DNA of 32,000 nt from the NCBI RefSeq assembly GCF_018687495.1, contig NZ_CP061293.1, positions 1,721,242 through 1,753,241 on the forward strand. Reading direction: 5' to 3'. Positions 1 through 32,000 of this stretch are shown piece by piece; the first letter of the stretch is position 1, and every line of letters begins with the position of its first letter. A model generated the notes under the pieces. It was not told where the DNA came from. It made no database searches and was given only the letters and a program-made list of their open reading frames with translations. The position numbers and the translations under genes are program-made. The DNA comes from Polynucleobacter sp. MWH-Svant-W18. GTDB taxonomy: Bacteria > Pseudomonadota > Gammaproteobacteria > Burkholderiales > Burkholderiaceae.

Positions 1-68
1 ACGCTACTACACGCGGATACAAATAAAACTAATAATGCCAATGGCAATATTTTTACAAATTTAAACAT
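1..68 (-). CDS. 5' end of a lipoprotein gene running off the left edge (partial)
   Basis: Reverse complement of 1-68 reads ATG TTT AAA TTT GTA... = MFKFVKILPLALLVLFVSACSS. This is a signal peptide with a lipobox-like VSAC. A GGGAA purine run lies about 8 nt upstream of the ATG (66-68). Absent from the ORF track because it is truncated. Confidence 0.45.
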   Translation of the reverse strand, partial: MFKFVKILPLALLVLFVSACSS

Positions 69-151
69 GATGATATTTCCCAAATATAGCTACACATCGG
101 TAGCCAAAAAACAAAGGGGCATGCCTTTAGAGCACGTCCCGCCCAAGAAGA

Positions 152-505
152 TTAGGCTGTAACTTTGGGTGGCTTAAAGGCTGAGTCGGGGAAGTTTTGC
201 GAAAACAAAACTTCATTTGCAATAGAAAACGTATCAACTGAAATCGGTGGAGAAAAAACAGTAATCCCAATTTCGGCAATGTTTGCAGTTACATGACTCA
301 TGAGGTACATGGTGTGAACCGGCTCTTTGTCATCTGCTGATTCTGCAATGTTCTGTACTTGCATCACTATTGAACCGTTGGCGTAACTATAAGCAAGCTC
401 TGCCCGCTCAATTGCGGCTTGAATAAAAATACTTCCAGCGGCCGCCTTGAATGCAATCATGAAAAAGCATATGAATAAAACCAGCGTTTTTTTGCGGAGC
501 AACAT
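152..505 (-). CDS. small exported or membrane-anchored protein, paralog family member 1 (C-terminal F-K-P-P-K motif)
   Basis: 117 aa with a hydrophobic N-terminus (LVLFICFFMIAFKAAAG). Near-identical in length and architecture to 3495..3848; many blocks are shared (GSIFIQAAIERA, HTM.LMSHVTANI.E.GITVFS, ANxVLFSQNFPDSAFKPPK). The 5' leader sequence is also shared. Confidence 0.65.
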   Translation of the reverse strand: MLLRKKTLVLFICFFMIAFKAAAGSIFIQAAIERAELAYSYANGSIVMQVQNIAESADDKEPVHTMYLMSHVTANIAEIGITVFSPPISVDTFSIANEVLFSQNFPDSAFKPPKVTA

Positions 506-536
506 GGTTCAGATTCTATACCCGATTACCAAATTT

Positions 537-551
537 GTCGTTTTAAACGAC
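537..551. repeat. 15-bp palindrome, GTCG variant (GTCGTTTTAAACGAC)
   Basis: Perfect dyad 32 nt upstream of the start of 152..505. The paralogous leader at 3880..3894 carries GTCC...GGAC at the same position, a compensated change. Confidence 0.8.
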
Positions 552-577
552 ACGCTACCCAACCTATGCAAATAAAA

Positions 578-595
578 AACCACCCTAAGGTGGTT
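578..595 (-). terminator. rho-independent terminator-like hairpin
   Basis: AACCACC-CTAA-GGTGGTT. On the minus strand it is followed by TTTTTATTT. Confidence 0.5.
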
Positions 596-708
596 AGTGT
601 CTCCTCCAACCGATAACGATCTTGAATTGGCTTTTGCTATGACAATTCAATTTAGCTCTAAGTAGGGCGGAATATAGCTAGGACTAACCCTTGGGCGTAA
701 TTAGAAAT

Positions 709-769
709 GTCGTTTTAAACGACATCGACTGGCGCAGGGATGTCTACTTGATTTGTCCTTTTAAAGGAC
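709..769. repeat. 61-bp composite three-hairpin element, copy 1
   Basis: GTCGTTTTAAACGAC, then ATC..GACTGGCGCAGGGATGTC (GACATC/GATGTC arms), then GTCCTTTTAAAGGAC. Same architecture as 7607..7667 and 19289..19349. Confidence 0.8.
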
Positions 770-790
770 ATTATTGAGACTTAATCGAAA

Positions 791-814
791 AAAACCACCC
801 CGGAGGGTGGTTTT
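791..814 (-). terminator. pstS terminator (bidirectional hairpin)
   Basis: AAAACCACCC-CGGA-GGGTGGTTTT, a 10-bp stem 21 nt after the pstS stop, with A/T runs on both sides. Confidence 0.8.
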
Positions 815-834
815 GATTACCAAAATTAAGTAGA

Positions 835-1872
835 TTACTTAGTATCAACCTGTGACCAGACACTCTTACGAATGAAGTTGGTAGTAGCATCGGGCATTGG
901 CACATAGTCCAAATCTGAAGCCATTTTCTTGCCATCTTTAAAGCCAAAATCAAAAAACTTGATGGTTTCTGATGCGGTAGCTTTGTTTTCAGGTTTTTTG
1001 TAAATCACCACAAACGTAGCGCCAGTAATTGGCCAAGCGTTGGCGCCAGGCGCATTAGTAATGAAAGTATTCATGCCTGGAAACTTAGACCAGTCAGTTC
1101 CTGCAGAAGCCGCCGCGAAAGAGGCCGCTGTTGGCTCTACAAACTTCTCTTCAGCATTCTTCATTTGTGTGTAACTCATATTGTTCTTCTTAGCGTATGC
1201 ATACTCTACATAGCCGATTGAATTCTTAATACGAGCTATGTTTGCCGATACCCCTTCGTTGCCCTTACCGCTGACAGTTGACGGAGCTGGCCACTTCACA
1301 GAAGCACCAAAACCAACTGCATCTTTCCAGCCTTTGTTTACCTTAGAAAGATAATTAGTAAAGATCGCTGTTGTACCAGAACCATCAGCACGAGTAACAA
1401 CTGTAATCTCACCGGCAGGAATTTGAAGGCCAGGGTTAAGCAACTTAATACGCTTGTCGTTCCAGTTTGCGATTGTTCCTTGGAAAATATCAGACAGCAC
1501 ATCACTTGATAGCTTCAGTTGACCTGGCTTTATGCCTTCAATATTAACAACAGGTACTACGCCACCAATAATTGCTGGGAACTGAACCATCCCACTCGCC
1601 TCTAATTCTTCAAAACTCATAGGAGCGTCAGTAGCACCAAAATCAACTGTCTTAGCTTTAATTTGTTTGATACCACCACCGGATCCAATTGACTGGTAGT
1701 TCAAGTTATTACCTGTTTTCGCTTTAAAAGCTTCAGACCATTTAGAGAGTACTGGATAGATAAAAGAGGAGCCTGCGCCAGTGATATCTGTTGCCTGAGC
1801 AACCTGTACAAACACAGATGAGCAAGCAATGAACATGCCCGCAGTGATAACTTTCTTAAACTGTTGTTTCAT
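835..1872 (-). CDS. pstS: phosphate ABC transporter substrate-binding protein PstS
   Basis: 345 aa with a signal peptide. Contains TGAGSSFIYPVLSKWSEAFK, NYQSIGSGGGIKQ and DFGATDAPM blocks typical of PstS. Confidence 0.93.
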   Translation of the reverse strand: MKQQFKKVITAGMFIACSSVFVQVAQATDITGAGSSFIYPVLSKWSEAFKAKTGNNLNYQSIGSGGGIKQIKAKTVDFGATDAPMSFEELEASGMVQFPAIIGGVVPVVNIEGIKPGQLKLSSDVLSDIFQGTIANWNDKRIKLLNPGLQIPAGEITVVTRADGSGTTAIFTNYLSKVNKGWKDAVGFGASVKWPAPSTVSGKGNEGVSANIARIKNSIGYVEYAYAKKNNMSYTQMKNAEEKFVEPTAASFAAASAGTDWSKFPGMNTFITNAPGANAWPITGATFVVIYKKPENKATASETIKFFDFGFKDGKKMASDLDYVPMPDATTNFIRKSVWSQVDTK

Positions 1873-1955
1873 AAAAAATCCTTATTAAATTAAAAAATAC
1901 ATAACATTGCGCCCCAAAGTGGAATCCCTTGGGGTTTAAAAATTGAAAACGTGAT

Positions 1956-2297
1956 TTAGGCTATGGACCGAGGTGGTCTAAAGATTCGACTAGAAATTAT
2001 CTTCAAGTGGGGATTTGAGTACTCGGCAATATTTGTGATGATAGCTTTAGTATTTCTCAATTCTGGCTTAGGATCAGATTCAAGATATCCCAGCACATGA
2101 GATGAAAACTGAAAATAGTTGGCGTTTTTAATATCTTGATTAGATGATTTTGAAAGGCAAAAGTTCTTTGATGCTACGCCGTTAATCTTGTGAACTTGCC
2201 CTAATCCATTTTGAACAAAAGCCGCCGCAGAAGTGCATTTAAAGGCAACAATAAAAATACAGATTAGAGTTACCAGCAGTTTTGATGAGCTACGCAT
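1956..2297 (-). CDS. small exported protein, divergent paralog (C-terminal F-R-P-P-R motif)
   Basis: The ORF track starts at 2339. The ATG at 2297 gives MRSSSKLLVTLICIFIVAFKCTSAAAF, which aligns with the N-termini of 152..505 and 3495..3848. The C-terminus SRIFRPPRSIA matches the family motif. Confidence 0.55.
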   Translation of the reverse strand: MRSSSKLLVTLICIFIVAFKCTSAAAFVQNGLGQVHKINGVASKNFCLSKSSNQDIKNANYFQFSSHVLGYLESDPKPELRNTKAIITNIAEYSNPHLKIISSRIFRPPRSIA

Positions 2298-2408
2298 TTG
2301 CTGACACTCTAGTTTGGATAAATGACAGTTATATGACAATAGATGCCAATTTAGCTACACCTCTAACCATCCAAAGCAAAATATCGGGATTTTTTAATTC
2401 ATACATCA

Positions 2409-2433
2409 GAACCGTCCTTTAAAAGGACGGTTC
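2409..2433. repeat. extended palindrome containing the 15-bp motif
   Basis: GAACCGTCC-TTTAAAA-GGACGGTTC, a 9-bp stem 15 nt after the stop of 2448..2756. No T-run follows on the minus strand. Confidence 0.8.
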
Positions 2434-2447
2434 TTAAATACCCATTC

Positions 2448-2756
2448 CTACCAGCCTCCTAATCGATGCTGAGCCCCTATGTGGTTTCCGGTTGCTCGCA
2501 TATGATTTTTGCAATAAGGACAAGTGATACCGTCCCATGGCTCCAAATAATCCCCTGAACCACAAGCTCTACATAAGGGCTTAAAGGGAAGCTCAGCACT
2601 AATGCTCTCTGAATTGGGAACGGTATAGGTATCGATCAAGGCGCATGAGCTACAAGTCATGGCTACCTCAGAGGAGCGAGGACCAAGCTCGGTACCAATA
2701 CCACTAATGCATTCATATTTACAAGATTTACATAAAAATTTGTACTTGGTCGCCAT
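2448..2756 (-). CDS. cysteine-rich zinc-ribbon protein, function unknown
   Basis: 102 aa with four CxxC pairs (CKSCKYEC, CSSC, CRAC, CPYC). Stop-start distance to the upstream gene is 3 nt. Confidence 0.6.
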   Translation of the reverse strand: MATKYKFLCKSCKYECISGIGTELGPRSSEVAMTCSSCALIDTYTVPNSESISAELPFKPLCRACGSGDYLEPWDGITCPYCKNHMRATGNHIGAQHRLGGW

Positions 2757-2759
2757 AGA

Positions 2760-3278
2760 TTAACTCCCTTGATAGTCTTTCATGACCTCAGTCCACTTGT
2801 CGTTGGTGTAATGCAACCGCATTTGTCGCTCTTGATTGGCAACGCCAATGGTAATTTTTTTATTGACTAGGTCGCTATAAACATCGTCTACTTTAGAGTA
2901 GTAATACTCAAAAACTGCGACCATTTCTGGCTTTGGAAATTCCTTAGCAATGCCACGACATTGCATTGTTTCTTCCTTAAATTGTTTGAGTTCCATAGCC
3001 TGCTGATCAGTAATGAATTCTGTTGAACTCAATAACTTTTTTGCATTGGGATTATTGGGCAAAATAATGATGATGTTGGCATTCACATCTTTCGCATCAT
3101 CCTTAGCATTTACTTGGGCAATACAACTAATCATTTTTTTTCGAACCGTCTCTACTTGTTTTTGTATTGCGTCTTTACTCTCAATGGTTGCCATAGTATT
3201 ACTAGATTTATTGCTGGCACAACCGGCTAACATCAGGGTCAAAAGACAAATTCCTCTAAATAACTTTTTCATAATCAT
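2760..3278 (-). CDS. lipoprotein, function unknown
   Basis: 172 aa. MIMKKLFRGICLLTLMLAGCASN is a signal peptide with the lipobox LAGC. Confidence 0.65.
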   Translation of the reverse strand: MIMKKLFRGICLLTLMLAGCASNKSSNTMATIESKDAIQKQVETVRKKMISCIAQVNAKDDAKDVNANIIIILPNNPNAKKLLSSTEFITDQQAMELKQFKEETMQCRGIAKEFPKPEMVAVFEYYYSKVDDVYSDLVNKKITIGVANQERQMRLHYTNDKWTEVMKDYQGS

Positions 3279-3494
3279 TTCCTAATAATGGGTCGTCTGA
3301 AGGTTTAGTGATAAACAATGTCAGCACGATAGTTTTCTTTAAATACCGCTTCTGTCTAAGATAGGTTGGCTGGCTTTTCTTTTCCATAGCTCACGGCTTT
3401 AAGCTGAGCATGGTGGGGTTTCCCAAACATAGCTAAACGTTAGTAGCTATATGGCAAATGAAAACGCCACTATGACAAACCGAACCTAAAAATA

Positions 3495-3848
3495 TTAGGC
3501 TGTAGCTTTGGGTGGTTTAAACGCTGAGTCAGGAAAGTTTTGCGAAAACAAAACTTTATTTGCTATAGCAAATTGAATTGGGGTCTTGGGTAGGGAAAAA
3601 ACGGTTATTCCAGCCTCGCTAATGTTTGCAGTCACATGACTCATTAGATGCATGGTGTGAACCTGATGCTTATCGGTGAATGACCCAGCACTCTCATACG
3701 ACTGCTGTGAGATTGGTACATTGGCATAAGAGCTATCAATCTGCGCTCGCTCTATTGCGGCTTGAATAAAAATACTTCCAGCGGCCACCTTAAATGCGAT
3801 CATGAAGAGGCAAATGAATAAAACGAGTGTTTTACTACGAGGCAACAT
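3495..3848 (-). CDS. small exported protein, paralog family member 2
   Basis: 117 aa, collinear with 152..505 (see that entry). Ends in SAFKPPKATA. Confidence 0.65.
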   Translation of the reverse strand: MLPRSKTLVLFICLFMIAFKVAAGSIFIQAAIERAQIDSSYANVPISQQSYESAGSFTDKHQVHTMHLMSHVTANISEAGITVFSLPKTPIQFAIANKVLFSQNFPDSAFKPPKATA

Positions 3849-3879
3849 GGTTCAAATTCTATACCTGATTACCAAATTT

Positions 3880-3894
3880 GTCCTTTTAAAGGAC
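3880..3894. repeat. 15-bp palindrome GTCCTTTTAAAGGAC
   Basis: Perfect dyad, 32 nt upstream of the start of 3495..3848. Confidence 0.8.
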
Positions 3895-3938
3895 GTTTCA
3901 GTGAGCGCCTATTTAATCGACGCTTAGGTTAAGGGATG

Positions 3939-3964
3939 GCGAGAGCCAACTTCAGAGCTCTCGC
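3939..3964 (-). terminator. hairpin after the YeeE/YedE pair (weak terminator)
   Basis: GCGAGAGC-N10-GCTCTCGC, 7 nt after the stop at 3971. No clear T-run. Confidence 0.3.
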
Positions 3965-3970
3965 ATACCT

Positions 3971-4501
3971 TCAAAGTCCTTTTTTCTCAAACCAGCGAAA
4001 CATACCAAGAGTAATCAACGCGAATACTACGGCAACAACCCATTGATTAACGCCAAGAGTCTCGGGTAATCCAATCTTTCCTAAGTCGGCCCAAGCAAGC
4101 ACCGTTGATTTAAAGAATGGATACATTTGGGCATAAATTCCTGCGCCAACTACCATGCCAATAACTCCAAAGATTGCAGTCCAGCGACCTTCACCAACTG
4201 CGCCTACTGAGGTGCCAGGACAATAGCCCAAGACTGCCCAACCCACACCAAACAATGCGCCGCCCACCAAAATGCCACCGACATTCATTGCTTTAAGGCT
4301 CAATGTAATAAGCCCCATCTCATGCAAAGCTAAAACACCAAACATACCCACAACAATGGCTGAGAGCATGAACTTAAATATTGTCATGTCTTTTAATAGC
4401 AATGCGGCAACTTGCTTGTCATAGCGTAGAACACGCCCTTTTTGTAATAAGAAACCAAAGATAACGCCAGTTGCTAATCCTAATAGTTGATCTATAGACA
4501 T
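3971..4501 (-). CDS. YeeE/YedE-family sulfur-compound transporter, half-size subunit
   Basis: 176 aa, polytopic. N-terminus GVIFGFLLQKGRV and GYCPGTSVGAVGEG are typical of the sulphur-transport domain. 2-nt gap to its partner. Confidence 0.75.
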   Translation of the reverse strand: MSIDQLLGLATGVIFGFLLQKGRVLRYDKQVAALLLKDMTIFKFMLSAIVVGMFGVLALHEMGLITLSLKAMNVGGILVGGALFGVGWAVLGYCPGTSVGAVGEGRWTAIFGVIGMVVGAGIYAQMYPFFKSTVLAWADLGKIGLPETLGVNQWVVAVVFALITLGMFRWFEKKGL

Positions 4502-4503
4502 GA

Positions 4504-5058
4504 TTAGCTTGCCTTTCTGTACATGAAGCTTGCGACGATGACGCCAAAACCAAAGAACATGGCTAATGCGACAAAAGAACTTACTGATAACTGCATCATG
4601 CCGCTCAGTCCATGTCCACTAGGACAGCCATCGGCTAAGCGAGCGCCAATCATTGCCACGATGCCGCCAACAAAAGCAAATACAGCACGCTTTGGAACTG
4701 AAGAGCCAAAACGTTTTTCCCATAATGGTGGCAAGCTTTCTAACTTAAAACTGCCATCCATTTTTGAGGAAAGCAATGCGCCAAAGAAGATGCCAATCAC
4801 CATGAGAAATTGCCAATCAATGACAACCTTTTCTTTTGCGTAATAAACATTTTGTGCAACATAGCTAGGGTCTACCACTTGAACTGCTAGACCTGCCGCG
4901 CGAACAAAAGTAGTTGATGCTCCTAAGTAGGTGGACTTGCCCATATAAACGGTAGTCAGATAGACAGAAACAATAGCCAGTACTCCAACTAAGGCTCCTG
5001 CCAAATAGGGGCTCCACCCTTTAGAGCTAGATGCTCTAGTTTGTTCTGGATTGATCAT
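4504..5058 (-). CDS. YeeE/YedE-family sulfur-compound transporter, half-size subunit
   Basis: 184 aa, polytopic. The motif ARLADGCPSGHGLSG carries the conserved Cys of the family. Confidence 0.75.
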   Translation of the reverse strand: MINPEQTRASSSKGWSPYLAGALVGVLAIVSVYLTTVYMGKSTYLGASTTFVRAAGLAVQVVDPSYVAQNVYYAKEKVVIDWQFLMVIGIFFGALLSSKMDGSFKLESLPPLWEKRFGSSVPKRAVFAFVGGIVAMIGARLADGCPSGHGLSGMMQLSVSSFVALAMFFGFGVIVASFMYRKAS

Positions 5059-5103
5059 CGTAAATCCTTATCATTGATTTGCTTGTTAGCTGTTGGCAAA
5101 AGA

Positions 5104-5316
5104 TTACTTAGAACAACTGCCATTGCCACGGCCAGCGCCACAAGAATTGATTCCCAAGATTGGATACATTGGGCAGAACTTAAATAAGCCAGTTGCCAAA
5201 GGAATAATGCCAATCCAGCCCCATACGCCAACCACATTGCTTGCGGCTAAACCAACTAAGACCAGTCCAACAGAGATGCGTAGTACGCGATCGATACGGC
5301 CAACATTACATTTCAT
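5104..5316 (-). CDS. DUF2892 (YgaP-like) small membrane protein
   Basis: 70 aa. MKCNVGRIDRVLRISVGLVLVGL followed by FCPMYPILGI is the characteristic DUF2892 pattern. Confidence 0.75.
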   Translation of the reverse strand: MKCNVGRIDRVLRISVGLVLVGLAASNVVGVWGWIGIIPLATGLFKFCPMYPILGINSCGAGRGNGSCSK

Positions 5317-5377
5317 ATAACCCCCATTAATTATTATTTTTGCTTTGTTAAGACTATGCTCATAAGCACCAAGCCAT

Positions 5378-5391
5378 TTGATCTATATCAA
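5378..5391. promoter_or_regulatory. Crp/Fnr-type box TTGAT-CTAT-ATCAA
   Basis: Perfect TTGAT-N4-ATCAA dyad centred about 68 nt upstream of the DUF2892 start codon (5316). Two Crp/Fnr regulators are encoded within 2 kb. Confidence 0.6.
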
Positions 5392-5453
5392 TAACTTGTC
5401 TGCATTGAGCGGTGTTACCACCCGAAGGTGGCTTCTACCCACGCTCAACTGAT

Positions 5454-5831
5454 TTATCCGCAGTTTCTGCCTGACATCATTTGCGGACCATGTCCTGCAG
5501 GCAAAGTAATGCCTTTTTCTTTGGCGCGCTTTTCCATCTCTGTATGCGTAGCTGTCATGATTGCTTGACGCTCTTCTACTGTTTTGGCATCCATCATCTT
5601 GTCCATCATGGCAAGTCTTTCGGCTGGCGTCATTAACTCGCGCATGATTTTCATGTTGGCGTTTTGCTCCATCATCTGACCTTGCATCATTTGGCCGCGC
5701 ATCATGCCTGGGCCTATGCCATTACCCATTGGACCTGGCTGAGCATAGGCTACAGCCAATCCAAGACCCATGACAGTGGCAACGCTAATTGCAATTTTGT
5801 TTACAGTTTTCATTTTGAATTTCCTATTCAT
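5454..5831 (-). CDS. Met-rich periplasmic protein
   Basis: 125 aa with a signal peptide (VATVMGLGLAVAYA). Contains the run GMMRGQMMQGQMMEQNANMKIM. 4-nt gap after the HMA gene. Confidence 0.6.
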   Translation of the reverse strand: MNRKFKMKTVNKIAISVATVMGLGLAVAYAQPGPMGNGIGPGMMRGQMMQGQMMEQNANMKIMRELMTPAERLAMMDKMMDAKTVEERQAIMTATHTEMEKRAKEKGITLPAGHGPQMMSGRNCG

Positions 5832-5835
5832 TTAG

Positions 5836-6114
5836 TTAGTTACAGCAACAACTTGTGCCACTCTTACAAGAACCACTCTTAGCCTTTGCTTGAGGCGATG
5901 CATCAGAACTGATCTTTGCGGGATAACCATCCTCTTCTAATGCCGCAATAATCTCTTTTACCTGTTGCGAGATATTGCCTTCAACCTTGACTGCGCCAGA
6001 GGCAAGATCTACCTCAACCTTTTGCACCCCAGCAATTGAATTAATGGCTTTTTCAACATGCTTTACGCAAGCACCACAAGTCATTCCACTTACCGTTAAA
6101 TTGATTGTTTCCAT
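5836..6114 (-). CDS. heavy-metal-associated (HMA) metallochaperone with C-terminal Cys cluster
   Basis: 92 aa. Has the GMTCGAC metal-binding motif in a ferredoxin-like HMA fold. The tail SGSCKSGTSCCCN carries five Cys. No signal peptide. Confidence 0.85.
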   Translation of the reverse strand: METINLTVSGMTCGACVKHVEKAINSIAGVQKVEVDLASGAVKVEGNISQQVKEIIAALEEDGYPAKISSDASPQAKAKSGSCKSGTSCCCN

Positions 6115-6164
6115 ACCAACCTCCTTTGTATGAATTGATTATTCGCTCAATCATCCAAAGAGCG

Positions 6165-6180
6165 TATGATTTAAATCATA
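6165..6180. promoter_or_regulatory. Crp/Fnr-like dyad TATGAT-TTAA-ATCATA
   Basis: 16-bp perfect palindrome with a TGAT-N4-ATCA core in the divergent region. Centred about 58 nt upstream of the HMA start, and its last base is the A of the regulator's ATG at 6180. Confidence 0.5.
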
Positions 6181-6785
6181 TGGACATCTATATTCCTGAA
6201 CTGCTAAAGGAGCTCCTGCCCAAAGGACTATTGGGGCAATGTCATGCCCATCACTTTGAAAAAGGTGATTACCTTTTCCATCAGGGCAAAAAACCTGAAT
6301 ACATGTTCTTTATTGTTTCGGGCGAAGCTGTTCTTACGAGAATCAGTAGCCATGGAGAGCCCACTACATTACAAAGATGTAAGGGTGGCTTTGTCAGTGA
6401 AGCCAGTTTGTTAGTAGATGCTTATCACTGTGATGCTATTGCGACTCACAATGGACAAGCGATCACGCTACCCATTAAATCTTTAAGAGAAGCACTCGCC
6501 GATAGCAAGTTCTCAATGAAATGGGTGCAGTTGCTAAGCAAAGAGATCATGCGCCTTCGAACACAATCTGAACGATTGGGACTCAAAGACATTCGCAGTA
6601 AATTAATTCATCTGATTGAGACCGAAGGCAAACAAGGCGTATTGACACTTCAGTCTGATTTCAAGTCCATGGCTTCAGAGATTGGGGTGACGCATGAGGC
6701 CTTATATAGGGCTATCGCCACATTAGAAAAAGAAGGTCTACTAGAAAAACATCCTGATTCCTTGGAATTGCTGAAGAAAAAATGA
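6180..6785 (+). CDS. Crp/Fnr-family transcriptional regulator
   Basis: Has a cNMP-binding-like beta-roll (FFIVSGEAVL) and a C-terminal HTH (MASEIGVTHEALYRAIATLEKEGL). The track start at 6105 is a TTG that overlaps the HMA gene, so the ATG at 6180 (MDIYIPELL) is preferred. Confidence 0.8.
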   Translation: MDIYIPELLKELLPKGLLGQCHAHHFEKGDYLFHQGKKPEYMFFIVSGEAVLTRISSHGEPTTLQRCKGGFVSEASLLVDAYHCDAIATHNGQAITLPIKSLREALADSKFSMKWVQLLSKEIMRLRTQSERLGLKDIRSKLIHLIETEGKQGVLTLQSDFKSMASEIGVTHEALYRAIATLEKEGLLEKHPDSLELLKKK

Positions 6786-6788
6786 TCC

Positions 6789-6803
6789 GTACTTTTAAAG
6801 GAC
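6789..6803. repeat. imperfect copy of the 15-bp palindrome (GTACTTTTAAAGGAC)
   Basis: One mismatch. Lies between the convergent stops at 6785 and 6834. Confidence 0.5.
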
Positions 6804-6833
6804 ATTTCTGGATCATGCCCTCCAATAGAAGGG

Positions 6834-7550
6834 CTAAATTCCCTTTTCAGAGAAGTTACGTAATGTGTCGATATTGGGAATTTGTACGGAAAGACGGGTA
6901 ATGTTGCTAATTAAGCCTTGATCAGCCATAGATGCCAAAGCCCTGCTAATCGTCTCAAATTTGACATCCATCATCAAACCCATGTCTTCGCGCTTAAACA
7001 GCGGCGCAATGGCAAAGGATCCCGATTGTTTGGCTAACTTTAAAAGGAAGCGGGCAAGACGCACCTCGATTCTTCCGGTATTAATCTCCGAGAACCATGA
7101 TTCTGATTGGGATAATGCTTCACCCCATTTCTTAACAATTTGACGATGAAGTCTTGGAGACTCCTCGCCTAAAGAAGAAATAATTGATTTAGGGATTTTG
7201 CATAAATGAATATTTGTAAGGGCAACTGCAGAATGCTCATAACGCTCACCCAATAAAGCCTCCATGCCAAATAGATTTCCTGGCATTACTACCCTAATAA
7301 TTCTGCTAGAGCCATCTGGGTTGACATGCAGTAATTTGATATAACCCTCTCGAAGGGTATATAGATCTTGTGCGGTATCTCCTTGGGCATAAATGCTCGA
7401 ATAAGCCTCAAAGCTCAAATCATCTATTGGACTATGGATCTTTGAAAAGTCTTCTTCATTGAGTTCAGCAAATAATGCAGAACTCCTAATAGAGCATGCC
7501 TCACAATTACTCTTGCCCTTCCATGCACTTTTGATTTCTATGGTCTTCAT
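6834..7550 (-). CDS. Crp/Fnr-family regulator with an FNR-like N-terminal Cys pair
   Basis: 238 aa. NCEACSIRSSALFAELNEEDF parallels the FNR N-terminus but has only a CxxC. C-terminal HTH is ISRALASMADQGLI. Confidence 0.8.
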   Translation of the reverse strand: MKTIEIKSAWKGKSNCEACSIRSSALFAELNEEDFSKIHSPIDDLSFEAYSSIYAQGDTAQDLYTLREGYIKLLHVNPDGSSRIIRVVMPGNLFGMEALLGERYEHSAVALTNIHLCKIPKSIISSLGEESPRLHRQIVKKWGEALSQSESWFSEINTGRIEVRLARFLLKLAKQSGSFAIAPLFKREDMGLMMDVKFETISRALASMADQGLISNITRLSVQIPNIDTLRNFSEKGI

Positions 7551-7606
7551 TGGCTTTATTAAGTGGGCATTTAGACTCGAATGTTAAGAGCCTATTTTAC
7601 AGTTTT

Positions 7607-7667
7607 GTCGTTTTAAACGACATTGACTGACACAGGGATGTTTAATTGACATGTCCTTTTAAGGGAC
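7607..7667. repeat. 61-bp composite three-hairpin element, copy 2
   Basis: GTCGTTTTAAACGAC..GACTGACACAGGGATGT..GTCCTTTTAAGGGAC. Same length and order as 19289..19349 and occupies the same position relative to the tRNA 3' end. Confidence 0.8.
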
Positions 7668-7719
7668 GGTTCTAGATGGGGATATCCAAGACTAATGGTG
7701 GCTAACCCTGCCAAGCCAT

Positions 7720-7748
7720 AAAAGAAAATAGCCCAACAAGTGGGCTAT
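7720..7748 (-). terminator. terminator following the displaced tRNA-Phe 3' half
   Basis: ATAGCCCA-ACAAG-TGGGCTAT. On the minus strand it is followed by TTTCTTTT. Confidence 0.6.
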
Positions 7749-7757
7749 TGTGATTCT

Positions 7758-7802
7758 TGGTGGCCCGGGGCGGAATCGAACCACCGACACAAGGATTTTC
7801 AA
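7758..7802 (-). repeat. displaced 3' half of tRNA-Phe (att-type direct repeat)
   Basis: 45/45 identity to 19440..19484, i.e. CCA end through T-arm to the anticodon loop TTGAAAA. Beyond 7802 the similarity collapses and no acceptor 5' strand can pair. Confidence 0.85.
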
Positions 7803-8023
7803 CTCTGTCCCCCAGACTAAACTCCCGCTAGATCTCAAAAGGTTCACCCCACCATAGGCTAACTTTGTGCACAAAACTTTCTTGGGTGTTTGTATGGGGT
7901 TGATTTGGTTGAGTTATTTTGACCCACGCAAGGAGTGAGAGAAAGTTTGGTGGCGTAGTGGGGATTTGACTGACGCAAGGATGTGATGTCCTTGTCGTGA
8001 TCGGTGTACCCCGTGCATGAACC

Positions 8024-8038
8024 GTCCTTTTAAAGGAC
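8024..8038. repeat. 15-bp palindrome GTCCTTTTAAAGGAC
   Basis: Perfect dyad 4 nt after the stop of 8042..8419. Confidence 0.8.
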
Positions 8039-8041
8039 AGG

Positions 8042-8419
8042 TTATTTAATTAGCGCCTCTACAAGACGCTCAAACATGTCATCTTCATTCATACCCGCAT
8101 AATCGCCAATTAGATGTTTAGTGATTGAACTTTCTATTTCATCCTTATCAGGCGTATTAAATAACGCTTCAACTTCATCCTCGTCATCAGCTACAACATA
8201 GTGCCCAAGATTAAAGTCATAGATCTCCCCTTCGAATTCAACTTTTGAAGTAATGATCATTTCATCCCTTCCTTCGCGCAGGCCTGCTTTATTCCAGTAG
8301 AGAATTAAATTCTCATAAAAGTCATCTACTGAATTAACTTCAAATGAACCAAAGTAGCTGTCATTATTAAAATTTCTTGAGGCATGCAAATCAAATTTTT
8401 TCATAGCAATTTTCTCCAA
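8042..8419 (-). CDS. acidic hypothetical protein
   Basis: 125-aa ORF, D/E-rich (VVADDEDEVEALFNTPDKDEIE). No recognised motif. Confidence 0.5.
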   Translation of the reverse strand: MEKIAMKKFDLHASRNFNNDSYFGSFEVNSVDDFYENLILYWNKAGLREGRDEMIITSKVEFEGEIYDFNLGHYVVADDEDEVEALFNTPDKDEIESSITKHLIGDYAGMNEDDMFERLVEALIK

Positions 8420-8642
8420 ATATTTTTCTTATTCTATCTCCGCTAGATATCAATACTAGCTATACCTCTCATCCCGATAGTCACAAAAATCAATTTAGTT
8501 CAAAAGATTACTAAAAATTCCCTGAATTCATACCAAATCGCCTGATTTTCAAAATAAGAATTATTACGAATACGAGGTGGGGTTAGATTAGATCACCAGG
8601 GGCCGAGATCTCCACTGGCGTTGAAAATTGCGCGGTAAATTT

Positions 8643-9023
8643 TTAGGGCTTGCTACTGATCGGCTTAATAGCCTGTTGGTGATGCTGGCGATCTTTCTCG
8701 AGCTTTAATTGTTGTTTTGCTGAATCTACATTACGCCTAAGAGAGGTAACTCTTGCCTGCTTGAGATTCATTGTCTTAATAGGCTTAATCATTTTGATAG
8801 CTTCATCTACAGTAAGCGCATCTTCATCCTCAGACAAGCTGGGGGCAGATGCCAAACTATTCATACCAAATTGATATTGCAGAATCAGCCGCGCATGGAT
8901 CTGACTATCGGCAAATACTGCTGTTTTAACTTGATGACCATTGATACGGACAAGGGCTTGATATTTGTTCATACAAATATTTATAGTCTCGGCGCCCCTC
9001 GGGTCTTTTAAATCATGTCGCAT
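8643..9023 (-). CDS. hypothetical protein
   Basis: 126-aa ORF with a basic, coiled-coil-like C-terminus. No recognised motif. Confidence 0.45.
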   Translation of the reverse strand: MRHDLKDPRGAETINICMNKYQALVRINGHQVKTAVFADSQIHARLILQYQFGMNSLASAPSLSEDEDALTVDEAIKMIKPIKTMNLKQARVTSLRRNVDSAKQQLKLEKDRQHHQQAIKPISSKP

Positions 9024-9235
9024 TCGGCTCTTTGCCAGCTGGCTCGCCTCTGCGATGGGGGCTTCAGCCCACCCATCTTTTCCAAAACGTGCACCACGTG
9101 GTGCTGGAAAATGATGGTCTTCTCTGTCCTAAGCGCACCAGCTGGTGCAGGACATTCGTCTTAGGCTTCGCTGGATCGGTGGCGACAGCTATCGCCACCT
9201 ATGGGGCTACCTTGCGGTGCGCCCCATATATAAAT

Positions 9236-9250
9236 GTCCTTTAAAAGGAC
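9236..9250. repeat. 15-bp palindrome, opposite orientation (GTCCTTTAAAAGGAC)
   Basis: Perfect arms, 6 nt after the stop of 9256..9693. Confidence 0.8.
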
Positions 9251-9255
9251 AAACA

Positions 9256-9693
9256 TCAACGGCCAAAGCCCGCACGTACAGCGCCGCTTGCGGCTTCAAT
9301 TTGAGTATCAAGCTCACCCGCTTCTACGGCGACCTTAATAATCTCTAGGGCTTTAATAAGCTCCTCTGCTGAGTTGACTTCTACAGCAGTCTTACCTTTA
9401 GCAAACTCAATGATCTTGGCACCATAGCGGATGTTTAAGCAAACCTTGCCATCCATAGCAACGAACCACCATTGACGAATACGCTTTTCATGTTCAATGG
9501 TTTTACGTGCGCCAGTAATGTCTTTAACTGTTTTGAATTTCTTAACAGTAAATGTACCCCCTTCTTTACTGGCTTTAGCTAACTGGATCTGCTCCCAGAC
9601 TTTGTTGGCTAATTTATTACGACGATGCAGTACTGGTGGAATAGCTGTTGGCTTTTTTGAATTAACCATTTTCAAACTGTTTAATGTGCTCAT
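9256..9693 (-). CDS. hypothetical protein
   Basis: 145-aa ORF with a basic N-terminus. GGAGAAAAAG lies upstream of the ATG. Confidence 0.55.
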   Translation of the reverse strand: MSTLNSLKMVNSKKPTAIPPVLHRRNKLANKVWEQIQLAKASKEGGTFTVKKFKTVKDITGARKTIEHEKRIRQWWFVAMDGKVCLNIRYGAKIIEFAKGKTAVEVNSAEELIKALEIIKVAVEAGELDTQIEAASGAVRAGFGR

Positions 9694-10362
9694 CTTTTTC
9701 TCCTATAAGTTAATGGGCACACTTAATTTATGGTCAGAGTTTTTGGATGGACAACCTCTTTTTGCCAAAAGCCACAAAGATCTAATGATTTGACCCAGAT
9801 CTGCTCTCCTTTTATTAGGTTTCACTAAATAACTTTGACGACAAGGCGGAAGAACGCTTTGTATGCCATCACTTATTACTACTGAAACAAGGGCAGTGAC
9901 ACCCAGTCGTTATGTCACCCTAAAGCTGGACTTAGAGTCACAGTCATGGAAATTCTGGGCAGTAGCAGAGACTTGCAGTCACTAACCAATTGGATGCCGT
10001 TGGATGTTGCTACCCAACTGACTCAAGAATGTAATTCAGCACAAAGATCGTAGAACGTAGCTCTATGGATCACGAGAAAGCCCTGCTTACACAGCAACTT
10101 TCAAACAAGACAAAGGTAGCCACTTATTGCTTTTGTCATTGTTGCGTTTTAAGCCGCACGTAAAAGGAGATAGCGAAACCGCCCTTACCAATTTGGTTGT
10201 GCTTATAGTGGTGTAGTAAAGAACTCAGCGAAAGTCCTTTTCTATTACTGAGCCTGTTGCCTAAGGCTCAGTGTAGATTGAATCTAGCGAAAATCAATCA
10301 AAAGAAAGAAATTGTGATGAGCGACAAGCGAAATCACTGGCGAATGTAGTTCGCCATAATAT

Positions 10363-11049
10363 TCATCGAACTTCTTCTACAAACCCTCTCCAGCAAAAGG
10401 AATACCAATCCTTATGTTCATTTTCTTTCTTTGTTATTGCTTTTGCTTCGGATAACAGCGGGTATTCAGAAGACCAATACTTACCATTCCATGAGGCATA
10501 TCCGCAGAATAATGGGGCCTCATAGCTTTCTGATGAGACCTCATATATGCCAACTCTAGCAGGTGGTACATCCTCCGGAAACCAAACAGTTCGTTTCACA
10601 TTTGCATACTTTTGTTGAGCTTCAAGATCGATATCTACTCTTATTTCTTCCCTATAGCGGTCAATATTTCTCATGCTGACAATTTGCTCAACAGTACTTT
10701 CTTCATCAGCAACTAGATAAGCTTCATTAAAGAAGCAGGCATACATAACATTTTTAAAGTCTTCGATAAACTGTTCTTTATCTACATCATCAACATAAGG
10801 CCACAGCTCAATTACATCAGGGGCCGCCAATGCCCAGTCATCTTCACTTGAAATTTCATTTGCATCTTCGTATGCATTGGTTTCATCTGGATATAACGAA
10901 GACATTAGAGTGTTAATGGGCTGATAAAAATCTTGATTAAGAATTCCAAAGCGCTCCATTTCAAAAAGAATTTTGTATAAGTCGTTTAAATTCTTTTGTG
11001 GACTATTTGAGTAATATGCCATTTTCTTGCTCACAAGTAATATCTTCAA
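10363..11049 (-). CDS. acidic hypothetical protein
   Basis: 228-aa ORF. An alternative start at Met10 is possible. No recognised motif. Confidence 0.5.
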   Translation of the reverse strand: MKILLVSKKMAYYSNSPQKNLNDLYKILFEMERFGILNQDFYQPINTLMSSLYPDETNAYEDANEISSEDDWALAAPDVIELWPYVDDVDKEQFIEDFKNVMYACFFNEAYLVADEESTVEQIVSMRNIDRYREEIRVDIDLEAQQKYANVKRTVWFPEDVPPARVGIYEVSSESYEAPLFCGYASWNGKYWSSEYPLLSEAKAITKKENEHKDWYSFCWRGFVEEVR

Positions 11050-11139
11050 ATTATTCTATCAGTCAAAGAAGTCTTATAAGCACTGATCTCATAATGTCGC
11101 TGGCTTGGGTAGCCGAACCGAAATTTAAAACGCTTGTAG

Positions 11140-11154
11140 GTCGTTTTAAACGGC
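11140..11154. repeat. imperfect GTCG-variant palindrome (GTCGTTTTAAACGGC)
   Basis: One mismatch in the right arm. Confidence 0.4.
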
Positions 11155-11330
11155 CATCAAATATCGTGGCGAAAATGCCACGATAAATATAAGAGAACAG
11201 TACTACTCTTATATTTTTGCCTAACTCATTGATAAAAAAGCGTTTCTTTTTCAGCCATTTTCGGTTGCCCAAACCGAATCTAAGAAAACATACTGTAACT
11301 CTGTATTTAATACATTTCAGGGAGATACAT

Positions 11331-11897
11331 ATGTCACAAGCTAGAGTTTTAAACCCACAAGAACTACGCAGAGTTTTAGATCATGTTGCTACACGCAGGC
11401 ATTCAGCACGTAATCGCGCTATGTTGCTACTTACGCACTACGCGGGCATGCGAGTAGCTGAAGTAGCCGCGCTACGCATAAACGACGTTTTAAGCGGCGA
11501 CAGCACTATTAAGGGCGAAGTACGCTTGATGCCCGATCAAACCAAGGGCAAACACGCTCGTACTGTTTACTTAAATGAACGGATGCAAAAGGAATTGGCT
11601 CAGTACATCAAGGCTATCAAAATCAAAGATGTCACTAAGCCCTTGTTTTACACGCAGAAGCAAGCAGGGTTCTCGGCCAACTCTCTTACCCAGTACTTCT
11701 TTTATCTATACCGCTCTGTTGGTTTAGAAGGTGCCAGTAGCCATAGTGGTAGACGCACATTCTTAACTGGACTTGCCAATAAAGGCACAGCGATTCATAT
11801 ATTGAAGAGCTTAGCTGGGCACCGCAACATCAGCACCACCGCCACCTATCTCTACAGCAGTCCCGATCAACTTAAGGCCGCTGTTGAGTTAATCTAA
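11331..11897 (+). CDS. short tyrosine recombinase (catalytic domain only)
   Basis: The ATG at 11331 is preceded by GGGAGA. 188 aa with YAGMRVAEVAAL (Arg), HSGRRTF (H-x-x-R), GHRNISTTATY (His..Tyr). The upstream part of the track ORF (from 11217) has no support. Confidence 0.8.
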   Translation: MSQARVLNPQELRRVLDHVATRRHSARNRAMLLLTHYAGMRVAEVAALRINDVLSGDSTIKGEVRLMPDQTKGKHARTVYLNERMQKELAQYIKAIKIKDVTKPLFYTQKQAGFSANSLTQYFFYLYRSVGLEGASSHSGRRTFLTGLANKGTAIHILKSLAGHRNISTTATYLYSSPDQLKAAVELI

Positions 11898-12236
11898 CTT
11901 CTTGGAGAAGTCACTAAACACTTCTCCAGTGTAGTTGTCATTAACCCTTGCTGTCTTTAAGTTGACAGTAAAAGCCAATCCTCTTGTGGCAAGTCGATGA
12001 CCAAACCACTTACACAGAACCTCAACTCTAGTTGCATTGTTCTTTCCATCAAGAATAAGTACTTGATCACCAAGCAAGAAAGTGCCACTAAATGTTGAAC
12101 GCCTATATTTCGCATCGGTAACATCAATTACACGAGCATTCTTAACCTTTATAGGCTTTATAGGTTTAGCTAACTTTGTCGTATGAGGAATATCACTTTC
12201 CTCTTCCCACACTGGTGCTTTGTAGTAAAAATCCAT
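11889..12236 (-). CDS. hypothetical protein
   Basis: 115-aa ORF with GAGGG 6 nt upstream of the ATG. Its 3' end overlaps the convergent recombinase gene by 9 nt. Confidence 0.5.
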   Translation of the reverse strand: MDFYYKAPVWEEESDIPHTTKLAKPIKPIKVKNARVIDVTDAKYRRSTFSGTFLLGDQVLILDGKNNATRVEVLCKWFGHRLATRGLAFTVNLKTARVNDNYTGEVFSDFSKKLD

Positions 12237-12282
12237 ATAACCCTCATATTTGCTTACAAGTTGTTATTAGGATATCAAATTT

Positions 12283-12297
12283 GTCCTTTTAAAGGAC
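12283..12297. repeat. 15-bp palindrome GTCCTTTTAAAGGAC
   Basis: Perfect dyad 3 nt after the stop of 12300..13094. Shares the flank AAATTTGTCC with 537 and 3880. Confidence 0.8.
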
Positions 12298-12299
12298 AT

Positions 12300-13094
12300 T
12301 TACTGTGCGGGGAATTTACCTAGAACCACATTCTCAATTATTAGCTCGGCACTACTTAGATACCTTTTTACGCTTGAGCCCATGGTATTCCTCCTTGCGG
12401 CATTCATAGCTGGAAAGAGCTTTGGAGAAGTCATTGCTTTGGGGATTAAGGTTAAGCTCTCACCTATCTTCCAATTGGGCACTTTTGGCTTCTTTCCTTT
12501 GTGCTTAATGTATTCGTCATATACATCTAAGGTTTTCTCTAAATTTTGTACTGTGTAATTTCTAGCCAATTGATACTTGGCATTACTTTTAGTTGATCCC
12601 TTAGTTGGTCTACCACGTCCTGCCGTATGGCGCTCTTTTAATAGTTGTGCAAAACGACTTTGTAAATACCTTTTACTAGACGTTAGTGGTACAGCAAGAA
12701 TCATCACCTCATCTTTGCTCCAACCATCTTGCCACTGTGACTTATCTTCCAGCTCTGTTAATTTCATTGCCCCATAGTTTTCGGCGAATAAATTCGGTCC
12801 TCGCTCGTCCTTAGTCCACCACTTGTGAAAGTCATCATCTCTCACATCTCCAAAGTCTTTATATAGCTCGGCATGTTTTCCTTTGCCGCCACGCTCACAA
12901 CACTCTAAATATTCTTGATTACGGCGTAAGAACTGCCACCACCAGTAATAAGGACTGCGCTTTTGATAACCAAGTGGCAGTCTTTTGTTTTTTGTACCAA
13001 ATATAGGGTACGGAGCGAGGAATCTTCTTGGCATTTTCTTGGCATGTAAATTGCAGGAATTTCTAATAGTATCAGAAATATACCCGTTCTGCAT
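12300..13094 (-). CDS. island regulator-like protein with W-x-F-L-R-R-N motif
   Basis: 264 aa. YYWWWQFLRRNQEYLE resembles the WEFLRRNPxY motif I recall from DUF6499-type N-terminal domains of integrative-element regulators (recall only). Start codon uncertain, with Met21 as an alternative. Confidence 0.5.
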   Translation of the reverse strand: MQNGYISDTIRNSCNLHAKKMPRRFLAPYPIFGTKNKRLPLGYQKRSPYYWWWQFLRRNQEYLECCERGGKGKHAELYKDFGDVRDDDFHKWWTKDERGPNLFAENYGAMKLTELEDKSQWQDGWSKDEVMILAVPLTSSKRYLQSRFAQLLKERHTAGRGRPTKGSTKSNAKYQLARNYTVQNLEKTLDVYDEYIKHKGKKPKVPNWKIGESLTLIPKAMTSPKLFPAMNAARRNTMGSSVKRYLSSAELIIENVVLGKFPAQ

Positions 13095-13170
13095 TCTAAT
13101 TTAATTATGGCTAAGCGGTTAAATTTCTTAACAAGCAGTCATATTTCTTAATACAGAAAGAGAGTTAAAA

Positions 13171-13953
13171 ATGAATGCATTATTAAACGCAGTAGATACA
13201 ACCCCTGTTACAACAAACGTCCTTTTAAAGGACACAACGAAAGTAGCTAACGTTGCTGTTGGTACTACCGTTGCCCTTACTAATATGGAAGCAAATCGTA
13301 TTAGCTGGGAACAAGGTGCCTATAGAACAAGTAATCAAGCCTTATATGCAGTATTGGGCGATTGCTTGGCTTTTTGTGGTGACCTGACACTTCCAGAAGC
13401 TAAACAACGTAGCGAATCTTTAGAGTCTTTCTATAAAGATCGTGGCTACACATATAAAAAGGATCTCCCATTAGCGACACGTGTAGTGCGTGCTGTTTTT
13501 GGATCTAGAGATCGCCGCCGTATCAGCACCTACTCTTTGGTTATTCGTCAGGCAATGAAAGAGAAAGTTTTGATAACTGACTTTTCAGCATGGGTGGAAG
13601 AGCGTGGCGGCGTTCAAGAGATCAGTCTTGGTAAGAGCGCCACTTACATCAAGCCTGCGGCCAAAGCTGAGATTGCAAAAAACAATCTAAAAGGCAAAAC
13701 ACCGATTGGCTATGCCAAGTCCGAATTGCTCTCACATGTTGCTGATGCTCAGTACCTAGGTGATATGTGCGTACTTTTAGCGGAGCAACAGGCTGACGGC
13801 AGTTTTGGTGTCTATGCAGTTTTGCGTCAAGACGGACTGGTTAAGTCTGCCTTTACCTCTTTGTATGCAGTTGGCAAAGAGCTTGAAGATAAAGCTAGGG
13901 CAGAGGTCAAAGCGGCAAATGATGCAGATGGCGCGGTTGCTAAATCTGCTTAA
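13171..13953 (+). CDS. hypothetical protein, first gene of the AAA+ module
   Basis: 260-aa ORF with AAAGAGAG upstream of the ATG. 18-nt gap to the ATPase gene. Contains a copy of the 15-bp palindrome in codons 17-21. Confidence 0.55.
   Translation: MNALLNAVDTTPVTTNVLLKDTTKVANVAVGTTVALTNMEANRISWEQGAYRTSNQALYAVLGDCLAFCGDLTLPEAKQRSESLESFYKDRGYTYKKDLPLATRVVRAVFGSRDRRRISTYSLVIRQAMKEKVLITDFSAWVEERGGVQEISLGKSATYIKPAAKAEIAKNNLKGKTPIGYAKSELLSHVADAQYLGDMCVLLAEQQADGSFGVYAVLRQDGLVKSAFTSLYAVGKELEDKARAEVKAANDADGAVAKSA
13219..13233. repeat. 15-bp palindrome inside a coding region
   Basis: GTCCTTTTAAAGGAC encodes V-L-L-K-D of 13171..13953. It is the only intragenic copy in the window. Confidence 0.8.
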
Positions 13954-13971
13954 TTAATCAAGGGGAATGTT

Positions 13972-14685
13972 ATGAGCGTTCCCCATTCTTATTTGAAAGG
14001 AATACAAATGTTTACGAAAGGAAATAATCATGAGCCTAAAACAATTGATGACATCATCTTTGGAAATAATGAATCTAAATTGCGGATTGAAGATATTGTC
14101 TCGGGTGCCGAAGAATTACCTTACAGCGGCAAATCAGCGATTCTTTTATACGGAGTCTTTGGGACAGGCAAAACCACACTGGCCAAAATGCTACCTAACC
14201 ACATTGAATATGGCAAAACTAAAGAAGAGTTAGTTTGGGATCCAGTGTTTATAGGCTGTCAGCAGGGCTTTAATGGGCCACAGCTAATGACTAAGATTGA
14301 TGCAATCATGACAACAATGTCGCTAAACGTCAGCGGCCTTCATTACTTCATCCTTGATGAGGTGGATAACTTAACCAAGCTGGCGCAACAAAGTTTGAAA
14401 ACGGCCTTGAATACGACATTAGGTGTATTTGTGCTCACAACAAACAATGTGTCGCAACTAGACAAAGGCATGTTAGATCGTTGCATCTTAGTTGAGATGA
14501 ATGCGGCAAATCCGAATGCTTATTTGGATATTGCCAAATCCATTGCCAATGAAGCAGGCATTTCGTTATCTAGTGATGAGCTGTTGCCTACTATTCAAGG
14601 GGCTAATGGGTCATTCAGAAACCTGTTTCATAACGTTGACAGGCTGGCGCGCCGCAAAAAAACTTCATCAATTTGCACTCCTTAA
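13972..14685 (+). CDS. AAA+ ATPase, clamp-loader/RFC-like
   Basis: Walker A is LLYGVFGTGKTTLAK and Walker B is HYFILDEVDNL. AQQSLKTALN and VLTTNN follow, as in clamp-loader small subunits. AAGGGG lies upstream of the ATG. Confidence 0.75.
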   Translation: MSVPHSYLKGIQMFTKGNNHEPKTIDDIIFGNNESKLRIEDIVSGAEELPYSGKSAILLYGVFGTGKTTLAKMLPNHIEYGKTKEELVWDPVFIGCQQGFNGPQLMTKIDAIMTTMSLNVSGLHYFILDEVDNLTKLAQQSLKTALNTTLGVFVLTTNNVSQLDKGMLDRCILVEMNAANPNAYLDIAKSIANEAGISLSSDELLPTIQGANGSFRNLFHNVDRLARRKKTSSICTP

Positions 14686-14693
14686 TTTGTGGA

Positions 14694-14722
14694 AATGGCC
14701 CGCGAACCCATAGCGGGCCATT
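14694..14722 (+). terminator. terminator after the ATPase gene
   Basis: AATGGCCCGC-N9-GCGGGCCATT, a 10-bp GC-rich stem 9 nt after the stop, followed by CATTCTTAT. Confidence 0.6.
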
Positions 14723-14731
14723 CATTCTTAT

Positions 14732-15250
14732 ATGAAAAAAATATTTGAGCCAAAAAGTCAACTATTCCTATTTTCAAATACTCTTGATTCAAGAATTGAA
14801 GATTGGTTTGAAGGAAGCATCATATTTGAGAATTCTATTTTGAATAAAAATAATCATTGTGCTGAACTCTCAAAGCTTGAGTGCTTAATTAAAACTTTAA
14901 ATATTGGACAGTTTAATTACGTAACAAATGTAATTAATTTCAAGCCTAATAATCTTCTCTTCGTAAAAATTTCTGGCACGTATCCTTTGATTTGTTCATT
15001 CACTTGTAAGTCTGATTATTTGTTACTTAATAACTTAGCAAATGCCGCAAGGAGCTGGTCAGCTCGAAATAGGATCATGAAATCCTTTGTAAACATTGAA
15101 CATGACTTATTGCGTCACTTAAAAAATGGGTGTTTATTAGACAGTGAGTTCTACAACAATCAAACGGAGGCCATAAATCATTTAATGCTAAGTGATAAAG
15201 AGATTCAAGACTCATTAATACAAAAATTTCATTCAGATTTAGTAATTTAG
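14732..15250 (+). CDS. hypothetical protein (very AT-rich gene)
   Basis: 172-aa ORF rich in Asn, Ile, Leu and Lys. No recognised motif. Confidence 0.45.
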   Translation: MKKIFEPKSQLFLFSNTLDSRIEDWFEGSIIFENSILNKNNHCAELSKLECLIKTLNIGQFNYVTNVINFKPNNLLFVKISGTYPLICSFTCKSDYLLLNNLANAARSWSARNRIMKSFVNIEHDLLRHLKNGCLLDSEFYNNQTEAINHLMLSDKEIQDSLIQKFHSDLVI

Positions 15251-15271
15251 TCACCTTGTTCTAGTAGGTTC

Positions 15272-16546
15272 TCAAGCCAACCTATCCGCCGCCATTGTTG
15301 CCGTCAACTTGCTGTAATGACGATCAATCATGGCGGCACTATTTCCCATCTGCTTAGACAGCGTATGAATATCTGTCTTGTTCTCTAGTAGCTCCAAAGT
15401 AGCGTAGGTATGACGCAAGGAATACAAAGTACGCATCTGTCCATCGTGACTTAATCCCAAACCACTATCTCGCATTAGTCGCTTAAATGCGCCATCAATC
15501 CGCATGGGCTGATGACCATTGGCAAATACAAAGATCCGCTCTGGGCAACGAGTCTCAAACAGCCGATCAAAGGGAATATCCCACACGGCACGTTGCCTAC
15601 TGTGTAATCGTTTGAGCACATCTACTGCCTTATGTTTGGCAATTAGCCAACGCCCACCCGTCTTGCCATCCACCCAAATACGTAGGTATTTCTTATCTCC
15701 CTGCGTGTGCCACTCAATATTGTTCCAGCATATATTCAGTGCCTCAGTGCCATGCCTCATGCCTGTGTATAAAAGCATTTCAATATAGTCGCGCAGTAGA
15801 GGGCGAGTCTCATGCTCAATCTCTAATCTGCCTTGCTTGATCCATGGCTCCATAAACTCTAATAAGCGATCAATCTCTTCACGAGTGAATGCTGGACGGG
15901 TTTTACCTTTCTGCCCTCTGGCTGTGAGTTTGGGAATAGCTACTCGTTCGCTGATCCAGCCTTTGCTAATAGCTACCAGTTGTAACTTAGTCCAAGCACT
16001 GGCAAAGTTCATTAAGGTGCTGGCTCTAGGCACCTTGTTCATCTGCCTATTTCGCCAAACCTCAAACTCATGCACGTCTGTGTAGGTTATCTCTTCTAGT
16101 CTTTTGTCCTGAAAGTAAGGTAGAAAGTATTTCTCAATACAGGTGATGTAGCTACCGTACACACTCTTGCCTATACCCACATCCAAGTCTTGCCGCATTG
16201 AGTAGAGAGTGGCGTGTGCAATTTCTGCAAACGTGGGTGACTTTTGTGCAAGCCCTAGTCTTTGGCGAAATCTGGTTTCATCGTAAAGATCGCAAGCCAT
16301 TCGTACAGCGTGCTCAATGCTGGCTTGACGGGTAGTCTGACGATGCCACGAGCCATCTTGTAATCTAAAGCGGCAATGCCAAAGTGGACTTCCGGGTCTG
16401 CGATGAATAACGACTTCGCCATCACGCAGATAGAGCTCGGTGGGCTCAGCATATTTGAGCTGGCTTAGGGCTGTGGGTTGGGATTCCGGCCGGGGTGAGG
16501 AGATTACTTCTAGGTGACTTTCAGGTACTTTGATTACCTTAGTCAC
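15272..16546 (-). CDS. int: tyrosine integrase (phage/P4-type)
   Basis: 424 aa. Contains LLYTGMRHGTEAL (Arg), LRHTYATLEL (H-x-x-R) and NSAAMIDRHYSK (His..Tyr). Adjacent to the tRNA-derived repeat at 16870. Confidence 0.9.
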   Translation of the reverse strand: MTKVIKVPESHLEVISSPRPESQPTALSQLKYAEPTELYLRDGEVVIHRRPGSPLWHCRFRLQDGSWHRQTTRQASIEHAVRMACDLYDETRFRQRLGLAQKSPTFAEIAHATLYSMRQDLDVGIGKSVYGSYITCIEKYFLPYFQDKRLEEITYTDVHEFEVWRNRQMNKVPRASTLMNFASAWTKLQLVAISKGWISERVAIPKLTARGQKGKTRPAFTREEIDRLLEFMEPWIKQGRLEIEHETRPLLRDYIEMLLYTGMRHGTEALNICWNNIEWHTQGDKKYLRIWVDGKTGGRWLIAKHKAVDVLKRLHSRQRAVWDIPFDRLFETRCPERIFVFANGHQPMRIDGAFKRLMRDSGLGLSHDGQMRTLYSLRHTYATLELLENKTDIHTLSKQMGNSAAMIDRHYSKLTATMAADRLA

Positions 16547-16652
16547 TTTTTGGGTGGGTTACTGTTGTCATACAGCTATTTTATTTTCTAAAAAATACTT
16601 GGACAACCGATAAGCGTTGACTTAAGCCACGCTCACTAACTAATATGCAAGC

Positions 16653-16667
16653 GTCCTTATAAAGGAC
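16653..16667. repeat. palindrome variant GTCCTTATAAAGGAC
   Basis: Six-bp arms GTCCTT/AAGGAC, in the integrase upstream region. Confidence 0.6.
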
Positions 16668-16840
16668 ACTTCATGCGTGGGGTGCCCCGACCATGACCAC
16701 TTGAATAGCAGAAACGGTAGGACAGGATTAAACATCCTGATCATTAGATTAGAAGCTCTAAGCAACGACATAAGACGCTAGAACTAAGGTGGGTACACCA
16801 TTGCTTAACTTAGACACAAATAGCTAGGGTAGAAATGAAG

Positions 16841-16865
16841 AGAGAGCTAAAAGCTCTCTTTTTGA
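16841..16865. terminator. hairpin plus T-run abutting the att repeat
   Basis: AGAGAGC-TAAAA-GCTCTCT followed by TTTTTG. Same position relative to the tRNA 3' end as the hairpins at 7728, 17901 and 19407. Confidence 0.5.
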
Positions 16866-16869
16866 ATCT

Positions 16870-16911
16870 TGGTGGCCCGGGGCGGAATCGACCAGGGCCT
16901 AGGATGACTGA
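16870..16911 (-). repeat. 42-bp direct repeat R1 containing a collapsed tRNA-Phe
   Basis: The first 22 nt are identical to the tRNA-Phe 3' end (TGGTGGCCCGGGGCGGAATCGA). They are followed by CCAGGGCC, which resembles the tRNA 5' terminus CCAGGCC. 40/42 identity to 17931..17972. Confidence 0.85.
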
Positions 16912-16919
16912 TCCAATCC

Positions 16920-17429
16920 TTACATTGAAAACAATAATCCCACTGAAAGCCCGATTACCCTCTCGGCACCACCACTCATGCCGTAGGTATAACTAGGACT
17001 TAGATACCACCCGACTTTCTTTGTTGTCCAAAACATAAAATCTGCGACGAAGGAAACTCCTGATTGAAGGCCACTACTGGGGGAGCTTGTTTTCCTCCAG
17101 ATAGCAGGCCCTAAGCCTACGCCAAGCTCAATATCGGATGCCAACTCAAATGGTTTTTTAAAGATGATTTGGGCGCCGAGCTCTTTTGGATTGGATGTAC
17201 TCAGATACTGCGTTTCCACCTCAATTTCTAATTGATGTTCAATCGCCGTAAATTCAACAGCCAATGAAGTGCCATAGGCTTTTGAACCATCTACTGTATT
17301 TTTCTCCATTGCGGGACCTACCAACAAAATCAGTGTACGGTCATCAATAGACTCTTCCGCATTTACTACTGCGCTATAAATACTGGAGACTAAAGCCAAG
17401 GCAAACAAAACAACTTTGATCGCTTTCAT
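16920..17429 (-). CDS. secreted protein, possible small outer-membrane beta-barrel
   Basis: 169 aa with a signal peptide (ALVSSIYSAVVNA). Alternating hydrophobic strands, with Gly- and aromatic-rich segments toward the C-terminus. Confidence 0.55.
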   Translation of the reverse strand: MKAIKVVLFALALVSSIYSAVVNAEESIDDRTLILLVGPAMEKNTVDGSKAYGTSLAVEFTAIEHQLEIEVETQYLSTSNPKELGAQIIFKKPFELASDIELGVGLGPAIWRKTSSPSSGLQSGVSFVADFMFWTTKKVGWYLSPSYTYGMSGGAERVIGLSVGLLFSM

Positions 17430-17490
17430 ATAAAACCCTAAACAAATGTGTGATGCTCAATCGCAATAGATTGAGTACGGAGCTATTTGT

Positions 17491-17856
17491 TTAAGCGCTT
17501 CTGGGCGGATACTCGATGAAAGCAGGAAAAGATTGAATCAGAAAAATTGGCTCAGAAAAAATATGGCCAGAGGAGTGAATTACCACTTGCCCGCCCTCGA
17601 AGCTCACCATCCCTATTACTGAAATATGATGACATTGATGGTCACTAGAGTGCTCATCCAAATCACTAGAGCCCGCTTGAACCTGATGATCATCGTGGGC
17701 TATTTGAAATAAGCCATTGCTAGATTGATCATCATTCCAAGCAATTTGGACCACACCTTCCTGAGCTTGATGTGATTGCTCGTGAGCCATCCCGAACACA
17801 GGCATAAAAGCTGTATTGAATAAAAAGATGAGGGTGGCAATAGACATCAAACGCAT
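17491..17856 (-). CDS. His-rich small exported protein, distant member of the P-P-R/K-tail family
   Basis: 121 aa with a hydrophobic N-terminus. His-rich stretches (HEQSHQAQ, HDDHQVQ, DEHSSDHQCHH). The C-terminus FIEYPPRSA matches 152, 1956 and 3495. Reminiscent of CzcI-type metal-resistance accessory proteins (recall only). Confidence 0.5.
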   Translation of the reverse strand: MRLMSIATLIFLFNTAFMPVFGMAHEQSHQAQEGVVQIAWNDDQSSNGLFQIAHDDHQVQAGSSDLDEHSSDHQCHHISVIGMVSFEGGQVVIHSSGHIFSEPIFLIQSFPAFIEYPPRSA

Positions 17857-17894
17857 AGCTTGATTCTAAGTGAATCTAATTAGTCGAACCGCAA

Positions 17895-17927
17895 ATGAAA
17901 AAACCACCCGAGGGTGGTTTTGGTGTT
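17895..17927 (-). terminator. bidirectional terminator after arsC
   Basis: AAACCACC-CGAG-GGTGGTTT flanked by an A-run and a T-run. Confidence 0.7.
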
Positions 17928-17930
17928 TCT

Positions 17931-17972
17931 TGGTGGCCCGGGGCGGAATCGACCAGGGCCGAGGATGTCTGA
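17931..17972 (-). repeat. 42-bp direct repeat R2 containing a collapsed tRNA-Phe
   Basis: See 16870..16911. The two mismatches are at repeat positions 31 and 38. Confidence 0.85.
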
Positions 17973-17985
17973 CTCTAGTTAAGAA

Positions 17986-18465
17986 TTAGGCCTTGGTATG
18001 AATCTCTTTTAAGCTCATTGAGTCCAGCTTTTCTAACGGCATAGACGCTAAAAGCTCGATACGCTTTTTCAAACCAATCATGACATCTTTGAAGGCTCGC
18101 TTCTTATCTTCGTCTGTCCCTTGAACTTGTGATGGATCAGGAAAGCCCCAATGAGCTGTCGCTGGGTTACCGGGCCATACTGGACAGACTTCACCGGCGG
18201 CATTGTCACAAACAGTCACAATGAAATCCATCTTGGGGGCATCGGGCAGGCCATACTCATCCCAACTCTTACTTCTCAACTTGCTTTGATCGTATCCCAT
18301 TTCTTTAGTCAATTCAGCCGCAAATGGGTTGACTGAAGTGCCAGGAGTTGATCCTGCGGAATAACCAACAAATAATCCACTTTGATGTGTAGATGCCAAA
18401 GCCTCTCCCAATACTGAGCGAGCGGAGTTGTGGGTACATAGAAAGAGAATGTTGTATTGCTTCAT
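17986..18465 (-). CDS. arsC: arsenate reductase, LMW-phosphatase (thioredoxin-coupled) type
   Basis: 159 aa. Has the CTHNSARS P-loop (C-x5-R-S) and VCDNAAGEVCP, the second Cys pair. Confidence 0.9.
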   Translation of the reverse strand: MKQYNILFLCTHNSARSVLGEALASTHQSGLFVGYSAGSTPGTSVNPFAAELTKEMGYDQSKLRSKSWDEYGLPDAPKMDFIVTVCDNAAGEVCPVWPGNPATAHWGFPDPSQVQGTDEDKKRAFKDVMIGLKKRIELLASMPLEKLDSMSLKEIHTKA

Positions 18466-18528
18466 TTGGCTTAGATCCTACTTTTTGTTGTTTGATATTT
18501 GATTGTACGGAATCTATTTTGCTAATCT

Positions 18529-19281
18529 ATGACAGTTTTATTACAGCCAGTTACTCATTACACTCTACCTATGACCGACCTTCCTAATATCGACAAAGCA
18601 CTATTTCAAAATCCTTACCTTGAACAGCTTCAAGCTGGCGCTCCGTTAAATCATCCTCCTAAGATATTGCTGTTGTATGGCTCATTGAGAGAAAGATCGT
18701 TTAGTCGCCTTTTAGCAGAAGAAGCGGAACGCATATTAAAGGCGATGGGCTGTGAGACTAAGTTTTTTAATCCTCATGGATTGCCGCAAGTAGATGACGC
18801 TCCCGAAACACATCCCAAAGTAGTAGAACTCAGAGGACTTGTAGAGTGGTCAGAGGGAATGATTTGGAGTAGTCCAGAGCGCCATGGCGCTATGACAGGG
18901 CTGATGAAATCTCAAATCGATTGGATACCACTTAGCGTTGGCGCTGTCAGACCCTCTCAAGGCAAAACTTTAGCTTTATTACAAGTGAGCGGTGGTTCGC
19001 AATCTTTTAATGCGCTCAATCAAATGCGAATTCTAGGTAGATGGATGAGGATGATCACAATTCCCAATCAATCGTCAGTGCCCAAAGCATTTCTAGAGTT
19101 TGAGGATAACAATCGCATGAAACCTTCGGCCAATTACGATCGAGTAGTTGATGTCATGGAAGAGCTTGTTAAATTTACCTTATTGACTCGCTCAGTTTCA
19201 ACTTATTTGACCGATCGCTACAGTGAGCGAAAAGAGTCGGCCGAGGAATTATCAAAGCGGGTTAATCAAAGAGCTATTTGA
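18529..19281 (+). CDS. arsH: NADPH-dependent FMN reductase ArsH
   Basis: Contains [45 protein letters not shown] and the ArsH-specific C-terminal extension. The start may instead be Met15 (18571). Confidence 0.9.
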
Positions 19282-19288
19282 TTGAATT

Positions 19289-19349
19289 GTCGTTTTAAAC
19301 GACATCTACTGACACAGGGATGTCTAATTGCTTCGTCCTTTAAAAGGAC
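19289..19349. repeat. 61-bp composite three-hairpin element, copy 3
   Basis: GTCGTTTTAAACGAC..TACTGACACAGGGATGTC..GTCCTTTAAAAGGAC, 8 nt after the arsH stop. Confidence 0.8.
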
Positions 19350-19397
19350 AGTTCATGATGGGGATATCCGGCTCTTATGGTGGCTAATCCAGCCCGC

Positions 19398-19430
19398 CCA
19401 AAAGAAAATGCCCCGCATGAGCAGGGCATT
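19398..19430 (-). terminator. tRNA-Phe terminator (bidirectional)
   Basis: AATGCCC-N10-GGGCATT. On the minus strand it is followed by TTTCTTTTG. Confidence 0.75.
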
Positions 19431-19439
19431 ATTTGAATT

Positions 19440-19515
19440 TGGTGGCCCGGGGCGGAATCGAACCACCGACACAAGGATTTTCAATCCTCTGCTCTACCGA
19501 CTGAGCTACCAGGCC
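19440..19515 (-). tRNA. tRNA-Phe (GAA)
   Basis: The reverse complement GGCCTGGTAGCTCAGTCGGTAGAGCAGAGGATTGAAAATCCTTGTGTCGGTGGTTCGATTCCGCCCCGGGCCACCA folds into a cloverleaf by hand. Features: 7-bp acceptor stem with one G-U, anticodon loop TTGAAAA, encoded CCA. Confidence 0.95.
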
Positions 19516-19644
19516 AAGACTTGGAATTATAGCGGAACTGTTTTTAAGCTGTCTAAATGTGTCCACTGTGGTTAACTCTTCTAAAAAGCTATTGATCCTG
19601 CGGCTTGGTGGGGATTTTCTATCCTGTCTGCGGTAAGCGTTGCG

Positions 19645-19689
19645 TAGAGGATAACTAATCCTCTATCTATCGAGGCTTGATATGAGCGG
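19645..19689. repeat. junction repeat A (hairpin plus ATCCTCTATCTATCGAGGCTTGA)
   Basis: TAGAGGAT-AACTA-ATCCTCTA hairpin. 19658..19680 matches 22606..22628 at 22/23 positions and resembles the tRNA-Phe segment ATCCTCTGCTCTACCGA. Confidence 0.7.
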
Positions 19690-19720
19690 CCGCTAACGAC
19701 CCAAAGCAGCCGTTAAAGAC

Positions 19721-21766
19721 TTAAAACTTAAACCTTAATTCAGCGCCACCACCGTATTCATGACCATATGTGTTGTATGAGGCAACAACACCTATGCGTG
19801 CAGAAATTTCTTTCGTAATTCCGCCTTGAATACCCAAGCCCACCATATTAGAAACTGGTCCCATGTTAGCGCCGACTTGAGCAAATGATTGGGTATTGCC
19901 GTTAAAGGAAGTGGTTGCTGTCACTGTATGAGCTGAAGCGCTGTTGGCATACCAGTCATAACCAAACTTATAAAACCCAATTAAAGACAGTGGGTCATTT
20001 GTACCCTTTAGTAGCGGGTAAATAAAATCTGCTCCAGCAAATGTCACTGCAGTGTAAGCGGTTGCTGAATTAATACCGTAGTTAAAGGTATTACCACCCT
20101 GCTCACTTGCGCCACCCATCCAGAGCTGCGAGTAAGAAGCTCCTAGAAATGGTGACACAGTAAAGTTTTGAGCTTGATATGCTTTAGCCAGCTTTGCAGC
20201 TGCATATACTCCATTAGATTTAAATGAGCTAGTTGCATTACCGCCGACTAAATCTCCCACATTGGGAGCGCTTCTATTGGCATTGGTGCTGCCATACATA
20301 TATCCCAAAGCTCCAGAGAGCTTTACTTGCTCAGCAAAATTGAGCGCACCATATAAGCCAGCATAAAAGTTCGTTGTGTTGAAATTTTGAGTAACCTGCT
20401 GACTCTCAGTCATCGATGTACTACCGGTGCCTGCAAAAACGCCGAATCCGCCATCCTTAGAGCGCTTAATGTCACCACCAAAAATAACGTCATACAAGTT
20501 ATATCCAAAGCCAGCAAGGTTGTTGTAATTATTTACTGTTCCCTTAACTGCCGCAGCATCAGCCCAGATATAGCGACCTTCGTCATCTTGATAAACCTTG
20601 GTGGATGGTGATGCACTCATTGGTGCATGGATGCGGTCCATTACAGTATTGGTAATGTGCGCCATTTGCTCAAGTCCAATAGTCATATTAGATGAGTAAC
20701 CTTCAGCGTGAACGTTTTGCAACTGATTTACTTGAGCTTGCGTTAAACCACTGACCGCTGAACCTATTGTTACCCCATTGGATTGCACAGTGGCATTGGC
20801 TGCTTGGCCAGCAAATACATACGCTAAATTTGTACCGGCACTACTTCCAGCAACTACTGGCGATGCGGCGACTGTCTTAGTTGTTTGTAAATCCCAAGTA
20901 GTTCCTGATGAATTATTTAAAACCCATGAAGTAGTAACCAGGCCGCCGACAAAAGCGCCAGTAGTGGTGGCTGTATTGATATTTAAAGCAGAAAATCCAT
21001 TCAAAACTGAACCATAGGTAGTTGTATTGAGTGGAATAGTTGATTGTGAAGCGATCCCAAAATCCATTGTCCCAGAACCCGATTGAAGACGTATCTGACC
21101 ATAATCAGTTGGACTATTAATGATTACATTGTATGTACCCGGAAGTTTCCCGTTATAAAAAAGGGAGCCATTTGAATTGTTAATTACCCCAATTGTTCCT
21201 CCATTCTGGATTCCTTCTACTCCACCACTGATTCTCCCTGTATTGGTGATAGTGTTGATTGTCCCTGCGTTGGCGATACCATAAGTGGAACCAGATCCAA
21301 TTACTCCCGAATTGATGATCGATCCAATATAACCCCCCGCTTGGTTTTGAATAGCATTGCCCCCAGTTGGCGTTATGGATCCAGCATTAGTTAGGGTCGT
21401 AATTGAGCCAGATGGCCCGACGGTAACACCACCGGAACCAGTAAAGCTGCCAATCGTCCCGTTATTCACAAAATTCCCTACTGGAGTACCAATAGCAACT
21501 GAAGCAGTAGAGCCAGAATTAATTGTTCCATTATTAATAAATGATGAAAATGTTCCGCCAGTCGTAACCCTCACGGAGTAGATCCCCGTTGAACTAATGG
21601 CAAAATCATTAACAAGCACACCTGCATTTGAATTGATTACCAAGTTTGTGCAGTTAGCAGTTGGGCTTGTATTGTCAGTACAAGATACCGCTAAGCTGAT
21701 ATTGGCGTAGCCAACTCCAAAGGCAATCAATGCTGCTTGTATTAGGGACAGTAATTTTATTTTCAT
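19721..21766 (-). CDS. autotransporter (type Va secretion) protein
   Basis: 681 aa with a signal peptide. The Gly/Asn/Thr-rich passenger has repeated G-x-I-x-N-x-G-T-I units. The C-terminal beta-barrel ends in ELRFKF. Confidence 0.85.
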   Translation of the reverse strand: MKIKLLSLIQAALIAFGVGYANISLAVSCTDNTSPTANCTNLVINSNAGVLVNDFAISSTGIYSVRVTTGGTFSSFINNGTINSGSTASVAIGTPVGNFVNNGTIGSFTGSGGVTVGPSGSITTLTNAGSITPTGGNAIQNQAGGYIGSIINSGVIGSGSTYGIANAGTINTITNTGRISGGVEGIQNGGTIGVINNSNGSLFYNGKLPGTYNVIINSPTDYGQIRLQSGSGTMDFGIASQSTIPLNTTTYGSVLNGFSALNINTATTTGAFVGGLVTTSWVLNNSSGTTWDLQTTKTVAASPVVAGSSAGTNLAYVFAGQAANATVQSNGVTIGSAVSGLTQAQVNQLQNVHAEGYSSNMTIGLEQMAHITNTVMDRIHAPMSASPSTKVYQDDEGRYIWADAAAVKGTVNNYNNLAGFGYNLYDVIFGGDIKRSKDGGFGVFAGTGSTSMTESQQVTQNFNTTNFYAGLYGALNFAEQVKLSGALGYMYGSTNANRSAPNVGDLVGGNATSSFKSNGVYAAAKLAKAYQAQNFTVSPFLGASYSQLWMGGASEQGGNTFNYGINSATAYTAVTFAGADFIYPLLKGTNDPLSLIGFYKFGYDWYANSASAHTVTATTSFNGNTQSFAQVGANMGPVSNMVGLGIQGGITKEISARIGVVASYNTYGHEYGGGAELRFKF

Positions 21767-21771
21767 TATAT

Positions 21772-22146
21772 TTACTCGTTTTTATAAACATTAACTATGC
21801 CACCACAAGCGGCAAAACATTGCCTGTAGGATTCATCACAATTCCAATAGTTTGGATTGACTGAACAATACTGTGGATTAGGATTACATTTTTTTACGTC
21901 ATCATGACTTTGCGCACGGTTTACGCAAGCCTGATAGCTGAAGCTATTTTGCTGATGGCAGGTATTTACATTTGCTTGCGCTTGGGCTTGAGCACCGTTA
22001 TAGCAAACATTCTTAGTATTCATGCACTGGACCGCACAAGTCTTTCCAGACTCACTGTGCGGAGCAATATATTCGTAGCGATAGGTAGTACAGGAACCAA
22101 GCAATAAGACTGCTAAACAGGATGCTGTAAGTAGCTTAATATTCAT
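21772..22146 (-). CDS. Cys-rich lipoprotein
   Basis: 124 aa with the lipobox LLGSC and 11 further Cys. 5-nt gap to the autotransporter gene. Confidence 0.6.
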   Translation of the reverse strand: MNIKLLTASCLAVLLLGSCTTYRYEYIAPHSESGKTCAVQCMNTKNVCYNGAQAQAQANVNTCHQQNSFSYQACVNRAQSHDDVKKCNPNPQYCSVNPNYWNCDESYRQCFAACGGIVNVYKNE

Positions 22147-22182
22147 GCAGATAGATCATTATTAGAATTGAAGGTATTTTAT

Positions 22183-22515
22183 ATGTTTAGAGTCCTATTC
22201 GCCCTACATTTGTGCATATCCTTACCTGTTTTAGCGCTAGAAAAGGCTCAGGGTGTTGTTTACTGTCATGGCAAAACTGTTCTAGAGTACCGACCAGTCA
22301 ACCCTGAGAAGGATGGAACTGCGTCTGATGTTGATTTGACCGTTAATGGCAAGACCTTTCGCTTCATGACAGCCTACTCTTGGTTCGGGGCTAATCAAGC
22401 AGCTCCCAAGGGATTCAAGTTCGCAATTCTTGGTGAAAAGCAATTTGATCCGTTGCTAGTATTTGATGGCTACCTTGTAGATGCCAATAAGAATAAATAC
22501 ATTAAGTGCAATTAA
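22183..22515 (+). CDS. small secreted protein
   Basis: The ATG at 22183 is preceded by GAAGG. Signal peptide MFRVLFALHLCISLPVLA. The track start at 22168 is a TTG. Confidence 0.55.
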   Translation: MFRVLFALHLCISLPVLALEKAQGVVYCHGKTVLEYRPVNPEKDGTASDVDLTVNGKTFRFMTAYSWFGANQAAPKGFKFAILGEKQFDPLLVFDGYLVDANKNKYIKCN

Positions 22516-22548
22516 TGTCTGTCTCTTATTGGCCGATAGCTGCCATTG

Positions 22549-22639
22549 AGCGTCCCATAACTAGACGCCGAATAAATATGTTCCATTTAGAACAGGTAAT
22601 TAACTATCCTCTATCTAACGAGGCTTGACAGGATGAGGG
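22549..22639. repeat. junction repeat B (left boundary of the nuclease/protease cassette)
   Basis: 22549..22597 (AGCGTCCCATAACTAGACGCC...TTCCATTTAGAACA) is homologous to 29535..29580. 22606..22639 (ATCCTCTATCTAACGAGGCTTGACAGGATGAGGG) matches repeat A. Confidence 0.7.
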
Positions 22640-22648
22640 TAGCCTGAA

Positions 22649-22837
22649 TTATTTAATTGCCATATCAATAAGTTGCTTGGTATCGCTATCTATTGCTCGC
22701 GCCTTTTTAATCCAGCTTTGGCTACTCAGACAAGCATCAAGCATTCGCTTTACGGCAGCAGGATGGCTAGCACAATCTGCAAATCTAAGCCAAACTCCAC
22801 TATCAGCTTGATACTCAATTATTGCTGTTGTACTCAT
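22649..22837 (-). CDS. small hypothetical protein (last gene of cassette)
   Basis: 62-aa ORF, same strand as the cluster and 40 nt downstream of it. No motif. Confidence 0.4.
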   Translation of the reverse strand: MSTTAIIEYQADSGVWLRFADCASHPAAVKRMLDACLSSQSWIKKARAIDSDTKQLIDMAIK

Positions 22838-22877
22838 ATGAATCCTTCTTCAGCAGTGGAACATTAATGCTCAGAGC

Positions 22878-23312
22878 CTATAGAGGATATCTCTCGCCTA
22901 TTTCTGCTTGCAAAATTCCAGCTTCAGTTAATCTGAATTTATTTTTTAGCCCAATTAAATAGTCCGAATTAAATTCCTTCATTTCTCTCGGTATTGTCTT
23001 GGGATCTTTCGCAATCTTGATTAAGGCATAGGCTGGAGTGCCAGATTTAATCAAATCAATATGTCTGATTCTTTCATTTCTAGCGGTTGACGCTTCACTC
23101 ACTCCACTCCAAAGTTTTTCATCCCATAAAACATCCACCCAAGTTGGGGACTTTGGGTCCTTAGGGTCATCCCGCTTGATCTCATCTTGCCAAATGGACA
23201 AATAAACAGCGGATCCATCTGACTTGACTGCACCCCAGCTCCAACGATTATTGACCATAGGAGCTTCTAATTTATTTTCAAAAAACTCGGTGAGACTCAG
23301 TATTGATGCCAT
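22878..23312 (-). CDS. hypothetical protein
   Basis: 144-aa ORF with beta-rich patterning (NNRWSWGAV, VYLSIWQDE, AYALIKIAKD). Family not recognised. Confidence 0.5.
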   Translation of the reverse strand: MASILSLTEFFENKLEAPMVNNRWSWGAVKSDGSAVYLSIWQDEIKRDDPKDPKSPTWVDVLWDEKLWSGVSEASTARNERIRHIDLIKSGTPAYALIKIAKDPKTIPREMKEFNSDYLIGLKNKFRLTEAGILQAEIGERYPL

Positions 23313-23343
23313 GCTTCATATCCAATCTTAGAAATTTAACAAG

Positions 23344-23763
23344 TTAAGATTTATATAGGGCAAATACATCAAACGCCACCTTATATTTGTCTAAATCTTT
23401 TTTGCCTTCATTCTGAAATTGAGCAATCTCTTTTCCAACAAGCTCCATCAATTGTTGAATCTCTGAGCTCGTAATTTCATCTGGCGGCATATATCCCTCA
23501 GGATTCATTACATAAAAATTTTCTCTGTAAAAATCATCCTTTTCATGGCGAATTGAGCATCTAATTAAAGTGGGTACATTTGGGTCTGGCTCATAATTTG
23601 CAAATCCATCGATCATCGCTTGAGATAAGTCTAGAATGATTTTCTCATTAATATTAGAGCCTAAATTAAATTCGCACTCCAGAGCAATTTCGTTATTGTC
23701 AACCGCCTTACTCATTCTTTTAGACAACTTGGTTACTAATTCTGCGTCGCTATAGCCACTCAT
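23344..23763 (-). CDS. hypothetical protein
   Basis: 139-aa ORF. No recognised motif. Confidence 0.5.
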   Translation of the reverse strand: MSGYSDAELVTKLSKRMSKAVDNNEIALECEFNLGSNINEKIILDLSQAMIDGFANYEPDPNVPTLIRCSIRHEKDDFYRENFYVMNPEGYMPPDEITSSEIQQLMELVGKEIAQFQNEGKKDLDKYKVAFDVFALYKS

Positions 23764-23859
23764 AAATATCCCTTCTTACTTTTTTAGTTAATTTTTTCTA
23801 CTTAACGCTATGAATGTGTCATATGCCGATGGAACTCAAAACAGGGAATTTTATTTAAA

Positions 23860-24795
23860 TTAATCAAAGAAAATATCGTCTTTATCCTGCCGCATTCCAG
23901 CCATAAAAGCGCCAGCAAATTTCTCTAAGGTAGTAACAAATGCTTTTGTATCAATACCAAACTGGGTAGATAAAAAGTATCTGCCGTAAAGGTAGAAACC
24001 ATCAGATTCTGATCCAGCTGCAAAAAACTGAGGGCGAGCAATTGTAGAATTCAGTAAATTGATAAAGCTATACATATCTACCTCGCTCACGCCTGGCTTA
24101 ACGCCAGCATAAGTATGAAATTGAAGTAGGTTTGTATCGGCATCAAATGTCATGAAAGTACCAAATTCAATATGATCATTTGAGACATATAGATCTTGAT
24201 CATCATCTAATGATGGCGCAAAACCAGCATCATCTAATACCTTTTTCAAAGCCTCAATACAAATATCGCCTGAATTAATAAAATTTTCATTTTTCATATT
24301 TTCTTTTCCTTTTTCTAGAATTTTTATAGCGCCCTCATAATCTATTTCACCATTTGCAATGCCAACTATTGATGGAGCCAGAAACTCAATGTATTCACTC
24401 ATTTCATCCAACATCTTATTGAGCTCGCTACCAATATCCTCAACACCCTTCTCCAAAGCCTCAATAGATCGTGCATGAATATAATTTAAAACTCCTGATT
24501 TAGAAAAATATAAATTTCCTTCATCTTTCCTAAAGTGGAGACAAAGATCGATAATTTCTTGTGTTGCCTTTTCAGGAATACTAAATCTAACTGTGCCAAC
24601 CAATGTCAACATTCCCTCCTCATCCCCATCTGCCTCATCTGCGATTAACAAGCAGTCAAGACCATACTCGCCTCCTGCAGCATATCCAAAGGATAGACTG
24701 GAGCCTTTTCCATCCTCCCTTTCCTCTGGCCTCTCCTCCCATCCAATAGCTTCAAGCCACTTAATTATTTCTTTTTTTATTACTTTCCTAGCCAT
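23860..24795 (-). CDS. tandem YbjN-like (T3SS-chaperone-like fold) protein
   Basis: The ATG at 24795 is preceded by GGGGAG (the track start at 24810 lacks an SD). There are two repeats of the YbjN pattern. The C-terminal half (ALKKVLDDAGF..DLYVSNDHIEFGTFMTFDADTNLLQFHTYAGV..MYSFINLLNS..YLYGRYFLSTQFGID) is the clearer match. Confidence 0.45.
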   Translation of the reverse strand: MARKVIKKEIIKWLEAIGWEERPEEREDGKGSSLSFGYAAGGEYGLDCLLIADEADGDEEGMLTLVGTVRFSIPEKATQEIIDLCLHFRKDEGNLYFSKSGVLNYIHARSIEALEKGVEDIGSELNKMLDEMSEYIEFLAPSIVGIANGEIDYEGAIKILEKGKENMKNENFINSGDICIEALKKVLDDAGFAPSLDDDQDLYVSNDHIEFGTFMTFDADTNLLQFHTYAGVKPGVSEVDMYSFINLLNSTIARPQFFAAGSESDGFYLYGRYFLSTQFGIDTKAFVTTLEKFAGAFMAGMRQDKDDIFFD

Positions 24796-24822
24796 ATACT
24801 CCCCAATCATAGAAAACTATTA

Positions 24823-25815
24823 TTAATAAATTCTCTTCTCTTTCGGTAGCCATTTAACAGATTCATCAAGCCAATCTGATACAGCACTTGACCTAAGAAT
24901 GGACTCTCTAACCCAATCGCGCATTAGATAATTACCTGTATCTGCATATTTTTTTAATACATTAGGGCATATTGAATCAAGAGAAATTAAATAATGTAAT
25001 TTTGATTTCTCTAGCCACTCAGAGAGATTTTTTTGATCTTCAACGCTAGATATTTTTAATTTAACTTGAACACTAATATCTTCACCCGTAGGTTTTGCCA
25101 TTCCATCCATATTGAAATCAGGTGGAACTCTTGCAAAGAAATCAATGTCCTTAAAAAAGCCGCCCTTATATGCTGGCACAAAGCATTTTTTATCTTCAAA
25201 TAATTTTGCAAGTAAAGTCTCAAACTCAACGCTTGAGAGGCAATCAAGCGGATCAACTCTAAAACCATCTTGCCATTTCTTGGTCAAAAATTGAATTGCA
25301 GCAATGTTTCCAGAATACTTTTCATTCTTTCCAATCTCCGCAAATGTACGTCGGGAAAAAGCTGGGTTTGCCTTCATACTCGCAAGGATATATGGGACCT
25401 TTGAAACCGGCATTGGCTCAGAAAGCAATTCAATATCAAAGTATTTGGGCCAATCTATCCGATCGACCATGGCGCCCTTGTGTTTTTTAAATTTTATTTT
25501 TTCACATTCCTTTGGCTTCCCTATCATCCTATAAACCCAAACCATTCCAGAATCTATGGTGACTATATGAACTTCATATTTTTTTTCCTCTAAGTCTTCA
25601 TTGATTTTAAGAAATCTTAAAACTTCATTTTTTTGTTGGGTCTTTAATTTTTCTGAAAAATTGCCACTTAGAGTTTGCTCAACACTATCGCCTCCAAAAA
25701 AAATTGGAGCTCTTTTGCTAGCCAACCAAAATTCTGCAGGGCTCTGTCCATTAATGTTATAGCCTTCATAGGGATGCTTGATATTTAAATTAAAAAATTT
25801 TATTTTCTTATTCAT
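24823..25815 (-). CDS. unknown N-terminal domain fused to an Mrr-like PD-(D/E)XK nuclease domain
   Basis: 330 aa. SVEFETLLAKLFEDKK..YKGGFFKDIDFFAR..ISVQVKLK is the classic Mrr_cat pattern (FE..l, D-x-D, Q-x-K). The start ATG shares one nt with the stop of the upstream gene (TAATG). Confidence 0.6.
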   Translation of the reverse strand: MNKKIKFFNLNIKHPYEGYNINGQSPAEFWLASKRAPIFFGGDSVEQTLSGNFSEKLKTQQKNEVLRFLKINEDLEEKKYEVHIVTIDSGMVWVYRMIGKPKECEKIKFKKHKGAMVDRIDWPKYFDIELLSEPMPVSKVPYILASMKANPAFSRRTFAEIGKNEKYSGNIAAIQFLTKKWQDGFRVDPLDCLSSVEFETLLAKLFEDKKCFVPAYKGGFFKDIDFFARVPPDFNMDGMAKPTGEDISVQVKLKISSVEDQKNLSEWLEKSKLHYLISLDSICPNVLKKYADTGNYLMRDWVRESILRSSAVSDWLDESVKWLPKEKRIY

Positions 25816-27284
25816 TATTTTTTATAACTCTTAACTATCTCAACCATTGCCCACGTATCTTGTTCACAATATTTCAATAGATTTTTTCTAATTTCCTGCT
25901 TTTCTTTTTCTGCCATTTCATCAGAAACCAGCTGCTTGTAGGCTTCTTGTGCCATTCCACCGTTTTGCACCGCTAAATCTTTGTAACTTAGATTTGTGAC
26001 AGTTGGTAGCAATTTCTTAATCGACCAAGATCCTTTCATATCCGGGTGGTAGTAATGCTCCTTAGAGAGTTTGTATAAGTCAAAAAGTCTCTCTTCAATC
26101 TCTTTTAGCTTTGGCTGTAAATCAGGGAATAGTCGACCCATCTCCCTAATCCTCGATTGCTCAAAACTACTATAGACAAATATCGTCCCAGAACCACCCA
26201 ACACATTAATCAATGATTCGGTAAATTTACGTCTAGTATCCAGGCTCTCGGTATCTAAGAATTCTTTATGCTCAATGGCGGCTTCATCACTCTCAACGTG
26301 ACATGACCACTGAAAGGGTATTTGTGCAAAAGGACGAGTATTAGGAATTTTAGGAATGGCATAGCTTATGGTTTCAAAGTCTAAGTAAAAACGGGGATAA
26401 GCCAAGGCATCAATAGTTAACTTAGCGGCTGGATCTAGCTCTGCAATCCCTGACTTTGTAACTCTATGAACTCGAAGATGCCTTTCTTTTTCCAATAAAC
26501 CATCTGGCACTTCTCGCAGATCTTTATAGCCTGCAATTTTTAATTGCTCAACCACCTTAGCCGCATAAGGCAATATCTCAATGGGGTATTCCGTTTTTTC
26601 CTCAAAAGAAGAGCAATGCTCATAAAACGGACAGTCAAAAGGCTTGGTGCATTGATCTCCCGTTTTAATCTCTACTGGCTCATTTTTTAATGCTACTGTG
26701 CTCTTGGCATCGCTTAGCCACTCTGGGACCAGATCAACGAGGCTCTTTACTTCATCGGTGAGATTAACCTCTTCTAAAAATCCATCGTAATTATTGTCTC
26801 CGCCATACACAAATTGACTATTAATATGAGCTAGGTAGCTCATTACAGGCTTAGGCTGTGCATTTCTCAGTACCCACGTTTGAATTGCTACGTCCTGAAA
26901 TTGATAGGGCTTAACCGACGTAGAAGATTTAACTTCAACTAGCTTGTAATGTTTATCCTGCGGGAATAGCAAATCTACCCTAACCAGTAAGTCATCAGTA
27001 ATAAACGCGGGCTCAAATAGGGGAAGGTTTGGAGATTTACGTATCACCGCATCGGTTAAATCCAACGCCTCCTTAGAAGACTTGGTGCTAATAAACTCAC
27101 CCTCTGGTGATAGCTCTCTTGCTAAAGCGCCCACTTCATCCCCAGCAGCTATTCGCATCAAACTATCTGAATCCTGCTTAGCAAGCTCATGACGATACGT
27201 AGCTAACCAAAGCCTGCGTGGGCATTGAAGGTTTAAAAGAAGCTTTGACTTGGTTAGCAAAATAGCGTTGTTTAATTTATGCAC
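25815..27284 (-). CDS. DUF2779-type dual nuclease: Cas4-like PD-(D/E)XK with Fe-S cysteines, plus DEDD exonuclease
   Basis: 489 aa. The N-terminus has QCPRRLWL, RVDLLF..LVEVKSS (D..E-x-K) and CTKPFDCPFYEHC. The C-terminus has FYLDFETIS, VYSSFEQSRI and YCEQDTWAMVEIV (exo I-III). The GTG start overlaps the upstream gene by 8 nt. Confidence 0.7.
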   Translation of the reverse strand: MHKLNNAILLTKSKLLLNLQCPRRLWLATYRHELAKQDSDSLMRIAAGDEVGALARELSPEGEFISTKSSKEALDLTDAVIRKSPNLPLFEPAFITDDLLVRVDLLFPQDKHYKLVEVKSSTSVKPYQFQDVAIQTWVLRNAQPKPVMSYLAHINSQFVYGGDNNYDGFLEEVNLTDEVKSLVDLVPEWLSDAKSTVALKNEPVEIKTGDQCTKPFDCPFYEHCSSFEEKTEYPIEILPYAAKVVEQLKIAGYKDLREVPDGLLEKERHLRVHRVTKSGIAELDPAAKLTIDALAYPRFYLDFETISYAIPKIPNTRPFAQIPFQWSCHVESDEAAIEHKEFLDTESLDTRRKFTESLINVLGGSGTIFVYSSFEQSRIREMGRLFPDLQPKLKEIEERLFDLYKLSKEHYYHPDMKGSWSIKKLLPTVTNLSYKDLAVQNGGMAQEAYKQLVSDEMAEKEKQEIRKNLLKYCEQDTWAMVEIVKSYKK

Positions 27285-27882
27285 TCATCATTCTGACTAT
27301 TTCACTAATACCCTTTTGTAGTTGTGCGTCAGACATGGCGACAAAGCTTGCAATTGCCTCAGACTTTCCAACGGATATACCTTTAAGGCACAAACTTGAT
27401 TTATAGCGAACTGTTCCACTTCCGTCTTCATCGACATTCATCTCGAAGTTACCAAGAATCATGTCATTTAGATTTACCTCTCCAATGTAAGTGGCCATGT
27501 TTTCTGTCTCATCATCACTTAAGCCAGATAGCCCTGCTGGATAACAATAAAAGACTATCAAAGGATGGTTTGGATAGTATTGCTCGGTTACCTCAATAAA
27601 AACTGGAGCCTCCCTGGAAACGACCTCGGCAACATCATCATCCAAATCATTAAGGTTTAAGGTATAAGCAAGCGTTGCATTTTCTGAGTCTTCAGAAATA
27701 TCAATCGTATCCTCATTACCGAGAATCCCTTTCCACCAGCCCATAAGAGAGTAGGTTCCAACTTTAACTTCACGAGTTTTTGTCTCAATTTCACCAGTCT
27801 CTTCATTTTCAATTGTTTCTGATTGAATAAACTTAATACCGTGAAATTCATCCTCTTTTGGTAAGTCTTTTAATGAAGTCAT
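27277..27882 (-). CDS. acidic YbjN-like protein
   Basis: 201 aa. The acidic N-terminal half is followed by PVFIEVTEQYYPNHPLIVFYCYP..MATYIGEVNLNDMILGNFEMNVDEDGSGTVRYKSSL, which matches the YbjN-family pattern by eye. Confidence 0.45.
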   Translation of the reverse strand: MTSLKDLPKEDEFHGIKFIQSETIENEETGEIETKTREVKVGTYSLMGWWKGILGNEDTIDISEDSENATLAYTLNLNDLDDDVAEVVSREAPVFIEVTEQYYPNHPLIVFYCYPAGLSGLSDDETENMATYIGEVNLNDMILGNFEMNVDEDGSGTVRYKSSLCLKGISVGKSEAIASFVAMSDAQLQKGISEIVRMMSA

Positions 27883-27965
27883 GTGGTTCCTTTTTTGTTA
27901 ATTAAATAGGCTTTTTATCATTCCAAGATTGATAATAATTAAACTTTAAATTAATAATTTACTTT

Positions 27966-29330
27966 TTAATGGGTCAATTGGGCTGATTGCGCAATCTTTT
28001 TGGAATATGTACTTTCCTTGTTGGAGAAGCCCATTTCCCTGAAGTCTTGATGTGTTAGTAACTTCTTATTTAATAGCTCGTTAACTATGAGCTCCAAGCT
28101 ATCGCGATGCTCTGTAAGCAAAAACCTTACAGCCTCGTATTGCTTTTCCAGCAAAGTGCGAGCTTGATTTGAATAATAATCATTAGTCTTGCTCGCTTCT
28201 CGGTCTGGGATGAAAAGATTGGAGCCTAAAAGCTCTTTCTCCCCGTGCACACAATCAAATCCGCCCTTAGTTACTAAATCAAATGCAATTCGTGATGCAC
28301 GCCTTAGATCGTCTTGCGCCAAGTGAACATCGACTTCAAGTTGTCCACAAATTAATTCTTCAGCTGCTCTGCCAGCTATTGCGATCCGAATTTTGGTGCA
28401 AGCCGCCTTAAATGAAAGAGGTCCTTCAGTCTCGTAGGCACGCTGATAGTCCTCTACAACTATGCCAACATACCCTTTACCAGGGAGAATAGTTGCAATC
28501 TCAGGAATATTTTTATTTCCCGATTCTAAAATCGTGACGAGTGCATGTCCCGCTTCGTGAACGGCAATCTGTAAATCGTGTTTATTTCTAGTGGACTCAT
28601 ATCCATCCCCAGTTCCACTTGTAACGAGGCGGTAAATATCTTGCCACTGTATTTGCCTGTTTTGAAAATGGGCAATACGCTTTAAGGCTGATGCCAGCAT
28701 ACCAATCCTTCTGAAAACTGGAAAATCAGAACATAGAATGCACCCCAGCCTATTCATTGAATTCAATATCGAGATATCAAACTTTTCAGTACCAACCAAG
28801 TCTATTAGGTCTTGCCCGATGAATTCTGGCGTTGGCTCCATCCACTGCAGATGGCGATCGAAGATCCCTTGATACCTAAAGCAAGTCGCAATATCTGCAT
28901 AACTGTCAGAAACTAAAACACAAACAATGGGTTTACCAACCAAATTTTTAAGAAATTCAGTGGTTTTTTTTTGCTTTTGGAGTGATTCGTCATCATTACT
29001 AGAAGATTGAATCCAATCACCAGATTCTATGAATACTATCTTTGGATAAGAAAAGTTTTTACCAACCAGATCTTCGATATCAAATATCTGCGTGGAATTT
29101 AAATATTGAAACCCAATATTTAATTGCTCACTTATCAATCTGATGGATTGTTCACAATCATCAGCGTCTTCTCCCTCTACGACTAAGCCGTGTCCAAGAA
29201 GCTCCCATCTGTCTTCAGGAAAAGATGCTCCAATAGTTTGCTTGAGCTCTTGTGTCCATTTCCACAAATATGTTTGCCTGTCTTTAGTCTTATCTAATAC
29301 TAGTTTCGTTGCAGGATAAATGGACGACAT
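27966..29330 (-). CDS. soluble FtsH-like protein: degenerate AAA+ module plus M41 zinc metalloprotease domain
   Basis: 454 aa with no TM segment. IAVHEAGHALV (HEXXH) and IAGRAAEELICG, LAQDDLRRASRIAFDLVTKGGF align with the FtsH protease domain. At the Walker A position it has GLVVEGEDADDCEQS instead of GPPGTGKT, and at Walker B it has IVFIESGD instead of hhhhDE. Confidence 0.75.
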   Translation of the reverse strand: MSSIYPATKLVLDKTKDRQTYLWKWTQELKQTIGASFPEDRWELLGHGLVVEGEDADDCEQSIRLISEQLNIGFQYLNSTQIFDIEDLVGKNFSYPKIVFIESGDWIQSSSNDDESLQKQKKTTEFLKNLVGKPIVCVLVSDSYADIATCFRYQGIFDRHLQWMEPTPEFIGQDLIDLVGTEKFDISILNSMNRLGCILCSDFPVFRRIGMLASALKRIAHFQNRQIQWQDIYRLVTSGTGDGYESTRNKHDLQIAVHEAGHALVTILESGNKNIPEIATILPGKGYVGIVVEDYQRAYETEGPLSFKAACTKIRIAIAGRAAEELICGQLEVDVHLAQDDLRRASRIAFDLVTKGGFDCVHGEKELLGSNLFIPDREASKTNDYYSNQARTLLEKQYEAVRFLLTEHRDSLELIVNELLNKKLLTHQDFREMGFSNKESTYSKKIAQSAQLTH

Positions 29331-29534
29331 TTTTTTCCTTTTCTTAGCGCAGTTTTTTTCAAGAATGGAAAACTGCCTCTTAATGCTTAACCTCTATTTT
29401 AAGAATTTAGCGAATTAAAGTAAAACTGATTTTTATTTAACAAATAAAAGAAGCGAGAAAAATATATGGAATTAAAGTCAAGTATTTTTTATATCTATGG
29501 CTTTAAATTTTGTGGGGGCTTGTTTCTTAATTCA

Positions 29535-29580
29535 AGCGTCTCGTAACTAGACGCTTAACTTTTTTATTCTAACTAGAACA
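29535..29580. repeat. right-hand copy of the cassette boundary repeat
   Basis: AGCGTCTCGTAACTAGACGCTT...TTCTAACTAGAACA is homologous to 22549..22597. Includes the hairpin AAGCGTCT-N7-AGACGCTT followed by a T-run. Confidence 0.65.
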
Positions 29581-29713
29581 CAAAATACCACGCCAACTCA
29601 ACGCTGCGGATGCCATTTGGGAAATATTTGAAACCGCTGCGAGCCACGAGATTCGGTGCTTGTAGGGCGGTTGGTCGCAACCAGCTTAGACCTAATGTGC
29701 AGAACTGTTTTAG

Positions 29714-29727
29714 TCCTCTATCCTACG
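29714..29727. repeat. junction repeat C (TCCTCTATCCTACG) fused to the tRNA 5' half
   Basis: Matches the TCCTCTATCT(A/T)(A/T)CG cores at 19659 and 22607. Directly abuts the anticodon-loop breakpoint. Confidence 0.55.
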
Positions 29728-29790
29728 TTTTCAATCCTCTGCTCTACCGACTGAGCTACCAGGCCAAGACTTGGGATTATAAATGAAACT
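29728..29790 (-). repeat. orphan 5' half of tRNA-Phe plus about 25 nt of upstream flank
   Basis: 29728..29765 is identical to 19478..19515 (anticodon loop to the 5' end). The next roughly 25 nt (AAGACTTGGGATTATAA..GAAACTG) resemble 19516..19540. Confidence 0.85.
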
Positions 29791-29812
29791 GCGCTTTGAC
29801 CTAAAAAAGGGT

Positions 29813-32000
29813 CTAAGCAGCATTTGTTTGATTCTTGGAGCGGGCGATATGCAATTTTCTGTAACTGTCGATTAAACGATGGTGTCTATCAAGCCCTTCC
29901 AGCCCTAAGCTAGTTGGGGTCAGGCCATAAAAGCGCACATCGCCACTTACTGAGCCGATGACAGCATCCATCCGCTCATTACCAAACATTCGTCGGAAGT
30001 TCGCTTCATAGTCATCCAGATCTAAATCTTCACTTAGGAGAACTTCAAGCACCCCATCTAATGCCTGATAAAACAATCTACGCTCTACGGCATTATCGTT
30101 ATATTGCAAGAATGCGCCCACCAATTCATGGGCCTCATCGAACTGCTTTAATGCAAGATGAATAAGAAGTTTTAACTCTAAAACTGTTAATTGCCCCCAA
30201 GGGGTATTCTCATCAAACTCGATGCCAATTAATGTTGCAATATCTCCGTACTCATCTAACTCGTTGTTCTCTAAACGCTCAAGTAGCGCAATGAGTTGTG
30301 CATCATCGAGGTCATGCAGATTCAAGATATCTTCTCGAAATAGCAAGGCCTTATTGGTGTTGTCCCAAATCAGATCCTCGACTGGATACACCTCGGAATA
30401 GCCAGGCACTAAGATTCGGCATGCAATAGCGCCCAGCTGATCATGTACTGCGACATAGACTTCTTTACCCATATCTTTGAGAATGCCAAATAATTTTTCA
30501 GCTTCCCCTACATTGGAATTTTCAGTCTTGCTCGTGAAATCCCACTCAACAAATTCGTAATCAGACTTCGCACTGAAAAAACGCCATGACACGATGCCGC
30601 TGGAATCAATAAAGTGCTCAACAAAGTTATTAGGCTCAGTTACCGCTTCACTTGCAAAAGTCGGTGGTGGCAAATCATTAAGGCCCTCTAAGCTGCGGCC
30701 CTGAAGTAGCTCGGTCAAACTTCTTTCTAGCGCCACCTCAAAGCTTGGGTGCGCGCCAAAAGAGGCGAAGACACCGCCCGTCCGTGGGTTCATTAAAGTA
30801 ACGCACATCACTGGATAGATTCCGCCCAGCGATGCGTCCTTTACTAGAACTGGAAAGCCTTGCTCTTCAAGCCCTCGAATGCCAGCAAGAATACTGGGGT
30901 ACTTCTCAAGCACTTCATGAGGCACATCTGGGAGTGCAATTTCCCCTTCCAGAATTTCACGTTTGACTGCTCGCTCAAAAATCTCTGAAAGACATTGCAC
31001 CTGGGCTTCGGCCAATGTATTTCCAGCGCTCATACCATTACTGACATACAGGTTTTCAACAAGATTTGTTGGGAAATATATCGTCTTACCATCCGACTGC
31101 CGCACAAAAGGTAAAGAACAAATGCCGCGCTGCGCATTACCTGAGTTGGTATCGATTAAGTGCGAAGCGCGCAACTCACCATCTGGATTAAAGATTTTTA
31201 AGCAGTACTCATCAAGAATTTCTGCTGGTATTGCATCCTTGCTACCCGGCTTAAACCATTGTTCATTTGGGTAATGCACAAATTCACTATTGGCGATGTC
31301 CTCACCCCAGAATGTGCCCGCATAAAAATGGTTATTGCTGAGCCGCTCAATATATTCGCCTAGCGCCGAGGCTAGGGCACTCTCTTTTGTTGCCCCTTTG
31401 CCGTTGGTAAAACACATAGGCGAGTGTGCATCCCGGATATGCAAAGACCAAACGTTAGGAATGATGTTTCGCCAAGAGGCAATTTCTATCTTGATTCCCA
31501 GATTTGCCAATAGGCCGGACATATTGGCAATCGTTTGCTCCAGCGGCAGGTCCTTGCCTACGATATGCGTATTCGCATTTACGTCAGGCCTTAGGGTCAA
31601 TAAAGTTTGAGCATCTGCATCGAGGTTTTTTACTTCTTCGATGACGAACTCTGGGCCCTCTTGCACCACTTTTTTAACCGTACAACGCTCGATGGAACGC
31701 AAAATCCCTTGGCGATCATGAGCGGAAATATCTTCGGGCAGTTCAACCTGAATCTTAAAAATTTGCTTGTAGCGATTTTCGGGATCAACAATATTGTTTT
31801 GGGAAAGGCGGATATGTTCAGTAGAAATATTGCGAGTGTCGCAATACAACTTGACAAAATATGCTGCGCATAAAGCCGATGACGCAAGGAAGTAGTCAAA
31901 AGGGCCTGGAGCAGAGCCATCCCCCTTATAACGTATAGGCTGGTCCGCAATCACCGTGAAGTCGTCAAACTTGGCTTCTAAACGGAACTTGTCGAGAAAG
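29813..32000 (-). CDS. ycaO: OsmC-domain / YcaO fusion protein (5' end outside the window)
   Basis: Collinear with E. coli YcaO (IEIASWRNIIPNVWSLHIRD, CFTNGKGATKESALASALGEYIERLS, YVSNGMSAGNT, FASFGAHPSFEVALERSLTELLQGR). The N-terminal GDGSAPGPFDYFLASSALCAAYF is mid-OsmC. The frame stays open from the GTG at 31954 to the window end. Confidence 0.9.
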   Translation of the reverse strand, partial: FLDKFRLEAKFDDFTVIADQPIRYKGDGSAPGPFDYFLASSALCAAYFVKLYCDTRNISTEHIRLSQNNIVDPENRYKQIFKIQVELPEDISAHDRQGILRSIERCTVKKVVQEGPEFVIEEVKNLDADAQTLLTLRPDVNANTHIVGKDLPLEQTIANMSGLLANLGIKIEIASWRNIIPNVWSLHIRDAHSPMCFTNGKGATKESALASALGEYIERLSNNHFYAGTFWGEDIANSEFVHYPNEQWFKPGSKDAIPAEILDEYCLKIFNPDGELRASHLIDTNSGNAQRGICSLPFVRQSDGKTIYFPTNLVENLYVSNGMSAGNTLAEAQVQCLSEIFERAVKREILEGEIALPDVPHEVLEKYPSILAGIRGLEEQGFPVLVKDASLGGIYPVMCVTLMNPRTGGVFASFGAHPSFEVALERSLTELLQGRSLEGLNDLPPPTFASEAVTEPNNFVEHFIDSSGIVSWRFFSAKSDYEFVEWDFTSKTENSNVGEAEKLFGILKDMGKEVYVAVHDQLGAIACRILVPGYSEVYPVEDLIWDNTNKALLFREDILNLHDLDDAQLIALLERLENNELDEYGDIATLIGIEFDENTPWGQLTVLELKLLIHLALKQFDEAHELVGAFLQYNDNAVERRLFYQALDGVLEVLLSEDLDLDDYEANFRRMFGNERMDAVIGSVSGDVRFYGLTPTSLGLEGLDRHHRLIDSYRKLHIARSKNQTNAA

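Follow-up and report, generated by a model that had tools for sequence, protein, structure and literature searches.

The window analyzed here, a 32,000-nt stretch of the Polynucleobacter sp. MWH-Svant-W18 genome, contains a single tRNA-Phe(GAA) gene, which ARAGORN places at 19440–19515 on the minus strand (68 bits against the Rfam tRNA model, 100% identical to the tRNA-Phe of Polynucleobacter). Alongside it are four partial copies, just as the initial annotation had claimed, all of which are exact matches on the minus strand: tRNA positions 1–38 at 29728–29765, positions 55–76 at both 17931–17952 and 16870–16891, and positions 32–76 at 7758–7802. The 22-mer corresponding to positions 55–76 occurs 4 times in the window versus 0.00 expected from 100 shuffles. 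All fragments share the orientation of the gene, with the 5' piece upstream and the 3' pieces downstream of the intact copy, and together they mark off four intervals around it. The 38-nt 5' half runs to the 3' edge of the anticodon loop, and the 45-nt fragment begins at the loop's 5' edge. What the two share is precisely the loop itself, the 7 nt TTGAAAA (plus strand TTTTCAA), where the breaks had indeed been placed earlier. Both 22-nt fragments sit within a 45-nt repeat (16867–16911 versus 17928–17972, 95.6% identity). A terminator-like hairpin and T run immediately follows all four 3' copies (19430–19407, 17921–17900, 16859–16841, and 7749–7727), and the stems differ from copy to copy, as had also been noted. 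Similarity extends past the tRNA for 16 nt upstream of the 5' half, more weakly to ~25 nt, and for ~170 nt downstream of the 45-nt fragment (7586–7807 versus 19269–19491, 81% over 229 nt). A short palindromic repeat, which contains no tRNA sequence, is also dispersed through the window and forms part of the tRNA-downstream flank.

Comparison with relatives distinguishes the native flanks of the gene from the imported ones. On the right lies ycaO (29813–32000, minus strand, truncated by the window end), an OsmC-YcaO fusion with Pfam OsmC, YcaO, and YcaO_C matches, whose product shares 83–88% amino acid identity with homologs in Polynucleobacter and other Burkholderiales. In four relatives (L009, L014, L017, and L006), ycaO is followed by an intact tRNA-Phe with its native promoter and without a 5' half; ycaO is the native, conserved upstream chromosomal neighbor of tRNA-Phe in Polynucleobacter. 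The ycaO-tRNA intergenic region of the window (29766–29812, minus strand), which includes the native tRNA-Phe promoter (..AGTTTCATTTATAAT..CTT), matches the upstream region of these intact, ycaO-adjacent genes, and it now adjoins the displaced native 5' half. At the opposite end, the displaced native 3' half is backed by the native terminator (7749–7727) and downstream flank (7586–7757, minus strand), which is 84–90% identical to the tRNA-proximal flank of relatives and always nearer to them than is the copy at 19269–19439. The consensus terminator and flank of the relatives is the one that stands behind the 45-nt fragment. The same 32–76 fragment is found at the same element end in eight other loci (L017, L201–204, L206, L207, and L215). 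The first gene beyond it encodes a Crp/Fnr regulator (Pfam; 6834–7550, minus strand) that is conserved in Polynucleobacter (homologs 77–95% identical). Both outer genes had been proposed as core flanks, which stands for ycaO; Crp/Fnr is likewise conserved and directly follows the last tRNA-Phe fragment in L215, but it is located elsewhere in three complete Polynucleobacter genomes. The proposed comparison with empty sites yielded the ycaO-tRNA-Phe arrangement lacking a 5' half, but no fully empty Crp/Fnr - tRNA-Phe - ycaO site among the genomes compared. The inserted genes show no synteny in any of 80 relatives.

Directly downstream of the intact tRNA lies an arm with its own terminator (19269–19439, minus strand), which is a diverged homolog of the native tRNA-Phe flank with a 67-nt double-palindrome unit and is 81% identical to 7586–7757 and 78–86% identical to the tRNA-proximal flank of relatives. 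This arm arrived with cassette C. Its homology to the native flank (~170 nt) is longer than a minimal attP needs and would fit the capture of a donor's tRNA-proximal flank. The cargo of cassette C (17953–19268, both strands) consists of arsH (18529–19281, plus strand; NCBIfam ArsH, 390 bits and above the cut-off; Pfam FMN_red) and an arsC of the LMW-phosphatase type (17986–18465, minus strand; Pfam LMWPc). It ends in a junction (17900–17972, minus strand) composed of a ~20-nt conserved arm (CAGaCATCCTcGGCCCTGG), tRNA-Phe 55–76, and the terminator. This junction is 96% identical in L007, and its type recurs in L009, L014, L017, L206, L207, and L215. Cassette B (16892–17899, minus strand) carries ORFs for two small signal-peptide-like proteins (17491–17856 and 16920–17429) without Pfam matches and ends in a second junction of the same composition (16841–16911, minus strand), the terminator of which is the proximal arm of the adjacent island A. 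The 220 nt downstream of this second junction are 89% identical to L147, where pieces of the two junction types are shuffled together, indicating that the tRNA-Phe locus also undergoes rearrangements beyond simple integration. Neither cassette contains an integrase, nor does any other 22-nt cassette seen.

Island A (7803–16840, or to 16869 with its terminator arm; minus strand; Pfam, PHROGs, NCBIfam, and Rfam) is an element that replaces the 3' half of the gene and is the only module of the window that still carries an integrase (15272–16546, minus strand). Next to this gene are ORFs encoding a 172 aa protein (14732–15250), a clamp-loader-like AAA ATPase (13972–14685), and proteins of 260 aa (13171–13953), 264 aa (12300–13094), and 115 aa (11889–12236), followed by a small second tyrosine recombinase (11217–11897, plus strand), a 228 aa gene (10363–11049), a Polynucleobacter-1 RNA (9891–10025, plus strand; Rfam), a DUF6641 gene (9256–9693), two small ORFs (8643–9023 and 8042–8419), and a distal X arm (~7803–7940) conserved with L201–204 and L017. 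Integrases 80–84% identical to that of island A sit in the same gene order in L201–L207, with the shared order comprising integrase, AAA ATPase, two ~260-aa genes, small recombinase, and DUF6641, which assigns island A to a recurrent family of integrase-bearing elements. Its close relatives end in tRNA 32–76 in 6 of 6 other contigs (L201–204, L206, and L207), and L207 even repeats the layout of the window, with an intact tRNA, 22-nt cassettes, the element, and the 45-nt fragment.

The right side is organized differently. Upstream of the intact tRNA is an element-derived U arm (19516–19685, minus strand), whose near-consensus promoter (TAGACA-18-TATAAT, 19555–19526) is the top promoter-like match of the region at 11/12 and is predicted to now drive the intact tRNA-Phe. 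The U arm has 70–87% identical counterparts at many loci, where they precede an intact tRNA or a displaced 5' half; the integrase-bearing elements L129 and L135 are among these loci. A promoter of this type also lies beside displaced 5' halves in L126 and L166. The adjacent R2 cargo (19686–22600, minus strand) includes an autotransporter (19721–21766; Pfam Autotransporter beta-domain) and two small ORFs (21772–22146, minus strand; 22168–22515, plus strand). It is separated from the R1 cargo by a partial internal copy of the U arm (22601–22640, minus strand; repeat 19652–19680 versus 22601–22628, 93%), probably left over from the junction of two successive 5'-side modules; ~86 nt homologous to this region also lie inside the insert of L007. 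R1 (22641–29530, minus strand, GC 38%; Pfam, NCBIfam, and PADLOC) contains seven codirectional genes encoding an M41-peptidase-like protein (27966–29330), a 201 aa protein (27277–27882), a DUF2779/RecB-like nuclease (25815–27284), a 330 aa protein (24823–25815), a YbjN-like protein (23860–24810), and proteins of 139 aa (23344–23763) and 144 aa (22878–23312). There is no integrase among the seven and no homolog of this cargo across about 200 related loci. Beyond it, the Y1 arm (29531–29727, minus strand), the conserved attL arm of a family of 5'-replacing elements, ends in a hairpin (29534–29556) and is 74–94% identical over 135–200 nt in 50 loci carrying unrelated cargo; a test of this arm for RNA structure gave no support. 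Relative to L007, the arm is 88% identical versus 77% for ycaO. The right module (19516–29727) has thus kept both authentic 5'-type end arms, while its integrase was either lost or never present.

Junctions at tRNA 1–38 of the window type also occur in L007, L018, and at least 120 freshwater metagenome contigs, in which tRNA 1–38 is followed by one of a few conserved arm families. The intact tRNA was found 0.8–13.4 kb beyond the 5' half in 15 of these contigs, and six carry two tandem 5' halves. Complete integrase-bearing elements of the 5' type were identified in L128, L129, L135, and L196. Their integrases, located between the displaced 5' half and the intact tRNA, form sister subfamilies 38–48% identical to the integrase of the window and have accessory genes in common with it; the Y and U arms of the window match the arms of such elements. 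Even so, 13 of 15 fully bounded 5' modules elsewhere lack an integrase. In L160 and L199, no exact 22-nt 3' fragment lies within the 6–10 kb that follow the intact tRNA, so a 5' module can be present without any 3' module. A full-length decayed pseudo-tRNA is present 775 nt upstream of the intact gene in L119 and L199.

These loci bear upon two other accounts of the locus. A single composite ~22-kb element with its own complete tRNA-Phe could have inserted once into the anticodon loop and split the native gene, which would explain both why the outer halves overlap by exactly the 7-nt loop, like attL and attR of one event, and why the promoter and terminator sides of the intact gene are diverged homologs of the native flanks, as in a wholly imported tRNA locus. 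We consider this very improbable, because the 45-nt half accompanies an intact tRNA beside ycaO in L017 and L207, where the 5' half is absent, 5' halves occur without an exact downstream 3' fragment in L160 and L199, one integrase subfamily goes with the 45-nt end while others go with the 5' junctions, and the arms beside the two halves belong to different element subfamilies. Less credible still is an origin of the fragments from a dispersed repeat, or from the decay of tandem tRNA duplicates, with no part played by mobile-element integration. The dispersed palindrome in the downstream flank and the pseudo-tRNA of L119 and L199 might suggest as much, but the palindrome holds no tRNA sequence, and the fragments are always end pieces in the correct orientation and configuration that break at two classical integrase sublocations. 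Being exact and bounding DNA that varies between genomes, in one case a recurrent integrase-bearing element whose ends stay the same, they contradict this account.

We therefore favor, with a probability of roughly 80%, that the tRNA-Phe downstream of ycaO is a tyrosine-integrase attachment site at which ~21.9 kb accrued on both sides by repeated site-specific integration. This reading builds upon the demonstrated anatomy of the locus, its native versus imported flanks, the recurrence of its junction types, and their link to integrase subfamilies; we infer that these integrases catalyze the events and that strands are exchanged within the 7-nt anticodon loop, as well as the order of the events. 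Island A would have entered by crossover in that loop with an attP carrying tRNA 32–76 and its own terminator, and the native 3' half and terminator would consequently have been displaced to their position beside Crp/Fnr. Later, the two small integrase-less cassettes (arsH/arsC and the two small exported proteins) may have followed by crossover in the T-loop/acceptor region (55–76), each supplying a 3' end, a short conserved arm, and a terminator. On the 5' side, one or two modules would have used the same anticodon loop crossover with an attP carrying a promoter and tRNA 1–38, thereby stranding the native promoter and 5' half beside ycaO (29728–29812) and leaving the working gene presumably transcribed from an element-supplied promoter. 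The intact gene is probably a reassembly of parts from the elements and from the native copy, whose identical sequences mask their origin. The initial annotation had anticipated serial insertion on both sides of one gene, in agreement with the native promoter and terminator at the outer fragments and the imported arms at the intact gene, with the lack of synteny, and with the tie between the island A integrase subfamily and the 45-nt half in six contigs. Its count of at least five modules is reasonable given four tRNA-bounded intervals and the partial U arm that splits the right module. Its suggestion that each element brought a tRNA end plus terminator applies to the 3' side, but on the 5' side a promoter and 5' half were brought instead. 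The locus thus combines two replacement modes at one gene: 3' half with terminator or 5' half with promoter.

Since the right module and both 22-nt cassettes lack an integrase, their entry is a matter of several possibilities, namely mobilization in trans, decay after entry, or homologous exchange. The last would have only island A integrate, with all other modules swapped between Polynucleobacter strains using tRNA pieces and arms as anchors. Consistent with such swaps, integrases are missing from 13 of 15 bounded 5' modules and all 22-nt cassettes, the arms are conserved among genomes with unrelated cargo (74–94% over 135–200 nt), the GC of the cargo is close to that of the host, and a shared gene pool has been described as the source of additive islands in Polynucleobacter. 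However, homologous exchange creates no tRNA half-copies, so the junctions must stem from site-specific events, and the same arms flank integrase-bearing elements, so deletion derivatives or mobilization in trans explain the data equally well. Overall, we regard exchange as an unlikely route for the integrase-less modules. Neither excised circles nor attP junctions of these elements were seen.

Among known systems, Islander lists 2083 anticodon-centered islands and 125 tandem arrays (Williams 2002; Hudson et al. 2015), and it records a 5' tDNA fragment in 159 of 3919 islands, with anticodon-centered sites being a recognized class as well. Like its anticodon-centered ('A') islands, the present locus has an intact tDNA, a displaced cognate end fragment in the same orientation, an internal tyrosine integrase, and an older island pushed outward by newer ones. 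Unlike them, it uses both gene ends at once, and 3 of its four to five modules are integrase-less and two measure <2 kb, so Islander filters would reject those modules. Closer to the 5' side are the Klebsiella clade I.d integrases at arg2, which integrate upstream and in some strains coexist with downstream islands; as in other 5'-fragment islands, the element lies upstream of the reconstituted gene with a 5' fragment left behind, and one tDNA is occupied on both sides. However, the Klebsiella case is described as a D-loop sublocation, whereas the 5' block here ends at the anticodon loop, where the 3'-replacing sister elements use the identical 7 nt, and the 5' type is very common at the tRNA-Phe locus, with at least 120 contigs showing it and tandem 5' halves in some of them. 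Additive flexible genomic islands next to tRNA genes are described in Alteromonas, 'Ca. Methylopumilus', and Polynucleobacter asymbioticus, with cargo including metal resistance and sulfur genes as a further likeness, but the published descriptions consulted mention only 3'-end repeats on one tRNA side and no promoter-bearing 5' halves. Streptococcus ICESt1 and its CIMEs exemplify accretion-mobilization of att-flanked, integrase-less elements. The modules here resemble CIMEs in layout, as att-type-bounded units without recombination genes in tandem with an integrase-bearing relative, except that the sole integrase belongs to the 3'-type subfamily while the arms of the right module are of the 5' type. 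There is also some resemblance to integron cassette arrays, in that short cassettes of one or two genes line up at a fixed platform and a conserved repeat resembling a recombination site stands between them, but the repeats are tRNA ends rather than attC, there is no attI, and the window holds no IntI-type integrase (NCBIfam integron-integrase models score far below cut-off). As 5'-fragment islands, tandem arrays, and two-sided tRNA occupancy have all been reported already, the locus clearly exemplifies an arrangement that is known but uncommon, while sister element lineages that share one anticodon-loop crossover yet carry opposite gene halves are modestly novel.

ARAGORN detected a single tRNA-Phe(GAA) gene in the window (19440-19515, minus strand), and a k-mer scan exactly reproduced the four partial copies that the initial annotation had described around it, all likewise on the minus strand: tRNA positions 1-38 at 29728-29765, positions 55-76 at both 17931-17952 and 16870-16891, and positions 32-76 at 7758-7802. 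The 22-mer of the tRNA 3' end occurs four times against an expectation of zero, and the two 22-nt copies both lie within a repeat of 45 nt whose copies are 95.6% identical. Each of the four fragments is an end piece of the tRNA in the orientation of the gene, with the 3' pieces downstream and the 5' piece upstream, which is the configuration recognized by Islander. The 1-38 and 32-76 blocks overlap by exactly the 7 nt of the anticodon loop (TTGAAAA), in agreement with the earlier claim that both half-copies break there, and the same block limits are repeated in L017, L201-207, and L215 (L-numbers denote comparison loci from relatives' genomes and from metagenome or viral contigs) as well as in 94 exact copies of positions 1-38. 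Judging from the sequence, strand exchange is predicted to occur inside this loop. A hairpin and T-run of differing sequence had also been noted behind each 3'-end copy, and terminator-like hairpins with different stems indeed follow four of the four.

The initial annotation had conceded that the fragments might instead be copies of a dispersed repeat unrelated to integration. This explanation is excluded, as the dispersed palindrome of the window has no tRNA sequence. That palindrome, GTCCTTTwAAAGGAC, is perfect, is often followed ~10 nt later by GGGG, and is found at 755-770, 2408-2434, 3876-3897, 6783-6806, 7652-7667, 8019-8043, 9231-9253, 12279-12300, 13215-13234, 16652-16675, and 19335-19350. 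A partner palindrome (GTCGTTTTAAACGAC) occurs at 536-552, 708-724, 7606-7622, and 19287-19304, and a 67-nt unit with both is present in three copies of 87-88% identity (704-770, 7606-7667, and 19284-19350). The copies are intergenic and are distributed among the islands, the left flank, and the tRNA-Phe flanks of relatives; the element may be an operator or REP-like.

The tRNA-Phe of the window is 100% identical to that of Polynucleobacter, and Polynucleobacter and other Burkholderiales have YcaO proteins of 83-88% identity to the one encoded here. In L009, L014, L017, and L006, the intact tRNA-Phe directly follows ycaO and has a conserved promoter (..AGTTTCATTTATAAT..CTT). In the window, this native promoter type adjoins the displaced 5' half rather than the intact gene, whose own upstream arm and promoter differ (CAGTTCCGCTATAAT; the top promoter-like match of the region) and are common to L007, L015, and many metagenome contigs. 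Similarly, the consensus terminator and flank of the relatives (ATAGCCCACTTGTTGGGCTAT...) stand behind the 45-nt 3' half, whereas a diverged homolog with another hairpin lies behind the intact gene. Likeness also extends past the tRNA on both sides. Upstream, the promoter region of the intact gene is similar to the region beside the 5' half; downstream, ~170 nt behind the intact gene are 81% identical to the sequence flanking the 45-nt fragment. The promoter and terminator/flank matches to relatives identify the outermost two pieces as the native halves and everything between them as imported. None of the inserted genes has a homolog within 10 kb of ycaO in 80 relatives, and no exact-sequence matches were found to either the Crp/Fnr gene or the integrase of the window. 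Comparison with an empty site had been proposed as a check, and this was realized in part: the 5' side of tRNA-Phe is empty in the same four relatives, but a fully empty site was not seen, and the content of the 3' side is different in every relative.

On the left, a Crp/Fnr gene had been viewed as a core gene lying just outside of the insertions. In support, the protein is conserved across Polynucleobacter (77-95% identity; 87% to the P. paludilacus protein), and L215 has a Crp/Fnr gene (90% aa identity) in the same place, directly behind the last tRNA-Phe fragment and a native-type terminator. However, the gene is sited elsewhere in three complete genomes. In P. paludilacus (L208, CP061298), the ortholog adjoins rpoD and tRNA-Met(CAT) rather than tRNA-Phe, and immediately upstream of it (9838-9905) are a degenerate short arm, tRNA-Phe positions 55-76, and a hairpin terminator, an arrangement that suggests a relocated segment once linked to tRNA-Phe. 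It is plausible that Crp/Fnr is the native tRNA-Phe neighbor in this lineage. The left flank also encodes Sulf_transp, HMA, and a second Crp-like gene, which resemble the sulfur and metal cassettes reported from Polynucleobacter additive islands, and includes a 74%-identical duplicate (76-551 vs 3419-3894) comprising two 117-aa ORFs (152-505 and 3495-3848) plus their flanks. Among the collected loci, these ORFs have a homolog (~50% aa) only in L174, where it precedes a tRNA-Phe 5' fragment.

The left island, here termed island A (7803-16869), encodes a 424-aa tyrosine integrase (Pfam PF00589, phrog_1), a clamp-loader-like AAA ATPase, two ~260-aa proteins, a small second tyrosine recombinase, and a DUF6641 protein. 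The integrase, which lies inside the island, has 2562 homologs at E below 1e-20; it has no phage match, and plasmid integrases reach at most 30% identity among the phage and plasmid records searched. Three integrase homologs (80-84% identity) examined in context have the same gene order as island A. In L201-204, L206, and L207, the DUF6641 end is followed by exact tRNA-Phe 32-76 (33-76 in L206) behind the conserved X arm, which is the distal end of the island (~7803-7940 in the window), and L207 even has the layout of the window, with an intact tRNA, two 22-nt-bounded cassettes, the element, and the 45-nt fragment. From the shared gene order and the recurrent 32-76 end, we conclude that island A is a classical integrase-bearing island replacing the tRNA 3' half at the anticodon loop. 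The second recombinase (11217-11897, plus strand) is short (190-226 aa), has only a XerC/D-like catalytic domain, and is a conserved core gene in all subfamilies of the island A element (26 loci); resolution, inversion, and directionality are candidate roles. Within the subfamily of island A, Rfam also identifies the orphan Polynucleobacter-1 RNA motif (RF01718, 69-95 bits) at 9891-10025 (plus strand) of the window, 12904-13041 of L207, 15939-16075 of L206, and 9552-9692 of L201. In the window, L206, and L207, it lies ~200 nt upstream of the DUF6641 gene and divergent from it, and in the window no co-directional gene follows within 1.2 kb, which fits poorly with the published guess of a cis-regulatory role. 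No copy of the motif turned up in those 5'-replacing sister elements that were tested. A scan of viral contigs for the tRNA-Phe 3' end yielded only unrelated elements, including L220 (IMG/VR UViG_3300025206_000016, 13065 nt), which has the same 45-nt tRNA-Phe 32-76 segment at both ends. Its proteins show no similarity to the window, and the contig represents either a provirus complete with its two att sites or a circular element captured together with its attP.

The 22-nt repeats at 17931 and 16870 bound cassettes of 1.0-1.5 kb beside the tRNA, as in additive genomic islands. Both fragments have the same ~20-nt arm and are then followed by terminators, and L007 has the arm-fragment-terminator unit of 17898-17977 at 96% identity. 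Elsewhere, this unit surrounds other one- or two-gene cassettes (L007, L009, L014, L017, L206, L207, and L215), with a GNAT gene as cargo in L007 and L014, porin and sulfite-oxidase genes in L009, and other genes in L206, L207, and L215. About ten such cassettes, the two in the window included, were checked for an integrase, and none encodes one. The native-like flank behind the intact tRNA is best accounted for by capture from a donor: an ars segment would have been excised between the donor's tRNA and a downstream fragment, flank included, and this tRNA-proximal flank would then have arrived with the ars cassette.

On the 5' side, the 1-38 half also lies beside ycaO in L007 and L018, with a 6.7-kb insert before the intact tRNA in L007. 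We scanned viral and metagenome collections for 5' junctions, defined as tRNA-Phe 18-38 followed by a non-tRNA base. No viral contig had such a junction, and at least 120 stretches had one in the metagenome collection. The sequence beyond position 38 sorts into a few conserved arm families, and that of the window, Y1 (29531-29727), is conserved over 135-200 nt in 50 loci with unrelated cargo. Fifteen of the 5'-junction contigs also include an intact tRNA 0.8-13.4 kb further on, and six have two 5' halves. In L126 and L166, displaced 5' halves adjoin a promoter of the type that the intact gene has in the window, just as serial accretion predicts. ORF clustering recovered the island A gene set behind 5' junctions in three layouts: with the integrase start 170-210 nt past the 5' half (L091, L094, L175, and others, with two in tandem in L135), with the integrase at the far end and divergent from the intact tRNA (L128 and L196), or with cargo between the Y1 arm and the integrase (L129, L169, and L190). 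L128, L129, L135, and L196 are complete integrase-bearing upstream elements. The 5'-junction integrases share 38-48% identity with that of the window, and their subfamilies track junction type. The array might alternatively have arrived in one step as a composite carrying a spare tRNA, which would account for the 7-nt overlap and the homologous flanks, but we reject this because each junction type occurs independently elsewhere and the ends are subfamily-specific.

The right module (19516-29727) has arms homologous to those of the integrase-bearing elements, namely Y1 and the U arm upstream of the intact tRNA (19516-19685), and no integrase; it is a candidate CIME, a class of att-flanked elements that a neighboring element mobilizes. 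Its arrangement is that of a 5'-fragment island, the native promoter adjoining the displaced half and a U arm and promoter of element type adjoining the intact gene. A further, incomplete stretch of U arm at 22601-22640 points to two modules rather than one. Homologous exchange between conserved anchors may contribute to swapping such integrase-less modules, although it is unable to create half-genes. Of seven co-directional genes (22878-29330, GC 38%), one encodes an M41-peptidase-like protein in which no AAA ATPase domain was detected, one a DUF2779/RecB-Cas4-like nuclease, and one a YbjN-like protein; the other four are unknowns. The cargo genes have no homologs in about 200 related loci and may constitute an uncharacterized defense or toxin system carried by the island; as a known defense system the cargo was dismissed, since PADLOC returned only a weak Cas4-like nuclease domain match.

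The motif GGATAGA / GATAGAGGA occurs in the Y1 arm (TAGGATAGAGGAC, 29684-29727) and twice in the U arm (GATAGATAGAGGAT and CAGGATAGAAAAT, 19600-19670), and these copies may be arm-type sites for integrase binding. Common to the Y1, Y4, Y5, and Y6 arms is ACAGT-N6-9-CATT-N7-AAGC, which has a -35/-10-like layout but fails promoter-scan criteria and was kept only as a conserved site. A structured RNA or chimeric 5'-half RNA was likewise rejected for the Y arm, given an RNAalifold energy of -6.6 kcal/mol with only 2 covarying pairs among 40 sequences, a single-sequence fold of z = +0.3, and a hairpin that scores as a terminator on the opposite strand. Neither the X and U arms nor the Y arms and the Z arm (the proximal end of island A) share direct homology apart from a mosaic in L147. 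There, at 137-610 (tRNA-sense coordinates), a 5' half with a Y1b arm directly abuts a degenerate tRNA 3' end (GATTCCACCCCAGGCGACCA). Next comes an arm of 220 nt that matches window 16652-16889 at 89% identity. The opposite end of the module (5855-6522) has a stretch resembling window 7935-8048 and, after it, a U arm and the tRNA. Junction pieces of the 5' and 3' types have evidently been shuffled together at this locus. In L119 (9801-10576) and L199 (848-1623), the intact gene is preceded at a distance of 775 nt by a pseudo-tRNA-Phe that is full-length but decayed at its 3' end and has a promoter of its own, and the Y2, Y3, and Y7 arm families retain weak similarity to tRNA positions 39-53. 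Together, these remnants suggest a complete tRNA copy as the origin of some attP sites.

Overall, the native outer halves, the recurring junction types, and the non-syntenic cargo support the original proposal of serial accretion around one tRNA-Phe, and we assign a probability of roughly 0.8 to integrase-driven serial integration on both of its sides. A bolder and rather doubtful extension is that the Polynucleobacter tRNA-Phe is a cassette platform with two sides, both served by a single family of elements. Within that family, sister integrase lineages that share their accessory genes would cross over in the same 7-nt anticodon loop, with one lineage's attP comprising the 3' half and terminator and the other's the promoter and 5' half. 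Cargo could thereby accumulate on either side, modules that lack an integrase but have authentic arms would be mobilized in trans, and every displaced 5' half would leave a live tRNA promoter directed into cargo. Because both outer halves share the crossover segment, it would then be conceivable for all 22 kb to leave in a single excision that regenerates the native gene.

Islands linked to tRNA genes are among the main routes by which abundant freshwater bacteria gain genes, and here one tRNA gene has cargo on both sides. Use of the 5' side requires an element-borne promoter and is heavy in nature at the tRNA-Phe locus. Island finders limited to 3' fragments or demanding an integrase would miss most of this locus. 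Sister integrases with the same crossover and opposite halves also provide a natural system in which to study how arm architecture and attP polarity evolve, and they may yield integrases useful in engineering. A literature search of incomplete coverage found no description of such sister lineages or of the abundance of the 5' type at the tRNA-Phe locus, both of which are modest new points.

Among known systems, Islander catalogs 3' fragments in 3760 islands and 5' fragments in 159, as well as 2083 anticodon-centered sites and 125 tandem arrays. In Klebsiella, the integrases of one clade insert their islands upstream of arg2, which is occupied on both sides in two strains, while tandem arrays with partial tRNAs have been described for tycheposons. 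The array is not an integron, given that its repeats are tRNA ends rather than attC and that NCBIfam integron-integrase models reach only 22-43 bits (cut-offs 265-435). The 22-nt cassettes match the additive genomic islands reported from freshwater Methylophilaceae and from P. asymbioticus. This kind of arrangement is already known, and the window is a clear further case of it.

Follow-up and report, generated by a model that had tools for sequence, protein, structure and literature searches.

CapP, ImmA and IrrE are proteases of the M78/ImmA-IrrE family that cleave HTH repressors, and in CapP/CapH (CBASS), ImmA/ImmR and IrrE/DdrO a dedicated zinc metalloprotease is encoded beside the gated system. 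A protease also belongs to the ietAS defence operon, which pairs the AAA ATPase IetA with the subtilase IetS. PMC13621843 and PMC3985635 describe the DUF2779 family, relevant here for its Cas4-like nuclease; in the minimal Mycoplasma JCVI-syn3.0 this family is quasi-essential (PMC13621843). Finally, the ARG-centric conflict systems of Iyer, Burroughs, Anantharaman and Aravind (2022; PMC9503650) are, in the part of that paper drawn on here, built on an ADP-ribosylglycohydrolase or phosphatase core, and the paper predicts peptide-binding 'TY-chaperones' in other conflict systems, where they go together with WYL regulators and with restriction-endonuclease effectors that vary (PMC9503650).

The locus analysed here lies in Polynucleobacter sp. 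MWH-Svant-W18, within a window of 32,000 nucleotides (the whole stretch of DNA that was analysed), and consists of eight genes, g1 to g8. My reading, to which I give a probability of roughly one half, is that it is a modular, undescribed cassette of the defence or conflict type, carried on an island and built on a core of g1 to g3, and not a fixed eight-gene machine.

Like the CapP/CapH type of system, this locus encodes its own zinc metalloprotease, and relatives of the cassette carry a CapW/BrxR-type WYL-WCX regulator beside the protease; unlike in those systems, the protease g1 is of the M41 family and chaperone-fold proteins stand in place of the transcription factor. Pfam recognised no HTH protein or transcription factor in the cassette, and a protease-repressor switch (M78/ImmA-IrrE protease plus HTH repressor) was rejected, as g1 is M41 and the cassette is without an HTH protein. 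With ietAS the locus shares an AAA-clade module and a protease, and over its AAA core the AAA partner of DUF2779 elsewhere matches IetA models (3e-38). However, in g1 a dead ATPase and a metalloprotease, in place of a serine protease, form one chain; DUF2779 and YbjN partners are absent from ietAS; and g1 has no PADLOC match. The ARG-centric systems, as that part of PMC9503650 presents them, resemble the locus in their YbjN/T3SS-fold proteins (including a tandem form), their WYL regulators, their variable and fast-evolving effectors of restriction-endonuclease fold, and their layout of a core with accreted variable modules. They differ in that the window is without the ADP-ribosylglycohydrolase or phosphatase core, and in that the core here would be an M41 protease and DUF2779, neither of which is in section 3.8 of PMC9503650.

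The earlier note had not recognised the combination as any named system, and neither PADLOC (2023) nor the literature searched gave a system match. In PADLOC-DB v2.0.0 (2023) only Cas4 models matched, and only on g3, with no match for the other seven proteins at E<=0.1 and none for the long DUF2779 form; the literature searched held no link of M41/FtsH-like proteases or DUF2779 to defence.

Island boundaries and gene order

Scans for repeats, tRNAs and integrases bore out each of three observations made earlier, namely that the cassette sits in a tRNA-Phe hotspot, is bracketed by imperfect direct repeats and has no integrase of its own. The inner island boundary and integration hotspot is an intact tRNA-Phe(GAA) on the minus strand (19440..19515; ARAGORN, Rfam), and the outer boundary is a minus-strand duplication of the tRNA-Phe 5' half plus 16 nt upstream (29728..29781), which is 54 nt long and 98% identical to 19478-19531. 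This 54-nt pair (19478-19531 / 29728-29781) brackets a 10.25-kb island, and the related locus L093 has the same half-duplication structure. The cassette itself is bracketed by the imperfect direct repeat D3, which has no assigned strand and whose two 46-nt copies (downstream 22549..22594, upstream 29535..29580) are 72% identical; a hairpin at 29534-29556 in the upstream copy is terminator-like on the plus strand in the terminator scan. In L093, two divergent genes of 147 and 148 aa, missing from the window, lie between the M41 gene and a D3-like repeat. No integrase was found within 19.5-29.7 kb; two lie just beyond the tRNA (15272-16546 and 11217-11897), and remnants of the tRNA-Phe 3' end occur at 7586-7807, 16861-16911 and 17923-17972. 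On the preferred reading, the region belongs to the cargo of a genomic island that has no integrase and sits at tRNA-Phe in Polynucleobacter.

An ORF check reproduced the eight ORFs reported earlier, coordinates included, with 8/8 on the minus strand. The reported 8-nt overlap of g2 and g3 was recovered as GTGCATAA, and the g3 start is restricted to the GTG in GTGCATAA because TGA TGA stands just 5' in the g3 frame. As also claimed, g3 and g4 have a single nucleotide in common, within TAATG; the two overlaps link g2, g3 and g4 and argue for tight coupling inside an operon. A Shine-Dalgarno sequence, GGGGAG, precedes the g5 start at 24795, and this start, noted earlier, is therefore preferable to that of a longer ORF. 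The cassette is indeed more AT-rich than pstS and ycaO (GC 0.383 vs 0.430 for the pstS-like gene and 0.457 for ycaO), and a promoter and terminator scan gave no enrichment, which counts against the preferred reading.

The FtsH-like protease

On Pfam and family alignment, g1 (27966..29330, minus strand) encodes a soluble FtsH paralog with a degenerate AAA module and an intact M41 zinc-protease domain. It meets Peptidase_M41 (PF01434) at 6.7e-20 and 72.2 bits (gathering threshold 29.9) over residues 249-432 only, and Pfam gave no AAA match. A profile of the g1 family nevertheless aligned to FtsH at 5.8e-5 in the AAA region and at 5.6e-29 in the M41 region. Across the 27 sequences of the family alignment, H258-E-A-G-H262, E324 and D341 are invariant and there is no GKT; in the alignment to FtsH 4ww0, other residues stand at the Walker A and B positions and vary among the 27 sequences, with 'R..G.FDR' kept. 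The description of g1 as a dead-ATPase FtsH-like protease stands on this loss of Walker A/B beside an invariant HEAGH. A functional AAA+ ATPase was rejected on the loss of both Walker A (GxxGxGKT) and Walker B (hhhhDE), and a true FtsH on a TIGR01241 equivalog score of 60.9 bits against a cutoff of 600, reached over the C-terminal M41 part only.

Like FtsH, g1 aligns to both the AAA and M41 modules and keeps HEXXH, the downstream acidic residues and the second region of homology. It differs in being without the transmembrane/periplasmic N-terminus and in its length of ~450 aa vs ~640 aa: no transmembrane segment was found (maximum 19-residue Kyte-Doolittle hydropathy 1.25), nor an N-terminal FtsH_ext match, and the protein begins straight with the AAA-like module. 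The g1 family further differs from FtsH in being island-encoded, rare (~33 clusters) and at times fused to a YbjN domain. Plant FtsHi proteins are dead at the protease site, whereas g1 is the reverse, dead at the ATPase. Two relatives (P0023 and P0033) have the architecture YbjN + pseudo-AAA + M41, and the g2-family HMM matches their N-terminal domains at 34 and 27 bits; a link between protease and YbjN-like protein is thus supported, at the level of sequence, by gene fusion.

The nuclease g3 and its partner g2

g3 (25815..27284, minus strand) was assigned with Pfam and the PADLOC Cas4 model as a DUF2779 nuclease, made up of an N-terminal Cas4-like PD-(D/E)XK domain with four Cys and a C-terminal DEDDy 3'-5' exonuclease. 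It meets DUF2779 (PF11074) at about 1e-43 (1.1e-43) and 148.9 bits against a gathering threshold of 23.3, and residues 19-226 match the PADLOC Cas4 model at 9.3e-6. D104/E117/K119, four Cys and D302/E304/D402/Y472/D476 are invariant in six sequences, so that both catalytic residue sets are intact and the earlier domain call holds. A CRISPR-associated Cas4 was rejected, with no tandem repeats in the window and no other cas match among the eight proteins; the Cas4-like domain is by these searches a 'solo' one. The solo Cas4/DUF2779 protein MMSYN1_0389 of JCVI-syn3.0 (UU173 family) agrees with g3 in its two-nuclease architecture and in its catalytic residues, but has two Cys where g3 keeps all four, and g3 differs from such solo proteins in being island cargo with dedicated partners, with no CRISPR array or cas1/cas2.

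The gene coupled translationally to g3 is g2 (27277..27882, minus strand), which encodes an acidic protein (pI 4.16). No sequence match was found for it, and the YbjN (PF10722) gathering threshold was not reached. Its AF2 model (pLDDT 92.4) is of the YbjN/T3SS class I chaperone fold, with Foldseek matches at prob 0.9-1.0 and TM about 0.6 to YbjN (6vu7), DR_1245 (4h5b), AmyR (5fr7), VecA and Spa15 (9ux0 and 1ry9). Only 5 close and 20 representative relatives were found, and g2 is the fastest-evolving member of the cassette, at 27% identity to its ortholog in the related locus L010 vs 45-49% for g1, g3 and g4.

The second-best structural match of g2 is DR_1245, which bears on an unlikely reading, that of an island-borne module for DNA damage and repair. 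Here DUF2779 would process DNA ends, the YbjN-like proteins would act as DR1245 does, the protease would turn over repair factors, and single-stranded DNA would be sensed by WYL regulators in the manner of PafBC and DriD. In favour of this reading, some WYL regulators are known to control damage responses, the DUF2779 C-terminal domain resembles the repair exonuclease MrfB, and the family has its quasi-essential status in JCVI-syn3.0. The DUF2779 gene of L179 likewise hints at repair through its neighbours, since genes for an ATP-dependent DNA ligase and for a WGR protein are lined up with it as in an operon. According to a reference cited in the part of PMC9503650 drawn on here, DR_1245 is the partner of DdrB, a single-strand-binding protein, in Deinococcus. 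Interchangeable nucleases (Mrr-like, GIY-YIG, PDDEXK_4/PDC-S26, NERD-UvrD) and a fast-evolving partner would, however, be unexpected in a repair module, as would a location on islands that vary by strain and carry integrase, restriction-modification and toxin-antitoxin genes, and families as sparse as those of M41 and g2 (~33 and ~20 clusters in billions of proteins).

The second nuclease g4 and its partner g5

g4 (24823..25815, minus strand) encodes a basic two-domain protein of an orphan family of 87 clusters, tentatively assigned by fold and family comparison as a C-terminal Mrr-like PD-(D/E)XK nuclease with an N-terminal beta-rich domain. The earlier Mrr-like call would fit the invariant D225...Q250-x-K252 and the fold matches, whereas its sequence matches are sub-threshold and were seen in relatives and not in g4: g4 itself has no Pfam match, Mrr_cat (PF04471) included, 25/44 family members give weak, sub-threshold Mrr_cat matches (best 2.7e-3), and the family compares to a Mrr_cat neighbour at an hhalign E of 0.014. 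Foldseek with the AF2 model (pLDDT 92.9) matched YTHDF2, EcoT38I, Ecl18kI, Can2, VcaM4I and EcoRII-C, the restriction endonucleases at E 8e-3 to 4e-1. The top PDB match of this whole-protein search was the YTH domain of YTHDF2, a weak one (E 7.8e-3, TMt 0.45), and viral 'restriction endonuclease' and ASCH models were matched as well; the N-terminal domain may, on this weaker evidence from the model, be a PUA/YTH/ASCH-like reader. In its D...QxK core and separate N-terminal beta-rich domain g4 may resemble type IV enzymes (Mrr and the reader-nuclease fusions VcaM4I and MspJI), but unlike the classic ones it is always followed by a small, hypervariable partner. In Dyella, g4 and a small gene lie beside an Lhr helicase, with no DUF2779 or M41 in the sequence available, and g4 may thus be an independent type IV-like enzyme.

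The partner in the window is g5 (23860..24795, minus strand; Pfam, hhalign), an acidic (pI 4.41) tandem YbjN-like protein whose slot, next after g4, is variable. Its C-terminal half (186-298) is YbjN by Pfam (4.6e-5, 24.1 bits vs a cutoff of 22), while its N-terminal half is below the Pfam YbjN threshold and compares weakly with the g2 family (hhalign E 0.0066 over 119 columns). Three YbjN-like domains had been proposed, and two of them are upheld, g2 by structure and the C-terminal half of g5 by Pfam; the N-terminal half of g5 is the weak one.

Each nuclease gene thus adjoins an acidic YbjN-like gene, which fits a role of the YbjN proteins in restraining the nucleases. The acidic small partners are also what would be expected of an addiction module that stabilises the island, with nuclease toxins, labile acidic YbjN-like antitoxins, a protease in cis and no anti-phage role. 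I consider this very unlikely. A dedicated protease is present, an integrase-less island would gain from post-segregational stabilisation, and PIN/PhD and HipA toxin-antitoxin pairs adjoin the family elsewhere; toxin-antitoxin modules are, however, normally two-gene and dependent on host proteases, and WYL regulators and partner diversity fit inducible defence better. Addiction also overlaps abortive-infection defence, and sequence cannot separate the two.

Distribution, modularity and candidate mechanism

An M41-family protease gene is accompanied by DUF2779, at <=10 kb, in 9/11 independent lineages, and in the two exceptions (L005 and L013) the contigs end 1-1.3 kb past the protease. The pairs are adjacent, divergent or convergent and involve both short and long DUF2779 types, so that the linkage is near-obligate from the protease side and survives rearrangement, down to 25% identity. 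The window, L010 and L179 each combine g4 with both protease and DUF2779, and each in another gene order; co-occurrence of the three genes outside this genome, left by the earlier note for comparison across genomes, is therefore found, in rearranged orders. The loci also lie in defence-like islands: their neighbourhoods hold integrases, a P4-like Prim-Pol/DUF3987 element, an MmeI-type restriction-modification gene, PIN/PhD and HipA toxin-antitoxin pairs and WYL-WCX regulators, and partner genes match the PADLOC families WYL, IetA, MkoA, PDC-S26 and NERD-UvrD.

Seen from the DUF2779 side, 0/80 loci of the subfamily have an M41 protease or g4, the usual partners being a WYL regulator and an AAA ATPase; the order AAA-DUF2779-WYL recurs in metagenomes. 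The cassettes of L104 and L105 have a g2-like gene and DUF2779 without the protease. Because of the 80 loci and these two cassettes, the role of the protease in DUF2779 systems may be peripheral. The contents of slots 4 and 5 are exchanged among strains that share at least 87% identity, being g4 and g5, g4 and a 182-aa gene, or a GIY-YIG nuclease: one near-identical relative has the GIY-YIG nuclease in place of g4 and g5, others have the unrelated 182-aa gene in place of g5, and relatives 91-93% identical on both flanks have nothing that matches segment 23803-24821 at the nucleotide level. The fixed eight-gene system proposed earlier is not upheld on these grounds, to which the backbone-like nature of g7 and g8 (see below) adds.

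The same swaps, the 0/80 count, L104 and L105, the Dyella arrangement and a divergence rate of g7 and g8 that differs from that of g1-g4 would all fit a mosaic mini defence island, a minor possibility that deserves weighing. Independent modules (DUF2779 with g2; the protease; the type IV-like g4 with its variable partner; a backbone of g6-g8) would then share an operon only by cargo compaction, with no cross-talk. This is countered by the near-obligate linkage described above, by the three gene orders of g4 with protease and DUF2779, by the fusion that ties the protease to the chaperone coupled to g3, and by the overlaps that join g2, g3 and g4.

Under the preferred reading of a modular conflict cassette with g1-g3 as its core, the locus is probably a protease-gated nuclease defence, and I infer roles in sensing, licensing and effector function for the protease, the YbjN-like proteins and the nucleases. 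The hub would be the dual nuclease g3, with the chaperone-fold g2 coupled to it and g1 as a dedicated soluble protease. Since g1 without ATP hydrolysis cannot unfold substrates and YbjN/T3SS-type chaperones keep segments extended, g2, fused to the protease in some relatives, may serve as adaptor, as substrate or in both ways. At rest it would bind and restrain g3, and upon a trigger (phage infection, foreign DNA or DNA damage) g1 would remove g2 or clip the complex, freeing the nuclease. g4 and g5 would be a second module of the same logic, pairing an Mrr-like, possibly modification-reading nuclease with an acidic tandem-YbjN partner, in a slot that sister strains fill with other nucleases. 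Transcriptional control would be added, in other lineages, by a WYL-WCX (BrxR/CapW-type) regulator, and across the wider DUF2779 family the nuclease repeatedly has a canonical AAA ATPase beside it, in a position of the kind that g1 holds here. Judged from gene comparisons, slot swapping and a fast-evolving g2 are hallmarks of conflict systems.

The small downstream genes

g6 (23344..23763, minus strand) encodes a small acidic protein (pI 4.54) with no match in Pfam, PADLOC, NCBIfam, PHROGs or PDB; close relatives keep it with the cassette (L093-L095, the P0001 contig). g7 (22878..23312, minus strand; 144 aa) and g8 (22649..22837, minus strand; 62 aa) are 74% and 86% identical to their L010 orthologs and thus far more conserved than g1-g4 (27-49%). 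Both are present in L010 and L104, where they adjoin an integrase, and g8 is on the opposite strand in L010, L100 and L104, inverted relative to g7 in L010 and L104. As they adjoin an integrase in L010, these two genes probably belong to a conserved island backbone, or else act as regulators. Cassette genes are rare on viral contigs, and in L006 an ARG gene lies near relatives of the cassette.

Gene layout and junctions

The eight ORFs claimed at 22649-29330 in the earlier note run head to tail on the minus strand. In order of transcription they are the protease gene g1 (27966..29330), g2 (27277..27882), the nuclease gene g3 (25815..27284), g4 (24823..25815), g5 (23860..24795) and three small genes, g6 (23344..23763), g7 (22878..23312) and g8 (22649..22837). 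The exact sequences of g1, g2, g4, g6, g7 and g8 have been deposited as 'hypothetical protein' (range QWD77974-QWD77981).

Both of the tight junctions described earlier were confirmed. The g2/g3 junction reads ...ATGATGAGTGCATAA, and g3 starts at a GTG, the earliest start possible downstream of an in-frame TGA TGA, which results in an overlap of 8 nt with g2; g3 and g4 share one nucleotide within TAATG. Genes g2, g3 and g4 are translationally coupled, and an acidic YbjN-like gene lies beside each nuclease gene. The ATG of g5 at 24795 is directly preceded by a GGGGAG Shine-Dalgarno sequence, and a longer version of g5 starting at 24810 was absent from the public protein collection. The other intergenic gaps measure 31-96 nt, which is compatible with a single operon. 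A scan of the cassette for promoters and terminators gave background levels only, and neither a CRISPR array nor an Rfam element was found in it. As claimed, the block is more AT-rich than its surroundings, with a GC content of 0.383 compared to 0.457 for ycaO and 0.430 for the pstS-like gene.

Protease and nucleases

The proposal of an FtsH-like M41 protease with a dead ATPase was borne out for g1 by domain match, family alignment and comparison with FtsH profiles. The Pfam match to Peptidase_M41 is restricted to residues 249-432, and in the family alignment (27 sequences) HEAGH, E324 and D341 are invariant and a P-loop is missing. Aligned with FtsH of solved structure, the family profile matches the AAA module and the M41 domain separately; where FtsH has GEPGVGKT (Walker A) and IFIDEID (Walker B), the g1 family has unconserved residues, whereas the M41 site and 'LRxxGxFDR' are common to both. 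No transmembrane segment was found in g1. Because HEAGH is kept, the P-loop and Walker motifs are lost and a transmembrane segment is missing, g1 is, judged by its sequence, a soluble paralog of FtsH, dead as an ATPase but competent as a protease. Orthology with FtsH was ruled out (61 bits against a 600-bit cutoff). The family is tiny, at ~33 clusters of proteins of ~450 aa. When genome contigs were scanned with the full protease alignment, for which HEAGH was the motif chosen, the matches listed were nearly all canonical FtsH, and the related locus L013 held the sole g1-family member among them; the pseudo-AAA domain aligned alone was too divergent to yield a search pattern.

The description of g3 as a Cas4-like PD-(D/E)XK and DEDD exonuclease of DUF2779 type was likewise upheld, by domain matches (DUF2779 at 1e-43 in Pfam; a Cas4-like N-terminal half in PADLOC) and by the invariant residues D104/E117/K119, four Cys and D302/E304/D402/Y472/D476. 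The family has been described as Cas4-like plus DEDD without a known function (PMC13621843, PMC3985635), and DUF2779 is quasi-essential in the minimal cell JCVI-syn3.0 (PMC13621843). The idea that the long DUF2779 forms (~655 aa) are fusions with g2 was rejected, their additional length being due to insertions.

For g4, an orphan family of 87 clusters, a Mrr-like nuclease with an N-terminal domain of unknown kind had been suggested. The nuclease part is probable: sub-threshold Mrr_cat matches occur in 25 of 44 family members, while other families recur in two members at most, and D225...Q250-x-K252 is invariant. The AF2 model (pLDDT 92.9) gives weak but coherent fold matches, a YTH domain first and then the restriction-endonuclease-fold proteins EcoT38I, Ecl18kI, Can2 and EcoRII-C, as well as VcaM4I and viral 'restriction endonuclease' and ASCH models. 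The N-terminal domain is tentatively read as a reader domain. Genes downstream of g4 elsewhere (168 and 182 aa) were unrelated to g5 or to each other by BLASTP.

YbjN-like proteins and small genes

Out of three proposed YbjN-like domains, that of g2 was supported by structure and that of the C-terminal half of g5 by Pfam, where it exceeds the YbjN threshold, but the N-terminal half of g5 was weak, aligning co-linearly with the g2 family at E 0.0066; comparing the two halves of g5 by BLASTP gave no significant internal repeat. g2 (pI 4.16) had no match in profile searches and has five close relatives and 20 at the 50% clustering level. The structures matched by its AF2 model (pLDDT 92.4), with probabilities of 0.9-1.0, are those of E. 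coli YbjN, Deinococcus DR_1245, AmyR and the T3SS chaperones VecA and Spa15.

Searching g5, g6 and g7 against PDB by sequence returned no match, and for g6-g8 no relative with a known function was detected. Against PHROGs, the eight proteins gave no match save one for the M41 domain of g1, to a PHROG of unknown function. Amino-acid identities to L010, a related locus, are 45% for g1, 27% for g2, 49% for g3, 44% for g4, 74% for g7 and 86% for g8, so that g7 and g8 (regions 22889-23312 and 22647-22840, against 2709-3132 and 2394-2587 in L010) are far more conserved than the remaining cassette. In L010, g8 is inverted and adjoins an integrase. The two genes share a strand in the window and are divergent and integrase-adjacent in L010, L100 and L104; they may belong to the island backbone as a pair of regulators.

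Linkage of protease, YbjN-like protein and nucleases

The claimed association of protease, DUF2779 and g4 genes extends beyond this genome to several lineages. A DUF2779 gene lies at most 10 kb from a g1-family protease in every lineage with enough flanking DNA (that of the window, L011, L010, L003, L012, L008/9, L006/7, L001 and L179), the exceptions being L005 and L013, where the sequence stops 1-1.3 kb past the protease. The two genes are adjacent, divergent or convergent, DUF2779 being of the short or long type, and g4 accompanies them in three distinct gene orders. As 241 million metagenome records yielded just a few hundred instances of g3-type DUF2779, this linkage is by estimate not due to chance. 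In addition, the pseudo-AAA-M41 body of the g1-family proteins P0023 and P0033 is preceded by a YbjN domain in the same polypeptide, and the g2-family HMM matches exactly this domain (34 and 27 bits), which links g1 and g2 by gene fusion.

In L001 (7455-11703), an RNase_H_2 and SF1 helicase protein lies downstream of M41 and WYL genes and recurs in L003 (1-2849); it has 1130-1169 aa and resembles COG2251/TM0106-type nuclease-helicases, the helicase part being like Mokosh MkoA (3e-43). Given this company, this sister family of DUF2779 may be another partner of the protease. Directly upstream of the M41 cluster in L006 (2980-7777) are genes for MmeI-type restriction-modification, for an ADP-ribosylglycohydrolase of 297 aa and for a protein of 254 aa. 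The genes downstream of M41 there (182, 315, 138 and 166 aa) were considered as g2, g5, g6 and g7 because of their lengths and rejected, no homology being found; the 182-aa protein is lipoprotein-like.

In L179 (9226-15311; also L180), a long DUF2779 gene (668 aa) is co-directional with genes for an ATP-dependent DNA ligase (475 aa), a WGR-domain protein (392 aa) and two further proteins (237 and 199 aa), and a g4 homolog and an M41-family protease gene border the run. There are hints that this run serves DNA-end processing or repair. The ligase and WGR genes, the match of g2 to DR_1245 and the MrfB-like exonuclease domain of DUF2779 are hints of a DNA damage or repair module as an explanation of the cassette, which is rather unlikely. 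The slot swapping, fast-evolving g2 and defence-type neighbours favour a conflict role.

Modularity and the wider DUF2779 family

A fixed eight-gene system, as the earlier note had it, was not borne out. With g3-type DUF2779 as the anchor, the best 80 of at least 498 metagenome loci were examined, and neither the protease nor g4 was present in any of the 80. A WYL-WCX regulator lies directly downstream of DUF2779 in 37 of them, and a canonical AAA ATPase of ~700 aa with an IetA-like AAA core is found in 18. The strict order AAA–DUF2779–WYL is seen in L107, L113 and L124, and the same three genes are loosely linked in L135, L137, L146, L152, L156 and L172. The remaining loci have variable nuclease or helicase partners (PDDEXK_4/PDC-S26, NERD-UvrD, HD, Mrr_cat). 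DUF2779 has no PADLOC model and the AAA–DUF2779–WYL arrangement is absent from the 2023 PADLOC models; it may constitute a separate, more common system that is so far undescribed.

Comparing the protease profile with a 694-aa AAA neighbour of DUF2779 by hhalign gave no match. The suggestion that g1 holds the place of an AAA-clade partner is therefore positional, via shared AAA-clade membership only. Homology of the g4 family with the WYL protein typically downstream of DUF2779 was also dismissed, since hhalign found nothing.

Within the cassette itself, strains at least 87% identical carry in slots 4-5 either g4 and the tandem-YbjN g5, g4 and an unrelated 182-aa gene, or a GIY-YIG nuclease. 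L104 and L105 hold a 355-aa protein, a g2-like protein and DUF2779 without the protease, and L104 also g7 and g8. From the absence in 80 loci, these protease-less loci, the slot swaps and the contrast in identity, I read g1-g3 as the core, g4 and g5 as a swappable second nuclease module, and g7 and g8 as probable island backbone; the family centred on DUF2779 is the commoner one, with the protease as an accessory. That the cassette is a mosaic of independent modules is less likely.

Defence-type context and proposed mechanism

The related loci include small integrative elements, one kind with integrase and AlpA in the trp operon and another P4-like with Prim-Pol and DUF3987. Others adjoin an MmeI-type restriction-modification gene, an ADP-ribosylglycohydrolase or a Mokosh-like helicase, and some adjoin PIN/PhD and HipA toxin-antitoxin pairs. 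A pure addiction module is improbable. On viral contigs the cassette families are seldom seen, at 2 loci and 1 locus.

The cassette matches no named system, as the earlier note had it: PADLOC 2023 sees only the Cas4-like domain among the eight proteins. A full-text literature search returned no paper tying M41/FtsH-like proteases, DUF2779 or their combination to defence, and a preprint on nuclease-NTPase defence makes no mention of Cas4, DEDD, AAA, WYL or protease. The closest concept (Iyer et al. 2022; PMC9503650) comes from conflict systems predicted around ARG, namely their 'TY-chaperone' component (T3SS/YbjN); these systems also have WYL regulators and variable restriction-endonuclease effectors, and the ARG gene of L006 recalls them too. 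An undescribed, putative defence-type cassette is credible from comparative sequence data across genomes, and its kind is rated as nuclease-based island defence with protease control.

Unable to unfold its substrates, g1 would need them presented in an extended state, as T3SS-type chaperones do. g2 and g5 may each bind and restrain the cognate nuclease and double as adaptor or substrate of the protease, such that a trigger would lead to proteolysis and nuclease release. In relatives, a BrxR/CapW-type WYL regulator would add transcriptional control, or may itself be the target of the protease. I give a probability of about 30% to the reading that an FtsH-derived protease without ATP-driven unfolding, fed by YbjN adaptors, gates a Cas4-DEDD dual nuclease, as one branch of a far larger undescribed family that combines DUF2779 with a WYL regulator and an AAA-clade partner, with at least 498 metagenome loci counted from the DUF2779 anchor.

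If true, this would be a new protease-gated mechanism of nuclease immunity and would give first functions to three orphan families together, YbjN, DUF2779 and the pseudo-AAA M41 paralogs. A core working as proposed would represent a defence architecture in which regulation falls to a dedicated FtsH paralog that acts without ATP and is supplied by chaperone-fold adaptors; the M41 family and YbjN proteins have no known experimental tie to immunity. The cassette supplies concrete candidate partners for DUF2779, a widespread Cas4-DEDD nuclease without known function.

The island at tRNA-Phe

A 54-nt direct repeat (98% identical; 19478-19531 and 29728-29781), made up of the 5' half of tRNA-Phe and 16 nt upstream, flanks a 10.25-kb segment. 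The imperfect repeats reported around the cassette are real (46 nt, 72%) and lie inside this segment, which, as stated before, has no integrase of its own. Two tyrosine recombinase genes (15272-16546, minus strand; 11217-11897, plus strand) and three remnants of the tRNA-Phe 3' end or flank (7586-7807, 16861-16911 and 17923-17972) on the far side of the tRNA make it a true hotspot, as had been claimed, with island arrays on both sides. The region downstream of tRNA-Phe resembles a tandem island array with classical 3'-end integration; the cassette island is unusual in lying upstream and duplicating the tRNA 5' half. In the metagenomic loci L093-L095 (91-93% identical), the cassette likewise has this tRNA-Phe fragment on one side and the full tRNA on the other, with outer neighbours that differ from those of the window. 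The tRNA-Phe cargo is strain-variable, and the cassette shows slot-by-slot exchange and remodelling in Polynucleobacter, a streamlined 1.8-Mb freshwater bacterium.

The autotransporter module at 19721-22515 is a separate module within a 28-nt direct repeat (89%; 19658-19685 and 22606-22633). Its genes encode an autotransporter of 681 aa (match to the Autotransporter beta-domain at 3.8e-23), a putative lipoprotein of 124 aa that is rich in Cys, and a secreted-looking 115-aa ORF; L093 has an Exo_endo_phos gene in its place. Between protease and tRNA fragment, L093 (5277-6305, against 29509-29528 in the window) has divergent genes of 147 and 148 aa, homologous to those of 151 and 148 aa downstream of the protease in L011. 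The window lacks them through a ~1-kb deletion and retains an orphan terminator-like hairpin on the plus strand (29534-29556). The integrase-bearing island region contains an Rfam Polynucleobacter-1 sRNA (9891-10025, plus strand, 94.7 bits), and a direct duplication of ~480 nt with 74% identity is found at 76-551 and 3419-3894.

Follow-up and report, generated by a model that had tools for sequence, protein, structure and literature searches.

We find that an FtsH-derived protease of the M41 family, which has no membrane anchor and whose AAA module is degenerate, is encoded next to a nuclease in an operon on a genomic island of Polynucleobacter sp. MWH-Svant-W18. The gene occupies positions 27966-29330 of the window, that is, of the whole stretch of 32,000 nucleotides which was analysed. 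It lies on the minus strand, as do all other features given below. On balance we favor the view that the protein is a soluble and ATP-independent protease which, together with a YbjN-like adaptor, controls the nuclease of what may be a new defence module.

The open reading frame runs from an ATG to a stop codon and encodes 454 amino acids. The databases contain an exact match from the same strain under the name 'hypothetical protein' (QWD77981.1 / WP_215374548.1). Profile-profile alignment of the protease family with FtsH gives a single collinear stretch, in which residues 15-437 correspond to residues 161-609 of FtsH (E = 8e-43), and this one alignment covers the whole cytosolic part of FtsH. 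A reading of the DNA made from its letters alone (hereafter the sequence-only reading) had proposed a superposition on FtsH as a check. A Foldseek search with the AF2 model of the protein (pLDDT 85.3, pTM 0.79) has as its best matches full cytosolic FtsH, AFG3L2, YME1, and FtsHi, with TM-scores of 0.64-0.69 over about 450 columns. A transmembrane segment is not found in the protein; the Kyte-Doolittle maximum for 19 residues is 1.25 and falls within a core beta strand, which upholds the earlier remark that a hydrophobic N-terminal segment is missing. The extracytoplasmic domain of FtsH (PF06480) has no match in the protease, and only about 14 residues precede the start of the alignment at FtsH residue 161. 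With the model TIGR01241 (ATP-dependent zinc metalloprotease FtsH) the protein reaches 60.9 bits, the cutoff being 600, and only model positions 413-597 are matched. Thus, the protein is not FtsH proper, as it fails in the full-length score, the membrane part, Walker A, Walker B, sensor-1, and the pore loop. This agrees with the previous statement that it is not the housekeeping FtsH. We regard it as confirmed that this M41 protease descends from FtsH, that its zinc site is intact and its AAA module degenerate, and that a membrane anchor is lacking. Upstream of the gene there is a match to a sigma-70-like promoter (TTTACT-17-TAAAAT, 29396-29424) 66 nt 5′ of the start codon; since such matches are no commoner in this region than in shuffled sequences, it is a candidate only.

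The C-terminal half had been recognized by eye as the FtsH protease domain, and the domain search agrees. Residues 249-432 (28035-28586) match Peptidase M41 (PF01434) with E = 6.7e-20 and 72.2 bits against a cutoff of 29.9, over model positions 5-190 of 191, and the same model matches 85 of 85 family representatives. The best sequence matches of the protease in the PDB are FtsH protease domains (E = 5e-13). The zinc site is made up of the motif HEAGH (28545-28559), the glutamate of GRxAEE (E324, 28359-28361), and the aspartate of the D-L motif (D341, 28308-28310). The residues H258, E259, H262, E324, and D341 align to the zinc-site residues of FtsH. Over 150 representatives they are conserved nearly without exception (H258 and H262 in 150/150, E259 and E324 in 149/150, D341 in 148/150). 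The motifs which had been quoted earlier are all present on re-translation: HEAGHAL at residues 258-264, GRAAEEL.CG at residues 320-329, and DDLRRASRIAFDLVTKGGF at residues 340-358, and in the N-terminal half GLVVEGEDADDCEQS at residues 48-62 and IVFIESGD at residues 98-105. Judged by these residues the M41 zinc site is intact and the protein is predicted to be an active protease.

The AAA origin of the N-terminal half is visible only by profile-profile and structure comparison. The standard libraries (Pfam, NCBIfam, PHROGs, PADLOC) detect no AAA domain in this half, and of the 85 family representatives only one has a Pfam AAA match, which is weak. In hhalign the N-terminal 240 residues alone align to the AAA module of FtsH over 164 columns with a probability of 98.3% and E = 2.6e-14, so that the AAA-like spacing noticed before is indeed of AAA descent. 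Residues 15-165 (28836-29288) form the degenerate large subdomain. Residues 166-240 (28611-28835) form a lid-like helical subdomain, collinear with the FtsH lid in hhalign and with helices at 168-238 in the model; the mean pairwise identity in the family is 30%. By the alignment, by the order of strands and helices in the model and by the full-length Foldseek matches, the AAA+ fold, an alpha-beta-alpha core plus helical lid as in a classic-clade AAA module, is kept as a pseudo-enzyme.

The motifs of a working AAA motor are lost one after the other. Opposite the Walker A motif GPPGTGKT of FtsH, the protein reads GEDADDCE (residues 53-60; 29151-29174). The lysine column contains lysine in 0 of 150 representatives and is occupied by C, A, V, G, L, and so on. 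In the family the place of the P-loop is an acidic and poorly conserved stretch, with aspartate at column 55 in 22 of 30 sequences. The sequence-only reading had named an intact P-loop elsewhere in the N-terminal half as evidence that would speak against it. The pattern GxxxxGK[ST] was searched for in the whole protein and is not present. The Walker B remnant IVFIESGDW (residues 98-106; 29013-29039) stands opposite IIFIDEIDA of FtsH and has no DE pair, so that the loss claimed for both Walker motifs is borne out. Over the 150 representatives the Walker B Asp column is composed of E78/P15/K12/D8 and the Glu column of P66/A16/Q15; the adjacent W106 is nearly invariant (138/150). The sensor-1 asparagine is absent in the family, its position reading D/K/R/E. 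Likewise the aromatic pore-1 loop is missing: MFVG of FtsH aligns to I-E-D-L beside a deletion of about 10 residues, and the pore-loop aromatic falls opposite a glutamate, in a part where the alignment is less certain. The second region of homology persists as the remnant FRYQGIFDR (residues 151-159; 28854-28880), in which the FDR triad is kept (D158 in 133/150 and R159 in 137/150). Position 156, which lies opposite the arginine of GR-F in FtsH and represents the second arginine finger, is isoleucine in the protease, mostly L/A/G/V in the family and arginine in 16/150. A retention of the arginine fingers in this region was ruled out: the family has R-x-x-G-x-F-D-R where FtsH has R-P-G-R-F-D-R, the conserved R152 sits one residue off the FtsH finger, and most members have a hydrophobic residue where the second finger would be. 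The nearly invariant residues of the N-terminal half are W25, G46, P96, W106, F157, R159, G180, G196, and R218.

From these alignments, an AAA module which is devoid of the elements for nucleotide binding, hydrolysis and threading, and which would serve as a folded scaffold, is the best explanation. It could be objected that the module still binds or hydrolyses nucleotide via a non-canonical site and that the enzyme is energy-dependent, as the F-D-R triad and the conserved Arg 152 are still there and the AAA fold as a whole is kept. We consider this highly improbable. The P-loop is replaced by the acidic stretch without its lysine in 150 of 150 representatives, the elements of Walker B, sensor-1 and the pore loop are all missing, and 84 of the 85 members are not recognized by the Pfam AAA models. 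As the FDR triad and R152 are situated in the former inter-subunit region, a residual nucleotide-linked or inter-subunit role of these residues is, strictly speaking, still conceivable.

The protease is a member of a family which comprises at least 150 clusters at 50% identity by exhaustive HMM search; the about 35 clusters obtained by a word-indexed protein search are an underestimate. Family members score 300-575 bits with the family HMM, compared to at most 140 bits for true FtsH, and a neighbor-joining tree of the M41 domains sets the family apart from FtsH in 49 of 50 bootstraps. In a scan of a genome collection at least two true members (L001 and L002) are among the matches listed. The phage, plasmid, and IMG/VR collections yielded no family members, but FtsH-level matches only; this absence neither supports nor excludes a role in defence. 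In the databases the members are named hypothetical proteins or M41 domain-containing proteins. Neither Pfam nor NCBIfam has a model for the N-terminal half of the family, PADLOC has no model either, and in the literature we found no published description of this protease family. It is confirmed that we are dealing with a sharply bounded and conserved family and not with decayed ftsH, and the nearly invariant residues of its members speak for selection.

The sequence-only reading had itself considered that the gene could be a decayed ftsH fragment found only here. A functionless pseudogene in decay would account for the motif loss and for nothing else. The family data already refute it, and we give it practically no weight: the frame is intact, the diverged clusters of the family have full-length matches, the catalytic and N-terminal residues are near-invariant, and the gene neighborhoods are conserved. 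Another possibility is an action on the host FtsH. Here the soluble subunit would join or compete with the housekeeping ring and change its degradation, comparable to FtsHi in the chloroplast FtsH12 complex. The full cytosolic FtsH fold is kept, including the M41 oligomerization domain, and structures of FtsHi complexes are among the best Foldseek matches. The identity to FtsH, however, is only 17-21%, the family is a clade of its own, and the strict conservation of the catalytic site would be superfluous in a subunit which acts only as a poison or adaptor. Thus, we judge such an action to be very improbable.

The genes downstream of the protease gene are tightly spaced, with gaps of 83, -8, -1, 12, 96, and 31 nt. 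The gene at 25815-27284 codes for a nuclease of 489 amino acids (Pfam DUF2779, E = 1e-43; PADLOC Cas4, 9e-6). One half of the nuclease is a Cas4-like PD-(D/E)xK domain with four cysteines and the other is RNase H-like (3′-5′ exonuclease-type); the motifs C21/C212/C218/C224, D104...E116-V-K118, and D302-F-E304 can be read from the sequence. The description of the DUF2779 family follows PMC13621843 and PMC3985635, and the minimal cell JCVI-syn3.0 has a quasi-essential member (PMC13621843). The nuclease gene shares its stop/start base with the gene of a basic protein of 330 amino acids (24823-25815), for which no family match was found in Pfam, NCBIfam, PHROGs, or PADLOC. This protein is 41% identical to a 340-aa protein which follows DUF2779 in locus L090, and its place is taken by a GIY-YIG nuclease in the contig of the closest, 89%-identical relative. 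That the 330-aa protein could be a diverged member of the WYL regulators was ruled out by hhalign (probability 0.2%). A 139-aa protein (23344-23763) and a 144-aa protein (22878-23312) are conserved in the operon of the closest relative, the latter having a counterpart of 74% identity in L090. The last gene of the operon is probably an open reading frame of 62 codons (22649-22837), as the closest relative's contig has a 62-aa gene at the same position. PADLOC v2 has no match for the M41 protein or for the 201-, 330-, 316-, 139-, and 144-aa proteins of the window, nor for the M41 homologue of locus L092 or its 661-aa DUF2779 partner. It detects the window nuclease, weakly, as Cas4 and the regulator of L092 as WYL.

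Between protease and nuclease, directly downstream of the protease gene, lies the gene of a 201-aa YbjN-like protein (27277-27882), the last 8 nt of which, with the stop codon, are shared with the beginning of the nuclease gene. The protein is acidic (pI 4.2). Its AF2 model is of moderate confidence (pLDDT 66.9), and the best Foldseek matches of this model are E. coli YbjN (6vu7), Deinococcus DR_1245 (4h5b), and Erwinia AmyR (5fr7), with E = 4e-4. Unlike these proteins of the YbjN family, it carries 65 extra residues at its N-terminus, which are very acidic and poorly modeled, and the sequence stays below Pfam significance. A second acidic protein of 316 amino acids (23860-24810) contains in its C-terminal half, at residues 186-298, a domain which passes the Pfam threshold for YbjN (PF10722, 24.1 bits, cutoff 22). 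The protease family itself provides a connection, as 23 of 150 representatives (about 15%) have an N-terminal extension of one homologous YbjN-like type. P0023, P0033, P0172, and the L001 protein begin with a domain which Pfam recognizes as YbjN. An HMM of the fused domain gives 64.5 bits for a stand-alone neighbor in another locus (L090_177), 22.7 bits for the 201-aa and 20.3 bits for the 316-aa protein of the window; for the 201-aa protein this modest score corresponds to E = 1e-6 to 1e-7 in small databases. The idea that the YbjN-like proteins are partners of the protease is thereby supported indirectly, namely by the fusions and by the matches of the fused-domain HMM. In the literature we found no YbjN protein linked to a protease.

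The operon is part of a tRNA-Phe island. One boundary is the intact tRNA-Phe gene (19440-19515) plus its leader (together 19440-19531), identified with ARAGORN, Rfam, and by the repeat. The other boundary is a repeat of 54 nt at 29728-29781, which consists of the tRNA-Phe leader and the 5′ half of the tRNA and is a 98% direct repeat of 19478-19531. From start to start the repeats are 10,250 nt apart, so the island measures about 10.2 kb. An integrase, repressor, or WYL gene is not found in the island of the window.

We compared the surroundings of the protease gene in 14 loci, which is a small sample and gives raw counts. DUF2779 is encoded within a few genes of the protease in 10 of the 14 loci, and a relative in which the nuclease is fused to a helicase (RNase_H_2/SF1-helicase) in three. 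One or both are present in 11 of the 14, and the contigs of the remaining three stop at most 1.3 kb from the gene. The linkage of this clade to nucleases, about which the sequence-only reading had asked, is therefore observed. A WYL-WCX regulator adjoins the protease gene in 6/14 loci and a tyrosine integrase is at most 10 kb away in 7/14. Locus L092 (P. asymbioticus, CP015016) has a compact trio of M41, WYL, and DUF2779 genes at 10001-14441. In PMC12392091, genes named 'ftsH' are reported for WYL (DdaA) regulons. Known defence genes are recurrent neighbors: a methyltransferase, HNH, a Nhi/AbiO-like helicase, GmrSD, and an Old-family nuclease in L092, McrBC near the L001 member, BrxABC near the L002 member, and a type IIG restriction-modification enzyme in L081. 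The accessory genes vary by subtype and are YbjN-like, WYL, or extra GIY-YIG and PD-(D/E)xK nuclease genes. Among the small accessory proteins of different loci only the pairs 330/340, 144/144, and 201/177 are related at BLAST level, and protease and nuclease alone are common to all subtypes. The protease genes thus recur on mobile islands and in the company of known defence genes. By guilt by association the protease module probably has a role in defence.

The same islands invite two other readings. First, the protein could be the island's own regulatory protease in the style of ImmA, IrrE/PprI, or CapP, which cuts an XRE-type HTH or WYL repressor after DNA damage and thereby switches on excision, replication, or cargo; it would then not belong to an immune effector pathway. 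Members do reside in islands with integrases, some of which have AlpA, PrimPol/DUF3987, DUF5906, and small HTH genes, WYL-WCX regulators are direct neighbors in the 6 loci mentioned, and pairs of a HEXXH protease with a repressor are a known theme. However, the protease is co-operonic with a nuclease and not with an HTH gene, it takes cargo-like and varying positions in islands with unrelated integrases, and its flanks are often classical defence genes. Moreover, the operon of the window is intact and conserved although its island lacks an integrase, a repressor, and a WYL gene. We therefore think that a regulator of the island is unlikely. Second, the genes could form an addiction module of the toxin-antitoxin type without a dedicated anti-phage role, with the nuclease as toxin, the acidic YbjN-like protein as antitoxin and the protease setting the turnover of the antitoxin. 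The translational coupling of the small acidic protein (pI 4.2) to the nuclease would fit, as would the fact that the island has lost its integrase and kept the module; toxin-antitoxin genes (PIN/Phd, HipA) are found near other members. We rate this as distinctly unlikely, since the eight-gene and three-gene versions with a WYL sensor exceed the complexity of a typical toxin-antitoxin pair and co-location with restriction-modification, BREX, McrBC, GmrSD, and Old is typical of defence systems. We note, however, that roles in addiction and in abortive infection are not mutually exclusive.

For the favored reading, a nuclease controlled by the protease in a defence module, we suggest the following steps. 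The M41 domains would assemble into a ring by analogy to the protease domain of FtsH, which hexamerizes on its own. The dead AAA tier could then be a gate or a docking surface and not a motor. Such a protease could not unfold proteins and therefore its substrate would have to be an extended or a presented polypeptide. The partner which presents the substrate or regulates the protease would most likely be the YbjN-like protein with its fold resembling type III secretion chaperones. The Cas4-like/RNase H-like nuclease (DUF2779) would be the constant effector of this mobile module, to which the WYL-WCX regulator is added in another subtype. The protease could control the nuclease post-translationally, for example by removing the acidic YbjN-like inhibitor or adaptor upon a trigger, and phages or other mobile DNA would be the target of the module. 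We assume a single mechanism across subtypes whose accessory genes differ greatly. In a more specific version, which we offer tentatively as one possibility, the YbjN-like adaptor sits on the dead tier of a ring-shaped, ATP-independent protease which, as sensor and activator, upon infection releases or activates the DUF2779 effector by cleavage, and the whole would be an undescribed anti-phage system. If this version is true, M41 would for the first time be represented among immune proteases, and the protein would be an example from nature of an AAA+ protease turned into a gated, energy-free enzyme.

FtsH is the textbook protease which depends on its own ATP-driven unfoldase. A clade which keeps the M41 site and drops the elements for ATP hydrolysis and threading raises the question of how the M41 chamber is fed and regulated without energy. 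Furthermore, the linkage to DUF2779 gives a first functional handle on a widespread and uncharacterized nuclease family. YbjN-type proteins become accessible in a similar way, through the link of the protease with YbjN-like and WYL proteins. In addition, a module of three to eight genes is put forward as a candidate for a defence system.

Compared to FtsH, AFG3L2, and YME1 (MEROPS M41), the protein has the same order of AAA large subdomain, lid and M41, the same predicted fold and the same zinc site of HExxH, the glutamate of GRxAEE, and the aspartate of the D-L motif. It differs in that transmembrane helices, periplasmic domain, Walker A and B, sensor-1, second arginine finger, and pore-1 aromatic are missing and in that the family is located on mobile islands and not in the core genome. 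ImmA, IrrE (PprI), and CapP are likewise soluble HEXXH metalloproteases which are encoded on mobile elements or beside defence systems and cut one regulatory partner. Their fold is COG2856 and not M41, and their partner is an XRE repressor, whereas the constant companions here are a nuclease plus a protein of the YbjN-like or WYL type. References for PprI and ImmA are among those cited in PMC12392091. As to immunity, a precedent in concept exists. CalpL, a Lon-SAVED protease found in type III CRISPR systems, is a derivative of an AAA+ protease without the ATPase and acts as a signaling protease. As proposed for our protein, the protease half of an AAA+ protease works there without unfoldase activity and with a specific partner in a defence pathway. 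CalpL, however, has the serine-lysine dyad of Lon and not the M41 zinc, and its ATPase domain is gone and a SAVED sensor gained, while our protein keeps the AAA fold as a pseudo-enzyme. An FtsH-derived component has been recruited into a bacterial anti-phage system also in the case of IetA, which works with the separate serine protease IetS. In contrast to our soluble protein with M41 and a dead AAA module, IetA has, by its listed domains (FtsH_ext, AAA, and lid; PMC10924106), an AAA ATPase module together with an external domain like that of FtsH. The chloroplast FtsHi proteins are also FtsH paralogues in which one activity is lost and the fold is kept, as seen in the Ycf2-FtsHi motor (PDB 8xku, 8xks). 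They are membrane-anchored and eukaryotic, unlike the protein of the window. FtsHi proteins have kept the ATPase and lost the zinc site of the protease. In our protein the loss is reciprocal, the protease site being kept and the ATPase lost, and the family mirrors the FtsHi proteins of the chloroplast, in which the protease is dead.

The protease gene of the window runs from ATG to stop over 27966..29330 on the minus strand, and its translation of 454 aa is exactly QWD77981.1 / WP_215374548.1 (Polynucleobacter sp. MWH-Svant-W18), labelled hypothetical protein. Upon re-translation, all motifs quoted in the sequence-only reading were found at the relative positions claimed. GEDADDCE (29151-29174), IVFIESGDW (29013-29039), FRYQGIFDR (28854-28880) and HEAGH (28545-28559) were confirmed, all on the minus strand. 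Residues 249-432 match Pfam Peptidase_M41 with E = 6.7e-20 and span almost the entire model. The top sequence matches in the PDB are the FtsH protease domains 2di4 and 4ww0 (E about 1e-12). The C-terminal half is thus an FtsH-type M41 domain as had been proposed, and the protein belongs to peptidase family M41 and the AAA+ fold. In an alignment of 150 representatives of the protein's family, H258 and H262 are kept in all 150, E259 and the Glu of GRxAEE (E324) in 149 each, and the Asp of the D-L motif (D341) in 148. As judged from these residues, the M41 active site of the window protein is intact, and the catalytic residues are conserved almost throughout the family.

Before residue 247 the window protein has no match in Pfam or NCBIfam. 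A profile-profile comparison of 30 family members with 16 FtsH proteins gave one collinear alignment, query 15-437 to FtsH 161-609 (E = 8e-43). Residues 1-240 on their own still match the AAA part of FtsH (probability 98.3%, E = 2.6e-14, 164 columns), and therefore the AAA assignment does not depend on the M41 domain. The sequence-only reading had suggested a structure prediction and a comparison with FtsH. A confident AlphaFold2 model on the family alignment (pLDDT 85.3, pTM 0.79) has whole cytosolic FtsH, AFG3L2, YME1 and FtsHi chains as its top PDB matches, with TM 0.64-0.69 over about 450 columns.

The alignment to FtsH bears out the claimed loss of the Walker A Lys/Thr and of the Walker B DE pair. 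FtsH GPPGTGKT reads GEDADDCE in the window protein, and the Lys column holds C in 37, A in 30, V in 17, G in 15 and L in 9 of the 150 representatives, followed by rarer residues, and Lys in none. The Walker B Asp is Glu in IVFIES (column: E78, P15, K12, D8), the Walker B Glu is Ser (P66, A16, Q15) and the sensor-1 Asn is Asp in a variable column (K/D/R/E). Pore-1 MFVG has become I-E-D-L beside a deletion of about 10 residues, and of the second region of homology (SRH) F157-D158-R159 alone is retained. On the FtsH numbering and the arginine-finger roles assumed here, most members have I, L, A or G where FtsH has the G-R-F finger, and the conserved R152 misses the register of the first finger by one residue. 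A rival and much less likely explanation is that the protein is a cryptic ATPase. No P-loop lies elsewhere in the N-terminal half: the pattern GxxxxGK[ST] is absent from the whole window protein, its three matches in other members all lie away from the Walker A position, and the Pfam AAA model matches only 1 of 85 representatives, and that weakly. N-terminally, the protein carries an AAA module which has lost its catalytic elements and conserved its scaffold. Two tryptophans of this dead module (28611-29288), W25 and W106, are nearly invariant; W106, kept in 138 of 150, immediately follows what was once the Walker B strand. Both may now occupy the emptied nucleotide site.

The AAA fold begins after no more than about 14 residues, and the peak 19-residue hydropathy of 1.25 falls within a core beta strand. 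Therefore the membrane anchor and the periplasmic domain are absent, in agreement with the hydrophobic N-terminal segment reported missing, and we predict a soluble protein without a membrane-spanning segment. The membrane-part and ATPase features that define FtsH proper are all missing, which sets the protein apart from the housekeeping FtsH, as had been claimed.

Searched with its single sequence, the protein has full-length relatives (about 450 aa) with identities down to 24%, all with M41 as their sole Pfam domain. In the profile search the boundary is sharp, with members at 428-591 bits and true FtsH reaching 140 bits at most. When 1.84 billion representatives were scanned exhaustively with the HMM, at least 150 family proteins (300-575 bits) emerged, nearly all covering the profile from about 10-25 to about 450, with a dozen or so truncated; a further 206 proteins with E <= 1e-30 are necessarily a mix of members and best FtsH matches. 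Compared pairwise, members share on average 24% identity in the AAA core, against 30% in the lid and 36% in M41. In the M41 phylogeny that had been proposed, a neighbour-joining tree of the M41 domains alone of 46 members and a small, purely bacterial sample of 16 FtsH, 49 of 50 bootstraps set the family apart from FtsH. A pseudogene, that is, a decayed ftsH confined to the window, is refuted by the at least 150 relatives and by near-invariant N-terminal residues (W25, G46, P96, W106, F157, R159, G180, G196, R218).

The protease is the first gene of a tight minus-strand operon with gaps of 83, -8, -1, 12, 96 and 31 nt. It is followed by genes for a YbjN-like 201-aa protein, a DUF2779 nuclease (489 aa), a 330-aa protein, a YbjN 316-aa protein, a 139-aa and a 144-aa protein and a 62-aa ORF. 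The nuclease carries four Cys (C21, C212, C218, C224) and D104...E116-x-K118 in its Cas4-like half and D302-x-E304 in its RNase H-like half. The DUF2779 family, Cas4-like plus 3′-5′ exonuclease-like, is uncharacterised (PMC13621843, PMC3985635). Among 14 distinct loci, DUF2779 lies a few genes from the protease in ten and a related RNase_H_2/SF1-helicase protein in three. Either or both occur in 11, and in the other three the contig ends at most 1.3 kb from the protease gene. The link to nucleases which the sequence-only reading had raised is thus recurrent. In the 89%-identical relative P0001, a 276-aa LEM-3-type GIY-YIG nuclease stands between the same flanking genes in place of the window 330-aa and 316-aa genes (23860-25815), so this operon slot is swappable. 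In a 71%-identical relative, the gene that follows the protease (L091, 1629-2360) weakly resembles the uracil-DNA-glycosylase superfamily, at 22 bits against a cutoff of 24.3.

A WYL-WCX protein adjoins the protease in six of the 14 loci; the usual gene order is M41, WYL, DUF2779, and the gaps measure 8-31 nt. Loci of this WYL subtype carry, divergent from the protease and just upstream of it, an unannotated 228-254-aa family with 32-45% identity (L081 7013-7777, L088 9162-9848, L092 9131-9865), which may be a fourth conserved component. The WYL regulator DdaA of Alcanivoracaceae and basal Moraxellaceae controls few genes, among them 'ftsH', recA, recC, sbcC and an N-6 DNA methylase (PMC12392091). 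Given the M41-WYL adjacency, these 'ftsH' genes might be members of our family.

Of the 150 representatives, 23 are extended at the N-terminus by about 170-220 aa; all 23 extensions are homologous to one another (phmmer), and Pfam YbjN is found in nine at E <= 1e-3. In three clusters of the first search and the Gallionellaceae copy (L001) this domain scores 28-43 bits, above the YbjN cutoff of 22. An HMM built from the 23 fused extensions matches stand-alone proteins beside unfused members, namely L090_177 (64.5 bits), the window 201-aa protein directly downstream of the protease (22.7 bits) and the window 316-aa protein (20.3 bits), which Pfam YbjN matches independently (24.1 bits). The 201-aa model, of moderate pLDDT (66.9), has YbjN, DR_1245 and AmyR as top PDB matches. 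When a domain is part of the protein in some members and a neighbouring gene product in others, this is a classic sign of a functional partnership, here probably also a physical one. We are nearly certain of the architecture, a conserved protease site on a conserved dead AAA scaffold in a protein without a membrane anchor.

An island of about 10.2 kb, bounded by 54-nt direct repeats (98%, 19478-19531 and 29728-29781), contains the operon. The repeat comprises the tRNA-Phe leader and the 5′ half of the tRNA up to the anticodon loop, with the partial copy upstream and the intact gene (19440-19515, minus strand) downstream. This 5′-half duplication is the mirror image of the usual 3′-end tRNA integration. 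G+C inside falls to 0.35-0.37, and no integrase gene is present between the repeats. Short related sequences, namely a stretch with GATAGAGGA and a hairpin (AGCGTC..TAACTAGACGCT) with GTTCTA after it, recur at three places: the inner island edge by the tRNA fragment, just past the operon and beside the intact tRNA (in all 22549-22633, 29535-29580, 29700-29727 and 19658-19685). Their recurrence suggests that two elements, the protease operon and an autotransporter segment, accreted in tandem. The island also encodes a 681-aa autotransporter with a hydrolase-like passenger domain (19721-21766, minus), without close relatives (it stands alone in its 90% cluster), a putative lipoprotein rich in Cys (124 aa, 21772-22146, minus) and a secreted protein (115 aa, 22168-22515, plus). 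The flanking chromosomal gene is a fused OsmC-YcaO (29813-31954, minus; TIGR03549, 1396 bits), with a further match to the YcaO accessory factor for methylthiolation of ribosomal protein S12.

Elsewhere, tyrosine integrases lie near the module in seven of 14 loci. Known defence genes beside it encode McrB and McrC (L001), BrxA, BrxB and BrxC (L002), a type IIG RM enzyme (L081) and, in P. asymbioticus (L092), a DNA methylase, HNH, an Nhi/AbiO-like helicase, GmrSD and an Old-family nuclease. Toxin-antitoxin genes adjoin the module at two further loci, and the operon could itself, though less probably, be a plain addiction module. The L091 island carries PrimPol and DUF3987 replication genes like P4-like satellites. 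A compact island between trpE-like and trpG-like genes (L088 6057-16377, also L089), a position that fits insertion into a cluster of trp genes, has the order integrase, AlpA, two unknown genes, M41, WYL, DUF2779 and HTH gene; this contig type is present in 24 metagenome contigs. The phage, plasmid and IMG/VR collections contained no member of the family. PADLOC v2 has no model for the protease or its operon partners, apart from a weak Cas4 match of the nuclease.

The protease gene is thus linked to a two-domain nuclease within mobile and defence islands. We suggest that the protein would oligomerise through its M41 ring, as FtsH does; it might instead, but improbably, serve as a modulator of the host FtsH. 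Without a motor, the protease would cut only extended or presented chains. The YbjN-like protein, highly acidic (pI 4.2) and with a predicted secretion-chaperone-like fold, could be adaptor, substrate or both, and by this route the protease would control the nuclease of a module that serves defence or conflict. We hold this defence role only tentatively, at a little under an even chance. Our literature search found no description of the family, to which a candidate new defence system is attached.

Several known systems are conceptual relatives of the window protein. Chloroplast FtsHi shows the reciprocal loss, with the protease gone rather than the ATPase. CalpL is an ATPase-less Lon derivative. 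ImmA, PprI and CapP are HEXXH proteases paired with repressors, and the window protease could likewise, though less probably, be an ImmA-like switch of its island. Finally, IetA of IetAS is an FtsH-like ATPase serving in defence (PMC10924106).
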